Made by a program: the position numbers and the translations under genes
Shown: positions 1 through 64,000 of the stretch, one piece after another
Layout of the letters: the number at the start of each line of letters is the position of its first letter
How positions within the stretch are numbered: position 1 is the first letter of the stretch
Notes under the pieces: generated by a model
Databases searched by the model: none
Told to the model about the DNA's origin: nothing
The model's input: the letters and a program-made list of their open reading frames with translations, nothing else
Source: Amoebophrya sp. A120
Lineage: Eukaryota; Protista; Dinoflagellata
Reading direction: 5' to 3'
Length of the DNA: 64,000 bases
Assembly: GCA_905178155.1 (NCBI GenBank)
Contig: CAJINV010000007.1
Span: 4,366,258-4,430,257 of the forward strand

Positions 1-1519
1 ACCCAAGACCACATATTTTGCTTTTGATTTTGGCTACACGAATGATCGATGACGATCGATCCGTTTTGTTTGACCTTAATCGAGGAAAAAAGAAACGAGC
101 ACTCTCTGGTGGTGCCCTATCTTATTATATCTTTGTGTGCTTCTTGATGCTCTGACGGCTAGCGATAGCGTTTCTATTTCAATTTTCTTTTTTTCGTCTA
201 AGTGGTCTCTAGTCTTACTGATCTTTTTTTCTTTCTTCCTTTCTTTCCATGCCCGGGCATGGCGTCAAATTTCAAGGCCCTAAAAGATCTACCGGAGTCT
301 CAATTTCTTCTCTCCCGTGTCTGGATCATAAATCATGATTTTGGTTCGCTCGAACGAACCAGGACAAGCACGGTGCGGTGAGATCTGATCATAATATTTT
401 TTCTACTATCTCCGGGATGCCAGACGCAAATTCAAATTTCGGCTTCCACTTCTGTCTTGTTCTCTCACGTTTCATCCAACTTTCAGTTTGCTGTGACTGA
501 ATTCATTCTACCATCAATAATGTCAAGCTCGCGCTAAGCATAAGCTTCTTTTGTGGCATGTACCTGGAGCCTTTAGCAGGATGATAGCGATCGATTTTCG
601 ACGAAAACCGACTACGCTTTATTCAATAACTCTTCAAGTTCAACACCATGGACGAGCCAAGGGGCCCATATATAAAACACTTCATACATGCCAAACAGGT
701 GTGACCACGATGGGGGGCTTCTTACTTTTCACCGAGGTAGATAGTGAGGAGCTTCTTTTTTATTTCTTCGTATTTTTTATTTCAATCCGTGGCCGTGGTC
801 TAGCGACATTTGCTTGGCACCGTAGATAATCGCATAGGTTCTTCTTGTTGTGTGCTTCGTAATTCGGGAATGTGTTCTTGATCCCTGATGAACGAACTCG
901 GCCGGTGCCTTCCCGCTGTGATCACAAAACAACAAAAAGAATAGTTACGATCACGATGTCTCAAAATAGACGCGCAGAGGTGGGAGCGCGTTCTTCTTCC
1001 TTATCCTTTACTTATTTATCAACGTTTATGAAAAATCATGAGCTACTACAACTACTACAATACCCTTTATACTACACGGCAAGGAGCAGGATGAATGCGA
1101 TTGAAGTATCCGGCAAGGAATGCAATTGACGTAGGTATGGCCCGACTTCTGCTAGTATGTGAAATCTTACTGGTAAGGAAAGTCCGAAAATTTTATTAGT
1201 AAGCTGCGTTACTAGTAATTTGGACCAATTTAATCCACACCTTGTTTTGTAATTGTTCTAAACAAACTTTAAACAAAAGCCAGAAGCGTCAAACTATTGA
1301 GATCTTCCAGATAGGACCCAGGACGGTTTTGATGTACGTTGGAAGTGAGCCTAGTATCGGCGCAAAGGCTCGTCCTCTACGCAGCGGTACGAAGATCTCT
1401 TTCGCTTGCGCTCGCTATGACATCCTTTCCCCGAAGAACAAAGCGAACAACTTCAGGACGTCTTTCTTCATTAGTTCTATACCTAAAATTACTTTTTACT
1501 GTTCACATTCCCTTCATCT

Positions 1520-1945
1520 TCAGCGCGGGTGCTGCTGCGTTGCTGTGTAAAACTCGACTCCGCTCGTTTTGTCCACGCGAAACCATGTGGCGCTTCCCAA
1601 CTTGTTGTGGACCATCCTCCAAGTTGGCGAGAGAGGACTATGATTGATCGCCACAACTTTATGAAGCCCGTCGACCTCCGTGTCAGACGAAATGGTTGCG
1701 ATTCTGAACCCAAACGCTTCGCCTGCTCGCTTGACACTGAAGAGATTATAGTAACCGGTGCCACCACCTGCGGCGTTGCCGAGCTCCTGCGGATTTTTTT
1801 TCGCGATTAGATCGAAAAGCACATCCCTATCGCCTTTTGCCTCGTTCGTCGTTCCCGTGTTGATTTTCAACGGGGGAAGTAGGTCGGCAATGTAGCGCCA
1901 CTCCATACTGGCAAGTCTCCCCAGGGTCTTCTCCTGCCGACACAC
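1520..1945 (-). pseudogene. Unidentified ORF fragment, possibly part of a decayed gene or element
   Basis: 141-aa ORF with protein-like composition; the continuation in the same frame is broken by stops; no recognisable motif. Confidence 0.25.
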
Positions 1946-4370
1946 ATCCTTTTTGCCCTGGTGTGTGAATGTGTGTTGTCATCTTTAAAGTAACATATTT
2001 TCATTTTGCGCTTCGTTAAACGAGTTCGATTCGAGCAACGCGGAAGAGAAGGCAACACAGCTTCGCTCTGGATTCTCGTGGCGATCTGAATCTGAAAGAA
2101 GCTGCTCGGCCCTAAGGGAAAGCACAGCGTCAAGAGCCCTACGTACGCGACCTCAACACATCACTCCACGACAGCAGTCCTGGCCGCCGAGTGCTACTGC
2201 TATCCAAATTGGTCCAGGAAGCAATGAGCTTTGCTGGCTGCGCCACGGGGTTCAGGCAGAGGCATCGGGCGTCTCAAAGTCTTGCCGGAGCTTTTATCTC
2301 CGCGTAGGAGATGCTAGGCCCAGATAAAACAATCACCCACGTAGAGGGGCATCGCAGGCTGATACACTACTAGACACCCAGATAGCCCACCTCGACCTCT
2401 CAACCACATTGCTGTAGTGCCGTCACACACCAGAGGTCGCCAGAAGCGTGCGCGGGCGGAGCGTGGGCCTGTTGGCCTTTTCGGTCCGTCCCTTTCGCTA
2501 GTCCGGCGCCGCGTTTTTTCATTTCTGCAGCAGCCACCCTTCCCGCTAAATGCCCTTAAAGAACTGGTGCAGAGACTTATTCTTTCGATGTCTTCACCAA
2601 GACACACTTGCTTTTGCAATGTGGAGAATCATCAAAAAAAACAAAATTGCAAGACGATCATGACGATGGCAGGTCTGCAAGGCAGATAATTATAGTAATT
2701 TGCCATACAACAGCTGTGAAACACAAATCCGCGCGGCGAATCTCGTCGTGCAGTGCAGATCTTTTCTACCACGGTCTTACGCGAATAAAATCAGTCGAGT
2801 GCTCGCTTGTCAAGGCGGGCGAGTCACTCTTATGCGCGCTATTTGGATTCCTGAGAGTAAGTACGTCGCACATCAATGTGTCTACTCAACAATTTAGCAA
2901 CGCCAGAGTCCCCCGCAATCTGCAGTGCCTGAGCTCGCCAGGCGCTGAACCAGAAATGAGCGCTGGAATCTCTACATGTTCAGGAAGTGCCTCTAACTCT
3001 GGCTCGCACGCACGGCGCACGCCGGGCATTGCCGACCGGGAGAACCGTCTCGCGCCCGGGTCGTTCGGGAGGAGAGCAAAAAGTCGTGGCACGGGTCGGG
3101 GTGAGCACATCCGGGCATGCGACGGATGTCTTTTATTTGCAATTCGTAGCTTTTTTCTTTTTTATTCTTTTATTTGCCGATGGCCCAGCAAAGCCAAGTC
3201 CCCTAAAGCTGCCCTGCGATCTGTCGCCACAGGCACGTCGACGCCACGAGTGGCTAAAACAAGCTCCCTCGCTTTTCAGGTACTGTGCAAGCGTAGGAAC
3301 AAAGAACGCATTTTTTCCCAGTCCTCAGCCAGTGCGTTTTTCACCTGCCGTATTTCCTCAAAAAAGGAAGCTCCCCGCAATTATAAAATACCGCGCATTC
3401 TAGTCAATATCAATTGAGACGACATGAAATCTTTGAAACGGGCTGTCTATCGCCATTCTCGCACAAGACTGCAATACATACGATGAACTTCTTGCACTCC
3501 AATGTTTTGTAAGTATGATGAGAATCTGACGTGGCCGCGTGTAAGTATAAATCGCGCTAGCGGTAGCGTATGGATGAAGAAAAACGCATGCCGTTACCTC
3601 GACTTCATGTGCAGGGCCGGAAATCTTCTGAAACTCTTCAACGTTCTCCTGATGCAGTGCGGTGACTTGTGTCTGTGTGCTTCTTGCATCACGGGCGCCG
3701 AAGCAGCCTGGTGGCTCAAAAATTTGCACCACCCGCGGCTTTGTAGCAGGTTCGGCCTGCTCAGTGCAGCTCCTGTGTTTGAGTGTCGGGCATTCTCCAT
3801 CGATTGCCCACTCGACCCCGCGTGTCATGTCCGGTCTAACCGCCCCGCCTAGGCCTTTATGGTTTTTCTTCAAAGTCGGGTGCGTGGGCGAGCTCCAGTC
3901 AATGGAAATGCCTTGGGCAGTCATCTCGTCGCGTGAGTATGATGCAATTTGTAAGCTGCCCGATCGTGTACGGTAGCACAAGCATCTAGCCGCTACGTCT
4001 TGTTCTGGTGCTCCGGGGCATCGTATTGAAAAATGCTGCCCCTGTGTTTCTTTGAGGATGTCGTACTGTCTCGATTTTTTTTTCATTCATGACTTCGCAG
4101 GGGGCCGCGTGCCATCTTCCATTCAGAAATAACAACAGCTAGGTTTTTCTTTTTCGATTTCGCTTTAACACACAGGAATCGCGCAGCGGGTCCAGCAAAG
4201 TGTTTGTGTGCAGCTTCCGTAAAGCAAATATGCGCGAGGGGGCATATCGCTGAAAAGCCCACAATATCATGCCCTTCCTTGCGTCGATTCACTAGGCAAA
4301 TCTGGATCATCCCATGCATAGCAGTGCTGCATGCATCTGAAAATCGAAATCACACAGGGCAGCGTTTTAA

Positions 4371-5426
4371 TCAATTCAATATGTGTTTGCTGTTTGCGTG
4401 TTTGCTATGAAATAGACTGTCGACGCGGTCGCTGCCATTTTCTTGTTCATGTGATATGGCGCTCGGATTTTGTTCCACAATTAGCACTTGGCTGAGAGTG
4501 ATGGGAGGTTGTGAGGACTGATCTGAACGCTGCGCACTGCTGTCCGAGTCAGATCCATCTTCATCCCTAAGGCTTGTCGCCGCCTTCCTTGTGTCAGCCT
4601 GTTCCTGTGCTCTATCCTCATGAACTTGTTGCTTCAGTTGAGCATTGGCTTTGGAAGCTCGCAAGAGCAACACTCTCGCCAGCTTTTTTGCTTGGTCCTG
4701 AGTCTCGTGGCGACCATAGAGCATTTTCAAGTCCTGAAGCTCCTTCAGCTCAACGACATGGACGTGATCACTCTCGGTCTCGGAGCCCGCGCCATTGTCT
4801 TTATGCTTGTTGGTCACTGTCGTCGCAAGACCATCTTGTGCAAGATGTATCGCAGGTGGCTTGGTCTTCAAGTAGTTATTCAGCCACTCATCACCATTTG
4901 CCAGAATATGCTGTTTGGCGTCCATGTCCTGAGAAAGAACACGCATCACAGGATTAATGTCTCCGCGCTTTATTGGATTTTTTTCATTTTGGCGGGCGAA
5001 GTTCTCTGCCGGACCTTCCAACACCAACCAACGCAGGGCGTCCATATCTGGTATATCCGCAGTCCCTACTACGCCGTTGTAGTTACGAGAAGTCATTCTC
5101 ATACTCGTCTGTTCCCATGTGTTCCCAATATTCGCCATCATCTCCCTATCGCGACTGAGGCGGAATTGCGAAAAATCGCCATACTCTTGGCTCTTCTGCT
5201 CTGCGGCCTGAACTGCTTCTTCAGCTTTTGTTTCTTCAGCTGTCGATGTAGGTGTCTTTAGCCTAGCAGCAGCCTCGGCAGCCTCGGCAACTTGCCGGTA
5301 TTCAGGCAACCATTTTTCGATGAAATATTCAATGACATCACGTGCTGCGCTATGCCAGAAGAGAAAGCCGCGGAATCTGATACTGACCTCGACCTGCAGC
5401 TGCATCAATGCCGTCGCAAGGCTCAT
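4371..5426 (-). CDS. Hypothetical protein (351 aa, helical and charged)
   Basis: Longest ORF in the first 12 kb, ATG start, same strand as all other genes; no family recognised. Confidence 0.45.
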   Translation of the reverse strand: MSLATALMQLQVEVSIRFRGFLFWHSAARDVIEYFIEKWLPEYRQVAEAAEAAARLKTPTSTAEETKAEEAVQAAEQKSQEYGDFSQFRLSRDREMMANIGNTWEQTSMRMTSRNYNGVVGTADIPDMDALRWLVLEGPAENFARQNEKNPIKRGDINPVMRVLSQDMDAKQHILANGDEWLNNYLKTKPPAIHLAQDGLATTVTNKHKDNGAGSETESDHVHVVELKELQDLKMLYGRHETQDQAKKLARVLLLRASKANAQLKQQVHEDRAQEQADTRKAATSLRDEDGSDSDSSAQRSDQSSQPPITLSQVLIVEQNPSAISHEQENGSDRVDSLFHSKHANSKHILN

Positions 5427-6219
5427 AACGAGAGTGAGAAACTACATCAAGTAGGGCTTTCTTATTCTTACAATTAGGAAATAGCGTCATTCTAAAACAG
5501 CTTCAGGAATACACATAAGTACAGCTGCTAGAGCTGGAGCTTTGAACTAATGTATAGCTATTTTTTGCCACCACTTCGAGCACAACGCTTCGCTCTGCAC
5601 AGCAGTGGATGAGGAAGGGGCGACCAAAAAGGCCGAAATAGAAAAGCCGAGTGCAATGGTCAGGGCGGCCAAATAAAACGCTCTGACCTGAGCCCGAGTT
5701 GATTATTTGTCCTCGGTGGCCAGACGCTGACACAGCAGATGGCTCCGGACGAAGGGGCATCAGCTTAAGGCCACCGAAAGAGAAAGCGTAGACGGAGCAG
5801 ATGAGCCCTTCGGCTGCTTTTGAAGATTGACCTTCAACATCGAAGCTGTTAATTTAGCTCTGCGAGCGTGGTTTAGAGCTTTCAGAAATTAGTTCCCAGA
5901 GCAGTTCCTAAAAGCTTCGGCTTTCAAAAATTTTGAAGCAGGTGCGTAGGATCTGCGTTTTGACCGATAGTCCCGGTCTGACTACACGTCCTACGCACGC
6001 GACTTACAGAAATCAGCTCCCAGGATTTCCTGGTAGGCGTAGTTTTTAAATACGTCGATAGCGCAGTAAAAACAAGCAGCCTCGAACTCAACGTCCGGAG
6101 CTTCTATTGAGCGAACGGCACGACTGCCAACAATCTCAATCTTTGCCTACGCCATGCAGCTGCTGTACGCACTTCAAATACCTCTCGTTAATGCAATTGC
6201 AAATCGAAGATAAAGAGGA

Positions 6220-6783
6220 CTACACGACGGAAGGTCTTTTGGCATAACGAACGTAGAGTCTTACGAAGTCGCCCACGTGCTCCGCGCCTCCGATCTTATC
6301 CTCCACATTCTTCTTTGTCTCACGTATCGCGAGAGCTTGCCAGCTGGCTGGCTTATCGGCGTCGGTGAGAGCCTCGGCCCAAACGAAACCGTCCCCGTAG
6401 ACCTTATTAAAGGCTCTAGCAACCGACGGAAAGACCAATGCACGCGTGCGCAGCATTTCGTCTTCGGGTATACCCCTGTTGATATACTCCTCTCCGGTCT
6501 TAAGCGATGCCCACTTCTGAGGCAAGGAGGTCACAGTAGATAAAAACACATCGAGGCGGTTTCTGACGTCGTGAACATCATGACCACGCGCGCCGTCCAC
6601 GCCGAGTATTGTAGATACTTCTTCTTGATGCGGTTGCGGCTGCCGCCCATCAAGTTGGCTTCCGCCTTTTGCTGTTGTTGTTGACAAGCCCACGGCATCA
6701 TTCCCACTGCTCGGTTTTGCCTGCGCCGTCCTTGACCTCTTTTTGGGTCTTGGCCGTATTCTCAGAAAATGCGCGACCGTCAC
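6220..6783 (-). CDS. Hypothetical ORF or exon (187 aa)
   Basis: Protein-like composition, non-ATG start, no recognisable domain. Confidence 0.3.
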   Translation of the reverse strand: MTVAHFLRIRPRPKKRSRTAQAKPSSGNDAVGLSTTTAKGGSQLDGRQPQPHQEEVSTILGVDGARGHDVHDVRNRLDVFLSTVTSLPQKWASLKTGEEYINRGIPEDEMLRTRALVFPSVARAFNKVYGDGFVWAEALTDADKPASWQALAIRETKKNVEDKIGGAEHVGDFVRLYVRYAKRPSVV

Positions 6784-9700
6784 CGCTGCGCTTACTTTAC
6801 AAGTGTATTAAGTGAGTATTTCCAATATAAAACTGCTTTTAAAACAAACTTACTTTCTCGACAGAGCGAACGAAGCTGCTTCACATGCAACAAGTTGCAA
6901 ACTAGCAGCAGCATGCATGTCGCGGCGTGGCGAGGATAGACAAAGGCAGCCAACATTGATCAGCAAAACGTAAGAGAGGCAGGTTCCCAACACACTCGCA
7001 AACGATTGCGCTTGATCTTTGTGGCCGCGAGCATGCATCTTTCTGATGAATGTAGAAAATGTCGCATTCTTTTTTGGCGAAAATTAAGCACAAACATGCC
7101 AAAACGATGGCAGTGACAAATTTAACTTTTCTCTGGATAAGTTGCATGATTCCACTCTTGACGTCTGCGTTGGCGTTGCTAGTCTCTTGTTTGACTTGAG
7201 CATGCTGCGGCGCCTCGTTCTGGTCCTGCATCTGCTCCTAGCATCCACATGAAATTCGAGATCAAGCAGTACGTTTTCCTGCTACTGGCTGCCCTTGCCA
7301 ATCTATGCCATGTAAAGATCTGACAATCGTCATAAGAGGGCATGGGTGCTGAGGCTCCAGTGCAGGGACGATGACGAGACTCCAATGCAACAACGAAAAA
7401 CCATGAAGGCCGACAAGAGCAGGGATAAAATTAGTATCCGCGATCCACCAGCGAAGCCGAACCTCTTCTGTGTATGATAACAAGAACTCAACTACTCAAT
7501 GTCGCGTCTATATGGCAGCACATGCCGTCATGACCAGCCCACATATTCAGCTCAACAGCGGAAGCGACTTGATCCACGAAGCAAACATTCACTGGATAGG
7601 CGTGGGCCTCCACCTTGTAGGCTCTTTTCTTGCTCAGCAATCTTCTCCCGCATCGACTCCGACATCTGGATCATGTTTATGCAGACAAACAGATTTGCTT
7701 TTCACCTGGTCACCTCCATGTGTTCAGCCTCATCGCATTTGAAGATGACATGCTTGACTTTGCAATTCATTACATTGATGTTGCGCCATTTATTGACTTC
7801 ACAGGCTTCGCCTGACTCCAACTTCCTACTGCAATTTATGTTCGCAGTATGATTTTCTAATACATAATTTTCACACAGCTTTCGAATACATGCAGATTGA
7901 ACACATGCACGCTCTGGAATAGATCAATTCAAGAATGTTGGTGCATACATCAATACAAATACACACAAAATAGTATCAACGACAACGAAGCATGACAAAT
8001 CTAAAAAAGTCAGGAATTCGGGCAACGACAACTTTGGAAAAACAACTCGACCCCAAAGCTTCATATTGGTAATTTTTGCGCGCTCGAGATCATCACTTCG
8101 CAATTTTGAGTCAGTTGCATAGTCTGGATCCGCCTGCGGGAGACGGGGCAGCTGCAAGTCCACTCTCTCAGGCTTAGCTGTTCTAGCGGCCTGTTCTACG
8201 ACGTATGGGCAGCGAGCTGCAGGTGCAGACACTGAGGCATTGCGGTGCTTTTACTGCAATTTAAAACTACATCATACGAAAAAAGAAAACTCGATGCAGA
8301 AATCGAATCAACTCAAAATTTCGCTTGGATAAAACTCGTAGTAATCATTGTCAGTCTCCTCCGTGTACTCGTCGTAGTAGGCGCGCTGCGTTTATCCAAC
8401 GAAAAAGTGCCCATGTCCATTGTCACGAGTACGTAATCGATCACGATCCTGGGCGCGCTAAATGCCAACACCGATAGGGCGCGTTGCTGCACATACACAG
8501 AGGGTTATCCTATGCGAAAAGCACAACCAAAATTCAGCAGGCAACTGTATCGTCCTGCTCATCATCCGTGCCAAGCAGGTGGGGGGGGGGGGCAGAATTT
8601 TCTGCGGCTCTAACGTAAAAAAGTAATGCATGAATATCGGAGCAAAAACTTTTTCGCTTGATAGCTTCTTCCGCTTCTTCTTGCCGGACTTCCGTTTTAA
8701 TATGGGGAAGAACAAGAAAACTCATGATCCTCGACATCTCTTCATACATCAACTGTGTCCACGTTTGCAGCAAGCTGCCCACTAAAGTACAAAGTTGTAG
8801 GCACAGACAAATTTATGCGACCGCCGGAACGCAACTCTATGCACTACATGTTGAGCCTTTAATCCTACTCCTGGCGGCCAATGTGCAGCCGCAGTTTTTC
8901 TTGCGGAGTTACCGCTGTGTGTGCTTCTTTGCACAACATGAGCCCAGCCCTGCTTATGAGACGCGTCCCTTCTCTCTGGTGAGTGAGGAGGATTTTTCTT
9001 TTTTTCTTCTTTGATATGCTTCTTGCTTCCCGACTTTCGCTGTTCCTTCGCCCCTGCCGCAGCACTTGGAGTTGGAACTTCCAGGTCCGCTGCAATGCTC
9101 GGCCGGTCCGACGACTTTCCCTCTGCGCTCTCGTTCGCGGTACCGGATTCGACTTGCGACCCGGCCTGATGCGTTTGTCGTCCTTGAGTGGGAAGGAGAA
9201 ATCCGAACTCGATGGTAAGAAGAGAAAAAACGGCGAATGAAGACTTCCGCAGAGTCCGCCCCGCAGGGAAGAAAAGGTCGACGTTGTACATGAACATGTT
9301 GATGCGCTTTTTGTCCATGCGGAGAGATGAAGCCAGAGGTCGTTGCTTGTGAAATCGCAACTACAACAAGTCTAACCTACTACGAGCACGACTAGTTGCT
9401 CGCTTTCGACCCAGCAGCTGCTTCCTTCAGGGCGCCACGAATTGGACTCGATTTTGTTCTTTCCAGCGAATGTACACCTCGGTCCGCCTGATTTTTTTTT
9501 TCGATGCCTCCGATTGTCAATGTTCTTGTGGTCGTGTATGCTGCAGCACGAGATTGATTTTTGTAGGATTCTTAGTTCGCGGCTGAGCTGTTTCTTGAAT
9601 GATGAGTCTGCTCGTGGCGTAGTTTCCCAGCTGCAGCTGCTTCCTCAGGTTTATTCTCCTCGATTCTTGAGACGTGCTTCCGTCCTCCTTGCACGACCTA

Positions 9701-11770
9701 GTTTCAATTTAATTGCAATGTAATAAAAATAAAAGGAAAAACCTTAACTCAGTTCTCTTGGATGTGCCACAGCGAGCACGAACTGAGATCGTGAATTCTG
9801 GACAACAAATGAAATCTAGGTGTACTCATGGAATGAATATGAAAACAAAGCGACGAAGCAAAATAATGCAGTTTCTGAGTTGTAATTGTAAATCACAATT
9901 TCAATTAGAAAACCTACCAGAAGTTGCTTTCTGTCGACCCGCCTGCTTCTTCAATTGAACGCGATTGTTAATTTTGTGCAGCTATCTGGCGGTCGTATAC
10001 TACGCGGCTTCACCCCTTGTGAATGTGGTCGTGCAGGCACAAGAGTGGTTTTGATATTTGCGAGTCTTTGGGTGGGTGCTAAATCTGAATGTTAGTGACG
10101 GCTCGGTTCTTGGCGCTTACCAGCCTCCTCACCTTTTTCCTCGCTCCTTGATTTTGGGGTAGGTGCTTTCCTTCTCGTTGCACCTCTTTATTTGAACAAA
10201 TTTTCGTATGAATTATTGAAGTTTTAAATTTTTTATGCTCTGGGGGAGCAATCTGGAGTCGTAAATTTGGGTCAAAGATATATACAGAATGAGAAATTGC
10301 AAGGGATGAATATGATATACTGCGAAATGAAAAAAAAAATGTTGATGGTGGGAATGCAAAGACTTAGAAAGACCGAGATAAGTTGTAAATTTAAATGTAA
10401 TGTTCAACAAGAAAAGCTAAATAAAGAGAAATGCGGCAATGCTTAACGATAAAGAAAAGGGTAATGCTTAAGTTTAAATGTAAAACAAGTCAAAAAGGGG
10501 TAGTACTCTTGTGTGAAATTGAAAACGAAATAGGCTTTTTTTTTTATTTTTTTTTGAATTGATGCAGCTGAGGGCTGCTTGGTAGAGATAGGAAAGTAAA
10601 AGTAGGCGGGGGAGAAATTTTGAAAATGAATTGTGTTGCCGAAAAGCTCCGACTCGATCGATTGTTGTAATTTTTTTTTCGCCTTAAGTGTGAGAGAGTT
10701 GAGTTTGTGAATTCGAAATTAATTGTTGTAAGGGAAACAAGAAGTAGAATAGCACAAGGCTATTATCCGCTAAGACTGACGGTAGATCAAAATACTTCAA
10801 ACTCGACGAGTTGCGTAACAAAAACAACACATACACAAACTCCTTCGATAACAGAAACTACTACAGCGGACGGGTCCTCGTAGCTAGAATTGTACGTGAA
10901 GGGAGCGTGAGTGGCGATCGATGTCACACAGGTCGGCGGGGGAGAAATACTTGACATAATATCAGCCTGCATTGTCGATTTTCGATGAAAGAAACGATAA
11001 CGCGTCGCGATGTTTCGGTCGTGATATGTGTTAGAAAAGGGGCAGCAGTAGGTCGTTTGTTCGTTGAAGGCGCACGATGGCTGGTGAACGTTTTTACGGG
11101 AAGAATGCGTACGAATTAATACGATACCGACATGAAGCCGCAAACATCCGCTTTTGCACGACGAGCGAAAAAATAAAATCAAACCGACCACACAGCTGAA
11201 AGACTCTTCACTGCGAAAAAGACACATCTAAAAGACCGAACGAAAACAGACCACCAGGCACCGACCAGGATTTAGCTCCTGCGGCTGCTATCAGGCCACG
11301 ATTACGCAAAAGACTTGTGTAAGACCAGCAGTCCACTTCATCTGGATCACGAGTCTTTCATCTTGCAACGAAGAGAGCCGATTTTACGACCGAGTCAATC
11401 TTTCACCAAAAAACCGACGGAAAGAGTCCCCGCTTGGGGGCTGAAGTTGGCTACTGAATATACTTAAATAACTATTAGCAGTAAAGCACCAATGCAACAC
11501 ACGCTGAGGCATCAAGTGAAGAGGTCCGAAGAAACCGAGGCTGACTTTCTCCGTAAGTTCGTTCAGACACATTTTCTTTGTCCGAGTCGTCTCTCTTCGT
11601 AGACTTGTCAAAGCACTGCACCTCCCCGTCACGAATAGGGAAATGAAAAGCAGCACTCACACTACAACTTCTTCATGACAACTGTCAATCAACACACGAG
11701 GCTCCTGATGCACACAGTTTCTGAATTCGACTGAGCAGAGTTTCTTTCACCTCCTGCTACTTTGGAGGGT

Positions 11771-11826
11771 TCAACTGATGTCTCGGCACATCAACCGATT
11801 CCTCGGCACATCAACTGATGCCTCGG
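11771..11826. repeat. Tandem repeat, 20-bp unit, ~2.8 copies
   Basis: tcaactgatgtctcggcaca / tcaaccgattcctcggcaca / tcaactgatgcctcgg. Confidence 0.85.
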
Positions 11827-12417
11827 ATTTTCCACCAGCGCCAGCAGTTCGCACCAGTCGGTCCAGTCATCTGTCGAGCGGACGCGTTCGCAAAAAGGCC
11901 TGCAAGAAAAATTGCCGCCTTTACTACCGCAGCCCGGTAGTAATCGAAAATCCGCAACTGACGGTCGTGAGGGAAGCGGATACAGTCCCTTGCTGCGCTT
12001 CCCCTCGTCCGTGTTATCGCAGTATCCGTGTTTTGTCGTTGAAGTGCCACTCGCTCGGCGCTTTCTCCTCGACGTGCCCGATATTCATGTACTCGGGAAG
12101 CTTTTTGAAGCCGAAAGACCGTATCACACAGAAAAGTAGGCCTTCCTTGTCGTGCGTCTAGCTACTTATTGAAATGCTTCGAGACAGGTACAACGAGAAC
12201 GCGCACGCATACTGACTCTCATGATCCTAGACCGACCTGTAGCTGCCGCAACCGAAGAGTGCAAAAGCAATTGGCTTTTCTCCCCGCTCGTCTGTCGGTC
12301 GTCCAGCTCAGGCACGAGCGGGTGCTAGAAGAACAAACAGAAAGTGAAAGACATGCTGAATGATGTTATTTCGGATCTTTCAATGCAAATATCGTATCTT
12401 TTGCAAAGAAGCCAGCA

Positions 12418-14918
12418 TTATTTCAGCGTGATAGGCAATCGCGGCGGCAATCGAAAAGTTGGCACGTGCCCTCGGTTTTGCGCGTCGACGTAAGAAAGCT
12501 CTTGTCCCGGAGACGGTGGTGGACCGCCACCCGCTGCGCCTGGCGTTTTGCCATAGATCGCATCGTCTTCCTGTTCCTGCGTTGGCTTGTCGGGGGAAAA
12601 AGTAGTGAGTCTCTAATGACTCGGGAGGTGCATACAGGAAGCACTCCGAGGTGGAGGTCTCAGAATCGCATGAAAAATTGAAATACACTCTGCAGCTCCT
12701 CCTCGTCCATGCGTACAACTGTCTTTCTATTTCATCAGATCAAATTTATTATGTAGCAAAATCGCAGAAAAATGAAAGGTCAACTGGCCAGTTTGCCATG
12801 CCCGTTTTTCATGACTACGAGCGGCCTTCCTGTAAGTACAGCGACACATACTAGATCCTCCTACTTATTTCACATCCCATATGGCCACCCGAACCTGAGT
12901 TCCGTGTCCAAACTCGGGTCCTCCGGCGGTTTGTAGAAGTCGAAAGGCGGTCTCGTCATGGCATCCGGCGGCACCCGATTTTTCCGCGACGCGTGCTTCG
13001 GAACACCGCCCACCCGGGGCTCGTTTTTGCATTCCATACCGCATGTGTAAAAGTTCTTTTTCGACCCGTCGCCGCAGCAGAGGATCCGTCCGTTTTCGTC
13101 GCGGGGAACGCCTTTCATGCTAAAGCTAATTTGCGGCACGGCAAACGAGGTTATGGGATCGTTTCAACGATTAAAATTAAAAAAATTAATTTTTATTTAT
13201 TCAAGAGGTCATACAAAATGAAAATCATCAGAGTGCGACGTGGAAACTGCCGTCGTCGCGGGCCTCCGAGGTGAACGTCTCCGGATTGTGTTTTGTTTAT
13301 GGTAATGAAATAGCTAGACACGTCCCAACTTCAGCTAGTTAAAATGGTATGTAGTTGAACAAGGTTTAAGAATGCAAAGGAAGCAGGAAGCTTGGCTCCG
13401 TCTTTGCGGCCCACAAGCTGGGCGTCTGCGTGGTCCCTCGCTCTCCGGCTCGTCTGGGGCCCCGTCACGTAGCAGCGACGCTATGCTGGTTTCGACCGGT
13501 GGAGTTTATGGGGCAATGTGATGGCTTTCGAATACATCCCAAGAGGAAGCTGGTGCGGCAAAGCCTGAAAATGTGTGGCGTTGTAGTATTGAGATCTCGC
13601 ACCTCAACGGACGGAGCAACTTTCGTGGTTTTGGTCATCAGTTTCAGAGTGGGAGTTCCTGAGTTCCTTTTAGAGCTGGAGGATCGCGATTAATTAGACG
13701 CCCAGAGACGTCCAAAAAGACGTCTATTTTCCGCGATATGGAAATGGATTGACTAAGTGGGAATAGCCAAAGTTAATGACGTCCCTGGGGACGTCTCTGG
13801 GAGACGTCCCGCAAGCTCATTTTTGGCATCAAAATGAGGCGCGTCAAAAGTTGACGCTTTTCCTTACGAAAAAGCTACTCTTTAGGATGCTTTTGCCCAA
13901 CATATCCGCAGCGTCGCCTCCTCCACCGTTCTGCTCGCGATACTCCTGCAGGGCCTCACTGGGCTCCGTGTCGGTTGGCGTCGCCTTCTCCGGGCCCAAG
14001 ATATCGGCCAGCAGCTCTTCTCTGCGCGCGTGGATCCCCCCCATGTATTTCCGGCGTCCGGAGGGGGCGCGGAGGAGGGCCCGGATCGCCCTGGCGACGT
14101 TCTCCATACCAAGGCGCTTGGTATTAGAACTGCTCCTGCCGCGATGACAGACTCCAGCTTCCATATCATTTCAACTAGCTTAAGTTGGGACGTGTCTAGT
14201 TATTTCATTACCATGAACAAAACACAAGCCGGAGATGTTCACCTGGGAGGCCCGCGACGGCGGCAGTTCCCGCATCACCTTCTGATGATTTTCATTTTAT
14301 ATAACCCCTTGAATTGCAAAAAATTAATTTTTTTTATTTTAATCGTTGAAACGATCCCATAGAGGTGAAGGCTCTGTGGGTTTTGTTTCGGAAAATCATG
14401 CTGTTTGTGTTTTCTGCAGAAATAGGACGAAGGTGGTCGTGTCTGGCGCGGCTCTCGCAGGCACCGCTGCTGTTCGGGGTAACGGCCGCGACCTCTTGTT
14501 GGGACAGCAATCCGCCGTCGGTATTGATAGAAAAAAGTTCCTGCAACCTGAGCAATGGCATCTTCGTCTGACTGCGATTTGTATTTTTCGTTTTATTGCT
14601 TGCAACTCCGAAAGGATTTTGCCGATTTCTCTTTCTGGTGGTTCTATCTTGCTAAAATGAAATCGGTAGTCCAACTAGATGTGGTGATCGACGACCACAA
14701 GGCCCTTCCTCGCTGCGGATATGGAGTACTGATGTGTACGAAATGCGATGATGAATGTTCTTGGAAGAGGAAGACGAGGGGGGACAATGCTTAATAACCG
14801 TTCGCCAGATCGAAATGAAGCACTGCAGTGTTAAACACATCTGCGCTTTGGCTTTTCCCTCACAAAAACTGCGCAGCCGCGACCGCGACTCGTCGGCAGG
14901 GCCGGTTTTTGCGGCCAA
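12418..14918 (-). CDS. Hypothetical protein, 5' end unresolved; one GT-AG intron (14652-14798) and two TIR-element introns
   Basis: Removing 14652-14798, 13152-14361 plus one TSD, and 12588-12881 plus one TSD gives one continuous 280-codon frame: ...ISIWRT|QDRTT...KTHRAFT|SFAVPQ...LRFGWP|TQEQEDDAIY...PITLK*. Confidence 0.65.
12588..12881. mobile_element. Degenerate TIR introner-like element (294 bp) acting as a non-canonical intron
   Basis: Flanks tggct (12583-87) and tggcc (12882-86); ends TGT...ATA; imperfect TIR (gggaaaaagtagtgagtctcta vs reverse complement gtgaaataagtaggaggatcta); excision restores frame. Confidence 0.7.
13152..14361. mobile_element. 1210-bp DNA transposon with ~200-bp TIRs and 5-bp TSD, acting as a non-canonical intron
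   Basis: TIRs 13152-13351 and 14162-14361 (TATGGGATCGTTTCAACGATTAAAA...); TSD gaggt at 13147-51 and 14362-66; excision restores frame. Confidence 0.93.
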
Positions 14919-16206
14919 CTCAGGATGAAAAGCGAAACGAATACGAAAACGACTGGCACAACTAACTAGCTCTGCGCAATAGAAGTACGAAAACCAGTGA
15001 AGGAATTTTCTCGTCGCACTACACCTCCTGCTCTCCTTCCTGTTTGCGCCTCCAAGAAGGGCAAAGTAGTGGTTAGCGAGCTAGTGGAAGCGAGTTGTAA
15101 ACATCTTCTAGCGACGACAACGAAAATTAAATGAAAAAGCGACACCGACAGGCAACGAACAAAGAAGGAGAGAAAATGAACATCCTTCAGTTCTTGCAGT
15201 ACTCAGAAATCTTGTTTTGTGTTACAGGTAGCAAACTCGTCAAACTTCTAATGATGGTTCGAAACATGCGTTCTGCTGGCACTAGAGGTCGATTTCCTTT
15301 TGCTTTTGCAGTAAACTGCATATGGAGCAGCTGGTGTGTGTGCGGCAGGTAATATTAGCTGTGACCGCAAGACGAGGTCGACGGGGTGGAACTGGTGCAG
15401 CCCCAGCTACAGAAGTGCAACAGCTTGTTCTGTAAACGCACTTGTTGATAGACAAGCTATGTGTTTTTTTAATTTACGTAGTCTGACAAAATTTCTCACG
15501 TGAAACCGACAAAAAAAAATGAAAAGACCGTAGCACCGGTAAGCGCAGCGCTTTCGAATGGAGTAATTCCCAATCCCTATGTGAATATAGTAGGCTGCTC
15601 TGCAGGCTTACTAGGAAGAAAGGATGCATGTAAATTGAAAAAAAAGCGACGGAGAATCGTGGTGACAATGAAGTTCAGTCTTCATATGAAAGACATTCAG
15701 AACGCAGGTTAGCTACGAGTCTATGTACTTAAATGCACGCAAAATGACATCGCATCAATATGTCACACTGCTCGAAGCTCAGTAGGCACGCTGCTCGCCC
15801 ATTCGGGTAAGTCAATGAATACATGCCGACGAGCAACCATAGCGTAACTTCATATTTTTAGACCTAGCAGCGCATTTCGAAGGAGATCATCCAACTGGGT
15901 GTTGGGTAGACTCCACAAGTTGCACCGAATATCGTAGAGAGGTAACGACAGCTGCGAAGAAAGCTACTGCACGACCAATCCAACACTACTTTGTGACAGC
16001 GCCAACTAGCGCGTAAATCACGACTATCTTTTGAATCCATACATCGAGGACGACCTACGAAAATTCAAATTGTCCATGACTACGTCTACTTCAAGGAACA
16101 CTGAAATTCCGTACTTTCCGCTGGTTTCTCGTGCCATTACCGCAGGCACGAGCCCGCAGCAAAAAGCATCATCTACCGTGCGATGTTGCCAATAAATGAT
16201 CTCTTC

Positions 16207-17937
16207 TTACTCCTTATGCACGACCTCGGAGCGGATACTGCGGAGCACGGGCTGCATGGTGTTGATATGTTCCTGCGATGGCAGCGGCACGTCCTCCAGG
16301 CGCCGCGCGTGCTCTTCCGTCAGCAGGGCCGCGTGGGAGCGGCGGTGGCTCTTGCGTTCCATCTGCGAGGCGGACTGTTCCAACTCGTGCGAGATCGCGT
16401 GCGAGATCGCCTTCGCCATCTTTGCCTTGCTGTACTCCTCCTGCAGCACCTTTTCGTCCTTCGTGCTCATGCGCCGCTTCTGCTCGGCGTCTAGTATGCG
16501 CTTGACCAGCGTTTGCTTCTCCTGGCGCAGCTGCTCCTGCATCTTGTCGATCAGTTGCAGCTTCGCGACCCGTTCCAGCTGTTCCTGGTCTAACAATTCC
16601 TTTGCGTGCTGCTGGCCGTAGCGACGGTGCCGCTCCTCGAAGGACCGCATGAAGGTCTGGGAGTGCATGGCCTTTTCCAGACACTCCGCGGACGCCGCCT
16701 TCCCGAAGACTTTGTTCACCTTCCCGGTCCCAAATTCCTTAATCCTGCGGTTTTGCTCGCTCCAGCACTGGAGCGCCACCTTGTTCTGGTCGATCTCGCG
16801 CAACTCTTCCGCCATCTCCTCGTCCGCCTTTTGCTGCGACACCCGGCTGGCCTTTTCCTCGTCCATCAGATGCAGGGCGAGCCGCTGCATCAGCTTCCGC
16901 TGCATATTGTCGTACGACACCTCCAACTCGTCGTTGATGGTTTTGCGAAACGGCGCCGCCGCGGAGTACTTGTGGCCTCCGCCGAAATCCAGGTACTTGA
17001 AGTTCTGCGAGCCCGCCTTGGCGGATTTGAAGAACAGCCTGCCGTTGACGGAACTGTTGTTCTCGCCGTTATTCTCCACGTTAGAAAACACTGTCGTGGC
17101 CTGTTTCAGGACGTGCTCCACAAACTGCTCGTCGCTCGCGTTGATCGGTTCCTGCATGTGGTCGAAGAACAGCTGGCAATTCTTAAACACCGTGTTGCGA
17201 ATGCGCTGCTTCAACGCCTTGCACTGCGCCTTTTTCATCGGGGACGCGTCCTTGGGGCACACGAAAAACCCGATGGGCACCATCTCGTCGAGTCGCTGAC
17301 CGGACTTGTCGTTGTGGACCACACGGACCGTGTACGAACACCTGAAGTTGGTGATTTCAAGAATCCGTTACTAGTTGTTATGTGTGACAATCTATAGCGA
17401 GCTTCCGACATGGTATATTGAAAATCATCGAGGCTGTTGTATCTAGCTGCATAAATCAAATCCCTCTATCCAATACCAGTGCGGTTCGTTTTTCGCGCAC
17501 AGGTCCGCGGAAACCAGCATGCACTCGTGGTGACTGGAGTCGTCGGAATGTCCGCCGGCCTTGCAGACCTCCAATTTTTCGAACCGCTTCGTCCAGGTGA
17601 ACACGGCGAAGCACGGATCTTTTTTCGTCACCGAAGTTTTGCACAGCTGTTCCCAGGAGGTGATCGCGTCGCCGAGGTTGGCGTCCTTATTGGGTTCGAA
17701 CCACTCCGGCTGGGAGTGGCGCACCAGATCCAGCTGCGAGCCCGAGGACCGGTGGCCGGCGAGAGACTTCCGCGCCTTGCCGTGAAGCCCGGCCGTGGAG
17801 TTGCTCGGCGACGTTGCGGGGGAAGAGGCAGCCGTGCTTGCGTTGGAAAGATTTCCGGAAGACTTTTGCATCTTCATCGCCGGAACCGCAGGGACGGAAC
17901 CCTGGCGGATCGGAGGACGAAAAATGGCGGTGGCCAT
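16207..17937 (-). CDS. Hypothetical protein with coiled-coil C-terminus (~531 aa); intron 17342-17476
   Basis: GT-AG intron joins the two ORFs in frame (EPHW|CSYTVRVVHN); GC3-rich codons; the 3' end may extend through further introns. Confidence 0.75.
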
Positions 17938-19049
17938 CGTCGGGTGTTCGGGGGTTTTTGGCTTCAAGAAGCAGGGACTCGCTGCTTGTTGTTGTTCTTG
18001 GAATTGATTCGTTGTTGTTATTCACTGCCGTACTCTTCGTAGCCCTCAGTATTTTACTGTTGGTGGTGTGCTGCCACGACACGACGATCTTCTTGTTCTT
18101 TCTTTACACTGAAATAAAATTGACTAGGATACGTATGTAATGCACTATCGACTTGTTTTGGAAAAAAGTAATCGCAGGTGAAAATGTTCTGCAGTAGTTT
18201 TACTTTTGCTTGTGCACGACAGTACTAGAAGCCTAGCGGCGATAGAGAGTGAGAGCGTCGTGCACTGTTTTTAAAGGGGGAAACAGAAGAAACGGGGGGC
18301 TGTGGTGCACTACACCTTGTGCAACCTGGTACTCGAAAAATTGGCGTGATTACGGAACCAAAAAATGCTGATACACTTTATAATGAATGCAAAAGAATCA
18401 ACATCACCGACGTTCGTAGTAGAGGCACGTCGTAGGTAGGTGATACACTTAGCGATTTCAAGATGAAGCTGCACGACAAGACGTTCATCTGCATTGTGAT
18501 TGTTCTTGTACGACTTCCGACTCAATAAGTGCACGAACCGATCTATGTTTCTGCAGAAAACGGACAGACCTACTAGCAATCACCGAGTAGAGTCGTGCTA
18601 GTGCTAGAACTATGATCATCATATTAGTTGAAAAATTTCTATTTGTCACCGTCACGACCGAAAAGCTATATCCGTTTCTTGTCTAGCTCTAGCAACGGAA
18701 GCTGCAACGTAGCAGCAGAAGCTGCCACGTGGGAACATATTGCAATTCTTCGAATTTCGTCATCTCGCGTGGACAGACACGGAGGTTGCACAAAAGTTGG
18801 CTTTGTTCTTCATACTAGAGCAACTGCAGAAAAGTTTCCGACGAAGGGAATCATGTAAAACAATCACAGTGTTTACTTTGTCACAAGCAGAACCTGGATG
18901 TCGTGTGAGACCACAAATCAAAAGATCTACTTTGTTCGTGATCGCGATTATCACTCGCAGGGGCAGCTTACACTTTTGATTTACTGATGAACAGCCGCAT
19001 ATCCATCCGAGGATGGTGGACCTGCTTAATACTGCTGCGAAGCGGCATC

Positions 19050-22000
19050 TTACTTCTTCTTCCGTCCACCCTTCTTTTTCTTTCCTCCGTCGTCGGAGTC
19101 CCAATTTATTGGCGCCTCCTCCTCCAATGTAACATTTGCCGCCCCGCGTTGCTTCTTATTATTTGCAGCGGCGCCGCCACCTTGCTGTGGCTGGTCCCCA
19201 GCACCGTCCGCCGCCGCGGCCGCCTTCTTCGCGCGCTTCTTCGCGGCCGCGCCCATCTTCTGGCCTGGTGCGGCTTGCTTGTTGGTGTTACCTTCGTCGT
19301 CGTCATCTGAGTCCGGCGCGCTGGGGTTTCCGGTTGCAGCTGCAGAGGGCGTGTTGCCGCCAGAGAGATTATTTCTACTCGCAGTGCTGTTCTTCCCACC
19401 GCCAGGTGTCCCCGCGTTGCTGTCGTTCTTTGGCTTGTTGCTGTTGCTCGCATTGCTTTTCCTCTGCTCAGACACGGAAGTGGATTTTGCATCCACAACT
19501 TCCGGCTGTGCGACGTCGTCCGCAGCATCGTCGTCACAGGACGAGCTCTGCATCTCGTAGTACTCGCCAACCTTCGCTTCAAACTCATCCGGATCCAGAA
19601 CGCCAACGTCCCGCGCGGTTCCCTCGATGTTCAGATGGACGCAGGAGAGCAAGAGCCCGTTATTCCAGGCACCGCCCACTTTCGCCCGTTTTACCTCTTT
19701 GCCGTCCGGGCCGACTTCGCCTTCCGGGACAACGACCACAATGGCACCCTCGGAGGGCACGTCGTTGAACTGGTTGGTCACGATGGAGATCGTTTCATTC
19801 GTGATTTTGTCGTTCACGTCAATTTCCAGTGCGTAGGTGCCCTTCTTCTTCATCGCCTCGGAGCTGGTGACTTTGCCGATCTTGTACTTCGTGAGCTTCG
19901 AAGTCGGCGCTGGTTTTGCCGCAGCGGAAGTGGAGGAGGTGGACGAGGCCTTGTTCGCTGGTTCTGCTGGTGGTGCAGGTGCTGGCTTCGAGGGTGTTAT
20001 TTCCTCAGTTGCGTCGCTTTCCTCTTCTTCGACCACAGCGGACTTCTTGTTGCCCTTTTTGTTCTTCGTATTTCGCGCTGGCGGATCGAAGTTTTTCTTC
20101 TTATTCTTAGCGAGCGCAGCCAAATCGACTTCGTCATCACTCTCTTCCTCCTCAGACTCCTCGACCTTTGCCGCTGGTGCTTTCTTCTTGGCAAAAGCGG
20201 CTAAATCCACTTCGCTATCAGAATCCTCCTCTTCGGAGTTGTTCTGTTCGCTATTCGATGCCTTGGGAGTAGGCTCTTCCTCTTCCTTTTCGTCTTTGCT
20301 ACTAGAGGACGGTGATGGCGCGGATTCCTTGCCTTTGGACTTTCTTTCTGCAGTTTCGTCTGGTTCTACTGCTACGGCATCGAACTTTTTCTTCATCTTG
20401 TCGAGCTTTTTTGGGTCTTCCTTTTTCTCTTCCACCTCGTCCGACTCCGAAGTGGATTTTTTGTTGTTTTCGACGTCATTTACAGTAGATTTCTTCGGCT
20501 GTTCCTCCTCCTCCTCATCCGACTGCTCATATTTCACTCGCTTTCGCTTCTTTTTTTTCTTTTCCTCAAGCGCCGCCGCCTCCTCGTCGCTGTCCGCGTA
20601 CTTGGTGGATTTTTTTTTCTTCTCTTTCTTTTCCTTTTTCTTCTTTTTCTTCAAATCCTCGTCCTCGGAATCCAAATCCGGCACGTCAATCCACGGAGCT
20701 GCATCGTCAGACGAGCCGGCTGTGCCGGTCAGAGTCGGCTTTCTGCTGTCGCCGTCGAAGAGGAGTTTCTCCTTTTCCGCTTCGGCTCTTTGCTTCTCTG
20801 CCTCCTCTGCGTCCTTCTTGGCTTGTTCCTCGGCCTGCTGCTTTGCTTGCTCCTTCTTCAGCATCTGCCGCTCCTTCGCCGTCATCTTCTTCTTTTTCCC
20901 GCCCTCGTTGCCCGGGGAGGCGTCTTGATCGGCGTTTTCCTCCGCCGGGGCGTCGTCGTCGTCGTCAGCTGCAACGGTCTTGTTGGCCTGTGGGAGGTGG
21001 AGTCAAAAGTTGAGATTTGAAAGGAAGACCAAAAAGAAACACAGACGGATGAATTTGGATTGCAGCTTTGCGTGGAACGAGGGCATGACCATTAGCGAAA
21101 GTAATTCATTTGCAGTATGACATTAAAAGCCGCACTTCCACTACTTACCTTCTTTTTCGCCTGAATCCCCGCACTGACGTCCACTTCTCGCACTGCCAGA
21201 CCCAACTTCTGTCGCTTTTCCTCCCGTTCCCTAGCACGCTGCATCGCGATCAGCTCGATCTCCTCCTCCCGCTCTGCGAGCTGGGACAGCACGTCTTGCC
21301 GGTAGCCTTCGAACCCGCGCGGGTGCCTTCTGATCTGCGCCGTGTTTGGCTTGACGACGGGGTCGTGGAGCGCCACCACCCAGAGCGTGCAATCCACCGC
21401 TTGGATCAATCGGGCGTCGTGGGTTACGAGAATAACACCGCCGTCGTATCGGCCGAGCTGTTTTTGTAATTGAAAAATTTGAATATTTTTATGATGCTGT
21501 TGATGCATCATGGTCGCGCACGACTCTACTAGCTAGCGGCTCTGATGCAGGACGACGATGATTTCCTTTGTAAGAACCATCCGCATGATCGGCATCACAC
21601 ATACGGAAAACAAGAAATCAAACGACCCCTTGGAAGAAATTAATACCGCGTCAATAAGCGCCTCCACGGATTCGATATCCAAGTGATTTGTCGGTTCGTC
21701 CAACACCACAATGTGCGGCTGGCTCAACGACAAAGCCGCAAACGCAACCCGCGCCTTCTGACCCCCGGACAGGTTGCCGATTTTCGTCAAGTGCGCAAAC
21801 GACGGCAATCCGAACTGGCCGAGAGACGCGCGCGCTTTTTCCTGAGAAGAAATCCCCGCCTTCTGGAAATCCGACATCAAATACTCCACCCCATTCTTGT
21901 CCAACGGCAGTAACTCATCAAAGTGCTGATGGTAGTGCCCGACCCGCAACGCGTTCGCGTGTCGCACCTCACCCTCGCACGGCTGGAGCTTCTTCAACAT

Positions 22001-25000
22001 CAAATTTAAAAATGTCGATTTACCGACACCGTTGGGCCCGACGATCGCGATGCGGCTCGTCGTGTCACATCCGAAATCCAGCTCATCCAGCAAATAGGGC
22101 TGCTCCCCGTCGTAGGAAAAGCACACGTCGGACACGTTCAAGCCGCCAATACCGGAATCTTGCCCGAGGCCGAAGAAGTTGAATTTGACAATGTAGTCCT
22201 TGATCTTTTCGTGGATGTCGTTGATACTGTCCAGATTGAACTTTTTCTTCACCTGCTCCTCCGCTTTGTCCTTCGCCATGCCGGATCGTTTCAGCATCTT
22301 AAACTCGTCCTGCATCTTCTTCAACTCTCTGGCATGCTCCAGCTTCTTCTGCCCAAGCATCTTCTTAAACCCGGAGTATCCCCCACGGTAGTAGAAGAGC
22401 TGCTGCTGGTCCAAATGGATCACGTCGGTGCAAATCGCGTCGAGGAAGTCGGCGTCGTGGGAAACGCAAATGACTGTGTGGGGGTATTCCTCGGAAAGGT
22501 AGTTGTCGAGCCAGAGGACCGCGTCGAGATCCAAGTGGTTGGTCGGTTCATCGAGAAGGAGAAGTTTGGGCTGCAGGAAAAGGGCTTTCGCGAGGGAAAT
22601 GCGCATACGCCAACCACCGGAGAAGGTTTCGACCTGAGCGAGATTTTCGATGGTTGAAGATGGTGTTCTGAGCGTGATCTGATGCTGACTTTCTTGAAAA
22701 AACAAAAATGCTAAATGAATATGAATGCTTTTGTTCGAACAGGTAATGGCAGATATTCCGCAATCATGGCCAATGAATCATCACCAATAAAAGCACTTCC
22801 GCTATTTGGTATACCGTCTGCGTCTGCATTTTCTTGGTGAACCCGAGGCCGGTTAAAATTTTCCTCACGGTCGACTCCAACGCGTTCGCGTTCCGCGCGT
22901 CCAGCTCGGCGGAGACTTCTTCCAACCGTTGCCTAGTTTTTTCCATCTTATCCTGTGCAAAAGTATCGCACTCGTATAAATGCAAGTCTTGCATTACAAA
23001 TCTTTTTCATAAGGCAAATCCGCATTACAAATTTTATTTCTCATGCTGAGCCAATTTGTAATGCATTTATACGAGTACGATACTTTTGCAGTTCATACAT
23101 CTCCACCGCGTCCAATTTGCTGTCAGCATCGTCGGCCGATTCCAACCTCTCCATCAACGCCTTCTCCTCGTCTAACAGTTCCACGCACTTCACGTCCGAA
23201 GCCATCACCTCCTCGACGACGTTTTTGTTGCTCGCCTTCGCCTCCTGTTCCACCAGCAAGATGTCCCAGTCCAGCGGCACGGGCAGTTCCCGCTTCGCGA
23301 TGTGCCGTAGCAGCGTCGTCTTACCCATACCGTTGGGCCCGAGAAAGCCGTACCGGTGTCCCTGCACGACTTTGAAGTTTGCGTTTTTGAACAGCCAGTT
23401 TCCGGCGGCGGCGAGGGAGAAGCCCTCACACACCGCGGAGTCGCCGGAGGGCGGGTGGATGACCTGCCCGCCGGGTACGACGATAGAGAAAGCTTTCAAA
23501 TCACCAGTAGCGGCATCGTCGTCCGGGTTGTGATACCTGATAGATTGTGGGGGGGAGGGGATCATTTGCGCTGCGAAAGAGCTTGGTTTCGTATGTATGA
23601 GGCGTAGGAAAGCACAAGCAACACCTACAAACACGGTGCTACGGCTACCATCAAAAAAAAGCAGTGAAATAAAGAATCAATACTTTGTCTCCGCCGTGTG
23701 TCTTTCCAACATTTTCTTCTCCTTCGCCGTGAGTTTTTCCCCATTCGCTTGTCGCTGTTTCAGATCTTCGACCTTCTCGTCCAAAGTCTTGTCGTTTCTC
23801 GCATCGACCACCAGCCCGACGTTGACCGCACTGGATTCCATATCAGCGTTCTCCTGTGCCTCCGTCGCCGCGAAGGACTTCGCGTGGAAATCCGGTTGGA
23901 AAAAAAGGAGTGATTTGGACTCCTCGAGGGTGGTTTCAAATTCGATCTCTTGCTCTTCGGGTTTCAAGATTTTTTTCTGTTTTATCGTCCCGTAGTACCC
24001 GGCGCTGGTTTCGACACCCCGTTCCCCGGTGTTATCATTTAAACTCGTCCACTTCTTCACCGCGGGGTCGACGTTTGCCGTTGGGGCCATCGTGAGAAAG
24101 AAAACCGTGGTTGGCCTGGCGCAAGTGAAGGTCAGTTTCTTCGCTTTCCCCGAGCAACGGAGAAAACCGAAACCGGTCGCGGGCGTGAACTCCCCGAGGG
24201 AAAGAAACTCCTCCGCATTTTTCGTGCCCGCAGCGACACCGGCGCGAACCAAGCCGGACCCGACATTACGGACGGACGGTTGGAGCTTTGGGTCGGCCTG
24301 AAATGGAGAAATCGGAATGATGGTGGAAGGTTTTTTTCCGAAAATAGGTTTCTTTCACTACGGTATACGGCTGCTACTAGGAACTCATGGAACGTAACGC
24401 AAGATGTAGATCCATCGTGCGTGAGAAAACGTGTTTTTATTTCTGGTGAAATTTGCAATTACACAATGAGTATCAGAATCATCAGCTATCTGTATACATC
24501 TGTCGCCAGTGTCTTGAACGTTCCCGTCGCGAGCAGATCGTGGACCACGCGCCCTTCCATCATGTTTCCAATTTTGTCGGAGACCAATGAGTCCCCCTTC
24601 AGGTCCAGCTCTTCCAAACTTCTGTCTTTCTCCCCTCCGGCGTCGTCCAACCCGGCGAACATGTCCTTTGCCTTCTCCGTTTCCTGCTTCTTTTTCTCCT
24701 TTTCCGCGTTTTTCGTTTTCTGTTCCTGCTCTTTTTTCCTCAAGAGCTCCTGCACGATAGACGTGTTGCCCGACGCATCGTCGTCGTTCATCTGGATCTT
24801 TTTCGCCGCCGCCTGCTTGTTCGCGGTCTGGTCCTTATTTCGCTTGTCCAGCGCTTTGTCCTTGTCCTGTTTCAGGTAGTTATCCGCGTTGGTCAGGTCG
24901 GTTTTCTTGATATCCCCGACGGAATCCCACATCGTCATCTCCTCCTCGTCCGAATCGCCGCGGCGCTTTGGCCGAACTTTTTTCTCCTTCTTCTCTGCGC

Positions 25001-25058
25001 CATCGCCGGTCTTGTCCTTCTTCTCCTTCTTTTCCTTCTTCTCCTTGTCGGCCGCCAT
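19050..25058 (-). CDS. ABC-F family ATPase (GCN20/ABCF-like) with C-terminal tRNA-binding OB-fold domain, ~1658 aa
   Basis: Two nucleotide-binding domains: GPNGMGKT, FSGGWRMR, LLLLDEPTNHLD; GPNGVGKS, LSGGQKAR, VVLDEPTNHLD, VTHD; no transmembrane segments. GT-AG introns 24298-24497, 23537-23683, 22634-22814, 21458-21646, 20988-21148 plus TIR intron 22949-23097. Spliced length 4977 nt is a multiple of 3. Confidence 0.93.
22949..23097. mobile_element. TIR introner-like element (149 bp), non-canonical intron
   Basis: TSD catct (22944-48, 23098-102); TAT...ATA ends; 29-bp inverted repeat tgcaaaagtatcg(c/t)actcgtataaatgca at 22956-84 and 23062-90; excision gives AVEM|EKTRQRL in frame. Confidence 0.9.
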
Positions 25059-25232
25059 TTTGGAGGGAGTTTTTAGGCGATCAAAGATAGAAAGGCTCTA
25101 CGTAAATTAGCAGAAAGGAATCTAAGAAGATCTTCACAAAGATACACAGGAGGTTCAGATTCTCTGATGTCAACTACACAATATCAACCAGTACTTGATG
25201 TCGCTGTAAACAAAGTATGATAGGCCTCCAAG

Positions 25233-28200
25233 TTAGGTAATCGGTTGAGTTTTTCTTTTCAAAAATCTGTCGTCCTCGAGCTTTGAGAACATGAGAGCCT
25301 GCATCCAGTACTTCTGTATAGGGTCTTCTTCTTTCTTTTGGATCTTCAAGGAGAGCGCGTGTAAATTTTGATCAACATGGTCAAGCTTCAGATTCTATTA
25401 CCGGTGGTTTCGATGTTAATGGCATCAGGGGAACAAAATTTGTCTTCGAGGCAATAATTCTGACAGGTGCAAAGGGAGCACTCCATGTGAGGTAGCTCCC
25501 GGCTTACTAGTTTTTTCTTCAAACAAGCAAACTTTGTGAAAAGTTCCTCAATTGTGTTTCGGTTTATGAGGTAGATGCGGCCTTTGTACACACAAGCTCC
25601 TTCCGGTGCTTTTTTCTTGACATACTTCTTTTGTGCGCACACAGCGCTCCGTGGCAAACGCAAACGATAGGCATTTTGTATCTATAGAATTAAAAATTGA
25701 AAACATAAGTAGAAGAGAAATGGAAGCGCAATTACGACATATCAAATCTTTTATGACCCTCTCCTCCCAAACACCGCCCGCACCCCGGTGAATCCCCTGT
25801 GCATCATGCGCAGGGTTTCCAGTGTCTTCGGCGCGTAGTTGGTCATGTGGGGGACGATGTGGTATTTCCAGAGCAGGTTTCTCCGATTCTTTTCCTTCTC
25901 GTTCATGTACAGGTCCCACGTGTCCTGTGCACCTTTCGCCTTTGAAACGCCGGAAAGTACTTGTTTCTCGACCATCGGGAACGGTGACCTGAAGGCCTTG
26001 TTCCAAGGCTGTAGCTCCTTCGTCCCGCCTGATGTTGACTTTGACCCGCCGGTGCTATCTCCATTTGGAACAAGTTGTTGGAGTCCATCAGGGCGTTTTA
26101 GATTCAGGAAATTCTTGGGGGATAAGGTTTGGGACAAGAGACTCTTAATATTCTCTTGCACCACGGGACATAAACACCCATCCGGCATGGACTCCTCGAG
26201 CCCGGCGACGAGCATCTTGAAGCCGCCGATCCAGTGCATCGCGAGGCACTTCATGAACCCCTCGAAGGCCGGGTGCGGGTCGAACAAGTGCCGGTTGGCG
26301 ACGAGCTCAAAGTAGGTTTTGGAGAAAACCACCTCGGAGAGATTGCCCTCGTACAACGCGTCGACCTCTTTCGCGATGTCCTGCTCAAGCAACCCGGGGT
26401 GGTCCTGCTCGGGCGTGATGGAATCGTTTGGATTGTCGCCGTTATTCCCCGCCTGGGCTTCCATCAACTCGAAATACTCGTCGAACGCCTTGCGGCTCGC
26501 GTTCATCAGTCTCTGCTTCACGTACTCCCGTTCGGATTCCGACACGTCTTCTCGGAAGGGAAAAACGCGAAAAATGCGCTCCGGCTTCATCAACATCCCG
26601 CCCTGCAAAAATTCATACATGCACCCGGAGATGCCAGAGGGGTAGTCGCGACCGAAAATCTCGTAGGAATTCCCGAAATCGATGATGGAAAACCTGTTTG
26701 GAGTAAAGTAGAGATGCATCGTGGGTTTAGGAGTTTGGCATGTTCTGTAAAAGCAAAAATAATTATCGCGCAAACAAGGATGAAGACCAAGATCATGATC
26801 CGAAGTCCTTTACCTTTGTAGAGCAAATGGAATCTATCATAGACAATGACAAACCCAAATCATCCGCTTTAATTTATACCTTTTGCTCTTGTCGCACCAG
26901 AACAAGTTTCCGAGATGCGGGTCGCCGTGGAAAAAGGTGTGCCGGTGCTGCTTCTCCAACGCGACGGACAGCCAGACCTCAAACGCATCCAGGTAACTGT
27001 CCACCGCGCTGTGCCAGTCGATGATTGGCGTGTTCTTTTCCTGCAAAGCTTGCTGCTCCGCGAGAAGACGGTCGAATGGGCGGCCAGGAGCCATCTCGAG
27101 GATGAGAATACCTGAGCGGGGGAAGCAATGATTTGGAAATGCTTTAGAAGTTAGAACGAAGCCATGTGCTGTAGCTGTAGTAGCTGCCACCGCACGTAAC
27201 TTGTGATGTGAGAGTCCAACTGCAATTCCATGGGCCTGAAATGCAATTCGAAACCGAAACGCTAATGCTATCATAAACACATCAAACAATACCTGGGTCT
27301 CCCGGCGCAGCAGACAGCTGCCCCGGTACATTCGTACCACTATTCCCGTTCCCGTTCATCGACGAGTACCCGCTATTTATCGCCAAATTGTTCCCGTTCT
27401 TCCCATTCACCCCCTGCGGCCTGGCCAAAACCCGCGGCACCACGATGTTTTTCTGCTTTCCCTTCCCGTTGTATTTCTCGTACCCGAGCTCCAAGTACAT
27501 TTGTTCCTGCTCAAAATCGCACTCATACAACGTTTTGTCCACGTAACTCTGCAATAAATACGACCTCGCCCCCGGCAATTCCTCCGTGACTTGGTACAAA
27601 ACTTTCCGTTCCGCCTCCAATTTCTGGTAAACTTCGGGCCTCCGGATTTTCAGGAAGATCTCCGGGAAGGTTTTCCGGTTCAAATCCATGGAGTCATCGT
27701 CCGACTCAACTTCTAAAAACTCGTCCATCGACGTCGTCCGGCCGGGCAGAGAAGGACTAGTTTGGACTAAATGGCCGCCGTTGTTATATGCCGCGCTTTG
27801 CTTGTTTTTCGTGATCAAGACCGCGTGCTCGCCAGCGGCAATGCTCGCGTTGTAGCTGGGGACCGCTGCCATCGCGTACTCGCCGAGCGGCTCACCGGAG
27901 GGGGAGTGGAAGGCGGAAAGGTCTAAAATGACCGTTTCTTGCCCCGCATCGTATCCGTTGAACAACATTTCTTCCTCCTCTGCGGAGTAACTGTGGGAAT
28001 TCGTCGTCGTTTTCAGAATCTTCGCCTGCTTCAATACCTGCCGGACTGCAACTGTCGACATGGGCTTCAATAACGATTTGAATTTCGCGAAGCTCTGCGT
28101 GACGTCAAACGGTTCGACGGTGAGTTTGGCAGTTAAGGGCGAGTGGATCTCCGGGTACTGGGTGATTTTGTACACGGAGTCTGTGATGTAGTCCCTCCTT

Positions 28201-29252
28201 GGACTATTACCTCCGTATTGCTGGAAAACTTTTTGTAAGACAGGGCCCGCGGCGTGAAAAATGGTCAAAAATTCGAAGTTGATCACCGATCTCAGGTTTT
28301 TCAGCAACAGTTCCGGCCGGTCCCTCACGTCCAAGACGAAGAGTTGCAAAAAATCTATCACCATCGGGATTTTCACGTCGCAGTTGATCAAATCGAAATA
28401 ATTTGCGATCAGCTGTTTCAGCGCTTCCACGTTCACTTCGGGGAGTTTGCGGAAGTGCAAGTCGAGGAAATTCGGGTCGCGGACGAACGCGGAGCCGAGA
28501 AACGCAGCGAATTCCGACTGGGGGAAAAAGCACTTCACAAGTTCTTCCAATTTCAACTTTTCCACTTGCTGTCCCACGTCGGTCACCGCGGTGGATTTTT
28601 TCAACAGATTTTCGCTGTCGTTAAACGCTGTGTGCATAAACGCCGAGGTGTCCGCCGCACTCGGGTCGTGGTACCCGTTGAGAACGCCGGCGGTTGTCGC
28701 GGAGAAATTCAACATCGCTCCAGATGTGGAGCTGTTTCGCTCTCCCCGCAGCATCGCCCCGCTTTGTCTACTGGAGGGTTGGTAGTCGTAGGAGCCAGTA
28801 CTGTTCGCAGCGCCAGCAGAAGAAGTTGTGCCGCCATTTCCGTAATTCGACGTTGACTTCGTGCTGTTTGGCGTGACCATGATATCGCTGGACCGCGATT
28901 TCAGCTCCTCCTTCAACGCCTGTCGAAGTTGCGTCACTGCGTCCAGTGGGAACCGGCAGAGGAAGTGCAGAAACTGCTGCTTGTTCCGTTCCTCGGGAGA
29001 AAGATTCGGATCGAGCTGCATGCTCAGCATGGCGCTGCCACTATTTCTACCCACCTGTGATGTTCCTGCAGTCGTCGATCCTCGTCGGGATTTGCCACCC
29101 CCACTTCCATGTTTTCGGCTGGAACTCGTGGCAGAGTTTGGGGCGGTGGGTATCTGTGCGCCGTAGCTGTAGCGGATATTTTGCTCCTGGACAGCGGCCC
29201 TTTCGGCGGCTTCATCCAGAGCCTCGGAGCTGCCGAAGAGATACTCTAACAT
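25233..29252 (-). CDS. ABC1/UbiB (ADCK) family atypical protein kinase, ~1145 aa
   Basis: Motifs GPVLQKVFQ, LKIRRP, CDFEQE, IVVPRV, LILEM, FFHGDPHLGNL, IIDFG. GT-AG introns 27112-27292, 26694-26879, 25682-25783, 25395-25507 give 3438 nt in frame. Confidence 0.85.
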
Positions 29253-30226
29253 AGCGAAGAACTGATTTATTATTTATCGCATATTATAATATCTGCAGCT
29301 TCAATTCATCCGGACCCGACAAATAGATTGCAATAGCGACACCCTGGCTGCCTCAGGGGTGCCGTGGCAGGAATGTCGGAAAATGTTAAAAGTAAGTACT
29401 AGTGTAGAGCACCTACTTCTACGCTCGGATAAATAATAATCAATGTACACATTGTAAATGATCTACTCACTTTGAAAATAAGGATGATAATTGCACAGCT
29501 TTGGGTCCTGCATCAGTCACAAAAATCCGGAAAAATCTCCTTCGACCACAATCACGTGAATTGGTGCACAGGAGTTTTTGCTGCACCCATGGAGGCCTCC
29601 CGGGCGGAGGTGGAAAAGCTAAAGCACGATACTACGAGGATTTTTTGCACGAACGGGACGTCTTGCGATCGAGAAGGAATGAACGATGACCGATGATTGA
29701 TAAAATCTTTATGCATAGGCACACGCACACAGGTTACAAAAACGACTTCCTTGGTTATGGTACATCAACAGATAATGTTGATGCAGTAGCTCATATGATA
29801 ACCGACGGCGAATGTTTTGTCGTTGCTTTTCGTACGCCGCTGATAAGACCGATCTTGATCTCCATGGTGATGGTCACATAGATAAAATTTCTACGACCGA
29901 TAAATTCTACACTCTGATTCTTTTTCATCGTTACCGATGCGCTTTCGAAAAACTACGTGGCCAAAGCCAACGAATTCGAACATTACATCCACCAACTGAA
30001 GATATTCATCAGACTGTACATCATAAATCACTCTTGTGCGTGCTCTTCGTACATTTTTGTGCGTGTAGACATCAAAGACTCAAAAAATGTTATTGCCGGA
30101 GCACATGCAGTCATTTACGAAGCGCTATTTCCCTCGACATATCGAGGTTGCAACTTCGATGGAATGAGTATGACATTTACCTGGCATGATGACTAGAATG
30201 CTTTTCGAGTGTGTGGGTGTGCAAAC

Positions 30227-33200
30227 TCATAATGATTTTCTCGCGGATTCTGCGGTCGTGGTCGCGAGTGGTTTGTGATTGTAAGAGGTAGCGGCTTTGC
30301 TTGCGACTCCAGCTGTTGCGAGACCTCCACGACCAAGACCTTCCTCAACAAGACCACAGCCACTTTTTCCTTCCTCTTGGAGGAGCGGCGTTCTTTCCTT
30401 TGCAAGTAGACAGGACGAGCCGTGGTCTTCTTTTACCTCCGACTTGGGCGGCGCACACGACACGTTTTCTGTGCTCGCCAACCACTCTTCGACGACGTGC
30501 AAGGGCCTACCCCACCAATCTGCCCCAACTTGCAAGCGGAAGCACCTCGCCACCATATCCACGAACGGCTTGCGGTCGCAATCCTCCGAGGTGTTTGCGC
30601 CAAAGTGGTCCAGCCATTTCCTTCGCATGTACACGTTTTGGCACAGCTCGTTCTTTTCCATTTCCTCCTTCGTACACGGCTCAAGCTGCAGTGTGCCATC
30701 GTGAAATCTCGTGAAAATTTTGTCCAGCAAGAGCAGCACGACCAAACGCTGCAGAGATTGGCTTATACTCTCCAGCGACGAGCGGCCGCTTTTACTCTTA
30801 CTCTCAAAGCGGTCTAGCGAGGGACTGTAAAACCCAGCTACTTCTGGTTCTGGCCTTTCCTGAAACAGGCACTGCAGCGCTCCGAGCAACGCTTCCACGT
30901 TATTCGCGACGCGCTTATGCGGCTCCCGGTTCGCGTCGCGGCAAGAAACTAGCCAAATTGGGATCTTTTTCCATTCCGTTTGCAGCGGGTTCGCTGGCTT
31001 CCACTTTTGGTGTTGGCGCTCGAAGATTTCCACCCCGGCGCCGTAATGAAGAACGTCGTTGTAGTTCAAAAGCTCCACGAAATGGCCCAACCAAGACAGG
31101 CACTTCCTCACTGCACTTTCGGCGCCGCCGATCGGGAAATCGCAAGTAATGTTCTCAGGAGGAGGAGGCTGGTCACAGTTATTGTCTTCCTCATCAAGGC
31201 CCCAGGCCAGTTCGACGAGCGCGTGTTGATCCACGCGGAACAGGAGGAAATCCGCGTTCCGACTGTCAGACAGAGCCTTCAGCCGGTGGTTACGCAGGAA
31301 ATTGCCCATCGGAAGAAGCATCTTCCGGACGCCATATCCTTCTTCCGCCGTTTTTTCCCGAAGGGAGCCAGGAATAAGCCCTTTCTTGTAGCCGTGTTCG
31401 CCACCTCCGATGAATTTCGCGTCGCGGAACACGTGGTCGTCAAAGTAACTCTCTTTCGTCGTGGTTTTGTCCTTGCTCACGGGCGCCGACAAACCCACGA
31501 CAACCATTCCATCATCCTGCCACATAATCTCGTCGCGCGTGGCGCGCAAACACTCGCCCTGCGTTATGCACCCGAACTCGTCGAATTGCGCTGGGGAGTA
31601 CTGATGTTCGTGTGGTGGCAGTAACGTTTGAAACTTCCACGATCTTTCCGTCGCGGCGGAATTTGGGAGCTTCCTGCCCTTCACCCTTTTGTGGCCCGCG
31701 ACTTTCGCCATTCGCAACAGGTCCCAGGCAAGCATCCGGCACTGCTTATCGCCGATGGTCTCGCAGACTTTGTGAACGGAATGGGGCCTTTGCTCCCCGC
31801 GATTCCAGCCCTGGGGAAGGTGCGGCGCAAGGCGGTGCACGCCTCTGATGATCGCGGATTTAACCGCGGTCCGGTCGGCTTCGCTCAACCCGGTCCAGTG
31901 CGTTCTGTTTTTGAAAGGCATGGGCTTGAAATAATGGCCCGCAGAGAGCGCCGCAGGAGGTTTTTTCTCTAGCTTCTCCCTTCTCCTCCTCTCTTTCGCG
32001 GCTTTCCGGTCCTTCTCACTCAGCGTCTTTACCGTTCTTGCGCTCGTTGTACCCAGCTGCGTTGAGGTCGGCTTCGGCGTCGTGCTCTTTCTTCCCGGTA
32101 GTTGAAAAGTGATGCCGCGATTTTGCTTTTTCTCCGAGTTCTGGGAGTGCGAGTATTCGCTGTTTTCATCATCAGAGTTTGAGTGGTTTTTCTTGTCGCG
32201 CTTTACTCCTCTTGCGTCATTCGCTGCCCGGATTGGCGCTCTTGTTTGTCTTTCTTCCTTGTTGTCGAGTTTCTGTTTCGCAGCAAACTCCCCGGCGAAA
32301 AACTCTTGCAGTTTCTTCTCCTCCCTTCTCATCTTTTGCAGTTCTTCTTTCTCCCCTTCGCGATTTATCAGCTTCGCGCACAGGTACGGTTGGACGTGTC
32401 GCTTCAAATGGCGAACTCCCGAGGTCGGGCTTTGCTCTTCAGCATAGACCAACTCTTGCTTGTCTTCTATCCAACATTTGTACTTCTCGAGATACTCTGG
32501 ATCCTCTTCGTAAAGGCGATTCTGGTTCGCTCGAAGTCTTTCTTTTTTCCTCTGCCTCGCAAAATGTTGCCCGTGAGCCGACTGCGGCAGAAACGGATAG
32601 CGCTCCCACAAAGATGAGCCATAGCCGAAGCTGTTGTAGGCGTAGGGAGAATTAAAAGTGCCGCCAGCAGATATTGTGTCGGAGGCGCGGATAAAAGGGC
32701 GCTGGCAGAAGTTCGTAGCCGGATGAAGCGCGGAGGATTGCATACGAAGCTCGTCGGGTTCTGCGTTTTGCCCACCGAGAGCAAGCTTTTGCAGACACGT
32801 CTCTAAAGATTCGCGAGGAAAGGCTGTATCAGCATCATGCGGATGCTGTTCTCGAGCTCCACGCCTCTTCGTACGAATGATCCGCCCCTCGTCCGGAAGA
32901 TCTGGAGTCAGCAATTTGCTCGAGGATTTGTCAGCACGACCAGCTCCATGATCTGCGTCGCCGGTTCGTCCCGCACTAGAAGATGAAGAAGCTTCTAGTT
33001 GTTGGTGCAATAGCGCTTTTGGTTTTGGCACCGGCGGTTTCTCTTCTTTCTTCGTTGGCACAGGTAGAATTTTCGACGCTGCACCTTCGGCTTTCATGGC
33101 CCCACCACCTCCAGTCACTCTTTCCTCGCTTTTCGTGGCAACGGCGGCGTCAGTTTTGACTTTCGTTCGACTGCGCAAGGATGCTCTCTCTGAATGTGAA

Positions 33201-34717
33201 TCACTGTCCTCGTCCAGGGAGCAAGAACCTGTGAGCATCGTCCTCCCTGCTCCACACACGCCCGCGGCGGCAGCATCAGGCTCAGCTCTCGCAGCCAGGT
33301 CGTCAGGAGCCAGCGGTAGATCATCCGTAGTCGCAGCTTTCGTCGTGGCGGTGTTTATGGAGAAAAAAAAGTTTGTCACAGTCACTAACTTGCAGGCTTT
33401 CGCTTTGCGTTACAAATTTTCTCAGCATCACAGACTTTTCATGTATTGCAGAAACACTAGGGAAATCCCTACCCTAATAAAGTTTGGCTGTGAAGACGCA
33501 TTTTTACGCATGGCAAACAATTTTGTATATGCAAAAATGCGCATGAGTGATCTTGACGAACATTTTTCTTTGATAGTGTTGTGACTCGCTGTAGTGGCAG
33601 ATTTCTCCCGATGCAAATTTTTCCAAGGCTTGAACTTGGAGCGGGTCTTGTGTCTCCCCCTGGTCGTGGGTGTGTCTGTTACGGTTTCTAGTCCTGGTCG
33701 TGGCGTTCGTGTGCCAACAGTGGGCTGCTGATGCTGCCGCGGAACCTGCATGCGGCTATGTGTGGCCCCGACGAGGGCAGGCCGCTGTACTGGCGAGCCC
33801 GAAGACTCATCCCCTTCATCTTCGCCTCTGGACAAGTAGGATGAAAGCGATTCATCCGGCAGAGTTGACGATCGTCGTGTCTTTTTCTTTCGTGCTCGTG
33901 CTCCTCTTCGTGACTGGAGATGAAGGCCCCCATCGTCTCGGAACAGCTGGTCAAGGAAGGGAAGCACTTCATCCTCTTTTTCCATTCCAGGTCTACTTCG
34001 ATGGTTCACGTCGTGATCATCGCCGCCGTCGTCCTCGAGCACAGTAGAAACTGGCTTTTCATCACGTGGCAGCAACGTGAAAAATGTCGCTTGTGTATTC
34101 GACCTACAACTTTCTGTGTTCTTCTTTTGCGTAGAAGCGGTCGCCGCCTTCTGTTGATCATATCCCCGCATTATCGCCGGAACCGGTCGCGGTGAGCCCG
34201 CCTCGTCCTGGTCTTTAGAGCTATTTCCATGCGAAACTACCTTTGATGATGTTGACCCGCTACTACCGCAGGCCTCGTTGTCGATTTTCTTCTGAGTGCA
34301 GCCTCCTGCTCCTCCTCGTCCTTCACCATTCGCATGAAGATTCGCGTTTCCGTTTCCCGCCACACCACGTGTCGAAAGCAGTTTCTTCTTCGGCCGTGAA
34401 GGAGAATCGAATCCAGCAAGTCTAGCGGTGCTGGACGAGGACGACGAAAACGACGAAAACGTGGCTGACGCAGGTGCTGCAGACCTACCCTGCGATGTCT
34501 TCCTGGCTTCTGTTCGGACACGGACCAACGACTGCCGTGGTGAAAAAGGCGACGACGACGACGACGACGTTGATGAGGTGGACTCGCGACTACAGGTGCT
34601 TGTGCTTGATCCGGCGCTCGATTCACCACTACCTCTGTCACGACTCCGAGATTGGTGGCTCCTACTGTCGTGAATCAGCTGCCTCGAGGAGCGCTTCGGT
34701 GTTGATCGCGTCAACAT
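30227..34717 (-). CDS. Hypothetical protein (~1421 aa) with low-complexity N-terminus and globular-looking C-terminal half
   Basis: The 429-aa and 1052-aa ORFs join in frame (SHNT|ATTKAA) after removing element 33356-33575 and one TSD. Confidence 0.78.
33356..33575. mobile_element. TIR introner-like element (220 bp), non-canonical intron
   Basis: TSD gtgtt (33351-55, 33576-80); TATGGAGAAAAAAAAGTTTGTCA vs reverse complement TATCAAAGAAAAATGTTCGTCA; contains an in-frame stop. Confidence 0.87.
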
Positions 34718-36104
34718 TATATTTCAATTTGTTCCTGGACAAACTTAAAAGACAGTCATCATAGGTAAACCAAAAAAGTCAAATCTGAAGTTCTATTTCA
34801 CGTTGCCTTGGTTCGTACACACTGACTTCTACCTCGCGTAAAAATAACACGGACGAAACTGCGATTGACTGAGAGCAGCCGGAACATCCACTGATGCTCT
34901 GATGAAAGACCCTCAGCATCAACTGCATCTCTTTTGTTCCACACGACAACTACTCCACAGATCCACAACCCACTCTTGTTTTATGCGTGGCATCCAGGGC
35001 CAATTATTAGTTCGATCAATTAAGTATACTATCTTCCTCTATTGGTGGTCGTGAGTCTCAACCTGAAGGATCAAAGTCTTCACCTTGCTCATCGCTGCGA
35101 GGTTCTGCATCGTGCGAGTAAATTGGACCAACTTGAATCCACCGTCGAACAGAAATTAACCCAGGGTCTGTAGTTTTGCTTGCCACGTTGTGCAGACATT
35201 GCACCTCGCTCGTCTAGAGTCAACACTGGCATACCCTGGAGGAGTTTTCAACTCAAATCGAACTCAATTTCAGAGATAAAAGGCAACATCATCAAAGAAC
35301 TATTGAGTGGTAAGCTTACCGTCAAACTTTACCTGAAAATGCAAATCAGAGCGAGCAGCACGACGGAATACAAGATATTTCTATCAACATCACGAATGGA
35401 TTCACACTGAAGGTAGGCGTAGCACTAGGTTGATATTACTACGATACTGAGGAAAGCGCATAGTTGAAATTAAGACCACTCGCGAGAATTTTCGTCGTGT
35501 AATCGATCACTGCATGAAGTGCTGCAACAACCATATAGTCCCTGCTGATACGACCACGGCCATACTTGAATCCTACTTCCAACTTCCATTTTTCGTTTTT
35601 TCCAAATAGTTTTTGCATTTACACTTTTCGCGAAATAAACAAGTGTTTTGATGTAATCCAACATAAACATGTTCATTTTTCAGCTAGTCTTGAAAAAAAA
35701 AGAATAAGAAAGTAAATGGTTTCAGCAAACGGAAAAAAAAAAGTTCTCTAAACACCTTAGTCTCAAACTTTTTGGTAAAGTGAAGTGAAGTGGCACAACA
35801 TAGCTATAGCATCAAGAGTATTATATTGCTTCCTTGGGAATAAAAGTGAAATGATAAATAACGCACCAAATAATGCTGACGATAAGTTTCTTAGGAGTAA
35901 AAGCGCGATCTTCTTTTTCTCGGAGACTATGACTGAATGACATGCGATAGCACAAGACCACCGGCTGAGCTACTTTGGCTAAGCCCGGTGCAATGGAAAA
36001 GATCAAAGAACTAGAGCCTCCATTAGACATGCGAAAGATTTTTTTTGTCGTATGGAATGATGAGGAGCTACAAGAACTACAGCTTGCTTTTTCATCCCTC
36101 GACG

Positions 36105-39100
36105 TCAGTCTTTGTCGATAGTCTCCAACTGTTTTTGCAGTTCCTCGATGGCCCGGTCGATATCTTCCAGGCACGTGGATTCCTGCTGTTCCAGTTCCTT
36201 TAAGTCTTCGAAGGAAAAATCCAGTTCGTCATCAGCAGCTGCAGCTCCAGCTGCTCGATTCAACGACCCACGTGCAGCGGACGACGCTTCTTTGTTGTTC
36301 CCCCGCCCGCGGTTCAGATCCTCGCCCGGGAAGTAGTCCCAAAGGAAGTTGATATCCTTGTCAATCGACGCCCGGGCATTTTCGAACGTGCGGGCAGAGG
36401 TGAGTTTCGTTTGCTTCGAAGAAGATTTCGTATTCTGCTGAGACGACGACGGCGCGGACGAAAAGGGAATGATGTTTATTCCCTCGGAAGTACTAGTCGT
36501 AGAGGAAGCCCCCGCTGGCTGGAAAGGAGCGGCAGAACTAGTAGACTCCGCAACAGCAGGGTTCTTGGTTTTTCGCTTGTTCCGGTTTTTGTTCAGCAAC
36601 AAAGCGTGCGTCTCCTCCACCATCTGCTCCATTCTCTCTAACGACATCATGCTCTTCGCCTTCCCCTGCTGCAGCAGGCGCTTCTGCTCGAGAAGCTCCT
36701 CGGAACAGAATCTCAAATTCTGATCCACTGGGTCGACTACTTCGTCCACATGTTCGGACGATCTGTAGTGTTTATTCTGAGCATTCTGTTGTGCAGCCGC
36801 CGCTACCCCTACTTCCGTCCTCGTTTTTCTCTTCTCCGATGGTGGCGTCAAAATCCGCAGCTTGTTCGATTTCGACAGTTCCCGCTCCGCATTCGCCCAC
36901 GACCTGGCGGCTCTCTCGTTGCTGTGAAACAACTGGTCCGCGCTGGCGGCGCGGCTTGGTCGCTGTCTGGAAGTAGAGGTGGGACGCGATGAATTCAGTG
37001 TCGTGTTGCTGTTGGTCTGGCGAGAGAGCTGCGGTTTGGTAGGTTTGCTCGTCCTGCTTTTCACGGGTGAAAACGCTCTGCTTGTTTTTTGGAGAATTTC
37101 CTCTTCTTCTGACAGGACCTCGTCAACGATGCCCTTCGTTGTGATGTCGATCTCGTTCATCTCCTTCTCCAGCTCCTTCATTCTCTGCCGCCTTCGATCC
37201 AGTTCCAGGATCTCGTTTCTATGCGGCCCGGAGTAGCTGTAGATGGGTTCTCTCGCGGGCGCCGGGTAGAGCTTTTCCTTTTGCTTCTCCTCGTAAGGGT
37301 GCAAAAGACTATTGGTTATTTGCAAGGACGACCCACGGGCGGCACCGCGACGCACGTTCAATGCGCCGGTGCTTTTACTCCGTGGCCCAGCTGAATGCTG
37401 CTGGCCGAAAGACTTGCTCGGAGTGAGTTTGCCTTGCTTCGCTTGCTTGCTGTTTCTGCGCGGACCGAGCGTCGTCGCTGAGGAGACGCGCCTGGGATTA
37501 TTTTGAGCTTTGACAACTTGAACTTCCACCACGATCATCAGACTCAGAGTCAGAATGCAAACGCTATCGTCTTTGTTTGCACTCAAGTCGTGAGTTGTAC
37601 TACTCAGCACGGATTCATTCACTACCTGTATTCCTGATCGCCGAAAAAGATTGTTTCTTCTGGCTCTTCTTTCAGCTTTGCACTAGCGGCAATTTTGTCC
37701 CTTTCGTCCCGGAGATCCAAGTAGTTCGCCGCTTTGGTCTCCGCTGCTTTCATAGCAGGACCTGCTCCTATGCTAGAAGAGCGGGCCACTGCAGCGCCCC
37801 CAGATACGGCTCCTGAAACAGCAGCAGATGGCATCACCACGTGGAGTAATGGGTTTTTAGGTTTCGTAATACCCCGCGCAGCTGCAAGTCCGCCTGGCCT
37901 GGTGCTTGTTCGACCGTAGTAACTACCCGTGGCCGTGACATCCATCGCGTACAAGCCCCTTTCGCTGTCCTTGGACGCCGTTCGGGAGGTCGGCGCTCGA
38001 GTGGAGCAAGCGGTTTCTTTAGACGTGTTTACCGAAGAGGAAAGTTTCGCTTTCTGCGCGGGGGTAGAGGTTGTGGCACTAGCCGTGGTCGCGGCTGCGC
38101 CATGGCCGTACACCATGCCGGCGGGTGCGGAAGTTGCGGACATGCTGTTTCCCCAGCTTGGGCTTGCGGCGGAGGAATTGGATACGAAGCTGGATTTCGA
38201 CGTTCTCGACGGCGGCTGAAAAGATGAACTCACCGTAGAACTTCGGGCTTTATTCTGTTTCTTCTTCTTTGCTGCGCTTTGCCGTGTTGTGCCTCGCGCT
38301 TTCTCCACCATGCTTCTGTTCATTACCGCTTGCGGAATCACTGCCCGTCCGAAGGCCACGTTGATGTGCTGACTTCTGGATTTCGGCATAAATTCGGACG
38401 GGGGCGGAACAAATTCGCTGGTGTCTATTGCAGCTGGCGGCAGGGTCGTCGGCGAGGAGGTTTTCGTCAGTTTTCGGGTCTTGCTCCCCGTTCTTTTGCC
38501 TAGCTTGGGGGCGGAGGCGGATCTGGTGGGTTTGGCGGAGAAGGCTGCTGGCGGAACAGTGCCGTCAATGTCCATCCCAAGTTTCGCCGCAGACTGCCGA
38601 TACAAACGCTCGAAACCATCGTACTCCCGGCTGTCAGCGCGAGATCTGTGGTGGTTCGATGTGCAGGTCTCTGTGCATCAACACAAATAACCCATACGAT
38701 TGTTCTCTCTTTCATGATTCGCAGTCTGTGTCTGCTGCTGCCGCATGAAGACAAAAAGCTATTATACAACTCAACATCCATTCTACCAATACCTGACTGG
38801 CAGTTGATAGGTCGTGTCGCTCCCAGCGGCACCTCCACCGCTCCCCCTCCTCACTGGCGGCCTTGCGACGTCCACGACCGAACTCGACGTCCTTGACCGC
38901 AAATGCAGGGGAACGCGTCTCCCCTGTCGGCATTCGCGGAGAAAATTCTCGGCAGATAGCAGAGCCTCCTCCGCCACCGCGAGGTCAATGGGGGTGGAGA
39001 CCTTTTTCTTCTTTAGCGGTTTATTCCGCGCTCCTCCTGCAGAACTTCCTGCTGCAGATTTCGACTTGGTAGCTTTTTTCTTCTTCTTTTTCGTGCTGGT

Positions 39101-41234
39101 TCCGGCAGTTCCAGTGGTGGCGTTGGAAGACGAAGCAACGGAAGACTTGGACGCGGAATTCATTTTTTCCTGCTGCAGGTCGCCCCGAAGCGAAACGGAG
39201 TCCGGTAACGGCGAAGACGCGAGAGAGGTTGTGCCCGGGGAGGACACAAGGGTCTGGTTTGTTTTGGATAGGAAATGCATTTTTTCGATTCTCACTGTTC
39301 GCATCCGTATCATGGATGCCCACGAATGTATAGAATCCAAATCAAGTAGATTCTGGTCCGAAAGAAAAACGTAGAAACAAGACTTACCCTCCTAGGCGGT
39401 CTGGACGAAGAAGCGGCATGCGAATTCCCAGCCCCTCCTCCTCCACTCGCGGCCACCGCTCCCGCACTCGGTACACGCGCCGCGGGCTGAAACGGCTTGG
39501 GTACCATCAGCATCGCGGCCGCCTTGCTCGTGGCGATGGCCCTGGCCGGAGGGCCTTTGCTGGACACAGCTACGCTGATCGGGCGCATCGGCACCGAGGT
39601 GGTCTGTAGTTCCGGCTGCAGGTGGGAACCTTGTTGATGGGGGGAAATTTCTGGCGCAGTGGTCAAGCATTTCATTTCATTTTTCATTTCCTCCAGAGCT
39701 GTCGCCGAATATAATTATCGATCACACCGCTCTTATACCAAGCTGCACCCCCGCTCGATTTCCGATGTCGTACCCTATTTTCTTGCAAGACACTGCAGAA
39801 CTCGGCGGAATCGGGGTGATTCTCTGCGCCGCCGCAGCTCCAACAGAACTCATTTGCACAAAGTGCATTTTCGTCTCGTGCTGAACTTGATTAATGTGCT
39901 GCGAAGAGGGCGCCGTCGATGGTCGAGAGAAAATGCCACCATCTTGCGCTTCAGTTTGCTGAAACGAGTAGGGCGGGAGAGCAGTACCAGTAGCCGAGCT
40001 GCTTTGCTGACTTTGACTTTTCTTCTGGTATTGCGGCTCCTTTTCCGGCGGATACACTAGCCCTCTGTAGTCCTCTTCAACACTGTTCGGGCTGGTACCG
40101 TGCTCGTACACGTAGACCTCTTCTTCGTCTATCACATCGTACTTCGGCAGTTCCCGTTTCATCGCGTTGGCATTTAAAGCTGACCCACCTGACGCAAGAA
40201 CTTTGCTCCCCGGAAGCGACGGTGGGCGTACTTCGGACGCAGCAGATTGCTGCGGCGCTGCAGCTTTCGTACTATTCTGAACCTCGTGGTCCAACACCTC
40301 GGGGGACGTGGGGACGTTTCGCGAAGTAGAACTGGAGCTCGAGCTAGGAAGGGAGAACTTCACCTGATAGCGATAAAGTAGAAGTACACGACCATGCTGC
40401 AATTTATATATAATAAACTTGTGGTGCTAGAAGTAAAGCAACAGCAAAGCTTAAGCTGCTTGGAATCATGACATATGACAATCACAATTCGAATTCTCGA
40501 TTTCATCTCTATGCACGACAAACAGAACTCCGCGTTATCCGACGCAACTATACCTTCGCAAAGTTGTTTCCCCGGGAAGGCGACACTTGGAAAAGCAGCT
40601 CCGGCGGCAAATCGTCCGCGGGCATTTTGTTGGCTAATGGCCCAACCGGACTCCTCGCTTCCAGCTCATCCATACTACGGCTGAGCAGCTCTTCAATGAG
40701 AGAGCGATTTCTTTCCCCGGTGGTGAGTGCCTGATTATGATTTCTTTGTCATGAGCAAGTCAGAACTTCGTAAGAATTCAGGAAAGACACATGAGTGTAG
40801 AGAATTCTAGGCGTGGACGACTCAATGCAATTGCAATGCCAAGAGCAAGAATCTGGTTCTGGGGAAATAAACGTTTTTAGAAGTTGTACCGGGTGCAGAT
40901 CAGACATGATGGAGTGATTCCCCGCCCCGCCTTCTATGGCGCTGGCATCACAGAGCTCCGAGGCCAGCTCTTGCAGGCTCCGCATCTTTTTCGCAAAATC
41001 CGCTTCGGACATAAATTTTCCCGTTGATATACCACCAGCACCGGCCGGGTTGCTTGTCGTTGTAACACTTGTTCCTCCACCAGCACTTCCTTTCATTTTT
41101 CCCCCACCACTGCTCGTCGCATGGGCAGCACGGGAAGCTGCCCCAGCCGGTCGCGTGCTGGAAGCAGCTGGCGCTGCGCCTCCGTGTGGGTTCGTCACCA
41201 CGCGGGTGGCGGGTGCAAGGCGGATCTCTGGCAT
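36105..41234 (-). CDS. Hypothetical Ser/Ala/Lys-rich, largely disordered protein with short coiled coils (~1441 aa)
   Basis: Six GT-AG introns (40731-40889, 40364-40553, 39699-39738, 39254-39387, 38646-38792, 37492-37625) join successive ORFs into 4326 nt in frame; some junctions are best guesses. Confidence 0.7.
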
Positions 41235-42084
41235 AGTTTTTATTTCGAAGAAATACAACTTAACTTGTCATGAAGTGAGGTGAATAAAGATAAACTCACC
41301 CGGAATATCAAAATATAGTCATCGACATCGTTCAATAATCAGTGGCGGGATAATGATCTTCGCACTTAGCATGACTAAGAACAACTACACACTTAGTATC
41401 CTTTCCTTGCCACATAGAGAAACTGAGGGCAAACACTAGCATCAAGATCTTAAAATCAAGGCCACGAAGCCAGAAACTCGTTAACGTTTGCCACCCACAC
41501 AGAAATAATGCTCTCAATTCTTGGACCAGTTTGCTTCCCTCAGACAGACACACTGGAAGACGACACGGACACGGGAAATAACGTGAAACACAAAACAAAG
41601 AATAACGATGCGACTACAATGACCAAGAGGAAAAGCCACAACCAAGAAACTGCCCGGGGCAAGAACATACGCCATACTGCGAACAGAATCTGCTGTGTGT
41701 AGATTTTTTCATCCTTGTCACTTCTTCATTTACCATATGAAGCTGGTCGCGCGCATGCGACACTCCATCGCGATTATTCCTGTTGAAAATTCTTGAAGCA
41801 GTCTTGCCTAGCTTGCTTCACAACGATGTACGTAAATGAGAATGTAGGTGATTTGCTTTTTTTTGTGTAGGAATTGACTTCAATATCTCAGAAAGGTTTT
41901 CTGTAGATGGCTTCAAATAATTTCAGAAAGATTTTCTATCCATGACTTCAAGTTTCAGAAAGAAAGGCTTTGTAGATCGAGATATGATTTCCATTTCCTT
42001 TTGTTCGACAAAATCAAGGAGTGATAGTGAGACTGAGGGCACTAGTCCTACTGCTTATCCAAAAAAACCTGCTCTGCAGTTATA

Positions 42085-45000
42085 CTATCGCAAAAGTTGT
42101 TTCTTCGTTTCCTGTCGCAGTTTTATCGCCTCTGCGTGTTCCCGCACGATCTCCTCTTCGACAGAGTTCAGGGTCAGAAACCGCCACACGTGAATCTCCT
42201 TCGCCTTCTGCCCGTACCGCCGAATCCGCCCGATCGCCTGTAACTCGAAGGAAATGGCTTTATCGACCGTTGTCGCGTTCATGGGGTGGACGAGGAGGCA
42301 GTGGTGGCAGACTTCCGCTAGATTCGTGCCTGCAGCGGAAGTCTCAAGGGAAAGCAGAAGGATGTTGGTGGACTTCGGACCTTTAATATTGCCCGTAGTG
42401 GAGGACTTCGCTAGTCCTGCTGCGGATTTACTAGTAGTATCCTTGCTGTCTGGAGGTCGTGCAGTGGCAGTACTCATGTTCTTGAACTCCGACAGTTTCT
42501 TGTTTTGCGCGATTGCGTCCCCGGTCAAGGTTCCGTAATTGAACCCGTATTTTTCCAAGCAGCTCCCAATTTTGGTCATCAAATTCTTCCACTGACAAAA
42601 CAAAATCACCTTCGCGCCCGGTTCCGTCTCCTCAATGTGCAGTAGAACCTGGCAAATAGCCTGGATTTTCGACCCGAACTCCGCGTGCTTTTCCGGATCC
42701 CGGATCTTTTCCGAAATCAAATCGTTGTCGTACTTCTGCACTTGGTAGGAACTGGTAGTAGGTTGCTGAAGATCCGCAGAAGTGGCACCTGCTACTGCAG
42801 CACCAGAAGCAGAGGATGAGTTCGCAGCCGCAAAAGCGCCTCCGTTTTGATGTTCACTTGTCGGCTTGCCTGGTTTCGATTTCATTTTCGCCTTCATCTG
42901 CTCTAATTGCAAGTTTTCGTCGCGCAGCTGGTCGATCTTCTGCTGCTCGTTCTTCGCTTCGATCTTCACGCCCGCAGACTTCATTTCCAGGGCCAGCGAG
43001 TAGATGTCTTTGGATCCGCGGAGGGGTTTGCGGCAAAGGGCGCACTGGTTGTGCTCGGCCCGCATCTGTCGGTGCACACACTCGACGCAGAAAACCTTAA
43101 TTTTTGTGTTGGAAAGATTTTTCGTTGTACTTAGACGCGCTGCATGGCATCGTTGTAGCAGTGCACGCATATTTTTTGTTGAACACTTTTTCCATTTCCG
43201 TCCACTAGAACTACTTCTACCCAAGACAAACCAAAGAAAAAAGCAATACATGTCCGCAGCTGGTTATCGACAGGCTGCTCACCGGGAGCTGGTCTTCCAA
43301 GCAAAGCACGCACTTTCGACCTGATAGGTTTTTGGACTCCGACTCGTCGATTTGTTTTTTTCATAGATAGTAATACTCCCACAAAAATCAGTTTTGTCAA
43401 CACGCAGGATGTGACGAATCCATCTAAATTTGAGCTATCGCTAGTCGTTAGCGATGTTAGTAAGTAGCTCGGAGAAGTTGTAGCAAACAAGATGTATCAA
43501 ATCCATACCATCATCATCGTCGTCCTCCGGTTTCTCTTGCTGCTCCCCTCCGTCTTTGTTTCCGTAAATCTGCAGCGTTTTCCTGAAAAAGGCAAACACG
43601 TTCACAACCTCCCTCAACGCGCTGAACTGCGAGAGAAACTCGCTGATCGTTTTCTCCTTCAGCCGCTCCAGTTGCACCCCTAGCTCCTGCTGCTTTTTCC
43701 TCCCTTTCGCATTGGCATCGACTTCGCCCTGCTTTAGCGGTGCCGGGGGCTGGTAGCGGAGAAAGGAAACGGCGTTTTCTGCTTTGTTGTTCTCTGCTTT
43801 TGCAGAAGACACGGCTTTTGATGATGATGATGAGCTAGAATTATTTGTTGAAAGAGGTATTTTGTTCATCGTCAACTGTTGCAGCTCTTCGTATTGCTTG
43901 TTCTCTTTCAGGTCGAATTCTTTCAAAACCTTCTTCTTCTCCTTTTCCGGAAGACTTTCGAAAAATTTCGGGTGAAATTTCGCCCTGGAAACCTTCTCGT
44001 GCTGTTCCCGCTCATGGTCCCACTTTTGCTGTATTTTCTGGATTTTCTTTAAATTATCAGCTGTTGGAAAGAAGCTGGACAACACGTTTTGCCAATCGTA
44101 GCTATTGTTCTTGTTCCCGTCCGCCCACTTGATGTTCATGGATGAACTCGACTCCATGTTGAACAGTTTCTGCACCGCTTCCCTCGTCAACCCGCTTTTC
44201 TCCTCGTTGTTGATCATTGCAAGAAACGAATAAGCCTGAAACGGGAAGTCCGCAAACGTCTTCGCCAACCTCCGCTTCTTCTCGGCATCCTGCTGCTTTT
44301 TCCGCTTCATTTCCTCGAGATCGACGTCCTTGCTGTTCACCCGTTTCGGAAATTTCTGCGAAGCCGTAAGTGGAGCAGCTCTGGTGCTGTTCGCACTCGC
44401 GACATAGCTTTTGTCTTTCTTTCTCAATCTTGGATTTTTAATTCCGTCAAGGTCGTCGAAGTCAACATCAAGATCCCCGGCGTCATTTAAAACCGCATCT
44501 AATTCGTTTATTGCCAGCTCGTCCACAATCGGCGGGCACACGAGGTCTAGGCCCAGTTCCTGCTGTTCCGCGTTAGAAGTTTTGCCCTCGGGCGAGGAAG
44601 CTGCGCCAGCTCCTTCTTTGTGAGAGACAGAGGATTTAGTCTGGTTGTTTCTTGCATTCGCAGAAGAGCTACTCGCAACGGCCCCTTGTGCACCACCAGC
44701 ATTGGAAATTTTCTTCATTGCCGCCACAAAAGTTGCAGAACCTCCCTTCTTGTCTGACAAATTCTTCATCTTCGCCTGCTGCTGCCGCACGTAAGACGCG
44801 GCGGTTTGCGACACGGGGTCTAGAACCTTCGAAAAGCCCTTTCTCCTCTCCTCCGGGTCGCTGTTCGAAATCGCCTTTAAAACGGCGAGTCTCCTACAAA
44901 CTCCCTTGATCTGCGTGACAGCCTGTTTCACCGCGGACAGCTTTCGCTCGAAAATCCGGCTGCACTCCGCTCCGGTCGAGCTCCCCTCGCCCCCTAGAGT

Positions 45001-48000
45001 GTGGTGGCTGCAAAGCTGAAGCAGCTTTGCCCGCTTCTCCAAGGCCGTGTCAGAGGCTGAAGATAAAGCATTGTTTCTGGAGCTACCGCTCAGGGGTGCA
45101 CCAAATGGATCAGCAGGTGGTCCTCGTGCGGTACCAGTGAACGTCGAGCTTCCAGCAGCTCCACCTGGCTCCTCCGTAGAGCTGGTACTCGCACTTTGGT
45201 AGTTCATCGCGTTCGCTTGCGCGAGGTAAATTGCGCGCTCCTCTGCGGTGTGGGAGACCGCGATCCAGTGTTCTTTTGTCACGATTTTGTCCGCGTCGGT
45301 CACGGCGGAATTTTGGCGGACGAACCTTTGCAGGAATTTCTCGCAGTTTTCCCTAAAAACTTTCGACCGGTCCCACGGGTGACACTCCTGCAGGTATTTC
45401 AGCCGCTGCTTCGCAAACGCGTTTCGGCTGGCCGTGAAGTAGCAGTCCCGCACATTCGCGCAAAACCCCTTACTGACGTTCTGCACGTGGTGGCTGTAAG
45501 CGCCAACGGTGTTTTGGTTTTCCGTGAAGCCCTCCTGCAGTCGCGCGCCGTAGACCCCGAAGGGCTCAATCTGGAACGTCGCGGGTTCGCTGCCGTTGTT
45601 CCCCCCGCGGCCTCCTCCGTGCCTGTTGTTCCGCCGCCGGGCTTCGCCGTACAGAAAGCTGTCTTCGCTTGGCGTGTAGTCCGACATGGTCAAATCATCG
45701 GAAAACCCTTCGTCGTCCTCATCCCCGTCCCGGTCAAAGTCGGTGTCGAGCTCCGATCGCATGTCGTTGTGATTCACGTTGCTGGTCGTGTGCTCCGACT
45801 GGAAGGAACTGTCAGGCGAGGATTGCATCAGAACATCTTCTTGCACTTCTTCGCCCAGCAGAAGGTCTCCGGGGAGTTCCGGCTGGTGAATATAGTCATC
45901 ATCGTCCTCCTCCGGGGGGAGCAAAGTTTCCACTGCACCGGCGTTCGCAGTGGTGGTGTGTAGAGCTCTAGCTGTACTCGCAGACGATCCACCGGCTTGT
46001 GCTTGTTGATTATTTGCAGTGCCTCCACTTCTAGCCGCGTTGTTCGCATTGTTGGCAATCAGCCCAGCCTGGCGCAGCACCGCGTTGCTTGTCGCCCCCC
46101 GGATTGGCGCCGCTGAGCCCGCACGTGCTCGATTTATGCCACTGTGGTCACCGTTCGCCCTGCCGTGGTTCAGCTGATTGAGCAATTTCCCATTCCCGCC
46201 AGCAATGAAGAGATCCGCGGTGTGGTTGTGCGTGCCGCAGTGCTGACAGATAAACGCCAGCTTCGTACTGGGTTCGTGCGACTGCGGAAGAACCAAAGAA
46301 TTATTTTCCGCAAACTTCACACTCTTCACCGTGAGAGATCTTCCATCTGGCACGTTCCCGGAGACGTAGGGCTCTAGACAGCAGTTGCACTTCCACTCGG
46401 TCATCGGCAACAAATCGTACTCATACTGCCTATGATCGTTGGATCCTCTCCGCCCGCCGTCCGGTTTCGCCGACTTCTGACCGCGTTTGAAGTTAAAGTT
46501 TGGGCAACTCACCCCAAGCGGATCCATCACTGCGGACAAGCCAGAGCGGGGGTCTTTGAGGTCGGCTCTCATCGCTAAGCGGTGGAGCCGGTCCGCGTAC
46601 TCGGCTTCCACTTGGGACACGCCACAGAGGTCGACACCAAATAGCGACGCGGTGGCGGCGACATTCCGAACCGAGTCGACTTGCGGCGTGCCGGTTAGCC
46701 CGAATTTGCTGAAAGCCTTCAGGTTCAGAAGCGAGGAGACCTGCTTGTCTTCAAACGCCTCCAGCTCGTGGAACTCGTCGAAAACAATCCTGCGGAAGTA
46801 AAATTGCTCCAGTAACGGGAACAGCAGTAGCCGGTATTTGTCGTTTTTTATCGAAGAAGATGAAGAACTAGAACTACTTCCGCCGGCAGAGGAAGATTTC
46901 TTTGGATACACACTGTCCATGATAGTCCGGCTCTTCGACGCCGGTGGCACAACAGAATTTCCGAACAACTGACTGGCCTGCGACGCGGCTGCAGACGGCT
47001 TTGACCGCCCGCGCTTCATTACCCCCGGCTTAGACTTGCTGGCGTCGGCGTCGACAAGGATGTTGGTGCTGTCAACATCCATCATGTCGCTACCTGTCGT
47101 GCCACTACCTCGTCCAGGTACGGAAGAGGTTTTTGCGTTGGTCTTTTGATCATTCTGTTCTTTGTCTTCCTCCGCAACCTCATCCAAATCCACCAAAACG
47201 TCCTCCTTTACCTTTTCCTTCAGCGCCCAGGGTTTAAACCTGACCGGGAGTTTTGAATGCGTGCTACTCATGAAGACTCGCGTGTTCTCCCGTAGTTTCG
47301 TAATGTACTCGTGTTGGTGGAGTTGGAAGTCCGTGTCGTCTTTTTTTTCCTCCTTTTTCTTCTTCTTCGGTTTAGGTCTACGAATACCAAAGACATCGAC
47401 CTCGTAGTCCATATCATCATCCGAAGGCGATCCGGTTAAGTCGTCGTCTTCAAAGTCGTCGTTGTAGTACGGCCGATATCCCAGTGAGTTGTGGAATCGG
47501 CCCAACCTCTGATCCGCCTTTTTTCGCCGGGCTTGCTGCTCTTTTTCCAGCTTTTTCTGCTCTTTTTCCTTCTCCTTTTTTTTCTTCTCCTCGAGTTTTT
47601 CCTCTTTTAATTTGTCGTCGCCTAATCCGGACAGTTCTTCGAAACGCGACTGGTGGACGGAGCTGTATAAAACCCGGTACGTCACGAGAATTACGTCGTA
47701 CTGCTGCAGATCGTACACTGTCCGGATCTTCAAGGGGGAGATGTTCTTGCAAACCAGGATATGCAATACAAATTTCCCGTACAACATGTACAAGATGCAT
47801 CACAAATTTCACCAATTTGGAGCGTCAGATTTGTCATGCTTAACTAGGATCGAAGCCAAGTTTTGTCATACAGAGACCGCATTTGTACGAGTACGTCTAC
47901 GTGTACGGGAAATTTACTGTGGATACAGGATCTTCAGCTTGTTGTTCGGCAGGAATTTTTCGATCTCGGTGCTCCACTGGTCGATGAGGTGGGAGGGGAC

Positions 48001-51000
48001 GAGAATCAAGGTGGTCTTCGGGGCTGGGAAAAGACCGGCGGATTCGTGAGTAGAAGTCGAAGGAGAGGAACGATTTGTACTAGAACTGCTGTTCGTCCAC
48101 AGCATCTCTTCCTCTGAAGCCGAGGAGAAAGGACCACCGTGCGCGGAGGAACTGCTGGAGCTCGACACAAAGCCTCGTCCTGATGCGAGATTTTGTTCAC
48201 TCGCGTTTGATGTTCCAGCGGCTGCACCGTCTTCCCTTAGCAAGATCTTGCACATTTTCGCGAAGGTCAGCTGCTTTTTCTCTTCTTTGCCTCCTCGCTT
48301 AGTTTCGTTAGCATCCTGCTGCTCAACGGTTGACTTATCTCCGGCTGCGCTACTCGCGCTCGCCGAACTGCTGCGTTCCTGAGTAGGAAGCTCGTCTTGC
48401 TCAGGAGCCGCGGTTTTCATTCCTTGTTTCTCTTTCTTCATTGCCTGCTGCTTCGTGCCTCCTTTGTTGTCCTTCTTCATAACATTCGTGCTAGAAGAGC
48501 CAGCTGCTTCTGCTGCAACTGCCTTTGCTGCAGCTTTCTTGCCCTTCTTGCTAGTGTCCTGCTTCTCGTCCTCGTCGACTTTTCGCTTCTTCAAAGGCGG
48601 CCTGCTTGCATTTTTCGTTTTCACATTGTCGTCCGCCAGCAGGTCGTCTTCTTCGTCTTCGATTTCATCCTGGTCCTCCGCTTCTGAGTTTTCTGCCGAG
48701 GAGTTGGAGAATTGTTGTTGGTTCAGCTTCAGATCCCGCTCGCTCTCCAACTGAAACCGGTCTTCCTTCGACAACTTTCGTTCCATCACTGTAGTTGAAG
48801 AAGCTCCTCCTGCGTAATTGTCTTCTGTGTCTCTGTTCGCCAAACGCAGCCAATTTTTGATCAATCCCAAGTCCATCGCCTTGGAACTTGCCAACAAGCC
48901 AATACACGTCGCGGTCTTTCCGAAGCCAATTTTGTCCGCCAGAATACCGCCGCGATTGTTGTAATTCGCCGTCATGTTGAATTCCAAAGACCACGTGGCC
49001 TGCGACAAAGGGCAATTTTTGATCGCCTTGTACTCCGCAACACGGCGGTGAAAGGAGTCGCTCGGATCGTGTCTGTGCGAGCCTTCCAGTCTTCCGCTGT
49101 ACGGCTGGTGTCCCTGGAATCCTCTTTTCGCAGGAAGATACCGCTTGTACTCCACTTGCAAGTAGTCGCTGTCGTGCTCCCGTTTCTGCATCCAATAGAG
49201 GGAGCGGAGTTGCTCCGGGCGGAGCGGGTGGTGCCTCGACCAACCGGGGGGCATTTCGCCGGTTGGGTCGTTGTCGTTATTCATGATTTCAAACCGCTGG
49301 AAGTCCTTGGTCTGACTTTGACTGTGGAGGTCCTTCTCACTGTTATTTTTCTTGTTCTTTTTCTTCATCGCATTAGTTCTGGTGTTCAGAGGACCTCCGG
49401 TCAAGCCGAGCAGGCCCTTGTTGTCTTTTGACGATGATTTCATGGCTTTACTTGATGCGCTCGCGCCTCCTGCCCCCGTCGTTCCGGCGAGAAGTTGGTC
49501 CTGCTTCTTTTTCATCTCCAAGATCGTTTTCCGGTCGATCACATAGTCCCTGCTCGGCGGCCGGCAGCTGTTCCAAATCGCGACGCCAGCCTCCAGCTTC
49601 GCGGGGGCAAACCGGATTCTTTCGAGAAAAAAGCGCTGAAAGATCCGGCCGAATTCCACTCTAATTTGCCACTGCACGTGCTGCTCGCGAAGAAAGTTGC
49701 ACTCCTTCAAGAAGTTAACTTTTTGTGCGTTCACAACGTCCAGCACCAATTTTAACGAAGTGCCGGTAAGGTCCTGATCACCAGTGTCGGCCTTCTCCTT
49801 ATTTGCAGAAGCTCCGGCTGTTCCCGCTTTGCCTCCAGTAGTCGCAACTTTTTTCATCGCTGCTTTCGCTTTTGGTGCGGCTTTTGCTTTCGCTTTGCTC
49901 TTCGCGGCCGGTCCAGTTTTTGCTTTTGCAGCAGCTCCAGATGGTTTGCCATTTTCTGGCTTAGATGCAGTCTGCGTTTTGACAAAACGCAGTACATCGT
50001 CCTCCAGAGCGGCCTTCTCTTTTTCCTTCGCCAGCCCGTTACAACCGGCGAGCATCCGCTTGTAGACGCGATCAATGGCGCTGGCTGCTTCCTGGGTGTT
50101 TGTGACATCCACAGCACCCCCGCCAAGGCCCGCCGGGTTGTCCTTTTGCTTCTGCAGGGTGGTTAGTGTCGGTACTAACAAATGTCGTTCCGTATTGATC
50201 ACCTTAATGTCGATCGGAACGACGCCCAGTAACGAATTGTGCGCCTGCTCCGTGTTGTTCTCAATGCTTCCCTTCCCATGGGGTTGGTAACTTGACAAGA
50301 AAGAAAAATTGCTGGCGGAGTGATCGGACTTGACGAACCGCGGCACGCAGTCGTCCAGCCGGTTGTCGCGGATCAACAGGCGGTCCATCAATTCCAGACG
50401 ATTCATCGCCGGGTTAGCCCCCTCGTGGGCTCCGAGACCGTCTTTTCCCAGGCCAAACACCGGGTTGAATTTGGTTTTGTCCAACGAGAGCGTCGCGTCC
50501 GGGTTTTCTACCGCGACCGCCATTTTCTGCAGAAAGTCGTCCCGGAGAAAGTTGACTTCGTCGTTGATCCCCTCATTCAAGTGCATGCAGTGGATGTCGG
50601 AGTAGAACCGAAGGTGCAGCCACTGGAACCGTATGCAATGCAAATTTCCCGCACATGTACAAAATGCATGACAAATTTCGCTAACTTGCAGTGTCCAACT
50701 TGTCATGCTAGACTAGGACTGAAGGCAAATTTTGTCATGCAGAGACTGCATTTGTACGTGTACGGGAAATTTACTGTGGATAAACCGGGTCACCGGCCGG
50801 TCCTCGTTTTGCGACTTCCACCCCGTTATCAAATGCAAAAATGTCTGGGTCTGGAACAAAGAAACTTGTCATGCTAAATCTCAATCACGTACGAAGTCTG
50901 TGTTGCATGATTACCAAAAGCTGTCCACTTTTGACCTCATCGAGAGGCAGTTTCTCATGCAGGATAGGCATGATATAACTCTCACGGAGTCTGTCATGCT

Positions 51001-54000
51001 ATGCCCTACATACCAGACCGCTTGGGTCATGGAAAACCTGCATGACAAGTCTGGCAGTTTTCAAAGACCCAGACATTTTTACATTTGATACCCGTGCTCA
51101 AGTGCGCACAGTGCGCCTGTTCCCACTGCGCCTTGCGCTGCGCTTCCGCCCGTTGCCGATGGTGGAAATTCATGAGCCCGATCTTCCGCTTGTCCATGCT
51201 GAAGATGCTCGGCGGCAAAGGGGCATTCTCCTGTTCCAGACGCGACGGGCCAATCAGCAGCTTCTGGCCTTGGGTCGCGAACACGTCGGTCAAGTCCGTC
51301 TTGTCCTGACCAACGAGGAAGCAGGGGTTCTGTTCCAGGGCGAGAGCGGTCAAATTAGTCGGGATCGAGAAGTCTTGCTGGTGGTCGGGTTGATGTTCTG
51401 ACTTCTGATTTTCGTTGTCGCCTAAATCGCGCTTCGATTTTCTTCCATTTTTTTCTGCTGTTTTATTATTTCCGCCGACGTCCTTCTCGTGGTCCTTCTC
51501 CATCTCTTTGGTGGATTTCATGCTCTTTGCTCGACCTCCTGCAGCTGTGGAAGTTCCGATTGACGGTGCGTTTTTCAACAGTAATTCCGTGATATCCACC
51601 GGAAACCGCTGCTGAAAGGTCGCAGAAGATTGCGAAGTAGAACTCGTCTCTTGTAAGAACGAAGGCCTGATGTTGTCCAAGGAGGACGTCGCCTTGTGCT
51701 TCTTCATCGTCTCTCCCATTACGTTTTTGAAAGCGTTGGCAAAGAAGGGATTCTTGCTCACCACGGTATCGTCAAAAGCACTGCTGCAATTGTTTGCTTT
51801 ACCGACTACCTGAGAGGCGGCGTCACCCGCGGCTTCACCGCCTGCAAGAGAATCAGTCGCGGCTCTCTTCGTCGCGCCCGAGCACAATTCCTGCAACGGC
51901 ATCAGACTCGGTGTGCAGTTCGCCACCGAATCCGGCCGGATTACCCGCGCGTGTGTTTTGTTCATGTCGGTTTTGTGTTTCGTGTTTGAGGGCTGCGGAG
52001 TGCCGGACGCCATTAAATCGACCACAACGAAATCGGAGCCGGTTGCTGGTGTCTCCTTCACATACAACTCCATCTTGCTAGAAGTTGAAGTCGCATCTTC
52101 TACGCCACCATCTTCCTTTTCCTTATCTTCCTTCCCGTCCGTGATCGTTAACTGACTAACACCTTGTCCTGCTCCTGCTTTTTTTCCCACCGCGCTCCCT
52201 CGGATCGGTAAAGTTTTGTGCACCTGGTTGTAGGTGGCGGCGAATAGATCCTTGACCGCCTTGCAGCAGTCGTTGGTCGCCCCGGGGAATTTGAAAAAGC
52301 TGGGCAGATCGATGACAAAGTTCGCGAGGTTTTGCAGCATGTCATTCGTCATCTCCACGTTCAGCGGTGAGCCCTGGTCCCAGTCCGACCCGGACACGTT
52401 GCCGTAATTCAGAGATTTGTAAAGATTTTCCACGTCGGTCAGGAAGGAGAGCTCCTTGTGAAAGTGCGAAGTGGGGTGCTGTCGAGGTGCAACTATGGTG
52501 CTGTCAAGCGATTTCAACATCTGGAACTTCTGATCCGTGGTCCTTGCGTGATTCATCGCGTTGCTATTTATTTCCTCAAAATCCACATCCATGTCGTTAC
52601 TTTCACCTGCAGGACCGGTTGCTTGTTCCCCGGTAGTCGCCATCGGTTCTTGGCCTCTGGGATGAGCGTCAAATCCTGGAATCTGCGGGGCCAAATGTCC
52701 GCTCGCGGGAAGATTTTTCGTCTGCGACGCCAGCAAAATTGGTTCCAACAACTCACAGAACTTCAACAAGTCGACGTTGTCTTTCGTCCCGAAATCGTCC
52801 GTCATCAGCATTATCAACATCCCGACCATCGCACGAAGCACTTTCTGCCTCACTTCAAAAACCTCTCGATTTTGAGGTAGCGAGAAGATCTTGTCGCGCA
52901 GCAAATTGTAGTCGTGGAGAGGAAGGGGAGGTGGCAGGGAAGCAGCTGCAGCAGCAGTGGCGGATGACCGGAAAGTTGTACCATACACATCTAGATCTTC
53001 TACTTCTGCGTGGTCAACATCACTACCGTTGGTGACGTCATTCTGCTCCGACGCACGCCACGACGCTAGGATCTGCTCGTAGTTTTCCACAACCTCCTCC
53101 ACAATACCGTGCTCCACCAGTCTGGCAATGCAGTGGTCCAGCGCGAACCAGACCTTGCAGAAGACCATTTTGCTACTGAGCGGCTTGTCCGCCACCCCAA
53201 AATTTGCCGGGTTGCTGTCCCCCTCCAGAATGGTGGCCGCCGTGTCCTTCATAAGGTCCTCCATCTTGAACTCCCTGTCTTTATTGGAATACTGCAAGCT
53301 GTGCTGCCACCGCGGAGAGGGCATGGTGTGGTGTAACCTCACGAAGTCGCCGGTGCCGAGGAAGTTCTCGTTGATGTAGCAGTTGTCCAGTTTCACCGCT
53401 TTGCTCATCTTCGGCGCATTGAAAGGCGTGTGGTGGTTATGGTGTTTCGACGGCGCAGCCTTTGAAGATGCTCCTGAGGTGTTTTTGCTACTACTTTTTT
53501 GCTCAGCACCATCTTTCTTGCCGTCCGCTGCAAAGTTCGGCTTGTTCAGAATGTGCGAGCTGGTAGTCAGAATGCTCTTCTCTGTCGTTTTCAACATGCT
53601 GGCCATATCCCGGCGGGTTAGCGCGGGGAACTTCACGATGTCGTCCGGCTGCGCCAGCCAGGAGCTCACTGCCTCGTAGTAAACGACCTCAGAGGACGCG
53701 AAATAACTGGATTCATGCGGGTAAGCGTGGATAGCGACCTCTCTAGTAGTTGCAGTTGTGCTGCCCGCCGGCGCTGTTGCAGAAGAAGTTAATATGTTGT
53801 CTCCAAAAGTTGCCCTGTTTTCCTCGTCCTCGTCGCGCACGACCACCTGTTCAATGTCAGAGATCAAGCAGGTAGTTTTATTGTTGTGACCAGAAGGCGT
53901 TATCTGCTGCTTGAACAGCTTCGAACTTTTCCCGTTTTTACTGCCGTTTCTGCTCTTGTCTTTCTTCTCGCTTTCCGCCCGCTTGTGCTTTTTCGCGGGC

Positions 54001-57000
54001 GAGTTCTGCTTCTTGTTTATGTTTTTGCCCTGCATATTATTTGGCACGCGCTTCATCGCCACAACGCTTTGCCAATTGGCCACTCGCTTGTACACATGCT
54101 TTTGGCCCGCCCGGACGCCGGCCAGAAAGCTGAGAGGCCGGGGTTTGCTACTCTCCTCTTCCTCGTTATCGGTATCCCGATCCTCCGCATCCTCGTCCTC
54201 AATATCGGAGTTTTCGGACCGTTTCTCACCAACAGCATTATGCTCCTTGTCCTTGCCAGCACCGCGATGAAGCAGCTTTCCAGTTTGGAAAGGATGATCC
54301 GACGATTTGATGTTCTGCCTCTTTTCATACTCAACTTCCATTTCCCTATCCCGTTGCCTTCTTTTCTTCTCTTCCGCTTCCCTCTCCCTCCGGTGCAGGT
54401 TGTTGACCAAGTCAAATTCCCTCAGATCAGCGTGCGGGCAGTGTGTGCGGAACAGAAAAGGATCAACGCCCGTCTGGTTGCAATCCACGTCGTTAGTGGG
54501 CTCGCATTGCTGAATCTGCATGACCGCCTGCTTCAAAAGGGATTTGTTCTTCTGGAGGTGCATTTTTCTGCTGCTCCTACTAGCACCAGTAGTGGGTTCT
54601 TGTCCACCATCACTTTGGCAGGAATTCTGCTCCCGTTCTTGCAACATGCGCTCGAGCACGTTCAGCATCGGAGCGGTGTAGATGTCCGAGGCTGCTGTTG
54701 ACGGTGGTCGTCGCTCGCTCGCCCGATTCTTCTCGTTCTTCAGAGAGCATTCGTAGACGAACCGCAACTGCTCGATGTATTGCCTTGTTGAAGGACTCAA
54801 ATCTCGCACGGATTCGTAGCGGGCGGGAGTTATTCCTTTATTTTCCTGCAGCATATTGTTCAATTTTGCAGGAGCCTTGCTGCTAGAAGACAAAGAGGAA
54901 CCGACAGCTTGGTTCGTGCTGGTGTTTATAGTTCCGCACTGTTCATCCGCAAATCCGAACTTCTCTAGCTTCTGCTCCATCTCCGACAAAGCTTCCCTTA
55001 GTTTCCCCTTCACGTCCCCAGCACCGCCGTCGGTAGTGGTCCCGCGAAAAAGCATTCGGTTCAATTTGATCCAGCCCATATGCGGATCGACTTGGTCCTT
55101 ACTGAGAATGTCGGCGAATTTATTACCACTCTTGTTCTCCGCTTTGGACTTCATTTCTTTCTTACTCTTATCCCCCTGCTCAGCCTCGTTTTGCGCCGCT
55201 AACTCCTTCTCCCTTTTCTCCAAATCTTCTAGCAGGTCCAACAGCCGCTTGTTCGGTCCACATTGCTCCAGCGGTATCTCGCCATCCAGATAGCTACCCG
55301 CTCCTCCTGCTACCTCCTCCTCAGCACAGTCGTCCCTCCGTTCACAGATCGGGACGCGGTGCACGGACAGCGCAAACCGCCACATAATGTCGCTGATAAT
55401 GCTGTCCGGGCTATTTCCCACTTCCTCCTCTTCTTTCCGAGAGTCGTAACTTTTCATAGCTGCGTCCGCCCGTAAATTCACGTTTTTCTGATTGTCTAAC
55501 TGGAGAAACGTCCGCAGGGGGTTCTTCCACTTTCCGAGGAGCATCCAGTTTTTCAACGCGTTTTCAATGCTCTCGCGGAGGAACTGCTGATTCCGCCGGT
55601 CGAACGACTGCCGGCTTTTGTAGAAAGAACTGTCTTGGTTGTACTTGGTTGTGGAAAATTTCGTGCCGAGTGTGACAACCCGGGTCACGCACTTCAAGAA
55701 TGCGTTTACTTCCTCCAAAAGAAGCTCGGGAAAGCGAAAAAAGGTTCTTGTTCTACTTGCCGCGTCGAGGTGCTGCTGTGTTGATGAAGACAGAGCATTT
55801 TTATGCCCGCCGGTAGTTGTTGAACAAGACACTAAACCACGACGTTGTTCCGACGAAGACGAAGATGAAGATCCTGACAAGAAGTTCTTGTTGTCACCAT
55901 CAACTTTGTCGAAGTCAAACACCTTGAGCGTATCCCGGTAGCTGAGCGGGCCGCTTTTGTACTCGTAGTCCAGTCTGTAGTTCGTGTTGTGCTTGTGCGT
56001 CCGCCTCTCGTCCTGCGTGTCGGGCTGTTCGGTGAACCTGGACCGCGTTAAGCCGGACAGTTTTTCGAACCGCATGTCTTCATACACCAGCTGCTCCCCG
56101 TATCCACAGTAAATTTCCCGTACACGTACAAATGCGGTCTCTGCATGACAAAACTTGCCTTCAATCCTAGTCCAGCATGACAAGTTGGACTCTGCAAGGT
56201 AGCGAAATTTGTCATGCATTTTGTACATGTACAGGAAATTTACATTGCATACCCCGTACTCGGGCGGCAATTCCTCCTCCCGGGTCGCTTCGGAATGATG
56301 GATGTGTCAGGTTTGAAATCGTCAAAGTTGAAATAGTTTGAGTTTGTCATGCATAAAACAGATACCAGTCGGAAGCCCACTTATCAAGCGGCGCATGACA
56401 AATTTTCCGAGCACCGGAATCCAATTTGTCATGCTGTTTGGGCACAGAAGATTGCTTTTGTCATGCGAGTTTAGTAGCTCTATTTCAAACCCTAAATAGG
56501 CTCATAATCTGCCTCATTTGCCATCCCGGCAAGACAGGCACTTCATGCCTTGCACTTTATGCATGAGAAATCATTTCAACTTTGTCGATTTCAAACCTGA
56601 CGCTTCCATAAGAATCCTCGTCCGAGTAGAAATCGTCCTCGTCAGAAATAAAGCTGTCGTCGTCATAGTGGCGGTCTCGGTTGTTCCCCCTCCGATGGTG
56701 CTGTGCGTAGTTCCGGTTGCCGGCCGGCCCGACCTGCTCGCCCATCGCCGCAAACCGCATCGCAAGCTCCGCGTGGCTGGTCGGCGGCCGCAGGATAGAT
56801 TCATTTATGGTTCCCACGACGTCGCTGTTGTCCTCGTTTTCATCAACTACACCTTGTAAGATAGCTTCAACATCATCCAGCACCTGATTGTCACCGACAG
56901 TTTGTCCAGGAAAGTTTAAGTTATTCGTGCTATTGTTTTCTTCATCTCGTTCTCGCCGTCCTGTGATGTTGAGTCCGTTGTTCTGGTCTCCTCCAAGTCC

Positions 57001-58453
57001 AACCTCTTGATGTTGTTGAATTATTCCGGAAGAGAAAGATGCTGGTGGAAGCCTCTCCACGAGCAGGTCCCGCACCACTTTTCCGTACCGGTCCTCCAAT
57101 CTTTCGCCCGTGAAGTCCCTGTGGTACCCCACCAGCGTCTATCAAATGTAAAAATGTCTGGGCCTGGAGGAGTCATGCTGTTTTTGCATGACACAGAAGG
57201 TCTGGCATGGAAGCTCTGGCATCACAGGTTTCGAGAAGCTTCCGTCATGCCGAATCCGCATCACAAATCCCCCATTCTGGTGACAGAAATTGGGCAGCTT
57301 TTGCTACCTATGCATGAGAGATCTTTCTGTGTTCGGAAATGCGCATCACAAGTTTGTATTCTTCCAGACCCAGACATTTTTGCAGTCCATAGCGTCCGAA
57401 TGGACACGAGCGACCGGTTGCGCGCGTCGGCCTCTTTGTCGCGCTCTTTCATGTTGTGGTAGTCGTGCGGGGAGGTCGTGTTCGTCATCGCCGTGAAGTC
57501 CTGCCGGCTCCCCATAACCTCGTAGTTTTTCGTGCCAAAATAGTACCCGGGCTTCGCACCCAGAAACTTGTTGGAGGGAATACAAAAGGGAAGCGAGGAC
57601 GAGGATGAAGACCCACCAGCACTACCTCCGTGCGTTCTACTGTACTGTGCGAAGAGCTCGTCCACCGTTTTCGGCTCGGTGCTTTTTGTGGTTGCGAGCA
57701 GGTCCTTGGACTCCTTCAGGACCAGGGCTTCGATCTGGAGGTTTGGGAAATGGAAAATAAATCATGTACAGATATCAAGCGACAGTTGCGATATCATATA
57801 TCACACAAGGAACTTACTGTTAGACTCAAAGCAAACTACTGGGTCCTGGCACTGACAGTGATGAAAAAACTAAAAATTAATTTTTGAAAAGCAAGAAAGC
57901 CTTTATATGTTGATACGGTTTTTCGAAGCTCCTCCCGCTTTGCAGCGTCCATAATACTATTTGGCTCTGCGGTTGTTTGAAGCGCGGAAGACGAGGATGA
58001 GGATGCGGAGGCTCCTGTAGGAGGTGCACCAATTTTGATGTTTGTAGCCAAACTTCTATCCCCGCCCCCGGCTACAACATCTAGCAACTGGGCCGCAACC
58101 TTTGCCGCGGCTTCCTCTGCGAGTTTCATCTCCTGGGTCGTTTTACTATTTGGTAGAACTGCGTTGTGGTAGTTTGCGAACGCATTAGCTTGATGCATCG
58201 CAGCAGAGCTACTACTCGCAGAACCGCCTTGCTGCGCGCCATTTCTGGTGCCGGCACCCCCTCCGGGGGTATTATTTGCGTTGACGTTCATGGTTGCCAC
58301 TAAATTGGCGAACCGCTCCGGATTCGACAAATATTTGTCGCAAGCCACGTCGACGGACCGGAATTTCTTGATCAACGCCTTCGCGAGCGCCTCATCGACG
58401 GACAGGATTTCGCAGACCGTCCGGACCTGTTCCGAAAATGTCGACCCAGCCAT
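42085..58453 (-). CDS. Giant SNF2-family helicase/ATPase with RING finger (Rad5/Rad16-like group), ~4838 aa
   Basis: Motif I GGILADKIGFGKT; Ia TLILVPSHLIDQW; II RIVFDEFHE; III GLTGTP; RING CVLC...CGHVFCVEC...CALCR; IV KVILFCQW; V AAGTNL; VI QAIGRIRRYGQ. Three GT-AG introns (57735-57916, 43321-43508, 43096-43249) and six TIR introns give 14517 nt = 4839 codons. Confidence 0.9.
47760..47925. mobile_element. Family A TIR introner-like element (166 bp)
   Basis: TSD cagga (47755-59, 47926-30); TATGCAAT...GTGGATA; excision gives KLKIL|VCKNISP. Confidence 0.93.
50632..50782. mobile_element. Family A TIR introner-like element (151 bp)
   Basis: TSD aaccg (50627-31, 50783-87); excision gives RPVTR|FQWLH. 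Confidence 0.93.
50827..51090. mobile_element. Family B TIR introner-like element (264 bp)
   Basis: TSD cccgt (50822-26, 51091-95); TIR TATCAAATG(C/T)AAAAATGTCTGGGTCT; excision gives HLSTG|WKSQ. Confidence 0.93.
56101..56251. mobile_element. Family A TIR introner-like element (151 bp), inverted relative to the other two copies
   Basis: TSD ccccg (56096-100, 56252-56); its reverse complement matches 50632-50782 with ~9 substitutions by manual count; excision gives PEYG|EQLV. Confidence 0.93.
56297..56610. mobile_element. TIR introner-like element (314 bp), family C
   Basis: Flanks ggaat and agaat (one mismatch); GAT...ATA ends; inverted repeat gtcaggtttgaaatcg(t/a)caaagttgaaat; excision gives DEDS|EATREEE. 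Confidence 0.88.
57140..57391. mobile_element. Family B TIR introner-like element (252 bp), inverted relative to 50827-51090
   Basis: TSD gcgtc (57135-39, 57392-96); TIR core AAAAATGTCTGGG; excision gives SIRTL|VGYHR. Confidence 0.92.
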
Positions 58454-60491
58454 TTTGTTTTATTGGAGCGTGGTGTGGTCCACTCGCACTCGGTGTCAAG
58501 TAGTAGATGCTTTACGGTTTATTTTTGCTCGCGACCTTGGATGTCGACATACCTAGCGTTTCTTGAAAATCAAATCTGTACTATGTGAAACAACGAGTTT
58601 TGTCAGTAAAATCTTCACTTGTCGAGTTCAAAAAGTCGCACGAAAGAGGTAGATTGATTCGGTGAAACTACTAACTTGTAACGTTCACCTCGGTCGTCGC
58701 GTCGTTCGTCATCGTACAACGTGCCAAGCCTGCTAAGCAAGTAAGATTCGGATAATTTCAAAACGCTTTGACTTTTTTCGCAGCGTCGGGCGGTGTTGCC
58801 CTCCTGCATGTGCAGTGAAGCAAAAGGCAACAGGACAAACATGAGCGGTTTGTTTCTGTCCACTAGTGCACGACGCAGGTCAACCGTCTAGTGACGTCGA
58901 CATCATTAGCATTACCAACCGCGATCGAAGAGATTGTATTGCTATTTCCATTTGATATTTTGACGAGCGAATTTACCTCCATTTCAACGACGATGACAAC
59001 TACATCGAAGTAGACCATATTACCAGGTTCACGTCAATGAAGACACTCAGTCTGACGCAACCTTTCCAAGAATACAGTTCCGGCGAAACGATCTGACTTT
59101 GCTCGACCGCCGGGAAGATCGAAGTGCAGGCCGATAAGCTTCGTATAAATATTTACTCCGAGGCGAAGATCGAGAAGTCTGAGCCGTTGCTTTCACGAAC
59201 GAATGAAGAGACCTTGAAGCCACGAGGACATTGAAGATGATCCAGTTCTTTATTCGAGTTCGCTCACGCTTTCGCAAAAAGATCTTCGCTTTGAAATAAG
59301 TACTTGTTACTTTCACTTTCTCGTAGTTCCCAGATCGATGTTGCATAGACCAATGTCGGATCCTACTAAATTCAATCCTTTAGGGGTTGTATTGGCCGTT
59401 TTGCCCTTCGGCCAGCCACAGAAGTTGTCGTGAAGCGGCTTTCGGCGCCATCGGAATATAATAAACAGGTACAGGATCGACCAACTTTTGGAACATCTGG
59501 TATGAAATTGTTTTCGGATCTCTTTTGCAAACTCTGTTTCACCGGAGTTTTTAGTCGAAGTTTCGATCGTCAACTTCATATTTTTCGATCTGTGAGGCGC
59601 TAAGTCGGGTCACGAGGAAGAGAAAGGTCTTTGAAGACGGAAGCTCTGCTCACCATGCAACGGCGCAGTCTTGATGTCATGATAGGAGAGCTCCATCATC
59701 AGTCAAATGATCTCTCTTAAAAATCCGTGGGGGATGTCTCATGCAATTTTCTTGCACGGCCACGGCCGAGCGGCGGGGGGGGAGGTCAAGACTAAATACT
59801 TAAAAAGGGGGGATGACTTTCTTTCTGATCATCTCGATCCACGAGACTTGGGTCGCGGTCGTTTCGCAAATGATCTCACGACAAGACAATTTATGTCTTC
59901 AATCGTCCTGATAAGGAGCGGACGAGGAGGGATGCTTTTTCCAAACAACATTAACAAGCAAATGTGCTATAGCTATGACAATCTTGATCTTCGTATCCTA
60001 TTTCCGTTCGCATCAAATGCGACAATGTGCTGGACGAGTCGATTGCAGTATGCACTATTCAGCACGCGCCTCGTCCTGTCTTCTTGTCCTCAGTCGTCGT
60101 CGTTCATCTACTTAACGAAGGAATTGCTTGGCTTGGTACTACTCATGGAAAAATCATTCTACAATCACACAAAGACGCGTGAGCAGGTGCAGGACACTAT
60201 CAATCGCACACGATGAAGATAAAAACTCACCGCAGATTTGAAGATTGGTCCAGTAAGAACCCAAAATCACCTCGTCCAACCCGGAATACGGTACTACGTA
60301 CTACTGTGCGATCGATGTGTCTTTTCCTTTTGTCGTAAACATGAAAAAATAAAGAAATTATACCATGTTGGAAAATCTTCCATTTTTTTTTACTGTTGGT
60401 GCATCATACAGATTGCAACAAGCATCGTCACTGTTAGTCAACTGAAAAAACGAAAATAAATCTATCCTACAGATCCACTACTTACTTTTCT

Positions 60492-62588
60492 TCAAATCTC
60501 TCCCATGCCCATCCGGTCCCTACTACTTCCGGCCTGCACTCCTCTTCGCCTGACCTCCGAGTCTGTGCTTCTTCGCAAGTAGTTCTGGGAGGCTGCGGAC
60601 ACCAACTTGTTATCGTCGTTCTCGTCATCCGATTCCACCCCGGCGTACACCGGCGAGTGCTCCACGTCCGTCCCCTTCGTTTCGACGACAAAGAACACCA
60701 CGAAGAGCAGCGCGAGAATACAGAACACCGAGAACATCCCGTACAACACAGTCGCCTTGTCCGAAAGCATCCCGAGGACAAAGAGTATCGGAATCTGTAC
60801 TAAGTTGTTGCACAGAATTGCCGCCATGGAGCAAGAAGCGGCGATGACGGTCGGGTAAATATCCCCGAGGTAGACCCATATCACGCCCCCGTACCCAAAC
60901 GCGAAGCCCGCGACGTACAGGAAAACCATCATCATGACCAGAATGTCGTCCCAGTGAGAAGCGAGATCACCCTTTCCGTAGAACAAGTCGTTCTTCTGTT
61001 CGGGGGTGAGAGTTTGCTCTTCTTTATGGCTAGTGGTGTACAGCTCGATGGCGAAATTCGTTGTCATCGCTACCGACATGACGATTCCGGAGACCAAAAG
61101 GAGCGTCTTCCGCCCGAGTCGGTCGATGAGGAAAACCATGGGTAAGGTTGCTAGCAGCATCCACACCATCATCCCTGTCGTGTAGTAAACCGCCTTGCCG
61201 CCGGAGATGCGGCTGAAAATGTCGTTGACGTTGGTCATGATCAGGTTAATACCGGTGAGTTGCTGCATGATCGACAAACCGCAACCTAAGAGAACCCCCC
61301 GGCGGTACTTTTTGGAGGACAGTGCCCAGCACACGCCCTTGTGCTCGCCGGTGCGCTCTTGGGTCCTGTTTTTAAGTGGAGATGGGATGGCATTGGCATT
61401 TATGTGTTTTCCAAAGCTGTGATGCGCCCACTAATAGAAGTAGAACCAGTCTGACTTATAAGGCAGCCAGTGGTGTAGCAAAATTGTGGGCCACTAAAAA
61501 TCTATTTACGTATCCTATTTCACTTCTAGCTCTATATACCTTTCGATGATTTCGTTTATGTCGCCCGCGTCCAGTTTCGGATAGAGCTGCTTATACACCC
61601 CAGCCGCTTCCTTCAGCTTTCCCTTCGTTATCAGCCACTTCGGCGATTCGATCCCGGGTAACACCACCAAACAGAGGAAGATCTGGAGGATTAGTGGGAT
61701 AATCGGGAAGGCCAACATCACTCGCCACCAAATTTTCACCTGGAAGTTCCACTGGTCTTCGCCCCCGGGGAAGCTGTTGGGGGAAATCACGGTCACATTT
61801 GGCACGGCCTTTGCGAAGTTCAGTTGCGTGGTCATCGCCATGCCCAGCAATGGGGCGATCACCTGCCCGATAACCGTCATGAGCTGAAACCACGCACCAT
61901 ACTGCCCCCTTACCACCGGGGGGATCACTTCGGCAATGTAGGTCGGCACGATCCCGGCCGCGCCCGTGGTGGCGAACCCGCACAGAAATCGCCCGACGAG
62001 AAACATGGGCCAATTCACCGACGCGGCGGTGAAGGCGTAGGCAAGGATCCCGAGAAACGCGAATTCCATAATCGCCTGCCGTCGGCCCCGCAAGTCGGAC
62101 CACCACGGGCTAAGGGTGCAGACCACGACCATCCCGATCGTGAGCATCAACGCCGCGCCGAGTATCGTGAGGAGCTTTTTCTTCCCAAGCAATTCCCCGT
62201 CGTCGTCGCACTGCACGATGACATTCCCATTGGCGTCGGTTCCGCAGGTTTCAAAGGCCAAGTGTATTATCTCCATGGCAGTTTGGGCCCCGGAAATGAG
62301 TAGACCCATGGTCAAACTGCTCATGACGGCGGTGAATACGATCAGCCCCATCATCTTTTTTGACGCGTAGTCGCCGATATTCTCCGACCCGAGAATCGAC
62401 TGGGTTTTCAGCAAAGTCGGCTTTTTAGACGACAAAAGCCCGGAGGTTTCGTCCGCATTGTACAAGTAGTCTGCAGCTGACGTGGCAGAGAAAGGCTCGT
62501 CATTGCCCTGTTTCAGCTTCCGCGACTGTGTTCGTTGTACCACAGGTTTGCTCGCGCCTGCACTTGGTTTTGGTAGTACGCGCGACAT
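60492..62588 (-). CDS. MFS sugar porter family (hexose transporter-like), ~640 aa; intron 61366-61539
   Basis: Motifs SDLRGRR, GRFLCG, YIAEVIPPVVRG, ESPKWL, QQLTGIN, DRLGRK, ETKG; many hydrophobic helices; the last residues may be intronic. Confidence 0.92.
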
Positions 62589-62600
62589 CTTTTGTGCCTA

Positions 62601-62633
62601 CAGATGATATCAGATGATATCAGAAGATATCAG
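62601..62633. repeat. 10-bp tandem repeat (caga(t/a)gatat) x3 just upstream of the transporter ATG
   Basis: cagatgatat cagatgatat cagaagatat cag. Confidence 0.75.
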
Positions 62634-64000
62634 AACACTTGTTTTGCAGTAGTTGTTAGAATCGAGAGTAGAGTGAGGTAAAGGTTGGAAAAAGTTGTAA
62701 AAGATAACTTGTTATACTTCACGAGGCGATGCATAACGCAACAATGTAGTTGTGTTTCTTTTGCGGAAAGGAACTTAAACGCTTACTCGAAAAATAGCAA
62801 TTTCATTCTAAATTGTGATTTTCTACTCCGTGGATAGTATGTTTCCGTTTCGGTTGATTGAGTTTTTCAGCGCCGTTCGTCTTCCGACTGCACTGCAAGG
62901 AGAACTTCAAGTTGAGTGGTTAAACGTGAGAAGTCCTCCCTACAATATCGGAATCCGTGCAGCAAGGTGCTTGCCCTGACAGCAATTTATGCGCTCCACC
63001 CCTCTCTACACAGAGAGATTCAAAACTTTTAAAGTCAAAAAGGGGAGGAGTGCCAGAATTATGCGTAATCGTAATTTAGAGCAAAACAGAAGAAACGTTT
63101 GTGAAGTAGATGGGCGCTTTGACTTTTGACCGTGGTTTTACTTCGAAGCTACTCTAGTTTTCCTTCCACAAAATGTTAACTACATTGCTGGTCTGCGAAA
63201 CAAATGACAAGAAAAATCTATTGTCGCGAAGAACGGTTGGAAGTAGTTCTACTTTTTGCTAAGTAGCATTTGCTTTTGTTAGTGTTGAGCTTGACCAGAT
63301 TAACGAGAGCCGAATTTCAAAAAAAATATCGACCCGGATCGGATGAAAACCGACAGCCTCGGTGATCTTTATTCGATTTGCGTAGCCGCGGCGAGACAAC
63401 CGAGGTGGAAATATCAACAGTAGAGCGCTTTGATTTATTACTAGTTCGCAGCGGTCTTCTAAAATTTTGGATCTTCGATGGATCCAGCCAAATTTCCGCA
63501 AGCTCTTGCAGCCAGCTCTGAGTCTGAACTTTAGTCGACGACAGCAGCATGCAATCGCGTTCATACGACCGACTCGTGCTTCGTCCTCAGATTGCTGAGA
63601 CCGAAAATTATGCGTACAAATTAGAGATAGAGCCTCAGCCTATAAATCTAACCGATATCTTCGATCACCGAGATAATCAGAAGAATGCTCCTGCTCATCT
63701 TCATTTCCAATAGGACCAAGGCATAGGCAACATTTGCTCAGGTACATTCAGTTACAGTTTCCAAGGAAAGAGCATTTGCTCACTGAGAGCCGGTGTGTCT
63801 TTATTAAATCATTTTGCGGCTTTGTGTATTTTTCAGTACTCACCGCGTAGTACATTTTCTCCAGCCCGTTTTTGATTCAGATTCGTTTATCTTGGCTTGT
63901 GTCTGCCAGCAGCCTCAGACATACACCACAGTGGAGAAACTTCATGCCCATTCAATTGCAAGAGAACACACTGTTCGAATGGTACCGTCCAAAATGGTGC

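Follow-up and report, generated by a model that had tools for sequence, protein, structure and literature searches.

Probable fixed cut register of transposon-like non-GT-AG introns in Amoebophrya sp. A120

Introner elements are already known from Amoebophrya, as the initial annotation of this DNA noted, and the elements of A120, with a TAT start and direct repeats, are in print (PMC7789003). There, the inverted repeat is given as TAT, seven variable bases and then As, in 29,850 copies, and the elements carry direct repeats of 3-5 nt (5 bp in the legend of Fig. S19) and form non-canonical introns supported by RNA-seq (Farhat et al., 2021; PMC7789003). In the legend of Fig. 3, the placing of the splice sites with respect to the hairpin is said to vary and the location of the border is given as unknown, and all nine commonest splice dinucleotides in Table S4 start with NT (PMC7789003). 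In Gozashti et al. (2025; PMC12130899), introner family 2 has about 69% NT starts and 68% AN ends, while family 38, one of the 58 A120 rows of Dataset S2, is listed as Ginger-like with "5-bp TSD, TA/TA Termini". The published dinucleotide tables are not counted here in favour of the register, since both the ambiguity of the repeats and the preferences of the aligner can influence them.

As the elements themselves are published, the finding as first noted is no discovery; the addition made here is the register. A fixed register matters because 65% of A120 introns are non-canonical and the earlier description leaves their borders unplaced.

Young elements and their host genes

The window is a stretch of 64,000 nucleotides of contig CAJINV010000007.1. 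Ten young inserts were located in it, all at the starts given in the initial annotation (10/10):

E1, 12588..12881, minus strand: core with sense ends TAT...ACA, repeats 4/5; joint 12582->12882 in X1-X3; P0002
E2, 13152..14361, minus strand: core of 1210 bp with 200-nt inverted repeats and a perfect 5-bp repeat; joint 13146->14362 in X1-X3
E3, 22949..23097, minus strand: core in the ABC-F gene; joint 22943->23098 in X1-X4
E4, 33356..33575, minus strand: core with weak inverted repeat; from sequence and the 1423-codon frame after removal only
E5, 47760..47925, minus strand: core in the SNF2/RING gene; X1 record 2 skips 47755-47925; P0001
E6, 50632..50782, minus strand: core; coordinates of X1 record 2; P0001
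E7, 50827..51090, minus strand: core; coordinates of X1 record 2, with a 39-nt exon deduced by arithmetic; P0001
E8, 56101..56251, minus strand: core, frame open if retained; public annotation P0001 only
E9, 56297..56610, minus strand: core with sense ends TAT...ATC, repeats 4/5; public annotation P0001 only
E10, 57140..57391, minus strand: core; public annotation P0001 only

As had been claimed, the ends read TAT...ATA with two exceptions: eight of the ten are intact, and E1 and E9 each have one altered end. The 5-bp direct repeat reported for all ten is perfect in eight, with agreement at 4/5 in E1 (TGGCT/TGGCC) and E9 (GGAAT/AGAAT); comparison of 8-base flanks gave no extension to 6. Inverted repeats were likewise claimed throughout, and that of E4 is weak (score 5). 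The terminal TAT, the seven variable bases and the A-run are present, the A-run being weak in E2 and E9. Two families occur within the window, E5/E6/E8 and E7/E10; E6 and E8 share 94% identity but point in opposite directions, and the related E7 and E10 are also oppositely oriented. Many X5 contigs carry elements with other flanks, so that the elements are repeated in the genome. The statement that no register gives GT-AG or GC-AG holds on the gene (minus) strand for 10/10, whereas E2 has a GT-AG on the plus strand; U2-type GT/GC...AG ends were not found in the window elements.

A window scan that required a 5-bp repeat, ends close to TAT/ATA and inverted repeats scoring at least 9 found 7 elements vs 0-2 per block shuffle (n=10), and the pattern N5-TAT...ATA-N5 without the inverted repeat stayed at chance level (17 in the window vs 16-28 shuffled). 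Scan candidates at 29710, 15722, 27374, 4613 and 38763 were discarded as unsupported; 15722 and 27374 each fall within a continuous contig piece, and 4613 within an exon of P0003.

The genes that matter here are:

12017..14561, minus strand: host gene of E0, E1 and E2 (P0002; 238 aa, no Pfam family)
18807..25100 (approximate ends), minus strand: ABC-F host gene of E3 (contig joints, frame, motifs)
42088..58453, minus strand: SNF2/RING helicase host gene of E5-E10 (P0001; 4838 aa)
1523..9318, minus strand: host gene of i1-i7 (P0003; 965 aa; 8/9 introns non-canonical)

Three window genes match public Amoebophrya sp. A120 proteins at 99-100%, and the SNF2 protein joined by coordinates is identical to its public counterpart (100% over 4300 aa). 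Removing each element with one repeat yields open frames of 245, 1671, 1423 and 4309 codons in four genes, in keeping with the proposed restoration of the frame; if retained, nine of the ten young elements would disrupt the frame or introduce stops, the exception being E8 (156 nt), which is in frame and open even if kept. The E2 host gene lies on the minus strand according to P0002, both strands being open for about 240 codons. The motifs described as intact are present in both halves of the ABC-F protein and, for SNF2, as DEFH, TGTP, RING and motif VI; the SNF2 pattern G[LM]GKT was not found.

Transcript joints, older introns and the cut register

Spliced contigs omit the element and one repeat at six of the ten junctions (E1, E2, E3, E5, E6, E7), and these six bear out the proposal of non-autonomous TIR elements that are precisely removed at non-GT-AG junctions. 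One contig, X1 record 2, skips E5, E6 and E7, each with 5 bases. The other joints listed beside those of E1-E3 are CT..AC in 8/8. Removal of E8, E9 and E10 agrees with the public annotation, none of the X1 pieces listed lying over them, and that of E4 with the frame. The contigs of the RNA-like runs, which we presume to be RNA, derive from a single study with two samples, and all RNA evidence is cDNA-based; in the raw RNA runs, partial reads matched element ends at 90-99% (31 in X9, 3 in X10) and are uninformative for junctions.

Besides these, the window holds another nine introns of this kind whose direct repeats have decayed, absent from the initial annotation, namely E0 and eight at 4015-9017:

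E0, 12122..12433, minus strand: eleventh element, TAT...ATA, repeats 2/5, 317 nt removed; X3 loose end at 12433 (adjacent exon); P0002
i1, 8697..9017, minus strand: A-TAT...ATA-TTAA; P0003 mapping
i2, 8389..8664, minus strand: C-TAT...ATA-AACG; P0003 mapping
i3a, 8087..8332, minus strand: T-TAT...ATG-ATCT; P0003 gene
i3b, 7674..8072, minus strand: exception, T-TAC...ATA-AACA, no terminal pairing; P0003 gene
i4, 7238..7599, minus strand: C-TAT...ATG-CTAG; P0003 mapping
i5, 6753..7140, minus strand: T-TAT...ATA-CGGC; P0003 mapping
i6, 5347..6247, minus strand: T-TAT...ATA-GCGC; P0003 mapping
i7, 4015..4382, minus strand: A-TAT...ATG-CCCC; P0003 mapping

In these nine, the repeat copies agree at 16/45 positions, the 5' TAT is kept at 26/27 and the 3' ATA at 24/27. 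End pairing is stronger in eight of them (z from -2.2 to -5.9) vs 12 canonical introns (-1.0 to +1.2); the ninth, i3b (z +1.5), starts with TAC and also allows AT-AC. With G at +1 in 0/9 and an AG end in 1/9, the old introns have not reverted towards GT-AG, which counts against removal by the spliceosome.

An offset of -1 fits all ten informative junctions, -2 fails three, and 0 also fails three, its exclusion coming solely from the public gene model P0003. The cut is therefore likely to have a constant position, with one base removed ahead of the opening TAT and four beyond the closing ATA. Judged from the ten junctions, the removed piece would very probably be N-TAT...AT(A/G)-NNNN, with the first base and the last four free, no need for the repeat and either orientation workable because both ends read TAT inward; removal thus appears independent of element orientation. 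The "one rule" first proposed for removal, element plus 5-bp repeat, instead describes insertion, as copies with decayed repeats continue to be taken out at a constant spacing from TAT/ATA.

Possible routes of removal

Our best guess, with about an even chance of being right, is that non-autonomous DNA transposons are cut out at this fixed register by the host's own relaxed, stem-guided spliceosome; it builds on the GTAT start of 10/12 ordinary introns. Almost certainly, a cut-and-paste transposase acting in trans would insert the element and duplicate 5 target bases. The mRNA then lacks the element and 5 bases and the protein stays unchanged, as contigs show for E0 and six of the young elements and annotation for the rest; the excised unit would very probably always be taken at the one register. 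In the last step, for which the balance is again even, TAT would take the place of +2 to +4 in the host's common GTAT donor, while the 3' cut would be set by the terminal stem instead of an AG. A120 retains all but 6 of 89 spliceosomal proteins, and U1 snRNA was not found there (PMC7789003, section 10); a search of Rfam gave 0 matches. No branch-site motif is evident in the elements, and an A at -7 (19/19 introns), considered as a branch point, was set aside as unsupported, with only 5/12 in canonical introns. Against the spliceosome, the donor would sit buried in the stem.

The same elements and register could instead be served by a dedicated, non-spliceosomal nuclease and ligase measuring from the terminal stem, as proposed for Euglena, a reading that comes next in rank and that we regard as possible, if somewhat doubtful. 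It would suit the free first and last bases, the end pairing kept in old introns and the orientation independence, and a tested code of the same design exists in Euglena (5'-N3CDG...CH'GN5-6|R; PMC12501133). However, TAT occupies +2..+4, the very positions that it has in the host GTAT donors, and altered terminal triplets in the 19 introns lie mostly at the 3' end (5/6, small numbers), a skew not expected from a symmetric stem reader; no candidate enzyme was seen either.

A hairpin with short direct repeats is a known setting of the reverse-transcriptase jump artefact. Young elements with strong hairpins and perfect 5-base repeats, seen through cDNA, would fit such jumps, with real mRNAs keeping the inserts, but this is very improbable given that E0 is skipped exactly despite repeats of 2/5, that eight decayed-repeat introns follow one register and that nearly all young elements would spoil the frame if kept. 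IES-like excision at the DNA level, confined to some of the nuclei or to one life stage, is equally remote: the ends are transposon-like, only 15 of 239 joints are listed and contigs drop rare variants, but DNA-like X5 contigs continue from the flanks into the elements, no empty-site joint occurs among those listed, and GT-AG introns are missing from the same contigs as the elements.

Mobiliser, meaning and comparison with known systems

One coding remnant lies in the elements, within E2:

13898..14161, minus strand: coding fragment inside E2, its start coinciding with the inner boundary of the inverted repeat

It is similar to uncharacterised proteins of 1081 and 1170 aa from Amoebophrya AT5.2. 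Five E2 frames had no hit in Pfam and the E2 frame no usable hit in the Atlas; a Pfam search of the fragment's relatives with E values as high as 10 showed no hAT hit, nor was there a PDB hit, and their Atlas leads go to hAT-associated families at 0.77-0.78 only (weak). The predicted structure model of the relative P0005 has a pLDDT of 34.9, and the motifs of P0005 and P0007 may be hAT-like. The 5-bp duplication is shared with hAT5 (PMC12730594).

An IS3EU/GingerRoot-type integrase-like transposase as mobiliser, in line with the IS3EU link raised in the initial annotation, is one that we consider unlikely. The TA..TA termini fit (PMC10045372; PMC6839031), the E2 ends fit TAYGG..CCRTA (PMC12730594), and the ORFs of family 38 resemble Copia/Gypsy in a family classed as Ginger with the same duplication length and ends (PMC12130899). 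However, IS3EU/GingerRoot make 6-bp duplications, whereas here 5 bp are found in 10/10 and old copies lose the core plus 5, and the E2 remnant, without a Pfam hit, has relatives pointing weakly to hAT-associated families and not to integrases.

Tentatively, tens of thousands of A120 non-canonical introns may obey N-TAT...AT(A/G)-NNNN, read from the terminal stem with free boundary dinucleotides, and their mobiliser may be a hitherto undescribed DDE transposase, ~1100 aa long, that has left a fragment of itself in the 1210-bp element. If true, a single code would turn chaotic-looking splice dinucleotides into alignment ambiguity and would show where branch points or circles should lie; one transposon superfamily could enter coding sequence anywhere and in both orientations and leave the protein unchanged. 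It would be either the second stem-measured splice code after Euglena or a spliceosome that ignores both ends.

The published A120 introners come from the same organism and share the TAT repeat start, direct repeats, non-GT-AG removal and repeated copies; they are described there with variable splice sites, whereas the ten junctions of the window allow one register (PMC7789003). For family 38 and other A120 TIR families, the descriptions in PMC12130899 likewise give no fixed splice register. Fritillaria borealis shares transposon-derived non-GT-AG introns, there removed by a modified U2-type spliceosome; it prefers AG-AC and AG-AT ends and has duplicated U2AF subunits, whereas both end dinucleotides appear free in the A120 window (PMC13326754; PMC11282704). 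The nonconventional introns of Euglena share a proposed MITE-like origin, short complementary motifs set at a constant spacing from each cut and a longer free 3' tail, but have CDG/CH'G at +4..+6, a tail of N5-6 and a purine just beyond the cut, whereas the window has TAT/ATR at +2..+4 and an N4 tail (Nomura et al., 2025; PMC12501133). The window code, N-TAT...ATR-N4, is thus not a member of the euglenid system but works alike in an unrelated lineage.

Inserts and their removal from transcripts

All ten inserts of the initial annotation (E1 to E10, at 12588, 13152, 22949, 33356, 47760, 50632, 50827, 56101, 56297 and 57140, in four minus-strand genes) were found at their positions, with TAT...ATA ends intact in 8/10 and, as described, one altered end each in E1 and E9. 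The 5-bp direct repeat claimed for all is perfect in eight, whereas E1 and E9 agree at only 4/5 positions. Scanning by ends and repeat only gave 17 candidates in the window and 16-28 in shuffled sequence, which is chance level, while requiring the inverted repeat as well gave 7 versus 0-2 per shuffle (10 shuffles). Therefore, the signal is carried by the inverted repeat. None of the ten offers GT-AG or GC-AG on the gene strand in any of six registers; the general denial of such a register does not extend to the opposite strand, where E2 has GT-AG. The small E2 host gene is open on both strands (~240 codons), and is placed on the minus strand by the public protein P0002 and its neighbours. Within one gene, elements lie in opposite orientations (E6 versus E8, 94% identical, and likewise E7 and E10). 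Every gene examined between 1523 and 62597 is on the minus strand, like the unidirectional clusters reported for Amoebophrya. Two further features were seen:

60495-62597, minus strand: sugar transporter (PF00083)
13701-13801, nested in E2: 101 bp with its own 24-nt inverted repeat, 5-bp direct repeat AGACG and CCC...GGG ends

Precise removal from RNA, as proposed, is borne out for E1, E2, E3, E5, E6 and E7, which are skipped together with five bases in spliced contigs; for E8-E10 it follows public annotation, and for E4 the sole support is a 1423-codon frame. The contigs come from runs X1-X4 (one study, two samples; the RNA label is a guess) and skip ordinary GT-AG introns at 8 of the 11 joints listed.

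Joints of spliced contigs at the elements
12582->12882: E1 and five bases removed (X1-X3)
13146->14362: E2 and five bases removed (X1-X3)
22943->23098: E3 and five bases removed (X1-X4)
47755-47925: E5 skipped (X1 record 2)
51091 to 50626: exactly 39 bases left, which fits removal of E6 and E7 with one repeat each (X1 record 2 coordinates)

Joining the exons by coordinates gives a protein that agrees at 100% with the public SNF2/RING protein P0001 over 4300 aa, covering the E8-E10 junctions; such public models were built from transcript alignments (PMC7789003). Restoration of the frame, claimed for all ten, is not diagnostic for E8 (56097-56252), which has no in-frame stop and stays open if retained; the SNF2 protein would then be longer by 52 residues, and alternative retention is possible. 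At 23899 in the ABC-F gene hosting E3, X2 and X4 contigs carry an extra homopolymer A, without which the window frame is open. About 20 reads of X9, a raw RNA run labelled as the same species, match at 90-95% the E7 end only (50823-50885), suggesting that another strain has related elements.

Cut position and features kept in old introns

Perfect direct repeats make the junction position ambiguous. Ten junctions are informative, namely those of E1 and of nine old introns:

12122-12433, in the P0002 gene: eleventh element (E0), TAT...ATA, repeat copies agreeing at 2/5
4015-9017, minus strand: eight non-canonical introns (i1-i7, including i3a and i3b) out of nine in the P0003 gene, all eight of this type and with repeats that have decayed

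At E0, 317 bases are removed and offsets of -1, 0 and +1 from the opening TAT are allowed (X3 loose end and P0002), and E1 allows -4 to 0. Offset -2 is incompatible with E0, i1 and i6, and offset 0 with i4, i5 and i7 (from the public gene model P0003), while -1 is compatible with 10/10. Therefore, the removed piece is N-TAT...AT(A/G)-NNNN, if one register is common to all. The exception in structure is i3b, with a TAC start and without end pairing. Inside it, a TAT...ATA segment (7678-7866, 4/5 repeats) has the same 3' end as the intron. The annotated donor lies 200 bases upstream of this segment and reads TTAC; a nested or shifted donor is possible.

In the nine old introns, repeat copies agree at only 16/45 positions, while the 5' TAT is retained at 26/27 and the 3' ATA at 24/27. 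End-to-end pairing exceeds that with shuffled 3' ends in 8/9 (z -2.2 to -5.9; three of the nine were initially picked up by the inverted-repeat scan), compared with 0/12 canonical introns (z -1.0 to +1.2). G at +1 occurs in 0/9 and an AG end in 1/9. Decayed repeats, kept ends and pairing, and insertion in either orientation therefore argue that the direct repeat is an insertion by-product and that the removal signal lies in the paired ends.

Published elements and the mobiliser

Three window genes match public Amoebophrya sp. A120 proteins. These introner elements have been described with RNA-seq support in 29,850 copies in A120, with 3-5 nt direct repeats and inverted repeats of TAT, seven variable bases and then As; the authors found neither a transposase in A120 nor a U1 snRNA, and their Fig. 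3 legend describes splice sites as varying in position with respect to the hairpin, with the exact border unknown (Farhat et al., 2021; PMC7789003). Most A120 families have been classed as TIR DNA elements; Dataset S2, taken over its complete set of 58 rows for A120, gives family 38 as 'Ginger', '5-bp TSD, TA/TA Termini', and its ORFs as resembling Copia/Gypsy (Gozashti et al., 2025; PMC12130899). Therefore, both the initial description of the elements and an integrase-like lead are already in print. Literature searches on Amoebophrya introns and their splicing returned no further paper on A120 splice borders, and a fixed register is absent from the text examined of PMC7789003, PMC12130899 and PMC11453091. 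The elements are thus known; the register adds modestly to this, from a single window, and makes the splicing mechanism testable.

The suggested IS3EU identity agrees in its TA..TA ends, but IS3EU and GingerRoot have 6-bp duplications (PMC10045372, PMC6839031, PMC12730594), and membership fails because this defining length differs from the 5 bp here. A 5-bp duplication is given for hAT5 (PMC12730594). E2 holds a coding fragment:

13898-14161, in E2: 88 codons, beginning at the inner edge of the inverted repeat

It resembles P0004 (E 1.6e-10) as well as proteins of 1081 and 1170 aa from Amoebophrya AT5.2. Motif spacing in these relatives may be like that of hAT transposases. Atlas scores of 0.77-0.78, below trust level, point to FAM200-ZBED5 RNase-like (44% of members), DUF7963 and DUF659 clusters, and Pfam, PDB and structure prediction returned nothing. 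The fragment may just as well be a captured piece of a gene. Two relatives, P0005 and P0007, come from AT5.2, a strain in which 99.98% of introns are reported to be canonical; should these two be transposases, the family is older than the intron invasion. Besides, X1-X3 contigs with a depth of 82-122 align to the right end of E2 (14078-14361) before running on into other sequence. They represent a further, apparently transcribed member of the E2 family and a candidate longer element.

Mechanism of removal

Canonical introns of the window start with GTAT in 10/12 cases, so that offset -1 puts the element TAT at the matching +2..+4, and the altered terminal triplets fall at the 3' end in 5/6 cases. 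Together, these points favour the host spliceosome, which would read +1 and the 3' AG loosely and have its 3' cut set by the stem; we give this reading an even chance. Against it count a donor buried in the stem and a branch site that is not evident in these introns. Non-spliceosomal machinery as in Euglena is a tentative, somewhat less probable alternative by analogy: the code 5'-N3CDG...CH'GN5-6|R of Euglena introns is built alike and is proposed to run on other machinery (PMC12501133). Excision at the DNA level is very improbable, as DNA-like X5 sequence (possibly the source of the assembly itself) passes from flanks into elements and the 15 joints listed out of 239 include no empty site, and reverse-transcriptase jumps are just as improbable a source of the precise joints. 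For the spliceosomal reading, Fritillaria offers a precedent, in which a modified U2-type spliceosome processes non-GT-AG introns (PMC13326754, PMC11282704).

What the first reader, a model, noticed from the sequence alone, without database searches (positions are those of the whole stretch)
13147..14366. 1.2-kb long-TIR element with ORF-like cargo: a lead to the autonomous partner
Seen: same TAT...ATA and 5-bp TSD signature as the small elements, but with ~200-bp TIRs and an ~810-bp interior. A GC-rich 106-aa ORF (13844-14164, minus) starts at the inner edge of the right TIR, and a weaker 87-aa ORF (13430-13693, plus) converges from the left. Between them is a cluster of GACGTC palindromes (~13696-13810). 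I see no DDE triad. Inference: this is an internally deleted derivative of a two-gene autonomous transposon, or a Pack-type element with captured sequence. It is still apparently removed as an intron.
Basis: partly seen in the sequence, partly recalled or inferred. Interest (0 to 1): 0.78.

Follow-up and report, generated by a model that had tools for sequence, protein, structure and literature searches.

The report
Spliced transposon carrying a transposase fragment
A 1.2-kb repeated mobile element in what is likely a marine Amoebophrya parasite is missing, to the exact base, from likely messenger RNA of the gene it interrupts, and it still holds a piece (part of an exon and one intron) of a large gene that likely encodes an unclassified hAT-like cut-and-paste enzyme, tying these odd introns to a candidate mover.

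Summary
The element has a 5-bp duplication (GAGGT), 200-bp TIRs (177/200) and an 810-bp interior. It is skipped exactly in 3 of 3 RNA-like contig sets, not in the DNA-like set, and it has other insertion sites. The 106-aa ORF is not a gene. It is 90 codons from the middle of a ~1,100-aa Amoebophrya protein family, read through into that gene's own intron. Intron position and sequence match a relative (0/1000 shuffles). The GACGTC cluster lies inside that intron, and the 87-aa ORF scores as non-coding. The family keeps invariant D, D, H, RW and E in hAT order. Hermes appears in two fold searches in the same register, but at tied, weak Z, and Pfam gives nothing. So it is hAT-like, not filed as hAT. 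The fragment lacks all three predicted catalytic acids. Best reading: a non-autonomous deletion derivative that behaves as an A120-type introner. A ~5.7-kb relative exists but could not be read. The scan has already noted full-length hAT-like TAT…ATA elements on other DNA of this genome (unreviewed).

The parts
13147..13151 (+). Left target-site duplication GAGGT
13152..13351 (.). Left TIR, 200 nt, begins TAT
   Evidence: 177/200 to the right TIR
13352..13619 (.). Non-coding-like interior of unknown origin; likely retained end region of the parent; holds most of the spurious 87-aa ORF
   Evidence: codon model negative in all six frames; no family match at protein level; shared with a diverged copy in X1 up to 13619
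13620..13890 (-). Retained intron of the transposase-like gene (GC donor at 13890, phase 1; 3' end near 13620-13625)
   Evidence: same position as the GT..AG intron of L001 and as the P0002/P0004 break; global alignment to the L001 intron 95 vs 46+-10, 0/1000 shuffles, 0/452 real windows
13707..13808 (.). Cluster of five GACGTC hexamers in two inverted arms, inside the retained intron; a similar repeat sits at a similar offset in the L001 intron
13891..14161 (-). Exon fragment, 90 codons, equal to about residues 304-392 of the 1170-aa family member P0004; keeps the conserved His, lacks the predicted D, D, RW and E
   Evidence: phmmer E 1.8e-10, 43% to P0001; profile positions 302-395, the only family match in the element; codon model +11.4 bits
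14162..14361 (.). Right TIR, 200 nt, ends ATA; its inner edge cuts the exon and supplies the ORF's ATG
14362..14366 (+). Right target-site duplication GAGGT
14362..14726 (-). Host gene exon upstream of the element (ATG at 14561)
   Evidence: X3 record 9; frame open across three junctions
12882..13146 (-). Host gene exon downstream of the element
11695..12582 (-). Two further host exons (12433-12582 and 11695-12115) separated by non-GT-AG skips of 299 and 317 nt

Best explanation
The element is a repeated 1.2-kb insertion with 200-bp inverted ends and a 5-bp duplication, absent to the exact base from likely mRNA of its host gene, and it is likely a non-autonomous deletion derivative of a large cut-and-paste transposon whose ~1,100-aa enzyme is likely hAT-like. 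Shown: the ends, the duplication, other insertion sites, exact skipping, and a 540-bp piece of genomic gene (exon fragment plus next intron) from an Amoebophrya protein family. Inferred steps: (1) a parent element carried the whole gene reading inward from one end. (2) Deletions removed about the first 300 codons and everything after the intron; the ~5.7-kb relative may be the one-deletion intermediate. (3) The remnant cannot make a transposase and is moved in trans by an intact family member that recognises its ends. (4) In the host pre-mRNA the TIRs pair into a long stem that brings the two duplication copies together, and the non-GT-AG pathway described for Amoebophrya removes the element plus one copy, restoring the host frame.
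For: Anatomy. Exact skip in 3 of 3 RNA-like sets with cover and none in DNA-like X1. The host frame is open for 268 codons across three junctions on the minus strand, +16.9 bits against -75.4 for the plus-strand shadow. Other copies: four X1 contigs leave the ends into other flanks, and inside contigs have depth 157-196 against 44-45 in the flanks (depth is only a rough guide). Family: 3 hits among 1.84 billion representatives; P0003 and P0004 are labelled Amoebophrya AT5.2, and four more full-length relatives at 35-67% identity were found. Conserved intron position and sequence show a genomic, not cDNA, origin. Invariant D174/D175, D283, H309, R403-W404 and E671/E676 in 6 of 6 follow the Hermes order D180, D248, H268, R318-W319, E572 (PMC6027215 section 3.4; PMC4763223 passages); 9 of 5000 column shuffles pass, with windows set after seeing the data. 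Hermes 8edg ranks 1 (Z 5.9, rmsd 5.2, 171 aligned) and 4 (Z 6.3, rmsd 4.3, 154 aligned) of 48,161 chains; both alignments start next to the family His and Hermes H268. Language-model neighbours carry hAT domains at 0.81-0.83, a lead only. 5-bp duplications are known for hAT5 (PMC12730594 passage). The TIRs pair in the predicted fold.
Against: No Pfam family passes for any of 6 members, and no PDB sequence match was found. Both models are low-confidence (pLDDT 46.8 and 53.1). Foldseek gave nothing at E<=0.001, and the Hermes Z-scores are under 8 and tied with helical bundles. The C of CxxH is not conserved. No complete family member was seen between TIRs; L001 covers only the 5' part of the gene. 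The 4.6 kb inside the long relative could not be read. The diverged copies carry 33 C>T/G>A against 8 reverse changes (p 1e-4), which suits decay rather than an active master. The GCATNACAA-type word is in 7 of 7 small elements tested but not in this element, so its enzyme need not move the small ones. The contigs are unstranded, and the plus strand offers a perfect GT..AG register because the duplication holds AGGT (0.6% of 5-mers).
Confidence: 0.68

Rival explanations
1. Pack-type capture: an unrelated TAT...ATA element picked up an exon-intron piece of a host (or domesticated) gene family, so the cargo says nothing about its own mover.
For: The piece comes from mid-gene and abuts the TIR, which needs two deletions under the derivative model. 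No family member was shown inside TIRs. An X1 joint 13619->14160 on opposite strands shows a rearranged copy.
Against: The donor family is multi-copy and divergent (six full-length members at 33-67% identity) and has a DDE-type motif order. Capture of a transposase-like gene from among thousands of host genes would be a coincidence.
Confidence: 0.15
2. The element is a derivative of its own transposase gene, but the enzyme belongs to another or a new DDE group (CxxH-type relatives, or IS3EU-like by its ends), not to hAT.
For: The ends read TATGG..CCATA, which fits the TAYGG..CCRTA ends reported for IS3EU (PMC12730594 passage). There is no hAT Pfam hit, the fold scores are weak, and the TIRs are far longer than the 8-20-nt repeats of typical introners.
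Against: IS3EU has 6-bp duplications (same passage); here it is 5. The invariant RW and the long helical insertion follow Hermes, and Hermes is the only cut-and-paste DDE transposase listed near the top of either fold search.
Confidence: 0.12
3. The host transcript runs on the plus strand, and the element is an ordinary spliceosomal GT..AG intron that takes both sites from its duplication.
For: Plus-strand register 3 is GT..AG, and a plus-strand frame is open for 336 codons.
Against: That frame is the antisense shadow of the minus frame and scores -75.4 against +16.9 bits (the model was trained on the window's long minus-strand ORFs). The two neighbouring skips in the same contig are not GT..AG in any register, and the longest ORFs of the window lie on the minus strand.
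Confidence: 0.05

Closest known systems
Introner elements of Amoebophrya sp. A120 (Farhat et al. 2021, PMC7789003; Gozashti et al. 2025, PMC12130899)
   Same: TAT start, inverted ends, 3-5-nt direct repeat over the junctions, repeated, removed without GT-AG sites. Kilobase-size A120 families are already listed (fam103, fam169, fam196, fam200).
   Different: 200-bp TIRs against 8-20 nt. At 1215 nt it is outside Farhat's 40-1000-bp window. It carries an identifiable piece of a transposase-like gene, whereas Farhat found no transposase in A120, and no A120 family has the final class hAT in the rows of Gozashti's table that I saw.
hAT superfamily (Hermes, PDB 8edg/4d1q; hAT5 group with 5-bp duplications) and its non-autonomous deletion derivatives
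   Same: Order of invariant D, D, H, RW, E; predicted long helical insertion after the His; 5-bp duplication as in hAT5. hAT-derived introners are listed for plants, fungi and Symbiodinium.
   Different: No Pfam hAT or BED match, ~1,100 aa, wider motif spacing, no conserved C before the His, TAT ends, 200-bp TIRs. Membership is not shown.
IS3EU DNA transposons (PMC12730594)
   Same: End letters TAYGG..CCRTA; TIRs over 30 bp.
   Different: 6-bp duplication there, 5-bp here; no evidence for an IS3-type enzyme.
Maize Ds elements acting as introns; Pack-MULEs (both recalled, not checked in a paper)
   Same: Deleted transposon spliced from a host transcript; long TIRs around gene pieces.
   Different: Removal here restores the host sequence exactly without GT-AG sites, and the cargo looks like transposase, not host gene.

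Membership tests
Amoebophrya A120-type introner | Inverted repeats at both ends, starting TAT | tested here: met
   rule from PMC7789003 section 11; the repeat is 200 nt, longer than the 8-20 nt described
Amoebophrya A120-type introner | 3-5-nt direct repeat overlapping the exon-intron boundaries | tested here: met
   5-nt GAGGT; the joint is ambiguous over 5 letters
Amoebophrya A120-type introner | Repeated elsewhere in the genome | tested here: met
   four X1 contigs leave the ends into other flanks; depth about 3.5-4.4 times the flanks
Amoebophrya A120-type introner | Removed from the transcript | tested here: met
   exact 1215-nt skip in X3, X4 and X6 contigs (RNA is the tool's guess; one study, two samples), none in X1
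Amoebophrya A120-type introner | Non-GT-AG splice sites on the sense strand | tested here: inconclusive
   0 of 6 minus-strand registers are GT..AG, 1 of 6 plus-strand registers is; strand is inferred from the codon model, contigs are unstranded
hAT superfamily (parent enzyme) | Invariant D, D, H, R-W/F, E in Hermes order | tested here: met
   6 of 6 full-length relatives; 9/5000 shuffles with post-hoc windows; the C of CxxH is not conserved
hAT superfamily (parent enzyme) | RNase H core with helical insertion domain like Hermes | tested here: inconclusive
   Hermes Z 5.9 (rank 1) and 6.3 (rank 4), tied with helical bundles, insertion domain only; low-confidence models
hAT superfamily (parent enzyme) | Pfam hAT dimerisation or BED-finger domains | tested here: not met
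   0 of 6 members match
hAT superfamily (parent enzyme) | 8-bp duplication (5-bp in hAT5) | tested here: inconclusive
   5 bp: fails the general rule and fits the hAT5 exception
hAT superfamily (parent enzyme) | Phylogenetic placement among hAT transposases | not tested
   no alignable reference set was fetched
Autonomous transposon | Intact transposase between the TIRs | tested here: not met
   only profile positions 302-395 of 1171 are present
IS3EU | TAYGG..CCRTA ends | tested here: met
IS3EU | 6-bp duplication | tested here: not met
   5 bp
Pack-type element | Cargo derived from a host, non-transposon gene | tested here: inconclusive
   the cargo family has transposase-like motifs, but its genomic setting could not be read (no genome held; L001 shows no ends)

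The most novel reading that the evidence does not exclude
This is an introner caught part-way through its origin. A deletion series (intact parent, ~5.7-kb copy, 1.2-kb copy) of an undescribed hAT-like family with TAT ends and 5-bp duplications would show that these ends alone make any insert, even kilobases carrying a transposase exon and a nested intron, precisely removable without GT-AG sites. The family would then be the enzyme source that the literature could not find for the A120 intron invasion.
Probability: 0.35. Interest if true: 0.75.

Novelty: new variant of a known kind. Interest (0 to 1): 0.52.

Why it matters
Farhat et al. (PMC7789003, discussion passage) concluded that the lack of transposases in A120 rules out general transposase-driven spread of its roughly 30,000 introners. 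In the rows of Gozashti et al.'s table that I read, the mechanism of the A120 TIR families is 'Unknown'. An element that is both cleanly skipped in RNA-like contigs and carries a piece of a transposase-like gene links the intron behaviour and a candidate enzyme family in one sequence. It gives concrete ends and a concrete protein family for an excision assay, and a 1.2-kb substrate with a nested intron for testing how the non-canonical splicing reads the ends. It does not show that this enzyme moves the abundant small elements.

Tried and rejected
No genome is held, so copies could not be collected. A TIR 21-mer gave 0 matches in metagenome contigs. The family alignment gave no confirmed locus in metagenome (116 pattern hits, 0 confirmed) or viral contigs (7, 0 confirmed). 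The word-based search for longer homologues of the ORF found none of 377 candidates. The exact ORF is not on record, and the Atlas gave no usable hit for it. One search covered only 30-47-residue proteins, so it is no evidence. Foldseek on both models was blank. The sequence after the intron (13619 downward) looked by eye like the next exon but failed at protein level (318-736 of 1000 shuffles as good); it was rejected beyond perhaps 20 nt. A first, stricter local alignment of the two introns was only marginal (26/2000 shuffles, 6/460 windows); three other scoring schemes then gave 0/1000, so the choice of scheme matters. An apparent second-Asp motif inside the right TIR had no support (281/300 shuffles). 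No Rfam match. The bacterial promoter scan was at chance level and is not relevant. No listed run is on record as RNA, and raw-read runs X10 and X11 laid nothing. By-sequence look-ups in the scan's notes were blank for the element, P0003 and P0004; that index finds only close relatives, so I cannot say whether earlier full-length candidates belong to this family. No homologue search was run for the host protein beyond Pfam on two exon ORFs (none passing).

Full report
Observation. The element spans 13152-14361 with GAGGT on both sides, 200-nt TIRs matching at 177 positions and 810 nt between them. Six small elements of 149-264 nt in the window have the same TAT...ATA ends and 5-bp duplications, and excising them gives an open minus-strand frame over 25 codons each side in 5 of 6.

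Organism. No genome is held. The TAT rule matches the A120 strain of Amoebophrya (PMC7789003 section 11), and the two full-length homologues that carry an organism label are from Amoebophrya AT5.2. An Amoebophrya of the A120 type is therefore an inference.

It is removed and it is repeated. Contigs of three runs guessed to be RNA (X3, X4, X6; two samples, one study) skip exactly 1215 nt, the element plus one duplication. DNA-like X1 has no such joint, and raw-read runs X10 and X11 laid nothing. The X3 contig also skips 299 and 317 nt further on. Joining its four pieces gives a minus-strand frame open for 268 codons (238 from the ATG at 14561, counted) that scores +16.9 bits in a codon model trained on the window's long minus-strand ORFs; the open plus-strand frame is its shadow and scores -75.4. 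On the minus strand none of six possible registers is GT..AG. On the plus strand one is, because the duplication contains AGGT; I treat this as chance but could not test strand directly. In X1, four contigs leave the element's ends into other flanks, and contigs inside the element have depth 157-196 against 44-45 outside, which suggests a handful of copies (the tool warns that depth is not copy number).

The cargo. The 106-aa frame is coding-like (+11.4 bits; held-out true frames median +16, 99th percentile of wrong frames -2); the 87-aa frame is not (-23.8). A full phmmer scan of 1.84 billion representatives gave 3 hits: P0001 (43%, E 1.8e-10), P0002 and P0003. These lead to six full-length proteins of 1058-1170 aa. 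The element holds only profile positions 302-395, and the rest of the window has no significant family match. The genomic contig of P0001 (L001) carries the family's exons in order and has a 277-nt GT..AG intron in phase 1 after M-L-S-Q. The element has a GC at the same place (13890) after M-L-G-K, and P0002 parts from its spliced cluster-mate P0004 at the same codon. The 270 nt after that point align end to end with the L001 intron (global score 95 against 46+-10; 0/1000 shuffles; 0/452 real windows; a stricter local scheme was only marginal). So the ORF is 90 codons of exon plus 15 codons of intron read-through, started by an ATG from the TIR edge, and the GACGTC cluster is part of the gene's own intron, with a similar repeat in L001. 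Homology ends near 13620-13600.

What the family is. Six of six members keep D174/D175, D283, H309, R403-W404 and E671/E676. This is the order of Hermes D180, D248, H268, R318-W319, E572 (PMC6027215 section 3.4; PMC4763223 passages); 9 of 5000 column shuffles meet the same pattern, with windows chosen after seeing the data. Two low-confidence models (pLDDT 46.8 and 53.1) gave nothing in Foldseek. In the wide search Hermes ranked 1 (Z 5.9, rmsd 5.2, 171 aligned, model 308-610 on Hermes 267-460) and 4 (Z 6.3, rmsd 4.3, 154 aligned, P0004 307-592 on Hermes 266-423) of 48,161 chains, tied with short helical matches. Language-model neighbours carry hAT domains at 0.81-0.83. Pfam and PDB sequence searches are blank. 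These weak lines agree, so I call the family hAT-like (about 75%) and do not file it as hAT. The retained piece is the start of the predicted insertion domain, which would explain the missing triad.

Longer relatives. X1 record 6 (5175 nt, depth 41.6) follows the element from 14091 to 13640 with 53 differences and no gaps. A joint of the same depth returns to 13473-13392 after unknown letters, which implies a copy of about 5.7 kb (that both pieces are one record is inferred from the depth). It shares the cut at the right TIR, so it is at best an intermediate that lacks the first 300 codons; its unread 4.6 kb could be the downstream exons or an unrelated insertion. A diverged left end (record 4) and a joint from 13619 to 14160 on opposite strands point to another arrangement, possibly parent-like. 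The diverged copies are biased to C>T/G>A (33 to 8), as expected of decaying copies. An abundant RNA-like contig (2641-2923 nt, depth 82-105 against 8-17 for the host contig) keeps 14078-14361 with another flank and more than 2 kb of unread sequence; it is unexplained.

Mechanism. Shown: ends, duplication, repetition, exact skipping, and a genomic gene fragment. Inferred: origin by two deletions from a transposase-bearing parent, movement in trans, and removal guided by the TIR stem (predicted fold, no shuffle control at this length) through the non-canonical pathway, whose chemistry is unknown. One limit: the 9-letter word that an earlier scan note reported in small elements is present in 7 of 7 small elements tested here and absent from this one, so this family's enzyme may serve only some introners.

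Literature. PMC7789003: abstract, passages, sections 10-12. PMC12130899: passages, a term search of 12 of 14 supplementary files, part 16 of file 8 and 60 of its 63 'hAT' places; kilobase A120 families are listed, none seen with final class hAT, though fam135 has hAT5/hAT6 end hits; files 13-14 and the unread A120 rows may bear on this. PMC9860276, PMC12730594 and PMC4763223: passages. PMC6027215: one section. PMC6004678: term search, nothing found. Roy et al. 2023 was seen only as a reference. Searches for dinoflagellate + introner + hAT transposase gave 0 papers and for Amoebophrya + transposase + non-canonical introns only Farhat; the library lacks most subscription papers. Maize Ds introns and Pack-MULEs are recalled. 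The scan's own unreviewed notes report 10-11-kb hAT-like elements with the same end rule elsewhere in this genome; they gave me the hAT5 lead and are not counted as evidence.

Verdict. Real feature; an A120-type introner of unusual size whose interior is a fossil piece of a likely hAT-like transposase gene. It is a good lead to the autonomous partner, not the partner. New variant of a known kind, interest 0.52.

Noticed in passing
window 14078-14361: RNA-like contigs of 2641, 2664 and 2923 nt (X3, X4, X6; depth 82-105) keep only the right TIR plus 84 nt, with a different outer flank, 4 differences and over 2 kb of other sequence inward. X1 shows no branch at 14078, and the plus-strand letters before it are AG. 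It could be a spliced transcript of a long copy or partial retention in another gene.
   Followed up: partly
window 13586-13619 and 14118-14160: One X1 contig (depth 38.8) joins these on opposite strands, close to both breakpoints of the gene piece; possibly a parent-like or inverted copy.
   Followed up: partly
window 12583-12881 and 12116-12432: The host gene's two other skips are non-GT-AG and begin TAT on the minus strand (the 317-nt one after a one-base shift); the 299-nt one shares its first 8 letters with the long element. They look like older introners.
   Followed up: partly
L001 1544-1820: The intron of the related gene keeps a tandem repeat resembling the GACGTC arms although the proteins are only 43% identical; a conserved element within the intron, perhaps a binding site.
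   Followed up: partly
window 22949-23097, 47760-47925, 50632-50782, 50827-51090, 56101-56251, 57140-57391, about 56297-56610: Seven small elements of several families all carry the GCATNACAA-type word, several with pairs 31-34 nt apart.
   Followed up: partly
window 13614-13764 and 14001-14151: An estuary metagenome (X9) holds two 151-nt pieces of the interior with 0-1 differences at depth 2-2.6, so the family likely occurs in the wild.
   Followed up: no
window 8102-8320: A 219-nt stretch with 10-nt inverted ends and a 4-nt direct repeat but no TAT end; may be chance or another element type.
   Followed up: no
window 13716 and 14135: The window differs from the majority X1 contigs at these two sites: copy-specific changes or assembly errors.
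   Followed up: no

Follow-up and report, generated by a model that had tools for sequence, protein, structure and literature searches.

Canonical introns and introner elements in the window

The analysed window, a 64-kb stretch of contig CAJINV010000007.1 of Amoebophrya sp. A120, carries genes interrupted by canonical GT-AG introns and by introner elements; among named hits, the best were to strain A25 (49%). We modelled 17 GT-AG introns, all on the minus strand, of which 14 begin with GTAT, two with GTAAGT and one with GTACAA; candidate introns in untranslated regions were excluded from every count. The 14 GTAT introns come from six genes, and the RNA contigs from two samples of one study. 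No run containing the window is recorded as RNA, and the contigs of runs X1–X4 were taken as spliced RNA, since exons are joined in them at places that X5 contigs cross without a break. Run X7, whose raw reads aligned to just 31 nt of one element, was unused.

Direct RNA-contig joints were found at ten GTAT introns, hereafter named by their donor coordinate, and each of these joints permits exactly one GT..AG register. They are 17342..17476 (GTATTG, 135 nt), where the homolog P0165 is alike across the spliced junction; 21458..21646 (GTATTA, 189 nt) in an ABCF gene; 26694..26879 (GTATAA, 186 nt) in an ABC1-type kinase gene; 27112..27292 (GTATTG, 181 nt), with an 8-nt repeat across its junctions; 38646..38792 (GTATTG, 147 nt); 39630..39738 (GTATAA, 109 nt); 40364..40553 (GTATAG, 190 nt); 43096..43249 (GTATTG, 154 nt) in a gene that is SNF2-like by motifs read by eye; 43321..43508 (GTATGG, 188 nt); and 57735..57916 (GTATCA, 182 nt). 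Introns 21646, 26879, 27292, 43249, 43508 and 57916 additionally have open-frame support. Splicing of three further introns of the ABCF gene, 22634..22814 (GTATAC, 181 nt), 23537..23683 (GTATTG, 147 nt) and 24298..24497 (GTATAC, 200 nt, by piece ends), was deduced from the positions of the pieces of contigs X4/7 and X1/3 and likewise agrees with an open frame, which is the sole support for 61366..61539 (GTATAT, 174 nt) in a sugar-transporter-like gene (read by eye). The comparison set comprises 20988..21148 and 39254..39387 (both GTAAGT) and 40731..40889 (GTACAA), each with a joint.

A preliminary description of this DNA had listed these 14 introns among 21 GT-AG introns. Every one of its 14 coordinates proved to be a G-TAT donor on the minus strand, 13 with RNA-contig support and the last restoring the reading frame; the total, by contrast, came to 17 in our models, and four further GT-AG introns, including 14652, were not reproduced. 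Thymine at +4, present in 14 of 17 canonical introns, is over-represented (p=3e-5), as it is when counted as 14 of 21 (p=1e-3). For the introns up to 27292, joints are those among the 15 listed of 51; between 38.3 and 58.2 kb, where all joints are listed, GTAT is the donor at six of the eight GT-AG joints (p=0.016, with intron T content as background). The lengths given earlier as 135–200 bp hold nearly as stated (134–200 nt in 13/14; 39738 has 109 nt), but they have no discriminating value, because the three other canonical introns are of the same size (134–161 nt); neither length nor phase separated the classes. We also observed G at +6 in 7/14 GTAT donors (p=0.009, post hoc).

Eight elements (given without strand) lie in the same window. 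The longest, 13152..14361 (TAT...ATA, 1210 nt, TSD 5/5), has long inverted ends and lies within a small minus-strand gene; its removal together with one TSD leaves an open frame, and no RNA joint for it occurs among the joints listed. Removal of 22949..23097 (TAT...ATA, 149 nt, 5/5 TSD, TAT preceded by G in the orientation of the gene) follows from piece arithmetic. This element is highly repeated: its bin has a depth of 167,383 in the DNA-like run X5 against about 45, depth not being equivalent to copy number. The remaining six have joints: 47760..47925 (166 nt), 50827..51090 (264 nt) and 56101..56251 (151 nt), each with a 5/5 TSD and G before TAT; 50632..50782 (151 nt, TSD 5/5, T before TAT); 57140..57391 (252 nt, TSD 5/5, C before TAT, joint in one of four runs); and 56297..56610 (314 nt, TSD 4/5), where the RNA lacks the T that precedes TAT. 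Overall, elements are thus removed from RNA without GT-AG ends in six cases by joints and in one by piece arithmetic, with one removal not seen, and a GT-AG register is possible in 0/8.

Compared with the A120-type introner motif of TAT, seven bases and AAA, TAT is present at 15/16 element ends and AAA at 12/16, and direct repeats, sought at 3–5 nt, flank all eight (5/5 in seven, 4/5 in one). The geometry first described, a 5-nt TSD around TAT...ATA, was right. A cut one base before TAT, as also proposed, is permitted, not proven, in 8/8 elements; the imperfect TSD at 56611 rules out a cut directly at TAT for element 56297..56610. Six further long pairs (of 14 listed) from the element scan, with 15–16/25 arm matches, were discarded as chance, and the element-end pattern had no match among viral contigs.

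Tests for duplications and inverted repeats at intron ends

The preliminary description had inferred that GTAT introns are decayed elements, an idea that failed in tests of TSD, TIR, folding, AAA motif, +5 base and exon context. As a control we used mismatched pairs, with 5′ and 3′ ends permuted among the 14 GTAT introns. The proposed excess of TSD similarity did not appear (2.50 versus 2.60 of 5, p=0.85), nor did that of end complementarity, with a fixed-register TIR score of 6.2 versus 6.1 of 20 (p=0.43); a gapped TIR test was equally null in these introns (6.6 versus 6.5, p=0.49). The positive control of seven small elements gave a clear signal for both TSD (4.86 versus 1.19, p=1.5e-4) and TIR (16.4 versus 11.8, p=0.005). 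The 1.2-kb element was excluded from the permutation and folding tests and included in the end-motif and exon-context tests. In a substitution-only simulation, power was at least 0.85 up to 40% decay per copy; complete decay leaves no trace in these tests either, and indels weaken the fixed-register one. No single flanking position from −10 to +10 stood out as duplicated.

Other features also set the two groups apart. The mean folding z was −0.2 for GTAT introns versus −7.8 for elements. The base after TAT is G or C at 16/16 element ends versus 2/14 GTAT donors (8/8 versus 2/14, p=1.4e-4), and the AAA motif occurs at 12/16 element ends versus 0/14 GTAT donors. In the downstream exon, position +2, which lies outside the TSD, is T in 12/14 GTAT introns (2.6 expected) versus 1/8 elements (p=0.0015). 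The depth of the DNA-like run X5 is flat, at 44–50, over 7/7 GTAT introns examined (90% likeness).

The individual resemblances cited earlier are present in the sequence and do not rise above chance. Flanking repeats such as CCAGG/TCAGG and AAAGG/ACAGG, matching at 4/5, occur in 3/14 introns versus 2.5 expected, and are expected because of the AG|G context. The three introns with CTA where an element would have ATA belong to 6/14 that match two of three bases at this slot, against a background of 24%, a weak enrichment (p=0.09); ATA itself is found there in 0/14 GTAT introns. Copies of window elements were not matched within introns, except for one AT-rich 24-mer: 24 nt inside intron 57916 match the 1.2-kb element, with a score of 36 (22.7 when shuffled) that 0/60 shuffles reached, in one of 17 introns tested. 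This match and the ATA slot speak against an ordinary-intron origin. A metagenome scan with an ABCF alignment, covering 1/64 parts, returned 80 loci at 29–40% identity and no orthologous gene structure.

A probable shared TAT at donor positions +2 to +4

These results show introns that are spliced, carry A at +3 in 17/17 cases and T at +4 in most, and have no TSD, TIR or hairpin signal. We consider it probable that the 14 GTAT introns are ordinary GT-AG introns without detectable transposon remains, that GTAT is a donor preferred by the spliceosome, and that TAT-ended elements exploit this preference. Selection would then keep +2 to +4 as TAT while the remaining intron sequence drifts. With its 5-nt TSD, an element would supply an N-TAT donor, correct at +2 to +4 whatever its TSD, and if it is cut one base before TAT, one TSD copy would go with the excised element. 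Consistent with such a register, which predicts T at +2, all nine predominant non-canonical classes of A120 in Table S4 of PMC7789003 have T at that position, a count into which aligner bias may enter.

Several published systems share parts of this picture. In the available text on the introners of strain A120 itself (Farhat et al, 2021; PMC7789003), ends of TAT, seven bases and AAA, short direct repeats, hairpins, non-canonical boundaries and co-oriented genes are described as we find them here; that text, however, leaves the cut register unknown, and the string GTAT is absent from its main text and supplement, where the logos of Fig. 3 may show the consensus. Class 12 introner-like elements of Polarella (Roy et al, bioRxiv 10.1101/2020.10.14.339549) likewise have a 5-nt TSD, the donor combining the final G of that TSD (NNAGG) with the element's first base and the acceptor coming from the TSD; the same preprint describes boundary conversion with age in Symbiodinium. 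The AG of Polarella is thus present at insertion, whereas here a GT-AG register exists in no element and the GTAT introns lack element features. Fritillaria borealis (PMC13326754; PMC11282704) resembles our case in that its non-canonical introns have a MITE-like origin and occur beside canonical ones at conserved positions, and in PMC13326754 reduced U6 m6A is linked to altered donor composition. It differs in that canonical introns make up 5% and non-canonical donors are AG-rich, and the portions of these reports that we consulted describe no donor motif common to canonical introns and element ends.

The origin of the preference is the least certain step of the explanation. By analogy with budding yeasts, once METTL16 and/or SNRNP27K had been lost, an unmethylated adenosine of the U6 ACAGA box could pair with +4U, an origin that we put forward tentatively and hold to be possible rather than probable. 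The +4 bases of the 17 canonical introns (14 T, two A, one C) favour +4U over +4A, and +5G accompanies both +4A donors versus one of the 14 +4T donors (p=0.025); +4A with +5G as against +4T without it is the trade-off expected because of U6 pairing. Loss of SNRNP27K or METTL16 is reported to accompany +4U in Saccharomycotina (Parker et al, 2023; PMC10581693; related: PMC8163875), snrp-27 mutants to shift toward +3A (PMC11732430), and snRNP27 is given as 'not detected' in A25 and A120 (PMC7789003, Table S6). The yeast switch and the present case share +4U dominance with +3A and, in the two introner-bearing strains of the genus, a reportedly undetected SNRNP27K. Unlike the yeasts, whose switch is known from species that have fewer than about 600 introns, A120 has an intron-rich genome, +5G in 1/14 GTAT donors and many non-canonical introns alongside. 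Both the yeast intron numbers and the GTAT donors without +5G count against a yeast-like step, as does A25, which is without snRNP27 yet has elements that start with TTA and two purines, which would place a purine at +4 (PMC7789003). A search for METTL16 from E. coli RlmF returned 40 long homologs, none named Amoebophrya, from a collection that contains 0/9 guessed window proteins, and an Rfam search of the 64-kb window found no RNA family, hence no snRNA.

Alternative origins of the GTAT introns

The preliminary description proposed a continuum, which appears improbable to us. GTAT introns would be old TAT elements with G at the end of their TSD; mutation would have turned the intronic TSD copy into AG, and later decay would have left the TIRs unrecognizable. 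A G-TAT start is already present in 4/8 elements (p=0.16 against coding G content), and the G found at downstream exon +1 in 11/14 GTAT introns is also predicted by the TSD model. Half-canonical GT-xx and xx-AG classes head Table S4 of PMC7789003, and that paper gives 15% of A120 canonical introns DR/IR anatomy, which by arithmetic from published counts is about five times the share expected from chance NNAGG targets; core dinoflagellates are described as having boundaries that convert with time and an NNAGG class of 5 nt (bioRxiv 10.1101/2020.10.14.339549). In the window, however, element anatomy occurs in 0/17 canonical introns, none is intermediate, every residual test was null, and a base beyond the TSD distinguishes their exon context from that of the elements. 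Moreover, keeping TAT perfectly while all else was lost would require a splicing preference anyway. If the window's 67–82% holds genome-wide, published inputs (19.4% of introns at A25-shared positions, 98.6% of those canonical; 35% of introns canonical) imply that one third or more of GTAT introns would be older than the strain-specific elements; when the lower 95% limit of 14/21 is used, this floor drops to zero. The alternative also raised at the outset, a spliceosomal preference exploited by elements, fits the data better.

The direction of cause could also be reversed: a flood of TAT-ended insertions would have selected a spliceosome that reads TAT at +2 to +4 with any +1, and the donors of old introns would have drifted to GTAT. 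The 14 introns would still be old introns, with the preference caused by the elements. A25 and A120, both without detected U1 or snRNP27, have different element ends (TTA with two purines versus TAT), each donor-like at +2 to +4, and in Fritillaria a spliceosome change including reduced U6 m6A is reported to have followed transposon-intron spread (PMC13326754). Elements matching a pre-existing preference would equally survive in exons, making a host change unneeded, and the +5 base of GTAT donors (A or T in 12/14) did not follow the elements (all G or C). We regard this as unlikely, and as equally unlikely its stronger form, in which the transposon rewrote the host splice code so that +1 and the 3′ AG are ignored and old donors went from GTAAG to GTAT, while the TTA-RR sister strain retained donors rich in purines. 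Far less credible is an older insertion wave of another, GT-first geometry like that in Symbiodinium, in which the duplication starts at the donor; later tuning would have given GTAT. The downstream exon does start with GT in 9/14 introns and with GTAT in two (23683, 27292), its +4 is T in 6/14 versus 2.4 expected (p=0.02), and a dinoflagellate downstream GH motif has been interpreted as an insertion relic (bioRxiv 10.1101/2020.10.14.339549). Downstream +3A is not enriched, though (2/14), and the gapped test found no TIR beside the acceptor. AG|GT is moreover the usual proto-splice context, which counts against a GT-first duplication. Introns of the minor spliceosome have the U12-type donor RTATCCTT, with which the first four donor bases agree; CC at +5 and +6 occurs in 0/14 GTAT donors, and we rejected this origin as having next to no likelihood. 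The minor spliceosome is also reported absent in A25 and A120.

Implications for splicing in Amoebophrya

Introners themselves are already published, and a donor motif common to canonical introns and elements is absent from the texts searched, figures excepted. The paper that described the thousands of Amoebophrya introns lacking GT-AG ends (PMC7789003) raises the question of how they are spliced. If TAT at +2 to +4 is common to element ends and canonical donors, a single spliceosome that is relaxed at +1 could process the two kinds of intron, and direct tests of the cut register and of U6 and METTL16 status would become feasible. If the reading is true, the +4U donor switch, known from yeasts with few introns, would then also be present in an intron-rich genome.

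GTAT introns in the window

Every modelled gene of the window lies on the minus strand, and on this strand all 14 introns (named by donor coordinate: 17476, 21646, 22814, 23683, 24497, 26879, 27292, 38792, 39738, 40553, 43249, 43508, 57916 and 61539) read G-TAT in the sequence. The preliminary description counted 21 GT-AG introns; 17 were modelled, comprising the 14 GTAT introns, two with GTAAGT and one with GTACAA. The GTAT excess is real, the surplus of T at +4 exceeding chance with either denominator (17 or 21 introns).

Contigs of runs X1–X4, classed as RNA by an automated guess and derived from two samples of one study, join exons, and contigs of the DNA-like run X5 run through the same sites. 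Among the joints listed, 10 of the 14 GTAT introns were seen as RNA-contig joints with a single possible GT..AG register. Contig X4/7 carries 566 letters between positions 22631 and 23680, that is, 1048 minus 181, 147 and 154, corresponding to removal of introns 22814 and 23683 and of the element at 22949 with one target-site duplication (TSD). The 200-nt intron 24497 fits the contig piece ends at 24296 and 24497. In six genes, frames are open across all junctions once the introns are removed; for intron 61539 the open frame is the sole evidence. Taking all joints between 38.3 and 58.2 kb, GTAT was found in 6/8 GT-AG joints, alongside six joints of elements and another that connects related element copies. 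One 4838-residue frame is interrupted by six elements and three GTAT introns, and exons of only ~40 nt between adjoining elements (50784–50822 and 56253–56292) are retained in RNA contigs.

Elements and their cut register

A scan for TAT...ATA termini with flanking repeats yielded eight convincing elements among 14 listed pairs. Seven measure 149–314 nt and the eighth 1210 nt; all have 5-nt TSDs, perfect in seven of them. Their ends (TAT, seven bases, AAA) correspond to the strain A120 motif published in PMC7789003, and the organism is taken to be an A120-type Amoebophrya. The 1210-nt element (13152–14361), far longer than the other seven, has TAT...ATA termini, and its long inverted ends match almost perfectly; flanked by a perfect 5-nt TSD, it lies inside a small minus-strand gene whose frame opens once the element and one TSD are removed.

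In RNA, the element and one TSD copy are missing. A GT-AG register was possible in none of the eight elements, and a cut one base before TAT, as previously proposed, is allowed in all eight. The two TSD copies at 56611 are not identical, and there RNA lacks the base preceding TAT, which puts the cut upstream of TAT by 1–5 bases. The proposed register is therefore plausible, its exact position being unproven. G directly precedes TAT in 4/8 elements. The nine predominant non-canonical classes of A120 all have T in second place (PMC7789003, Table S4), in line with N-TAT, although the table may be influenced by the choice of aligner. Separately, 329 reads of run X7 cover only the 31 bases 22944–22974 (TSD plus element end), with unrelated flanks identical to those of an X1 contig; this piece appears to be carried by an expressed sequence elsewhere.

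Search for element remains

The preliminary description had proposed that GTAT introns descend from TAT elements with a G-ending TSD, their terminal inverted repeats (TIRs) having since decayed. As control, the 5′ end of one intron was paired with the 3′ end of another, preserving the splice consensus; a mismatched-end control was also used in PMC9860276. The 14 GTAT introns showed no excess in TSD score (2.50 vs 2.60 in the control, p = 0.85), in the two informative TSD bases (0.43 vs 0.53), in fixed-register TIR (6.2 vs 6.1 of 20, p = 0.43) or in gapped TIR (6.6 vs 6.5, p = 0.49). The same tests on the seven small elements gave 4.86 vs 1.19 for TSD and 16.4 vs 11.8 for TIR. Power was ≥0.85 up to 40% decay in a substitution-only simulation, and indels would reduce it. 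The near-perfect flanking repeats reported earlier match chance (three introns at 4/5, 2.5 expected). In the slot where an element has ATA, this triplet occurs in 0/14 GTAT introns, and two of its three bases are matched in 6/14 against a background of 24% (p = 0.09). For these introns the proposed continuum is unsupported.

Other features also separate the two groups. Mean folding z is −0.2 for GTAT introns and −7.8 for elements; the base after TAT is G or C at 16/16 element ends vs 2/14 GTAT donors, and AAA is present at 12/16 vs 0/14. T occupies exon position +2 downstream of 12/14 GTAT introns vs 1/8 elements, and exon context evolves slowly. X5 depth is flat across the seven GTAT introns compared with this run, unlike that of the element.

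Some results point toward element origin. G at exon +1 follows 11/14 GTAT introns, as expected both from a TSD and from ordinary AG|G context. The junctions of intron 27292 carry an 8-nt repeat, and an AT-rich 24-mer inside intron 57916 has a counterpart in the 1.2-kb element (intron 38792 is borderline). Element anatomy is published for 15% of A120 canonical introns (PMC7789003), by our arithmetic on the published counts ~5 times the chance expectation for NNAGG targets; a real minority of canonical introns in this lineage is therefore probably element-born. Here such anatomy was found in 0/17 canonical introns, compatible with 15% (p = 0.06), and the 14 GTAT introns do not look like members of that minority.

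Intron age

According to PMC7789003, 19.4% of A120 introns lie at positions common with strain A25, 98.6% of those are canonical, and 35% of all introns are canonical. These shares imply that ~55% of canonical introns are older than the strain-specific elements. At least one third of GTAT introns would be among these if GTAT makes up 67–82% genome-wide, a floor that vanishes if the lower bound of 14/21 is taken.

For homologs of the window's genes, the best named matches of the ABCF exon were Prorocentrum and Symbiodinium (66–68%); the last exon of the ABC1-type kinase had three matches, two named Amoebophrya sp. A25 (49% and 40%). A scan of 1 of 64 metagenome parts returned distant ABC-F loci only. 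P0164, a read-through gene call that is 99% identical, appears, judging from its protein, to retain intron 17476 in a form whose interior differs and whose donor-side residues are unchanged, which would show sharing with a very close relative only.

A probable spliceosomal preference for TAT

Introners, their TAT ends and repeats, and a canonical minority with element anatomy have been published (PMC7789003). For core dinoflagellates, donors that use the final G of a 5-nt TSD have been described, as has boundary conversion with age (bioRxiv 10.1101/2020.10.14.339549). The term "GTAT" is absent from the text and supplement of PMC7789003, whose Fig. 3 may already show the consensus; among the papers listed by searches that do not reach most subscription journals, none ties the canonical donors of Amoebophrya to element ends or a +4U switch. 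Further related work includes PMC12130899, PMC12005148 and PMC6482013.

The 17 canonical introns lack a pyrimidine tract at their 3′ ends and show, by eye, no fixed branch motif; 15/17 end in CAG. Over their final 40 bases, GTAT introns are rich in A and C and poor in G (10%). The T at exon +2 that follows 12/14 GTAT introns (2.6 expected) is seen after 0/3 of the canonical introns with other donors (p = 0.015); the AG|GT context is very strong and goes with donor class. The transporter-gene stop codon is closely followed by a possible 43-nt GTAAGT...AG intron (60442–60484), outside all counts.

If all 14 GTAT introns have kept TAT and lost all other element positions, splicing must select TAT even under the continuum; with such selection under either model, element ancestry is not needed to explain TAT. 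A known route to this preference would be the yeast-type +4U switch, in which +4U accompanies loss of METTL16 or SNRNP27K, since +4U pairs with unmethylated U6 (PMC10581693); snrp-27 mutants favour +3A as well (PMC11732430). In the window, +3A is invariant (17/17 canonical introns), and +4 trades off with +5G, which both +4A donors have and 13/14 +4T donors lack (p = 0.025); moreover, neither snRNP27 nor U1 was detected in A25 or A120 (PMC7789003). The fit is incomplete, however: the switch is known from intron-poor species, and A25, without snRNP27, nevertheless has element ends in TTA-purine-purine (PMC7789003). Position +6 of GTAT introns is G in 7/14, GTATTG occurring five times, post hoc possibly a shifted U6 pairing. 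Of the two readings in the preliminary description, the alternative is the better match to these data: the TAT common to GTAT donors and elements most likely reflects a preference of the spliceosome, which the elements exploit.

Follow-up and report, generated by a model that had tools for sequence, protein, structure and literature searches.

In one gene of the dinoflagellate Amoebophrya sp. A120, short elements bounded by terminal inverted repeats (TIRs) interrupt the coding sequence in both orientations, and we consider it very likely that they are removed from the transcript whichever way they are inserted. They are small and non-autonomous, of the cut-and-paste type (TAT...ATA ends, 5-bp duplication), and belong to the A120 introner kind. 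As a whole, the account in which such elements are removed either way through their symmetric ends or hairpin, by spliceosome-derived machinery, is the one towards which we lean, by a narrow judgement. Removal of an element whichever way and wherever it is inserted would explain the spread of these elements through coding sequence.

Host gene and inserted elements

The window, that is, the whole stretch of 64,000 nt that was analysed, contains a helicase gene onto which the Amoebophrya sp. A120 protein P0003 maps exactly in 10 segments, corresponding to 10 exons. Its Pfam match to PF00176 lies above the cut-off, those to RING and Helicase_C below theirs. By the P0003 mapping, the nine introns comprise three of the GT-AG type and six TIR elements, and all six of the latter (A1–A3, B1, B2 and C) are omitted from P0003. 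The available text of PMC7789003 describes the A120 annotation as based on aligned transcripts and proteins and not on ab initio prediction. The features are as follows; X1 is a sequence run described in the next section.

42088..58453, minus strand: host gene, SNF2-related helicase with RING finger and Helicase_C, 4838 aa (exact mapping of P0003, Pfam)
near 43321-43508 and 43096-43249, minus strand: two further GT-AG introns of the host gene
47760..47925, minus strand: A1, family A, 166 nt, orientation X; duplication 47755-47759 / 47926-47930; 171 nt removed
50632..50782, minus strand: A2, family A, 151 nt, orientation X; duplication 50627-50631 / 50783-50787; 156 nt removed
50783..50821, minus strand: 39-nt exon separating A2 from B1 (X1 record 1 has a 39-letter gap; P0003 residues 2151-2163)
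50827..51090, minus strand: B1, family B, 264 nt, 5-bp duplication; 269 nt removed, frameshifting; absent from X1 record 1
56101..56251, minus strand: A3, family A, 151 nt, orientation Y (inverted); duplication 56096-56100 / 56252-56256; 156 nt
56252..56291, minus strand: 40-nt exon between C and A3 (P0003 residues 469-481)
56297..56610, minus strand: C, third family, 314 nt; with duplication copy 319 nt, frameshifting; omitted from P0003
57140..57391, minus strand: B2, family B, 252 nt, in the orientation opposite to B1; with duplication copy 257 nt, frameshifting; omitted from P0003
57735..57916, minus strand: GT-AG intron of the usual type, 182 nt, without a hairpin (fold z 0.0)
22949..23097, minus strand: D, a remote relative of family A, oriented like A3; 154 nt, frameshifting with stops

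The original prediction had placed three family A copies, one of them inverted and open in frame, inside the SNF2 coding sequence; their coordinates proved exact, and the P0003 mapping agrees that all three lie within the coding sequence of this one minus-strand SNF2/RING gene. Each copy starts with TAT, ends with ATA and is flanked by a perfect 5-bp direct repeat, a feature absent from the original prediction, and the family has no coding capacity. A1 and A2 share an orientation (132 identities, 15 gap positions), while A2 and the reverse complement of A3 are identical at 142 of 151 positions (94%) with zero gaps, giving a global score of 257 inverted versus 59 on the same strand (30 shuffles, all at or below -54). 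Because the scores are 152 and -6, respectively, after trimming 30 nt from each end, the interior is truly inverted, and this closely matched inverted pair within one transcript constitutes a natural controlled comparison. Together with one repeat copy, A3 measures 156 nt, a multiple of three, and has no stops in the host frame, as had been claimed.

B1 and B2 are likewise mutually inverted (reverse score 114 versus forward 8; 25 versus -67 with the ends trimmed). C has one deviant end, AUC on the transcript, and one mismatch in its duplication. D lies in a gene with an ABC-transporter domain, ABC-F-like on reading by eye, and breaks that gene if kept.

Removal, end motifs and machinery

Run X1, a single sample, is RNA-like by guess only, as are X2–X4. 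Its record 1 (10,289 nt, depth 26, 0 mismatches) joins 47926 to 47754, skipping 171 nt, so that A1 is missing to the base, and it has just 39 letters between 51091 and 50626, so that A2 and B1 are both missing. In this contig the element and one duplication copy are lost exactly, for A1 on its own and for A2 and B1 taken together. Record 4 departs from the window sequence at 57391, the edge of B2, and runs on for 326 more letters. Contigs of the DNA-like run X5 enter A1, A2, B1 and A3 without a junction break, and the raw RNA reads of run X9 give zero coverage on the host gene exons. Word shares of X1–X3 are 0.87–0.88, with predictions of 0.879 for the spliced and 0.898 for the retained state, on a scale where DNA-like runs reach only 0.92–0.93. 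Removal of A3 is suggested by the P0003 gene model together with family statistics, and that of Y-orientation copies generally by the protein model and frame restoration.

A GT-AG or GC-AG register is found in 0 of the 51 elements with a perfect duplication, about 4 being expected by chance, and in none of the six elements of the host gene does any single register begin with GT, GC or GA and close with AG. The G before TAT that would create a GT donor occurs in 13 of 67 cases, with no enrichment over a background of 0.29. Removing 5, 2 or 8 nt restores the frame in 54, 52 and 53 of 80 elements, respectively; since these counts are alike, the 5-nt register is set by the X1 contig only. Rfam yielded 0 matches at gathering score in window positions 47000-58000. 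The UAU...AUA ends to which removal had been attributed are present in A1–A3, yet the exact AUA is dispensable, C being omitted from P0003 with its AUC end.

Both strands of A1–A3, B1, B2, C and D have fold z values of -3.0 to -10.7, and the three GT-AG introns of -1.3 to 0.2. End profiles are alike at the 5' and 3' ends, the TIRs presenting the same motif in both orientations. In the end pairing, positions 4 and 7 are mostly unpaired and positions 11–14 nearly always paired, a pattern that suggests a modelled internal-loop-and-stem shape common to the families. In a comparison aimed at RNA-level selection on the stem, G.U occurs 137 times versus 114 for A.C (p 0.16; per element 38 versus 22, p 0.052), and the transcribed strand is the more stable one in 46 of 80 elements (p 0.22). 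The stem is equally accounted for by the need of transposition for inverted repeats, and TIR covariation was not used as RNA evidence because DNA-level transposition predicts it too.

Since removal both ways is very likely, whatever is read must survive inversion. In the proposed mechanism, the inverted repeats likely provide either orientation with one and the same end motif and with a long predicted hairpin, which would allow removal both ways. The predicted stem, starting about 9–11 nt inside each end, would draw the ends together, with the motif UAU-S-x-A-x-x-G-Y-AAA, common to both ends, placed at the putative stem base, and the cut would be set by position relative to the predicted structure and by no dinucleotide. 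The machinery would be spliceosome-derived, the hairpin standing in for U1 in holding the 5' site. According to the available text of PMC7789003, nearly all spliceosomal proteins were found in A120 and U1 snRNA was not detected; the paper poses as a question how the organism, seemingly lacking U1, removes the 60–65% of its introns without GT-AG. The literature surveyed offers no clear precedent for a spliceosome working without a fixed terminal dinucleotide.

The original prediction also took inversion as an argument against strand-specific signals. This does not hold, as TIRs put the same motif at both ends either way, and spliceosomal TIR introners functioning both ways have been published (bioRxiv 2020.10.14.339549); the absence of a GT-AG register is a stronger argument than inversion itself. 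Its idea of inversion-proof removal survives insofar as both orientations are very likely removed. The orientation data fit a hairpin reading and a symmetric end-motif reading alike, and the spliceosome is compatible with them.

A less probable but serious alternative is a non-spliceosomal cut-and-ligate system that reads the hairpin base, cuts at fixed offsets and frees circles or linear hairpins from either orientation. It would accommodate the lack of any canonical register and the shared loop-and-stem shape predicted across families, and exactly one copy of the 5-nt duplication is lost whatever its sequence, which therefore points to structure-based measuring; no enzyme of such a kind is known here, however, and a near-complete spliceosome is needed for the 35% of introns with GT-AG. 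The available text of a review (PMC11282704) bears on both sides, in that euglenid nonconventional introns were reported as full-length circles, whereas the tunicate spliceosome adapts to non-canonical ends. Only tentatively, then, may one envisage in Amoebophrya a second, non-spliceosomal and orientation-blind system that reads the base of the TIR hairpin and measures five bases; if true, it would clear transposon insertions out of mRNA by the tens of thousands, in any context or direction.

Orientation and frame of family A copies

A related assembly holds 29 complete family A copies in 33 loci. Host strands there were assigned from genomic sequence alone with the codon model of this analysis, Pfam matches confirming 7 of the 17 loci scanned. 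Among the 26 copies with a strand call, 14 are X and 12 Y (p 0.85), so the strict orientation bias that would have spoken against the prediction is not seen among them. With orientation unbiased and a canonical register lacking, the signal is therefore confined to the symmetric part, about 30 nt per end. Open frame extends for 250 nt or more on each side of 7 X and 10 Y copies, and 8 of these 10 Y copies break the frame on retention. The 161-nt Y copy at locus L008 interrupts a stretch that is continuous in the A120 protein P0005. A database search with an L031 exon gave just two matches, a prediction identical at 100% and a weak one.

That X copies alone are spliced, the inverted A3 staying in the mRNA and adding 52 residues to the protein, is very improbable. 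Its stop-free 156 nt would permit this, and none of the pieces listed from the sequence runs is an RNA record across A3; however, the 52 residues are missing from P0003. A protein search with the A3-containing frame gave one unrelated match among 91 candidates. One open frame is intrinsic to the Y orientation (present in 10 of the 12 Y copies and in none of the 14 X copies), and since the 2 read-through Y copies observed compare with 2.3 expected from random phase, the open frame of A3 is a family property. Retention is further opposed by the eight frame-breaking Y copies, by B1 and B2, both frameshifting in opposite orientations, and by the gene-breaking D, so that the earlier caveat that A3 might be retained is largely answered.

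Slightly less probable still is that the cDNA gaps are reverse-transcriptase jumps between direct repeats, with the element staying in the mRNA and ribosomes hopping over it. This known artefact typically arises where a stable hairpin lies between direct repeats and splice dinucleotides are lacking, all RNA evidence here is cDNA-based and the 5-nt repeat always contains one entire matching codon. In X1, however, the joined form makes up one contig without branches (depth 26), and no long unspliced piece is listed at A1; the duplication carries a mismatch in 19 of 80 elements, and six hops per 14-kb message seem implausible. In these one-mismatch duplications the true cut would be readable in existing RNA-seq.

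Relation to known introners

Being short, non-coding, TIR-bounded and flanked by a target duplication of fixed length, the elements have the features of MITEs, and a duplication of 5 bp would be in keeping with an integrase-type enzyme. TIR-bounded introners of the same organism have been described with LTR-integrase-like homology (Gozashti et al. 2025, PMC12130899). The A120 introners comprise 29,850 copies in 1,954 families (Farhat et al. 2021, PMC7789003), and the available text gives them 8–20 nt inverted repeats (TAT, seven variable bases, AAA), 3–5 nt boundary direct repeats, variable splice dinucleotides and a hairpin model, reports no cognate autonomous transposase, leaves the boundary undefined and is silent on how the elements are oriented with respect to the host gene. 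The elements studied here share the TAT-N7-AAA inverted repeats, the boundary direct repeat (a perfect 5 bp at A1–A3), the repeated family (three copies in the window and the 29 of the related assembly) and non-canonical removal, for A1 and A2 by the X1 contig and for A3 by the gene model only. In comparison with the published description, the rule here is the element plus one 5-bp copy, with orientation unbiased.

Introner-like elements of the Polarella/Aureococcus type were reportedly treated by Huff et al. 2016, as cited via Roy et al. The TIR introners of Polarella glacialis and Aureococcus anophagefferens, with their target duplications, form introns either way (bioRxiv 2020.10.14.339549), as is very likely the case here too; in contrast, their GT/GC/GA and AG sites are either part of the element or recruited, and an orientation bias has been reported for them, whereas our elements gave 0 of 51 for GT-AG or GC-AG and 14:12. 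The nonconventional introns of euglenids, of probable MITE origin, have TIRs pairing a few bases inside the ends and duplication-like repeats (PMC11282704, available text). They resemble the present elements in these repeats, TIRs and non-canonical ends, and differ in lineage, in the end motif CAG/CTG and in the circles reported for them. In the literature searched, no unbiased orientation was reported for introners without GT-AG-type sites. The element class, the hairpin model and either-way introners (in Polarella) are already published, and what is added here refines a known system in a testable way.

Elements in the host gene

The feature under study is real: three copies of family A interrupt one minus-strand SNF2/RING gene at the positions originally predicted, and they are members of an element class described in A120, with a TAT-N7-AAA motif, direct repeats of 3-5 nt and a hairpin model, in the available part of Farhat et al. 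2021 (PMC7789003). The window elements discussed here are as follows; X and Y are element orientations on the transcript.

47760-47925, minus-strand host gene: family A copy A1, orientation X
50632-50782, same gene: family A copy A2, orientation X
56101-56251, same gene: family A copy A3, orientation Y
50827-51090 and 57140-57391, same gene: family B copies B1 and B2
56297-56610, same gene: element C, a third family
22949-23097: D, a distant family A relative, orientation Y
13152-14361: TAT...ATA element of 1,210 nt with 200-nt inverted repeats and a perfect 5-bp duplication
33356-33575: a TAT...ATA element, also with a 5-bp duplication, that lies between two long frames of the minus strand

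A1, A2 and A3 each run from TAT to ATA between the two copies of a perfect 5-bp direct repeat; the element plus one repeat copy measures 171 nt in A1 and 156 nt in both A2 and A3. The predicted inversion of A3 at about 94% identity to A2 holds, as its reverse complement matches 142 of the 151 bases of A2 without gaps (alignment score 257 inverted, 59 same-strand). With 30 nt trimmed from each end the scores are 152 and -6, and thus the interior of A3 is inverted, not the ends alone.

A protein search with the long frame through A3 gave one match among 3,911 candidates, P0003, a protein of 4,838 aa with the source name Amoebophrya sp. A120, which maps exactly onto ten segments of the minus strand between 58453 and 42088. 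It carries an SNF2 domain and sub-threshold matches to RING and Helicase_C, and A1-A3 all fall in gaps between its segments, in agreement with their placement in SNF2 coding sequence. Of its nine gaps, three are unstructured introns of the ordinary GT-AG type (the third requires a 3-nt shift, judged by eye, that leaves the protein unchanged). The other six are terminal inverted repeat (TIR) elements with 5-bp duplications (A1, A2, A3, B1, B2 and C), and GT-AG was found in an exon-restoring register in none of these six. B1 and B2 are inverted relative to each other (scores 114 vs 8), and both shift the frame. The duplication copies of C (56292-56296 and 56611-56615) differ at one synonymous base, at which mRNA reads would reveal the side of the cut.

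The 13152-14361 element has no AAA at positions 11-13, a longest frame of 158 aa and an unclear coding context, and that at 33356-33575 (225 nt including the duplication, a multiple of three) has stops in all frames. Throughout the window and the 34 loci described below, a few outer 10-mers recur in varied left/right pairings on unrelated interiors in all families, and families A, B and C share the internal motif TGTCATG or its complement; a single mobilising enzyme may serve all of them.

Evidence on removal from the transcript

Sequencing runs matched to the window bear on removal. In X1, a contig run whose RNA origin was guessed by the tool, a contig of 10,289 nt without mismatches jumps exactly over 47755-47925 (A1) and has only 39 letters from 51091 to 50626, so that B1 and A2 are removed with one duplication each and a 39-nt exon remains. 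A second X1 contig departs from the window sequence at 57391, the edge of B2, and continues for 326 letters, as expected for B2 removal seen from one side of the junction. In X4 a long contig ends at the A1 edge, the sole point which that run confirms. Contigs of the DNA-like run X5 enter A1, A2, B1 and A3 with unbroken junctions, and these elements are therefore present in DNA. X9, a run of raw RNA reads, leaves every exon of the host gene uncovered; at 50823-50885 it has 31 partial reads, mostly on family B ends, which indicates that a related strain has the same ends.

No piece crossing A3 occurs among the matches listed. P0003 is without the 52 residues that A3 would contribute. The A120 annotation was made from transcript and protein alignments, ab initio tools having failed (PMC7789003, available part), and a gene predictor has no reason to excise an open frame at non-canonical ends; we infer that the A3 junction was taken from a transcript. 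The frame check agrees with the original prediction that A3 has no stop in the frame of its host, but the retention this had suggested does not follow. Orientation Y carries one built-in open frame (10 of 12 Y copies, 0 of 14 X copies in a related assembly), and copies reading through number 2 against 2.3 expected under random phase; the open frame is thus no sign of retention. The ABC-domain gene holding D is broken if D stays in.

Orientation in a related genome

A scan with the family A left end gave 34 loci (L001-L034). L011 was not an element and was excluded; the remaining 33 lie on JACKZZ01 contigs, a single assembly of a related organism, and the one locus checked shows 82% identity to an A120 protein. 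Of these 33 loci, 29 have a complete copy whose duplication shows one mismatch or none (L020, L029, L032 and L033 failed), and a codon model trained on the window gene called the host strand of 26, leaving L001, L004 and L028 uncalled. The model called 9 of 9 control tiles from the window minus, and Pfam matches lay on the called strand in 7 of 17 loci scanned. The proposed orientation count shows no bias in this assembly, with 14 X and 12 Y copies (p 0.85), and the related families give X:Y ratios of 9:6 (D-type), 3:7 (B-type) and 1:1 (C-type).

After removal, open frames of at least 250 nt lie on either side of 7 X and 10 Y family A copies. Retention would break the frame in eight of these ten Y copies; one of the eight, L023, codes poorly by score, and L024 and L025 share one contig. 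The stretch that L008 interrupts runs on unbroken in P0005, an A120 protein. Of 80 strand-called elements, 54 have 150 nt or more of open frame on each side once the element and 5 nt are taken out, as against 25-32 with frameshifting offsets, 3 with the element kept and 15 on the opposite strand.

The L032 copy (near 1358-1520) has GTA instead of ATA at its far end, and its removal with 5 nt restores an open frame of 262/485 nt on the Y strand. The copy in L033 (640-1520) holds an insert of ~730 nt within a direct repeat of ~11 nt, which is a second, nested mobile element. Elements also cluster, in the window (50783-50826 and 56252-56296) and in L004, L012, L015, L017 and L023, with exons of ~30-65 nt between them. 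All 55 neighbour gaps in the fetched loci are of at least 34 nt, and 17 fall within 30-70 nt, against ~6 expected under even placing, a rough null with loci anchored on a family A copy.

Signals for removal and comparison with known introners

GT-AG or GC-AG was possible in 0 of 51 coding-region elements with perfect duplications (~4 by chance, P ~0.015), and G is not enriched ahead of TAT; the elements thus do not borrow ordinary splice sites. Inversion alters the interior alone, which confines the signal to the symmetric ends. On unrelated interiors, the 5' end resembles the reverse-complemented 3' end in profile (TAT-S-x-A-x-x-G-Y-AAA), TAT and ATA being a detector requirement. In the end pairing, positions 4 and 7 are mostly unpaired and 11-14 are paired in 72-78 of 80, and every TIR element of the host gene folds strongly on both strands. 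The prediction of removal through inversion-proof features is partly supported, as regards the symmetric ends; hairpin pairing and end sequence were not separated by a G.U test, which leans toward the transcribed strand without significance. At the last duplication position, the transcribed strand has an excess of A (28 of 67 coding-region elements of L001-L034 against a background of 0.24, position 1 having no mirror T; uncorrected p 0.0014 in a set of 60 tests), which weakly suggests a strand-specific 5'-end preference.

Spliceosome-derived machinery, with the hairpin taking the place of U1, may well remove the elements, and we prefer this reading because A120 has a nearly complete spliceosome and no U1 snRNA was detected in it (PMC7789003, available part). 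Its close rival, a separate endonuclease-ligase route, is a possible if less probable account.

In PMC7789003, "orientation" concerns genes only, among the 12 of 18 text and 2 of 3 supplement matches listed. The orientation of Amoebophrya introners was not found in the literature searched, which covered few subscription papers and included available parts of PMC12130899, PMC9860276, PMC11282704 and PMC13326754. Within that literature, both the unbiased orientation together with the lack of a canonical register, and the removal rule of the element plus one 5-bp copy, are apparently unpublished, and a specialist would half expect both from the published hairpin model; the orientation result and the rule narrow an open question and supply ready tests. 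In the available part of Roy et al. (bioRxiv 2020.10.14.339549), Polarella classes create introns in either orientation, as do those of Aureococcus, and the Polarella introners have ordinary-type splice sites and an orientation bias. Unlike these, the A120-type elements counted here show neither a canonical register nor an orientation bias.

Follow-up and report, generated by a model that had tools for sequence, protein, structure and literature searches.

Two oppositely oriented copies of one hairpin element family are both removed exactly from the transcript of an Amoebophrya gene

How does a transcript lose two copies of the same inserted element when the copies point in opposite directions? 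The question is raised by a gene on the minus strand (positions 42085 to 58453) of a 64,000-nucleotide stretch of Amoebophrya sp. A120 DNA, here called the window. The gene has 10 exons; of the introns between them, six are of the hairpin type and three are GT-AG introns. With all nine introns taken out, a single 4838-amino-acid open reading frame with SNF2-related, RING and Helicase_C domains is obtained, and this is identical to the public Amoebophrya sp. A120 protein P0121. Two of the hairpin introns, B1 and B2, belong to one family, family B. The answer bears on the tens of thousands of non-canonical introns in Amoebophrya, whose mode of removal has been a question since 2021; in strain AT5, nearly all introns are canonical.

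Anatomy and orientation of family B

Element B1 is a 264-nt hairpin element at positions 50827 to 51090 of the plus strand, which is the reference orientation of family B and antisense to the host gene. Its terminal inverted repeats begin TATCAAATG and pair at 23 of 24 positions, and it is flanked by a 5-bp target duplication, CCCGT (left copy, 50822 to 50826; right copy, 51091 to 51095). Element B2 (252 nt; 57140 to 57391, minus strand) is inverted relative to B1, pairs at 19 of 24 terminal bases, and lies within the duplication GCGTC (57135 to 57139 and 57392 to 57396). Both elements have TAT...ATA ends, a hairpin, and a 5-bp duplication. A first-pass annotation of this DNA had pointed out that insert plus duplication, at 269 nt for B1 and 257 nt for B2, is in neither case a multiple of 3; both lengths leave a remainder of 2. 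On recheck, its coordinates, quoted motifs, lengths, and junction peptides for the two elements were all correct.

The same annotation had placed family B in both orientations, and comparison on both strands bears this out. B1 aligned to the reverse complement of B2 with identity at 180 of 267 columns, versus 165 of 285 columns and far more gaps in the same orientation. After removal of 45 nt from each end, the interiors had a local alignment score of 38 in opposite orientation and 18 in the same orientation (500 shuffles: mean, 16.5; maximum, 27 to 28). A profile of the family-B interior, built from 89 to 104 of 105 metagenomic copies that had been filtered for membership against B1 but oriented without the window copies, gave 152 to 155 bits for B1 and 144 to 149 bits for B2 on opposite strands, and 15 to 23 bits on the wrong strands. 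The interior is weakly self-symmetric, yet the orientation of B1 and B2 is beyond doubt because the profile gives 144 to 155 bits on one strand and at most 23 on the other. Both elements lie in one gene and are read on one transcript strand.

The 105 further copies of family B are found in metagenome contigs of a relative, which are DNA only. Among 48 full copies, 44 have a perfect 5-bp duplication; the duplication is mismatched in about 1 in 9 elements. With a codon model trained on the A120 window, exact removal keeps the register in 33 of the 34 elements that have coding-like flanks on both sides, including all 15 such family-B copies, 8 of which are oriented like B2 and 7 like B1. A looser strand call gave 19 copies like B2 and 20 like B1 (13 and 9, respectively, not multiples of 3); these larger sets replaced an earlier attempt confined to the 48 strict copies, in which the strand could be called for 8 of 50. 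One element oriented like B2 (locus L053) splits an Rpb1_5 domain between profile positions 24 and 26, and one oriented like B1 (L082) splits ABC_tran between positions 112 and 115.

Several observations concern the nature of the elements. Their depth in run X5 exceeds that of the flanks by thousands-fold, which marks a repeated family. They are non-coding, are bounded by terminal inverted repeats (TIRs) and a duplication of fixed length, and occur in high copy number, as do miniature inverted-repeat elements (MITEs) and other TIR DNA transposons. No Pfam transposase was found in 11 open reading frames, 6 in or beside a 1210-nt element and 5 in a 972-nt element; the B end motif had no match in viral contigs; and positions 47000 to 59000 gave no Rfam match at the gathering score, whether to group I or group II introns or to any other RNA described there. 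B1 and B2 are copies of a small DNA transposon that is likely non-autonomous.

Exact removal from the transcript

Transcript-like contigs from three of four runs (X1 to X3) skip exactly 269 nt at B1 (joint 50821|51091). At B2, exactly 257 nt are skipped (joint 57133|57391) in one X1 contig with a depth of 5.8; support for B2 removal is this single contig from a single run, as neither X2 nor X3 has a contig that crosses B2, and X4 contigs span neither B junction. The contig lacking B2 also has a canonical GT-AG intron spliced out (57735 to 57916, minus strand), and this fixes the transcript strand. Similarly, 10-kb contigs lacking B1 span the spliced GT-AG intron at 43321 to 43508, and contig joints define another at 43096 to 43249, both on the minus strand. 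The RNA status of X1 to X4 is a software guess ("RNA?") and is taken here from the GT-AG introns co-spliced on the minus strand in contigs that lack the hairpin elements. Among the runs listed as containing this sequence, none is registered as RNA. X1 to X3 come from one sample and all four runs from one study, possibly the data underlying P0121, and contigs can mask minor retained or miscut forms. In the raw RNA runs X9 and X10, 31 and 3 reads, respectively, matched element-like sequence partially, at 90 to 99%, and none fell on exons.

Both junction peptides that the first-pass annotation had proposed to look for, HLSTG|WKSQ and SIRTL|VGYH, are present in transcript-like contigs and in P0121, which has the B1 junction at residue 2146 and the B2 junction at residue 290. 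If retained, B2 would stop the frame at about amino acid 338 and B1 at about amino acid 2172 of 4840, in both cases before any of the SNF2, RING, or helicase domains is reached. These in-frame stops rule out toleration of the elements by read-through or frameshifting. We concluded that both B copies need to be removed, as had been claimed, and that they are.

At each of the gene's six hairpin elements, the skip equals the element plus 5 nt exactly, with zero base differences. The family A elements are A0 (47760 to 47925, plus strand; 166 nt plus a 5-bp duplication; joint 47754|47926 in all four runs), A1 (50632 to 50782, plus strand; 151 nt plus 5; joint 50626|50783 in three of four runs), and A2 (56101 to 56251, minus strand; 151 nt plus 5; joint 56095|56252 in three of four runs). 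A2 is inverted relative to A0 and A1, with 94% identity to the reverse complement of A1. It is in frame and free of stops but is nonetheless removed. The view that family B gives cleaner evidence than family A therefore holds for A2, which could be read through, but not for A0 and A1, which contain in-frame stops and also require removal. The family C element (56297 to 56610; 314 nt plus 5; joint 56292|56612 in three of four runs) has GAT in place of TAT at one end and a duplication with one mismatch, and it is removed despite the altered terminal base. Contig joints leave minus-strand micro-exons of 39 nt between A1 and B1 (50783 to 50821) and 41 nt between C and A2 (56252 to 56292).

The skips could in principle have an origin other than RNA processing. 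The elements might be cut out of the DNA of expressing nuclei, as are the internal eliminated sequences of ciliates; their TA-type ends and inverted repeats fit, and strand-indifferent removal is expected of a DNA reaction. However, DNA-like X5 contigs run from the flank into A0, A1, B1, A2, C, and B2 unbroken at the duplication, with a flank depth of 42 to 47 (among the 15 of 235 joints listed; another life stage may differ). Moreover, such excision would be inherited, since Amoebophrya is not known to have a separate germline nucleus. We consider DNA excision very unlikely. Reverse-transcriptase template switching across a hairpin between direct repeats is a known artefact, under which the elements would remain in the mRNA. 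All the RNA evidence comes from cDNA-derived contigs, and a hairpin with short direct repeats is the signature of this artefact. Even so, retained elements would stop the frame before all Pfam domains, at every one of the six elements the main path through the contigs is the joined one, relatives have such elements within the largest subunit of RNA polymerase II, and the flanks are in register and stop-free in 33 of 34 cases; template switching is hence a shade more improbable still. Least credible of all is that X1 to X4 were sequenced, as DNA or RNA, from an allele or strain in which the insertions never occurred. The RNA label of these runs is only a guess, but there are 0 base differences over ~20 kb, the contigs lack four GT-AG introns as well, and all six insertions, from three families, are missing.

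Splice signals and a possible basis for the cuts

None of the possible cut registers is canonical (GT-AG, GC-AG, GA-AG, or AT-AC) for B1 (0 of 6) or B2 (0 of 7). Among 88 metagenome elements, 14 have a GH-AG register, versus 10.0 ± 2.8 expected under random insertion, and 5 have a GT-AG register, versus 3.5 ± 1.8 expected. GH-AG registers are more frequent on the sense strand (14 of 88) than on the antisense strand (3 of 88); this excess is mostly due to base composition (P = 0.105), and a small effect may remain. No position of the duplication departs from background base frequencies at a P value of <0.05, and a pyrimidine|purine (Y|R) junction is seen in 14 to 26 of 88 elements at any register. 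The 1:1 orientation together with random duplications rules out strand-dependent signals, namely, an interior branch point, a pyrimidine tract, or terminal dinucleotides, and leaves only the symmetric ends.

A terminal stem is predicted on both strands (z scores of −7.7 and −6.2 for sense and −7.3 and −5.4 for antisense). Selection for RNA pairing was not detected at sense-strand stem positions, where G-U and A-C occur 82:71 (P = 0.42; family B, 22:25), and at variable positions 4, 5, 7, 10, 14, and 15 one end of a copy does not covary with the other. Such a stem is a consequence of any TIR element, and its presence does not imply its use. Across families, A at positions 11 to 13 and G at position 9 are near-fixed, and position 5 is never T in 470 ends; other end positions vary independently at the two ends.

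We think that the B1 and B2 cuts are probably set by the paired matching ends, which are predicted to form a long RNA stem alike in either direction, rather than by GT/AG. A transposase or integrase acting in trans would insert the element in either direction at a near-random 5-bp site. In the pre-mRNA, the element ends would base-pair, drawing the two duplications close to each other; a factor reading the base of the stem would then cut at fixed offsets, and the exons would be joined with the original sequence restored. In element C, the cut would lie one or more bases upstream of the 5′ TAT.

A rewired spliceosome may instead recognise the terminal repeat by its linear sequence motif. With the motif at both ends, either orientation would work, and the pairing would come simply from the elements' transposon ancestry. 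The near-fixed end positions, the independent variation of the others at the two ends, and the lack of G-U bias suit such a spliceosome. The accessible text of PMC7789003 reports most spliceosomal proteins in Amoebophrya, with U1 undetected, and that of PMC11282704 reports tunicate non-canonical introns to be spliceosomal. On the other hand, the fixed positions may be there for the transposase, and element C is cut exactly with an altered terminal base. Because cutting takes place within a duplication of random sequence, the bases at the intron ends are unconstrained, a situation difficult for the known spliceosome active site. We regard this particular reading as rather unlikely, and overall we slightly favour cutting and ligation by a route that bypasses the dinucleotide-reading spliceosome over a rewired spliceosome. 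A bolder proposal, tentative and somewhat short of an even chance, is that Amoebophrya has a second mRNA splicing pathway, blind to splice-site sequence and strand, that would recognise any paired TAT...ATA transposon ends, cut within the random 5-base duplication, and ligate the exons without a scar. Its origin would be independent of the euglenozoan one. Each transposon insertion would then be harmless either way, which would explain their spread, and an enzyme that excises RNA without a scar and regardless of strand would be useful as a tool.

Introner elements in Amoebophrya and other lineages

B1 and B2 are introner elements (IEs), a class that Farhat et al. described in 2021 as part of the non-canonical introns in Amoebophrya sp. 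A120 and A25 (PMC7789003), and the public gene model already includes both as introns. According to the accessible text of that paper, IEs have inverted repeats of 8 to 20 nt or longer and 3- to 5-nt direct repeats, lack GT-AG, and form repeated families; those of A120 have a repeat motif of TAT, seven bases, and three or more A's (TAT-N7-AAA) and a mean length of ~240 nt. B1 and B2 share with them RNA support as introns (RNA status inferred), the absence of GT-AG, TAT-N7-AAA ends, direct repeats (5 bp), and membership in a repeated family, and the organism is the same (100% protein identity). That text contains no statement found by us of a family in both orientations, or of a uniform, random-sequence 5-bp duplication without enrichment of splice dinucleotides. 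Judging from a relative's DNA contigs, the present analysis adds the 20:19 orientation ratio of family B, the register kept in 33 of 34 elements, and splice dinucleotides that appear not to be enriched. A120 introners with integrase-like open reading frames are reported in PMC12130899; family counts that compare introns 5′ to 5′ only, as in the accessible methods of that paper, would split each family into two halves.

Two-way introner-like elements are described for Polarella glacialis and Aureococcus anophagefferens in the accessible text of a preprint by Roy et al. (10.1101/2020.10.14.339549). In these, too, TIR transposons that duplicate their target give rise to introns, in either orientation and in several registers. 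However, they carry or recruit GT/GC/GA and AG sites, whereas family B has no such sites; constraint on the duplications (such as GHN6) and a bias to one orientation also set them apart from family B, with its random duplications and 20:19 ratio.

The nonconventional introns of euglenids and hemistasiid diplonemids, as covered by the accessible parts of PMC3935182, PMC12621601, and PMC11282704, also lack canonical ends and have paired termini (predicted in our case) and direct repeats at their junctions. A MITE origin has been proposed for them, RNase III plus a ligase is among the proposed removal routes, and circular excised introns have been reported. Euglenid ends have CAG/CTG at fixed offsets and pyrimidine|purine junctions, whereas the Amoebophrya elements have TAT...ATA and no such junction rule. 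The lineages are unrelated, and in Amoebophrya large, recognisable transposon families permit the orientation test.

Opposite orientation of B1 and B2 within one host gene

The first-pass annotation had proposed that family B, a hairpin-element family, is present in both orientations and that both copies must be removed. B1 (50827-51090, 264 nt) and B2 (57140-57391, 252 nt) each have long terminal inverted repeats and a 5-bp direct repeat (duplication) on each side. Aligned to the reverse complement of B2, B1 was identical in 180 of 267 columns. With 45 nt trimmed from each end, local alignment of the interiors scored 38 with opposite orientations and 18 with like orientations (500 shuffles: mean, 16.5; maximum, 27-28). 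A family-B profile, made from 89 to 104 of 105 metagenomic interiors with three different orienting seeds and with the window copies left out, matched the elements on opposite strands (B1, 152-155 bits; B2, 144-149 bits; other strand, at most 23 bits). The family-B interior is weakly self-symmetric; all three comparisons agree with the proposal, and the call of opposite orientation is firm. When one repeat is included, B1 measures 269 nt and B2 257 nt. Both lengths leave a remainder of 2 on division by 3, so neither is a multiple of 3, as had also been noted.

Two exons, the longest one in the host gene (42085-58453, minus strand) and an adjoining one of a sugar transporter, showed 100% identity to proteins that carry the label Amoebophrya sp. 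A120. Taking out nine contig-supported joints left a single frame on the minus strand, 4840 codons long, or 4838 counted from the first Met, with Pfam matches to SNF2, RING, and Helicase_C at residues 2635-4708. The 4838-aa product equals a public A120 protein, P0121, at every residue; hence, the public gene model already has B1 and B2 as introns. Retention would bring a stop into the frame near aa 338 for B2 and near aa 2172 for B1, which bears out the need to remove both copies. Nearly all long ORFs in the window are on the minus strand, including that of the sugar transporter (59596-62597), which has one GT-AG intron; an ABC-F-like ATPase piece lies at 21533-22777.

Removal from transcripts and cut registers

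Seven of 11 available sequencing runs were compared with the window. Transcript-like contigs from four of them (X1 to X4), at 98% likeness, showed no base differences. Exact joints were present in 4/4 runs for A0, in 3/4 for each of A1, B1, A2, and C, and in 1/4 for B2 (X1 alone, depth 5.8); neither B site is covered by X4, and no contig of X2 or X3 spans B2. The contigs also skip introns that read CT..AC, or GT-AG when taken on the minus strand: two such introns are missing from the 10-kb contigs without B1, and the one at 57735-57916 is missing from the X1 contig without B2. The contigs are therefore spliced minus-strand transcripts, the RNA label of the runs being the tool's guess. X1 to X3 come from one sample and X1 to X4 from one study, whose data may underlie P0121, so they form a single line of evidence. 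We concluded that removal of B1 and B2 is real and confirmed by transcripts, with both predicted junctions present.

Contig depth in X1 to X3 drops near position 53000, from ~26-36 in the 3′ part of the gene to ~5-8 upstream; this is consistent with 3′-biased coverage of a long poly(A) transcript, but contig depth cannot rank gene parts. In raw RNA run X9, reads of a B-like element (90-95% to 50823-50885) have other flanks and none falls on a host-gene exon, reflecting either a different strain that carries this family or a low content of parasite RNA; X10 likewise gave no cover of the exons.

The cut can be placed at six positions along the duplication in B1 and at seven in B2. None of these registers is GT-AG, GC-AG, GA-AG, or AT-AC; one register of B1 is GT..GG, and one of B2 is AC..AG. 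No canonical register was found in the remaining four hairpin elements of the host gene. Element C, at 56292-56615 with its duplications, is removed exactly although one end is GAT. Its two duplication copies differ by one mismatch, and at the last position the mRNA has the base of the downstream copy; the 5′ cut therefore falls 1 base or more upstream of the element. Such mismatched duplications are a general route to genome-wide cut mapping. The canonical intron 57735-57916 starts GTATCAA, like a family-B end after a G, probably by chance.

Related elements in the window and in a relative

Three further TAT...ATA elements with 5-bp duplications lie in the window. That at 13152-14361 (1210 nt; ~200-nt inverted repeats, 88.5%) is a candidate longer relative, and Pfam matched none of six ORFs within or next to it. 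The element at 22949-23097 belongs to a 149-nt family, which is abundant among the metagenome loci, and that at 33356-33575 is 220 nt long with weak repeats.

Searching with the end motif of family B found at least 147 metagenome loci (about 390 estimated) of a relative, with wide flanks for 80, all from one assembly; the element counts are DNA-only. A piece of the relative's RPB1 is 74% identical to one protein, the next being dinoflagellate and perkinsid proteins at ~43-50%. Among 48 strict B copies, the 5-bp duplication was perfect in 44, matched at 4 of 5 bases in 3, and met a contig end in 1. Loci and window together held 243 TAT...ATA hairpin candidates with 5-bp duplications, in many families (shuffled loci, 0); 235 remained without overlaps (229 from loci), 98 of them with both flanks of at least 75 nt. 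For 34 non-window elements with coding-like, stop-free flanks, each flank scored alone, the strands agreed in 33, and all 33 were in register once the element and one duplication were removed (26/26 at stricter cut-offs). Family B was in register in 15/15, 8 oriented like B2 and 7 like B1 (5:6 at stricter cut-offs). A looser joined-flank call, made for 104 of 235 elements, gave 19:20 for family B (13 and 9 non-multiples of 3) and 7:6 for the 149-nt family, with 7 ambiguous.

In the metagenome loci, conserved domains are interrupted by elements of both orientations: Rpb1_5 in L053 (between profile positions 24 and 26), ABC_tran in L082 (between positions 112 and 115), and an RRM in L058. At L053 1501-2472, a 972-nt element with perfect family-B ends lies within a second conserved RPB1 motif, which its removal restores; Pfam detected no transposase domain in it. 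The 88 strand-called elements with perfect duplications had 78 distinct duplications, with no position off background composition. GH-AG registers occurred in 14/88 (10.0 ± 2.8 expected; p = 0.105) and GT-AG registers in 5/88 (3.5 ± 1.8 expected).

Removal mechanism and comparison with known introns

A repeated terminal-inverted-repeat element with a fixed 5-bp duplication is thus removed exactly from transcripts in both orientations, without canonical ends. The signal therefore lies neither in the strand-specific interior nor in the terminal dinucleotides, leaving the two matching ends. Folding predicts a long terminal stem on either strand (B1 and B2 z scores, -7.7 and -6.2 sense, -7.3 and -5.4 antisense), and most likely this predicted end-to-end stem would position both cuts. 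Cutting and joining by a nuclease plus a ligase is slightly ahead of removal by a rewired spliceosome. Counting against pure pairing, sense-strand stem positions did not favour G-U over A-C (82:71 overall and 22:25 in family B), and variable end positions showed no covariation; the conserved end bases could be read as a motif by a transposase or splicing factor. Among 470 element ends, where positions 1 to 3 are fixed by construction through the search motif, C and G make up nearly all bases at position 4, and T never occurs at position 5. Several families in the loci draw their first nine end bases from one small variant set, which may reflect one common transposase or splicing factor.

Three explanations without RNA removal are unlikely. 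Reverse-transcriptase artefacts could produce skips, but either B element would stop the host frame if retained. Excision from DNA is countered by DNA-like X5 contigs, which, among 15 of 235 joints listed, run 24-44 nt into elements at flank depth; X5 depth on the elements is thousands of times that of the flanks. Against an empty allele stand the identity of X1 to X4 with the window and their skipping of GT-AG introns.

Introner elements of A120 are described as having inverted repeats starting with TAT, seven bases, and three or more A, direct repeats of 3-5 nt, and non-canonical ends (PMC7789003, Farhat et al. 2021); U1 was not detected, and the removal mechanism was left open. B1 and B2 share every feature listed there, so the elements themselves are already known: they are annotated members of a described intron class. 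The sections of that paper on introners do not give element orientation; its main text lacks "strand" and uses "orientation" mostly of genes. PMC9860276 permitted opposite-orientation pairs in its methods, and PMC12130899 required 5′-to-5′ matches and reported A120 introners with integrase-like ORFs. In the literature as covered, including the review PMC11453091, we did not find orientation independence stated for Amoebophrya; the journal paper of Roy, Huff 2016, and the PMC12130899 datasets could hold one. What is new is the set of statistics on orientation and target sites; they narrow the open mechanism question and make it testable. Introners of Polarella and Aureococcus occur in either orientation, with an orientation bias, and recruit GH/AG sites (preprint 10.1101/2020.10.14.339549), whereas B1 and B2 have no canonical register and the relative's family B is at 19:20. 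Nonconventional introns of euglenids and diplonemids, as described, work similarly but have end motifs other than those of family B.
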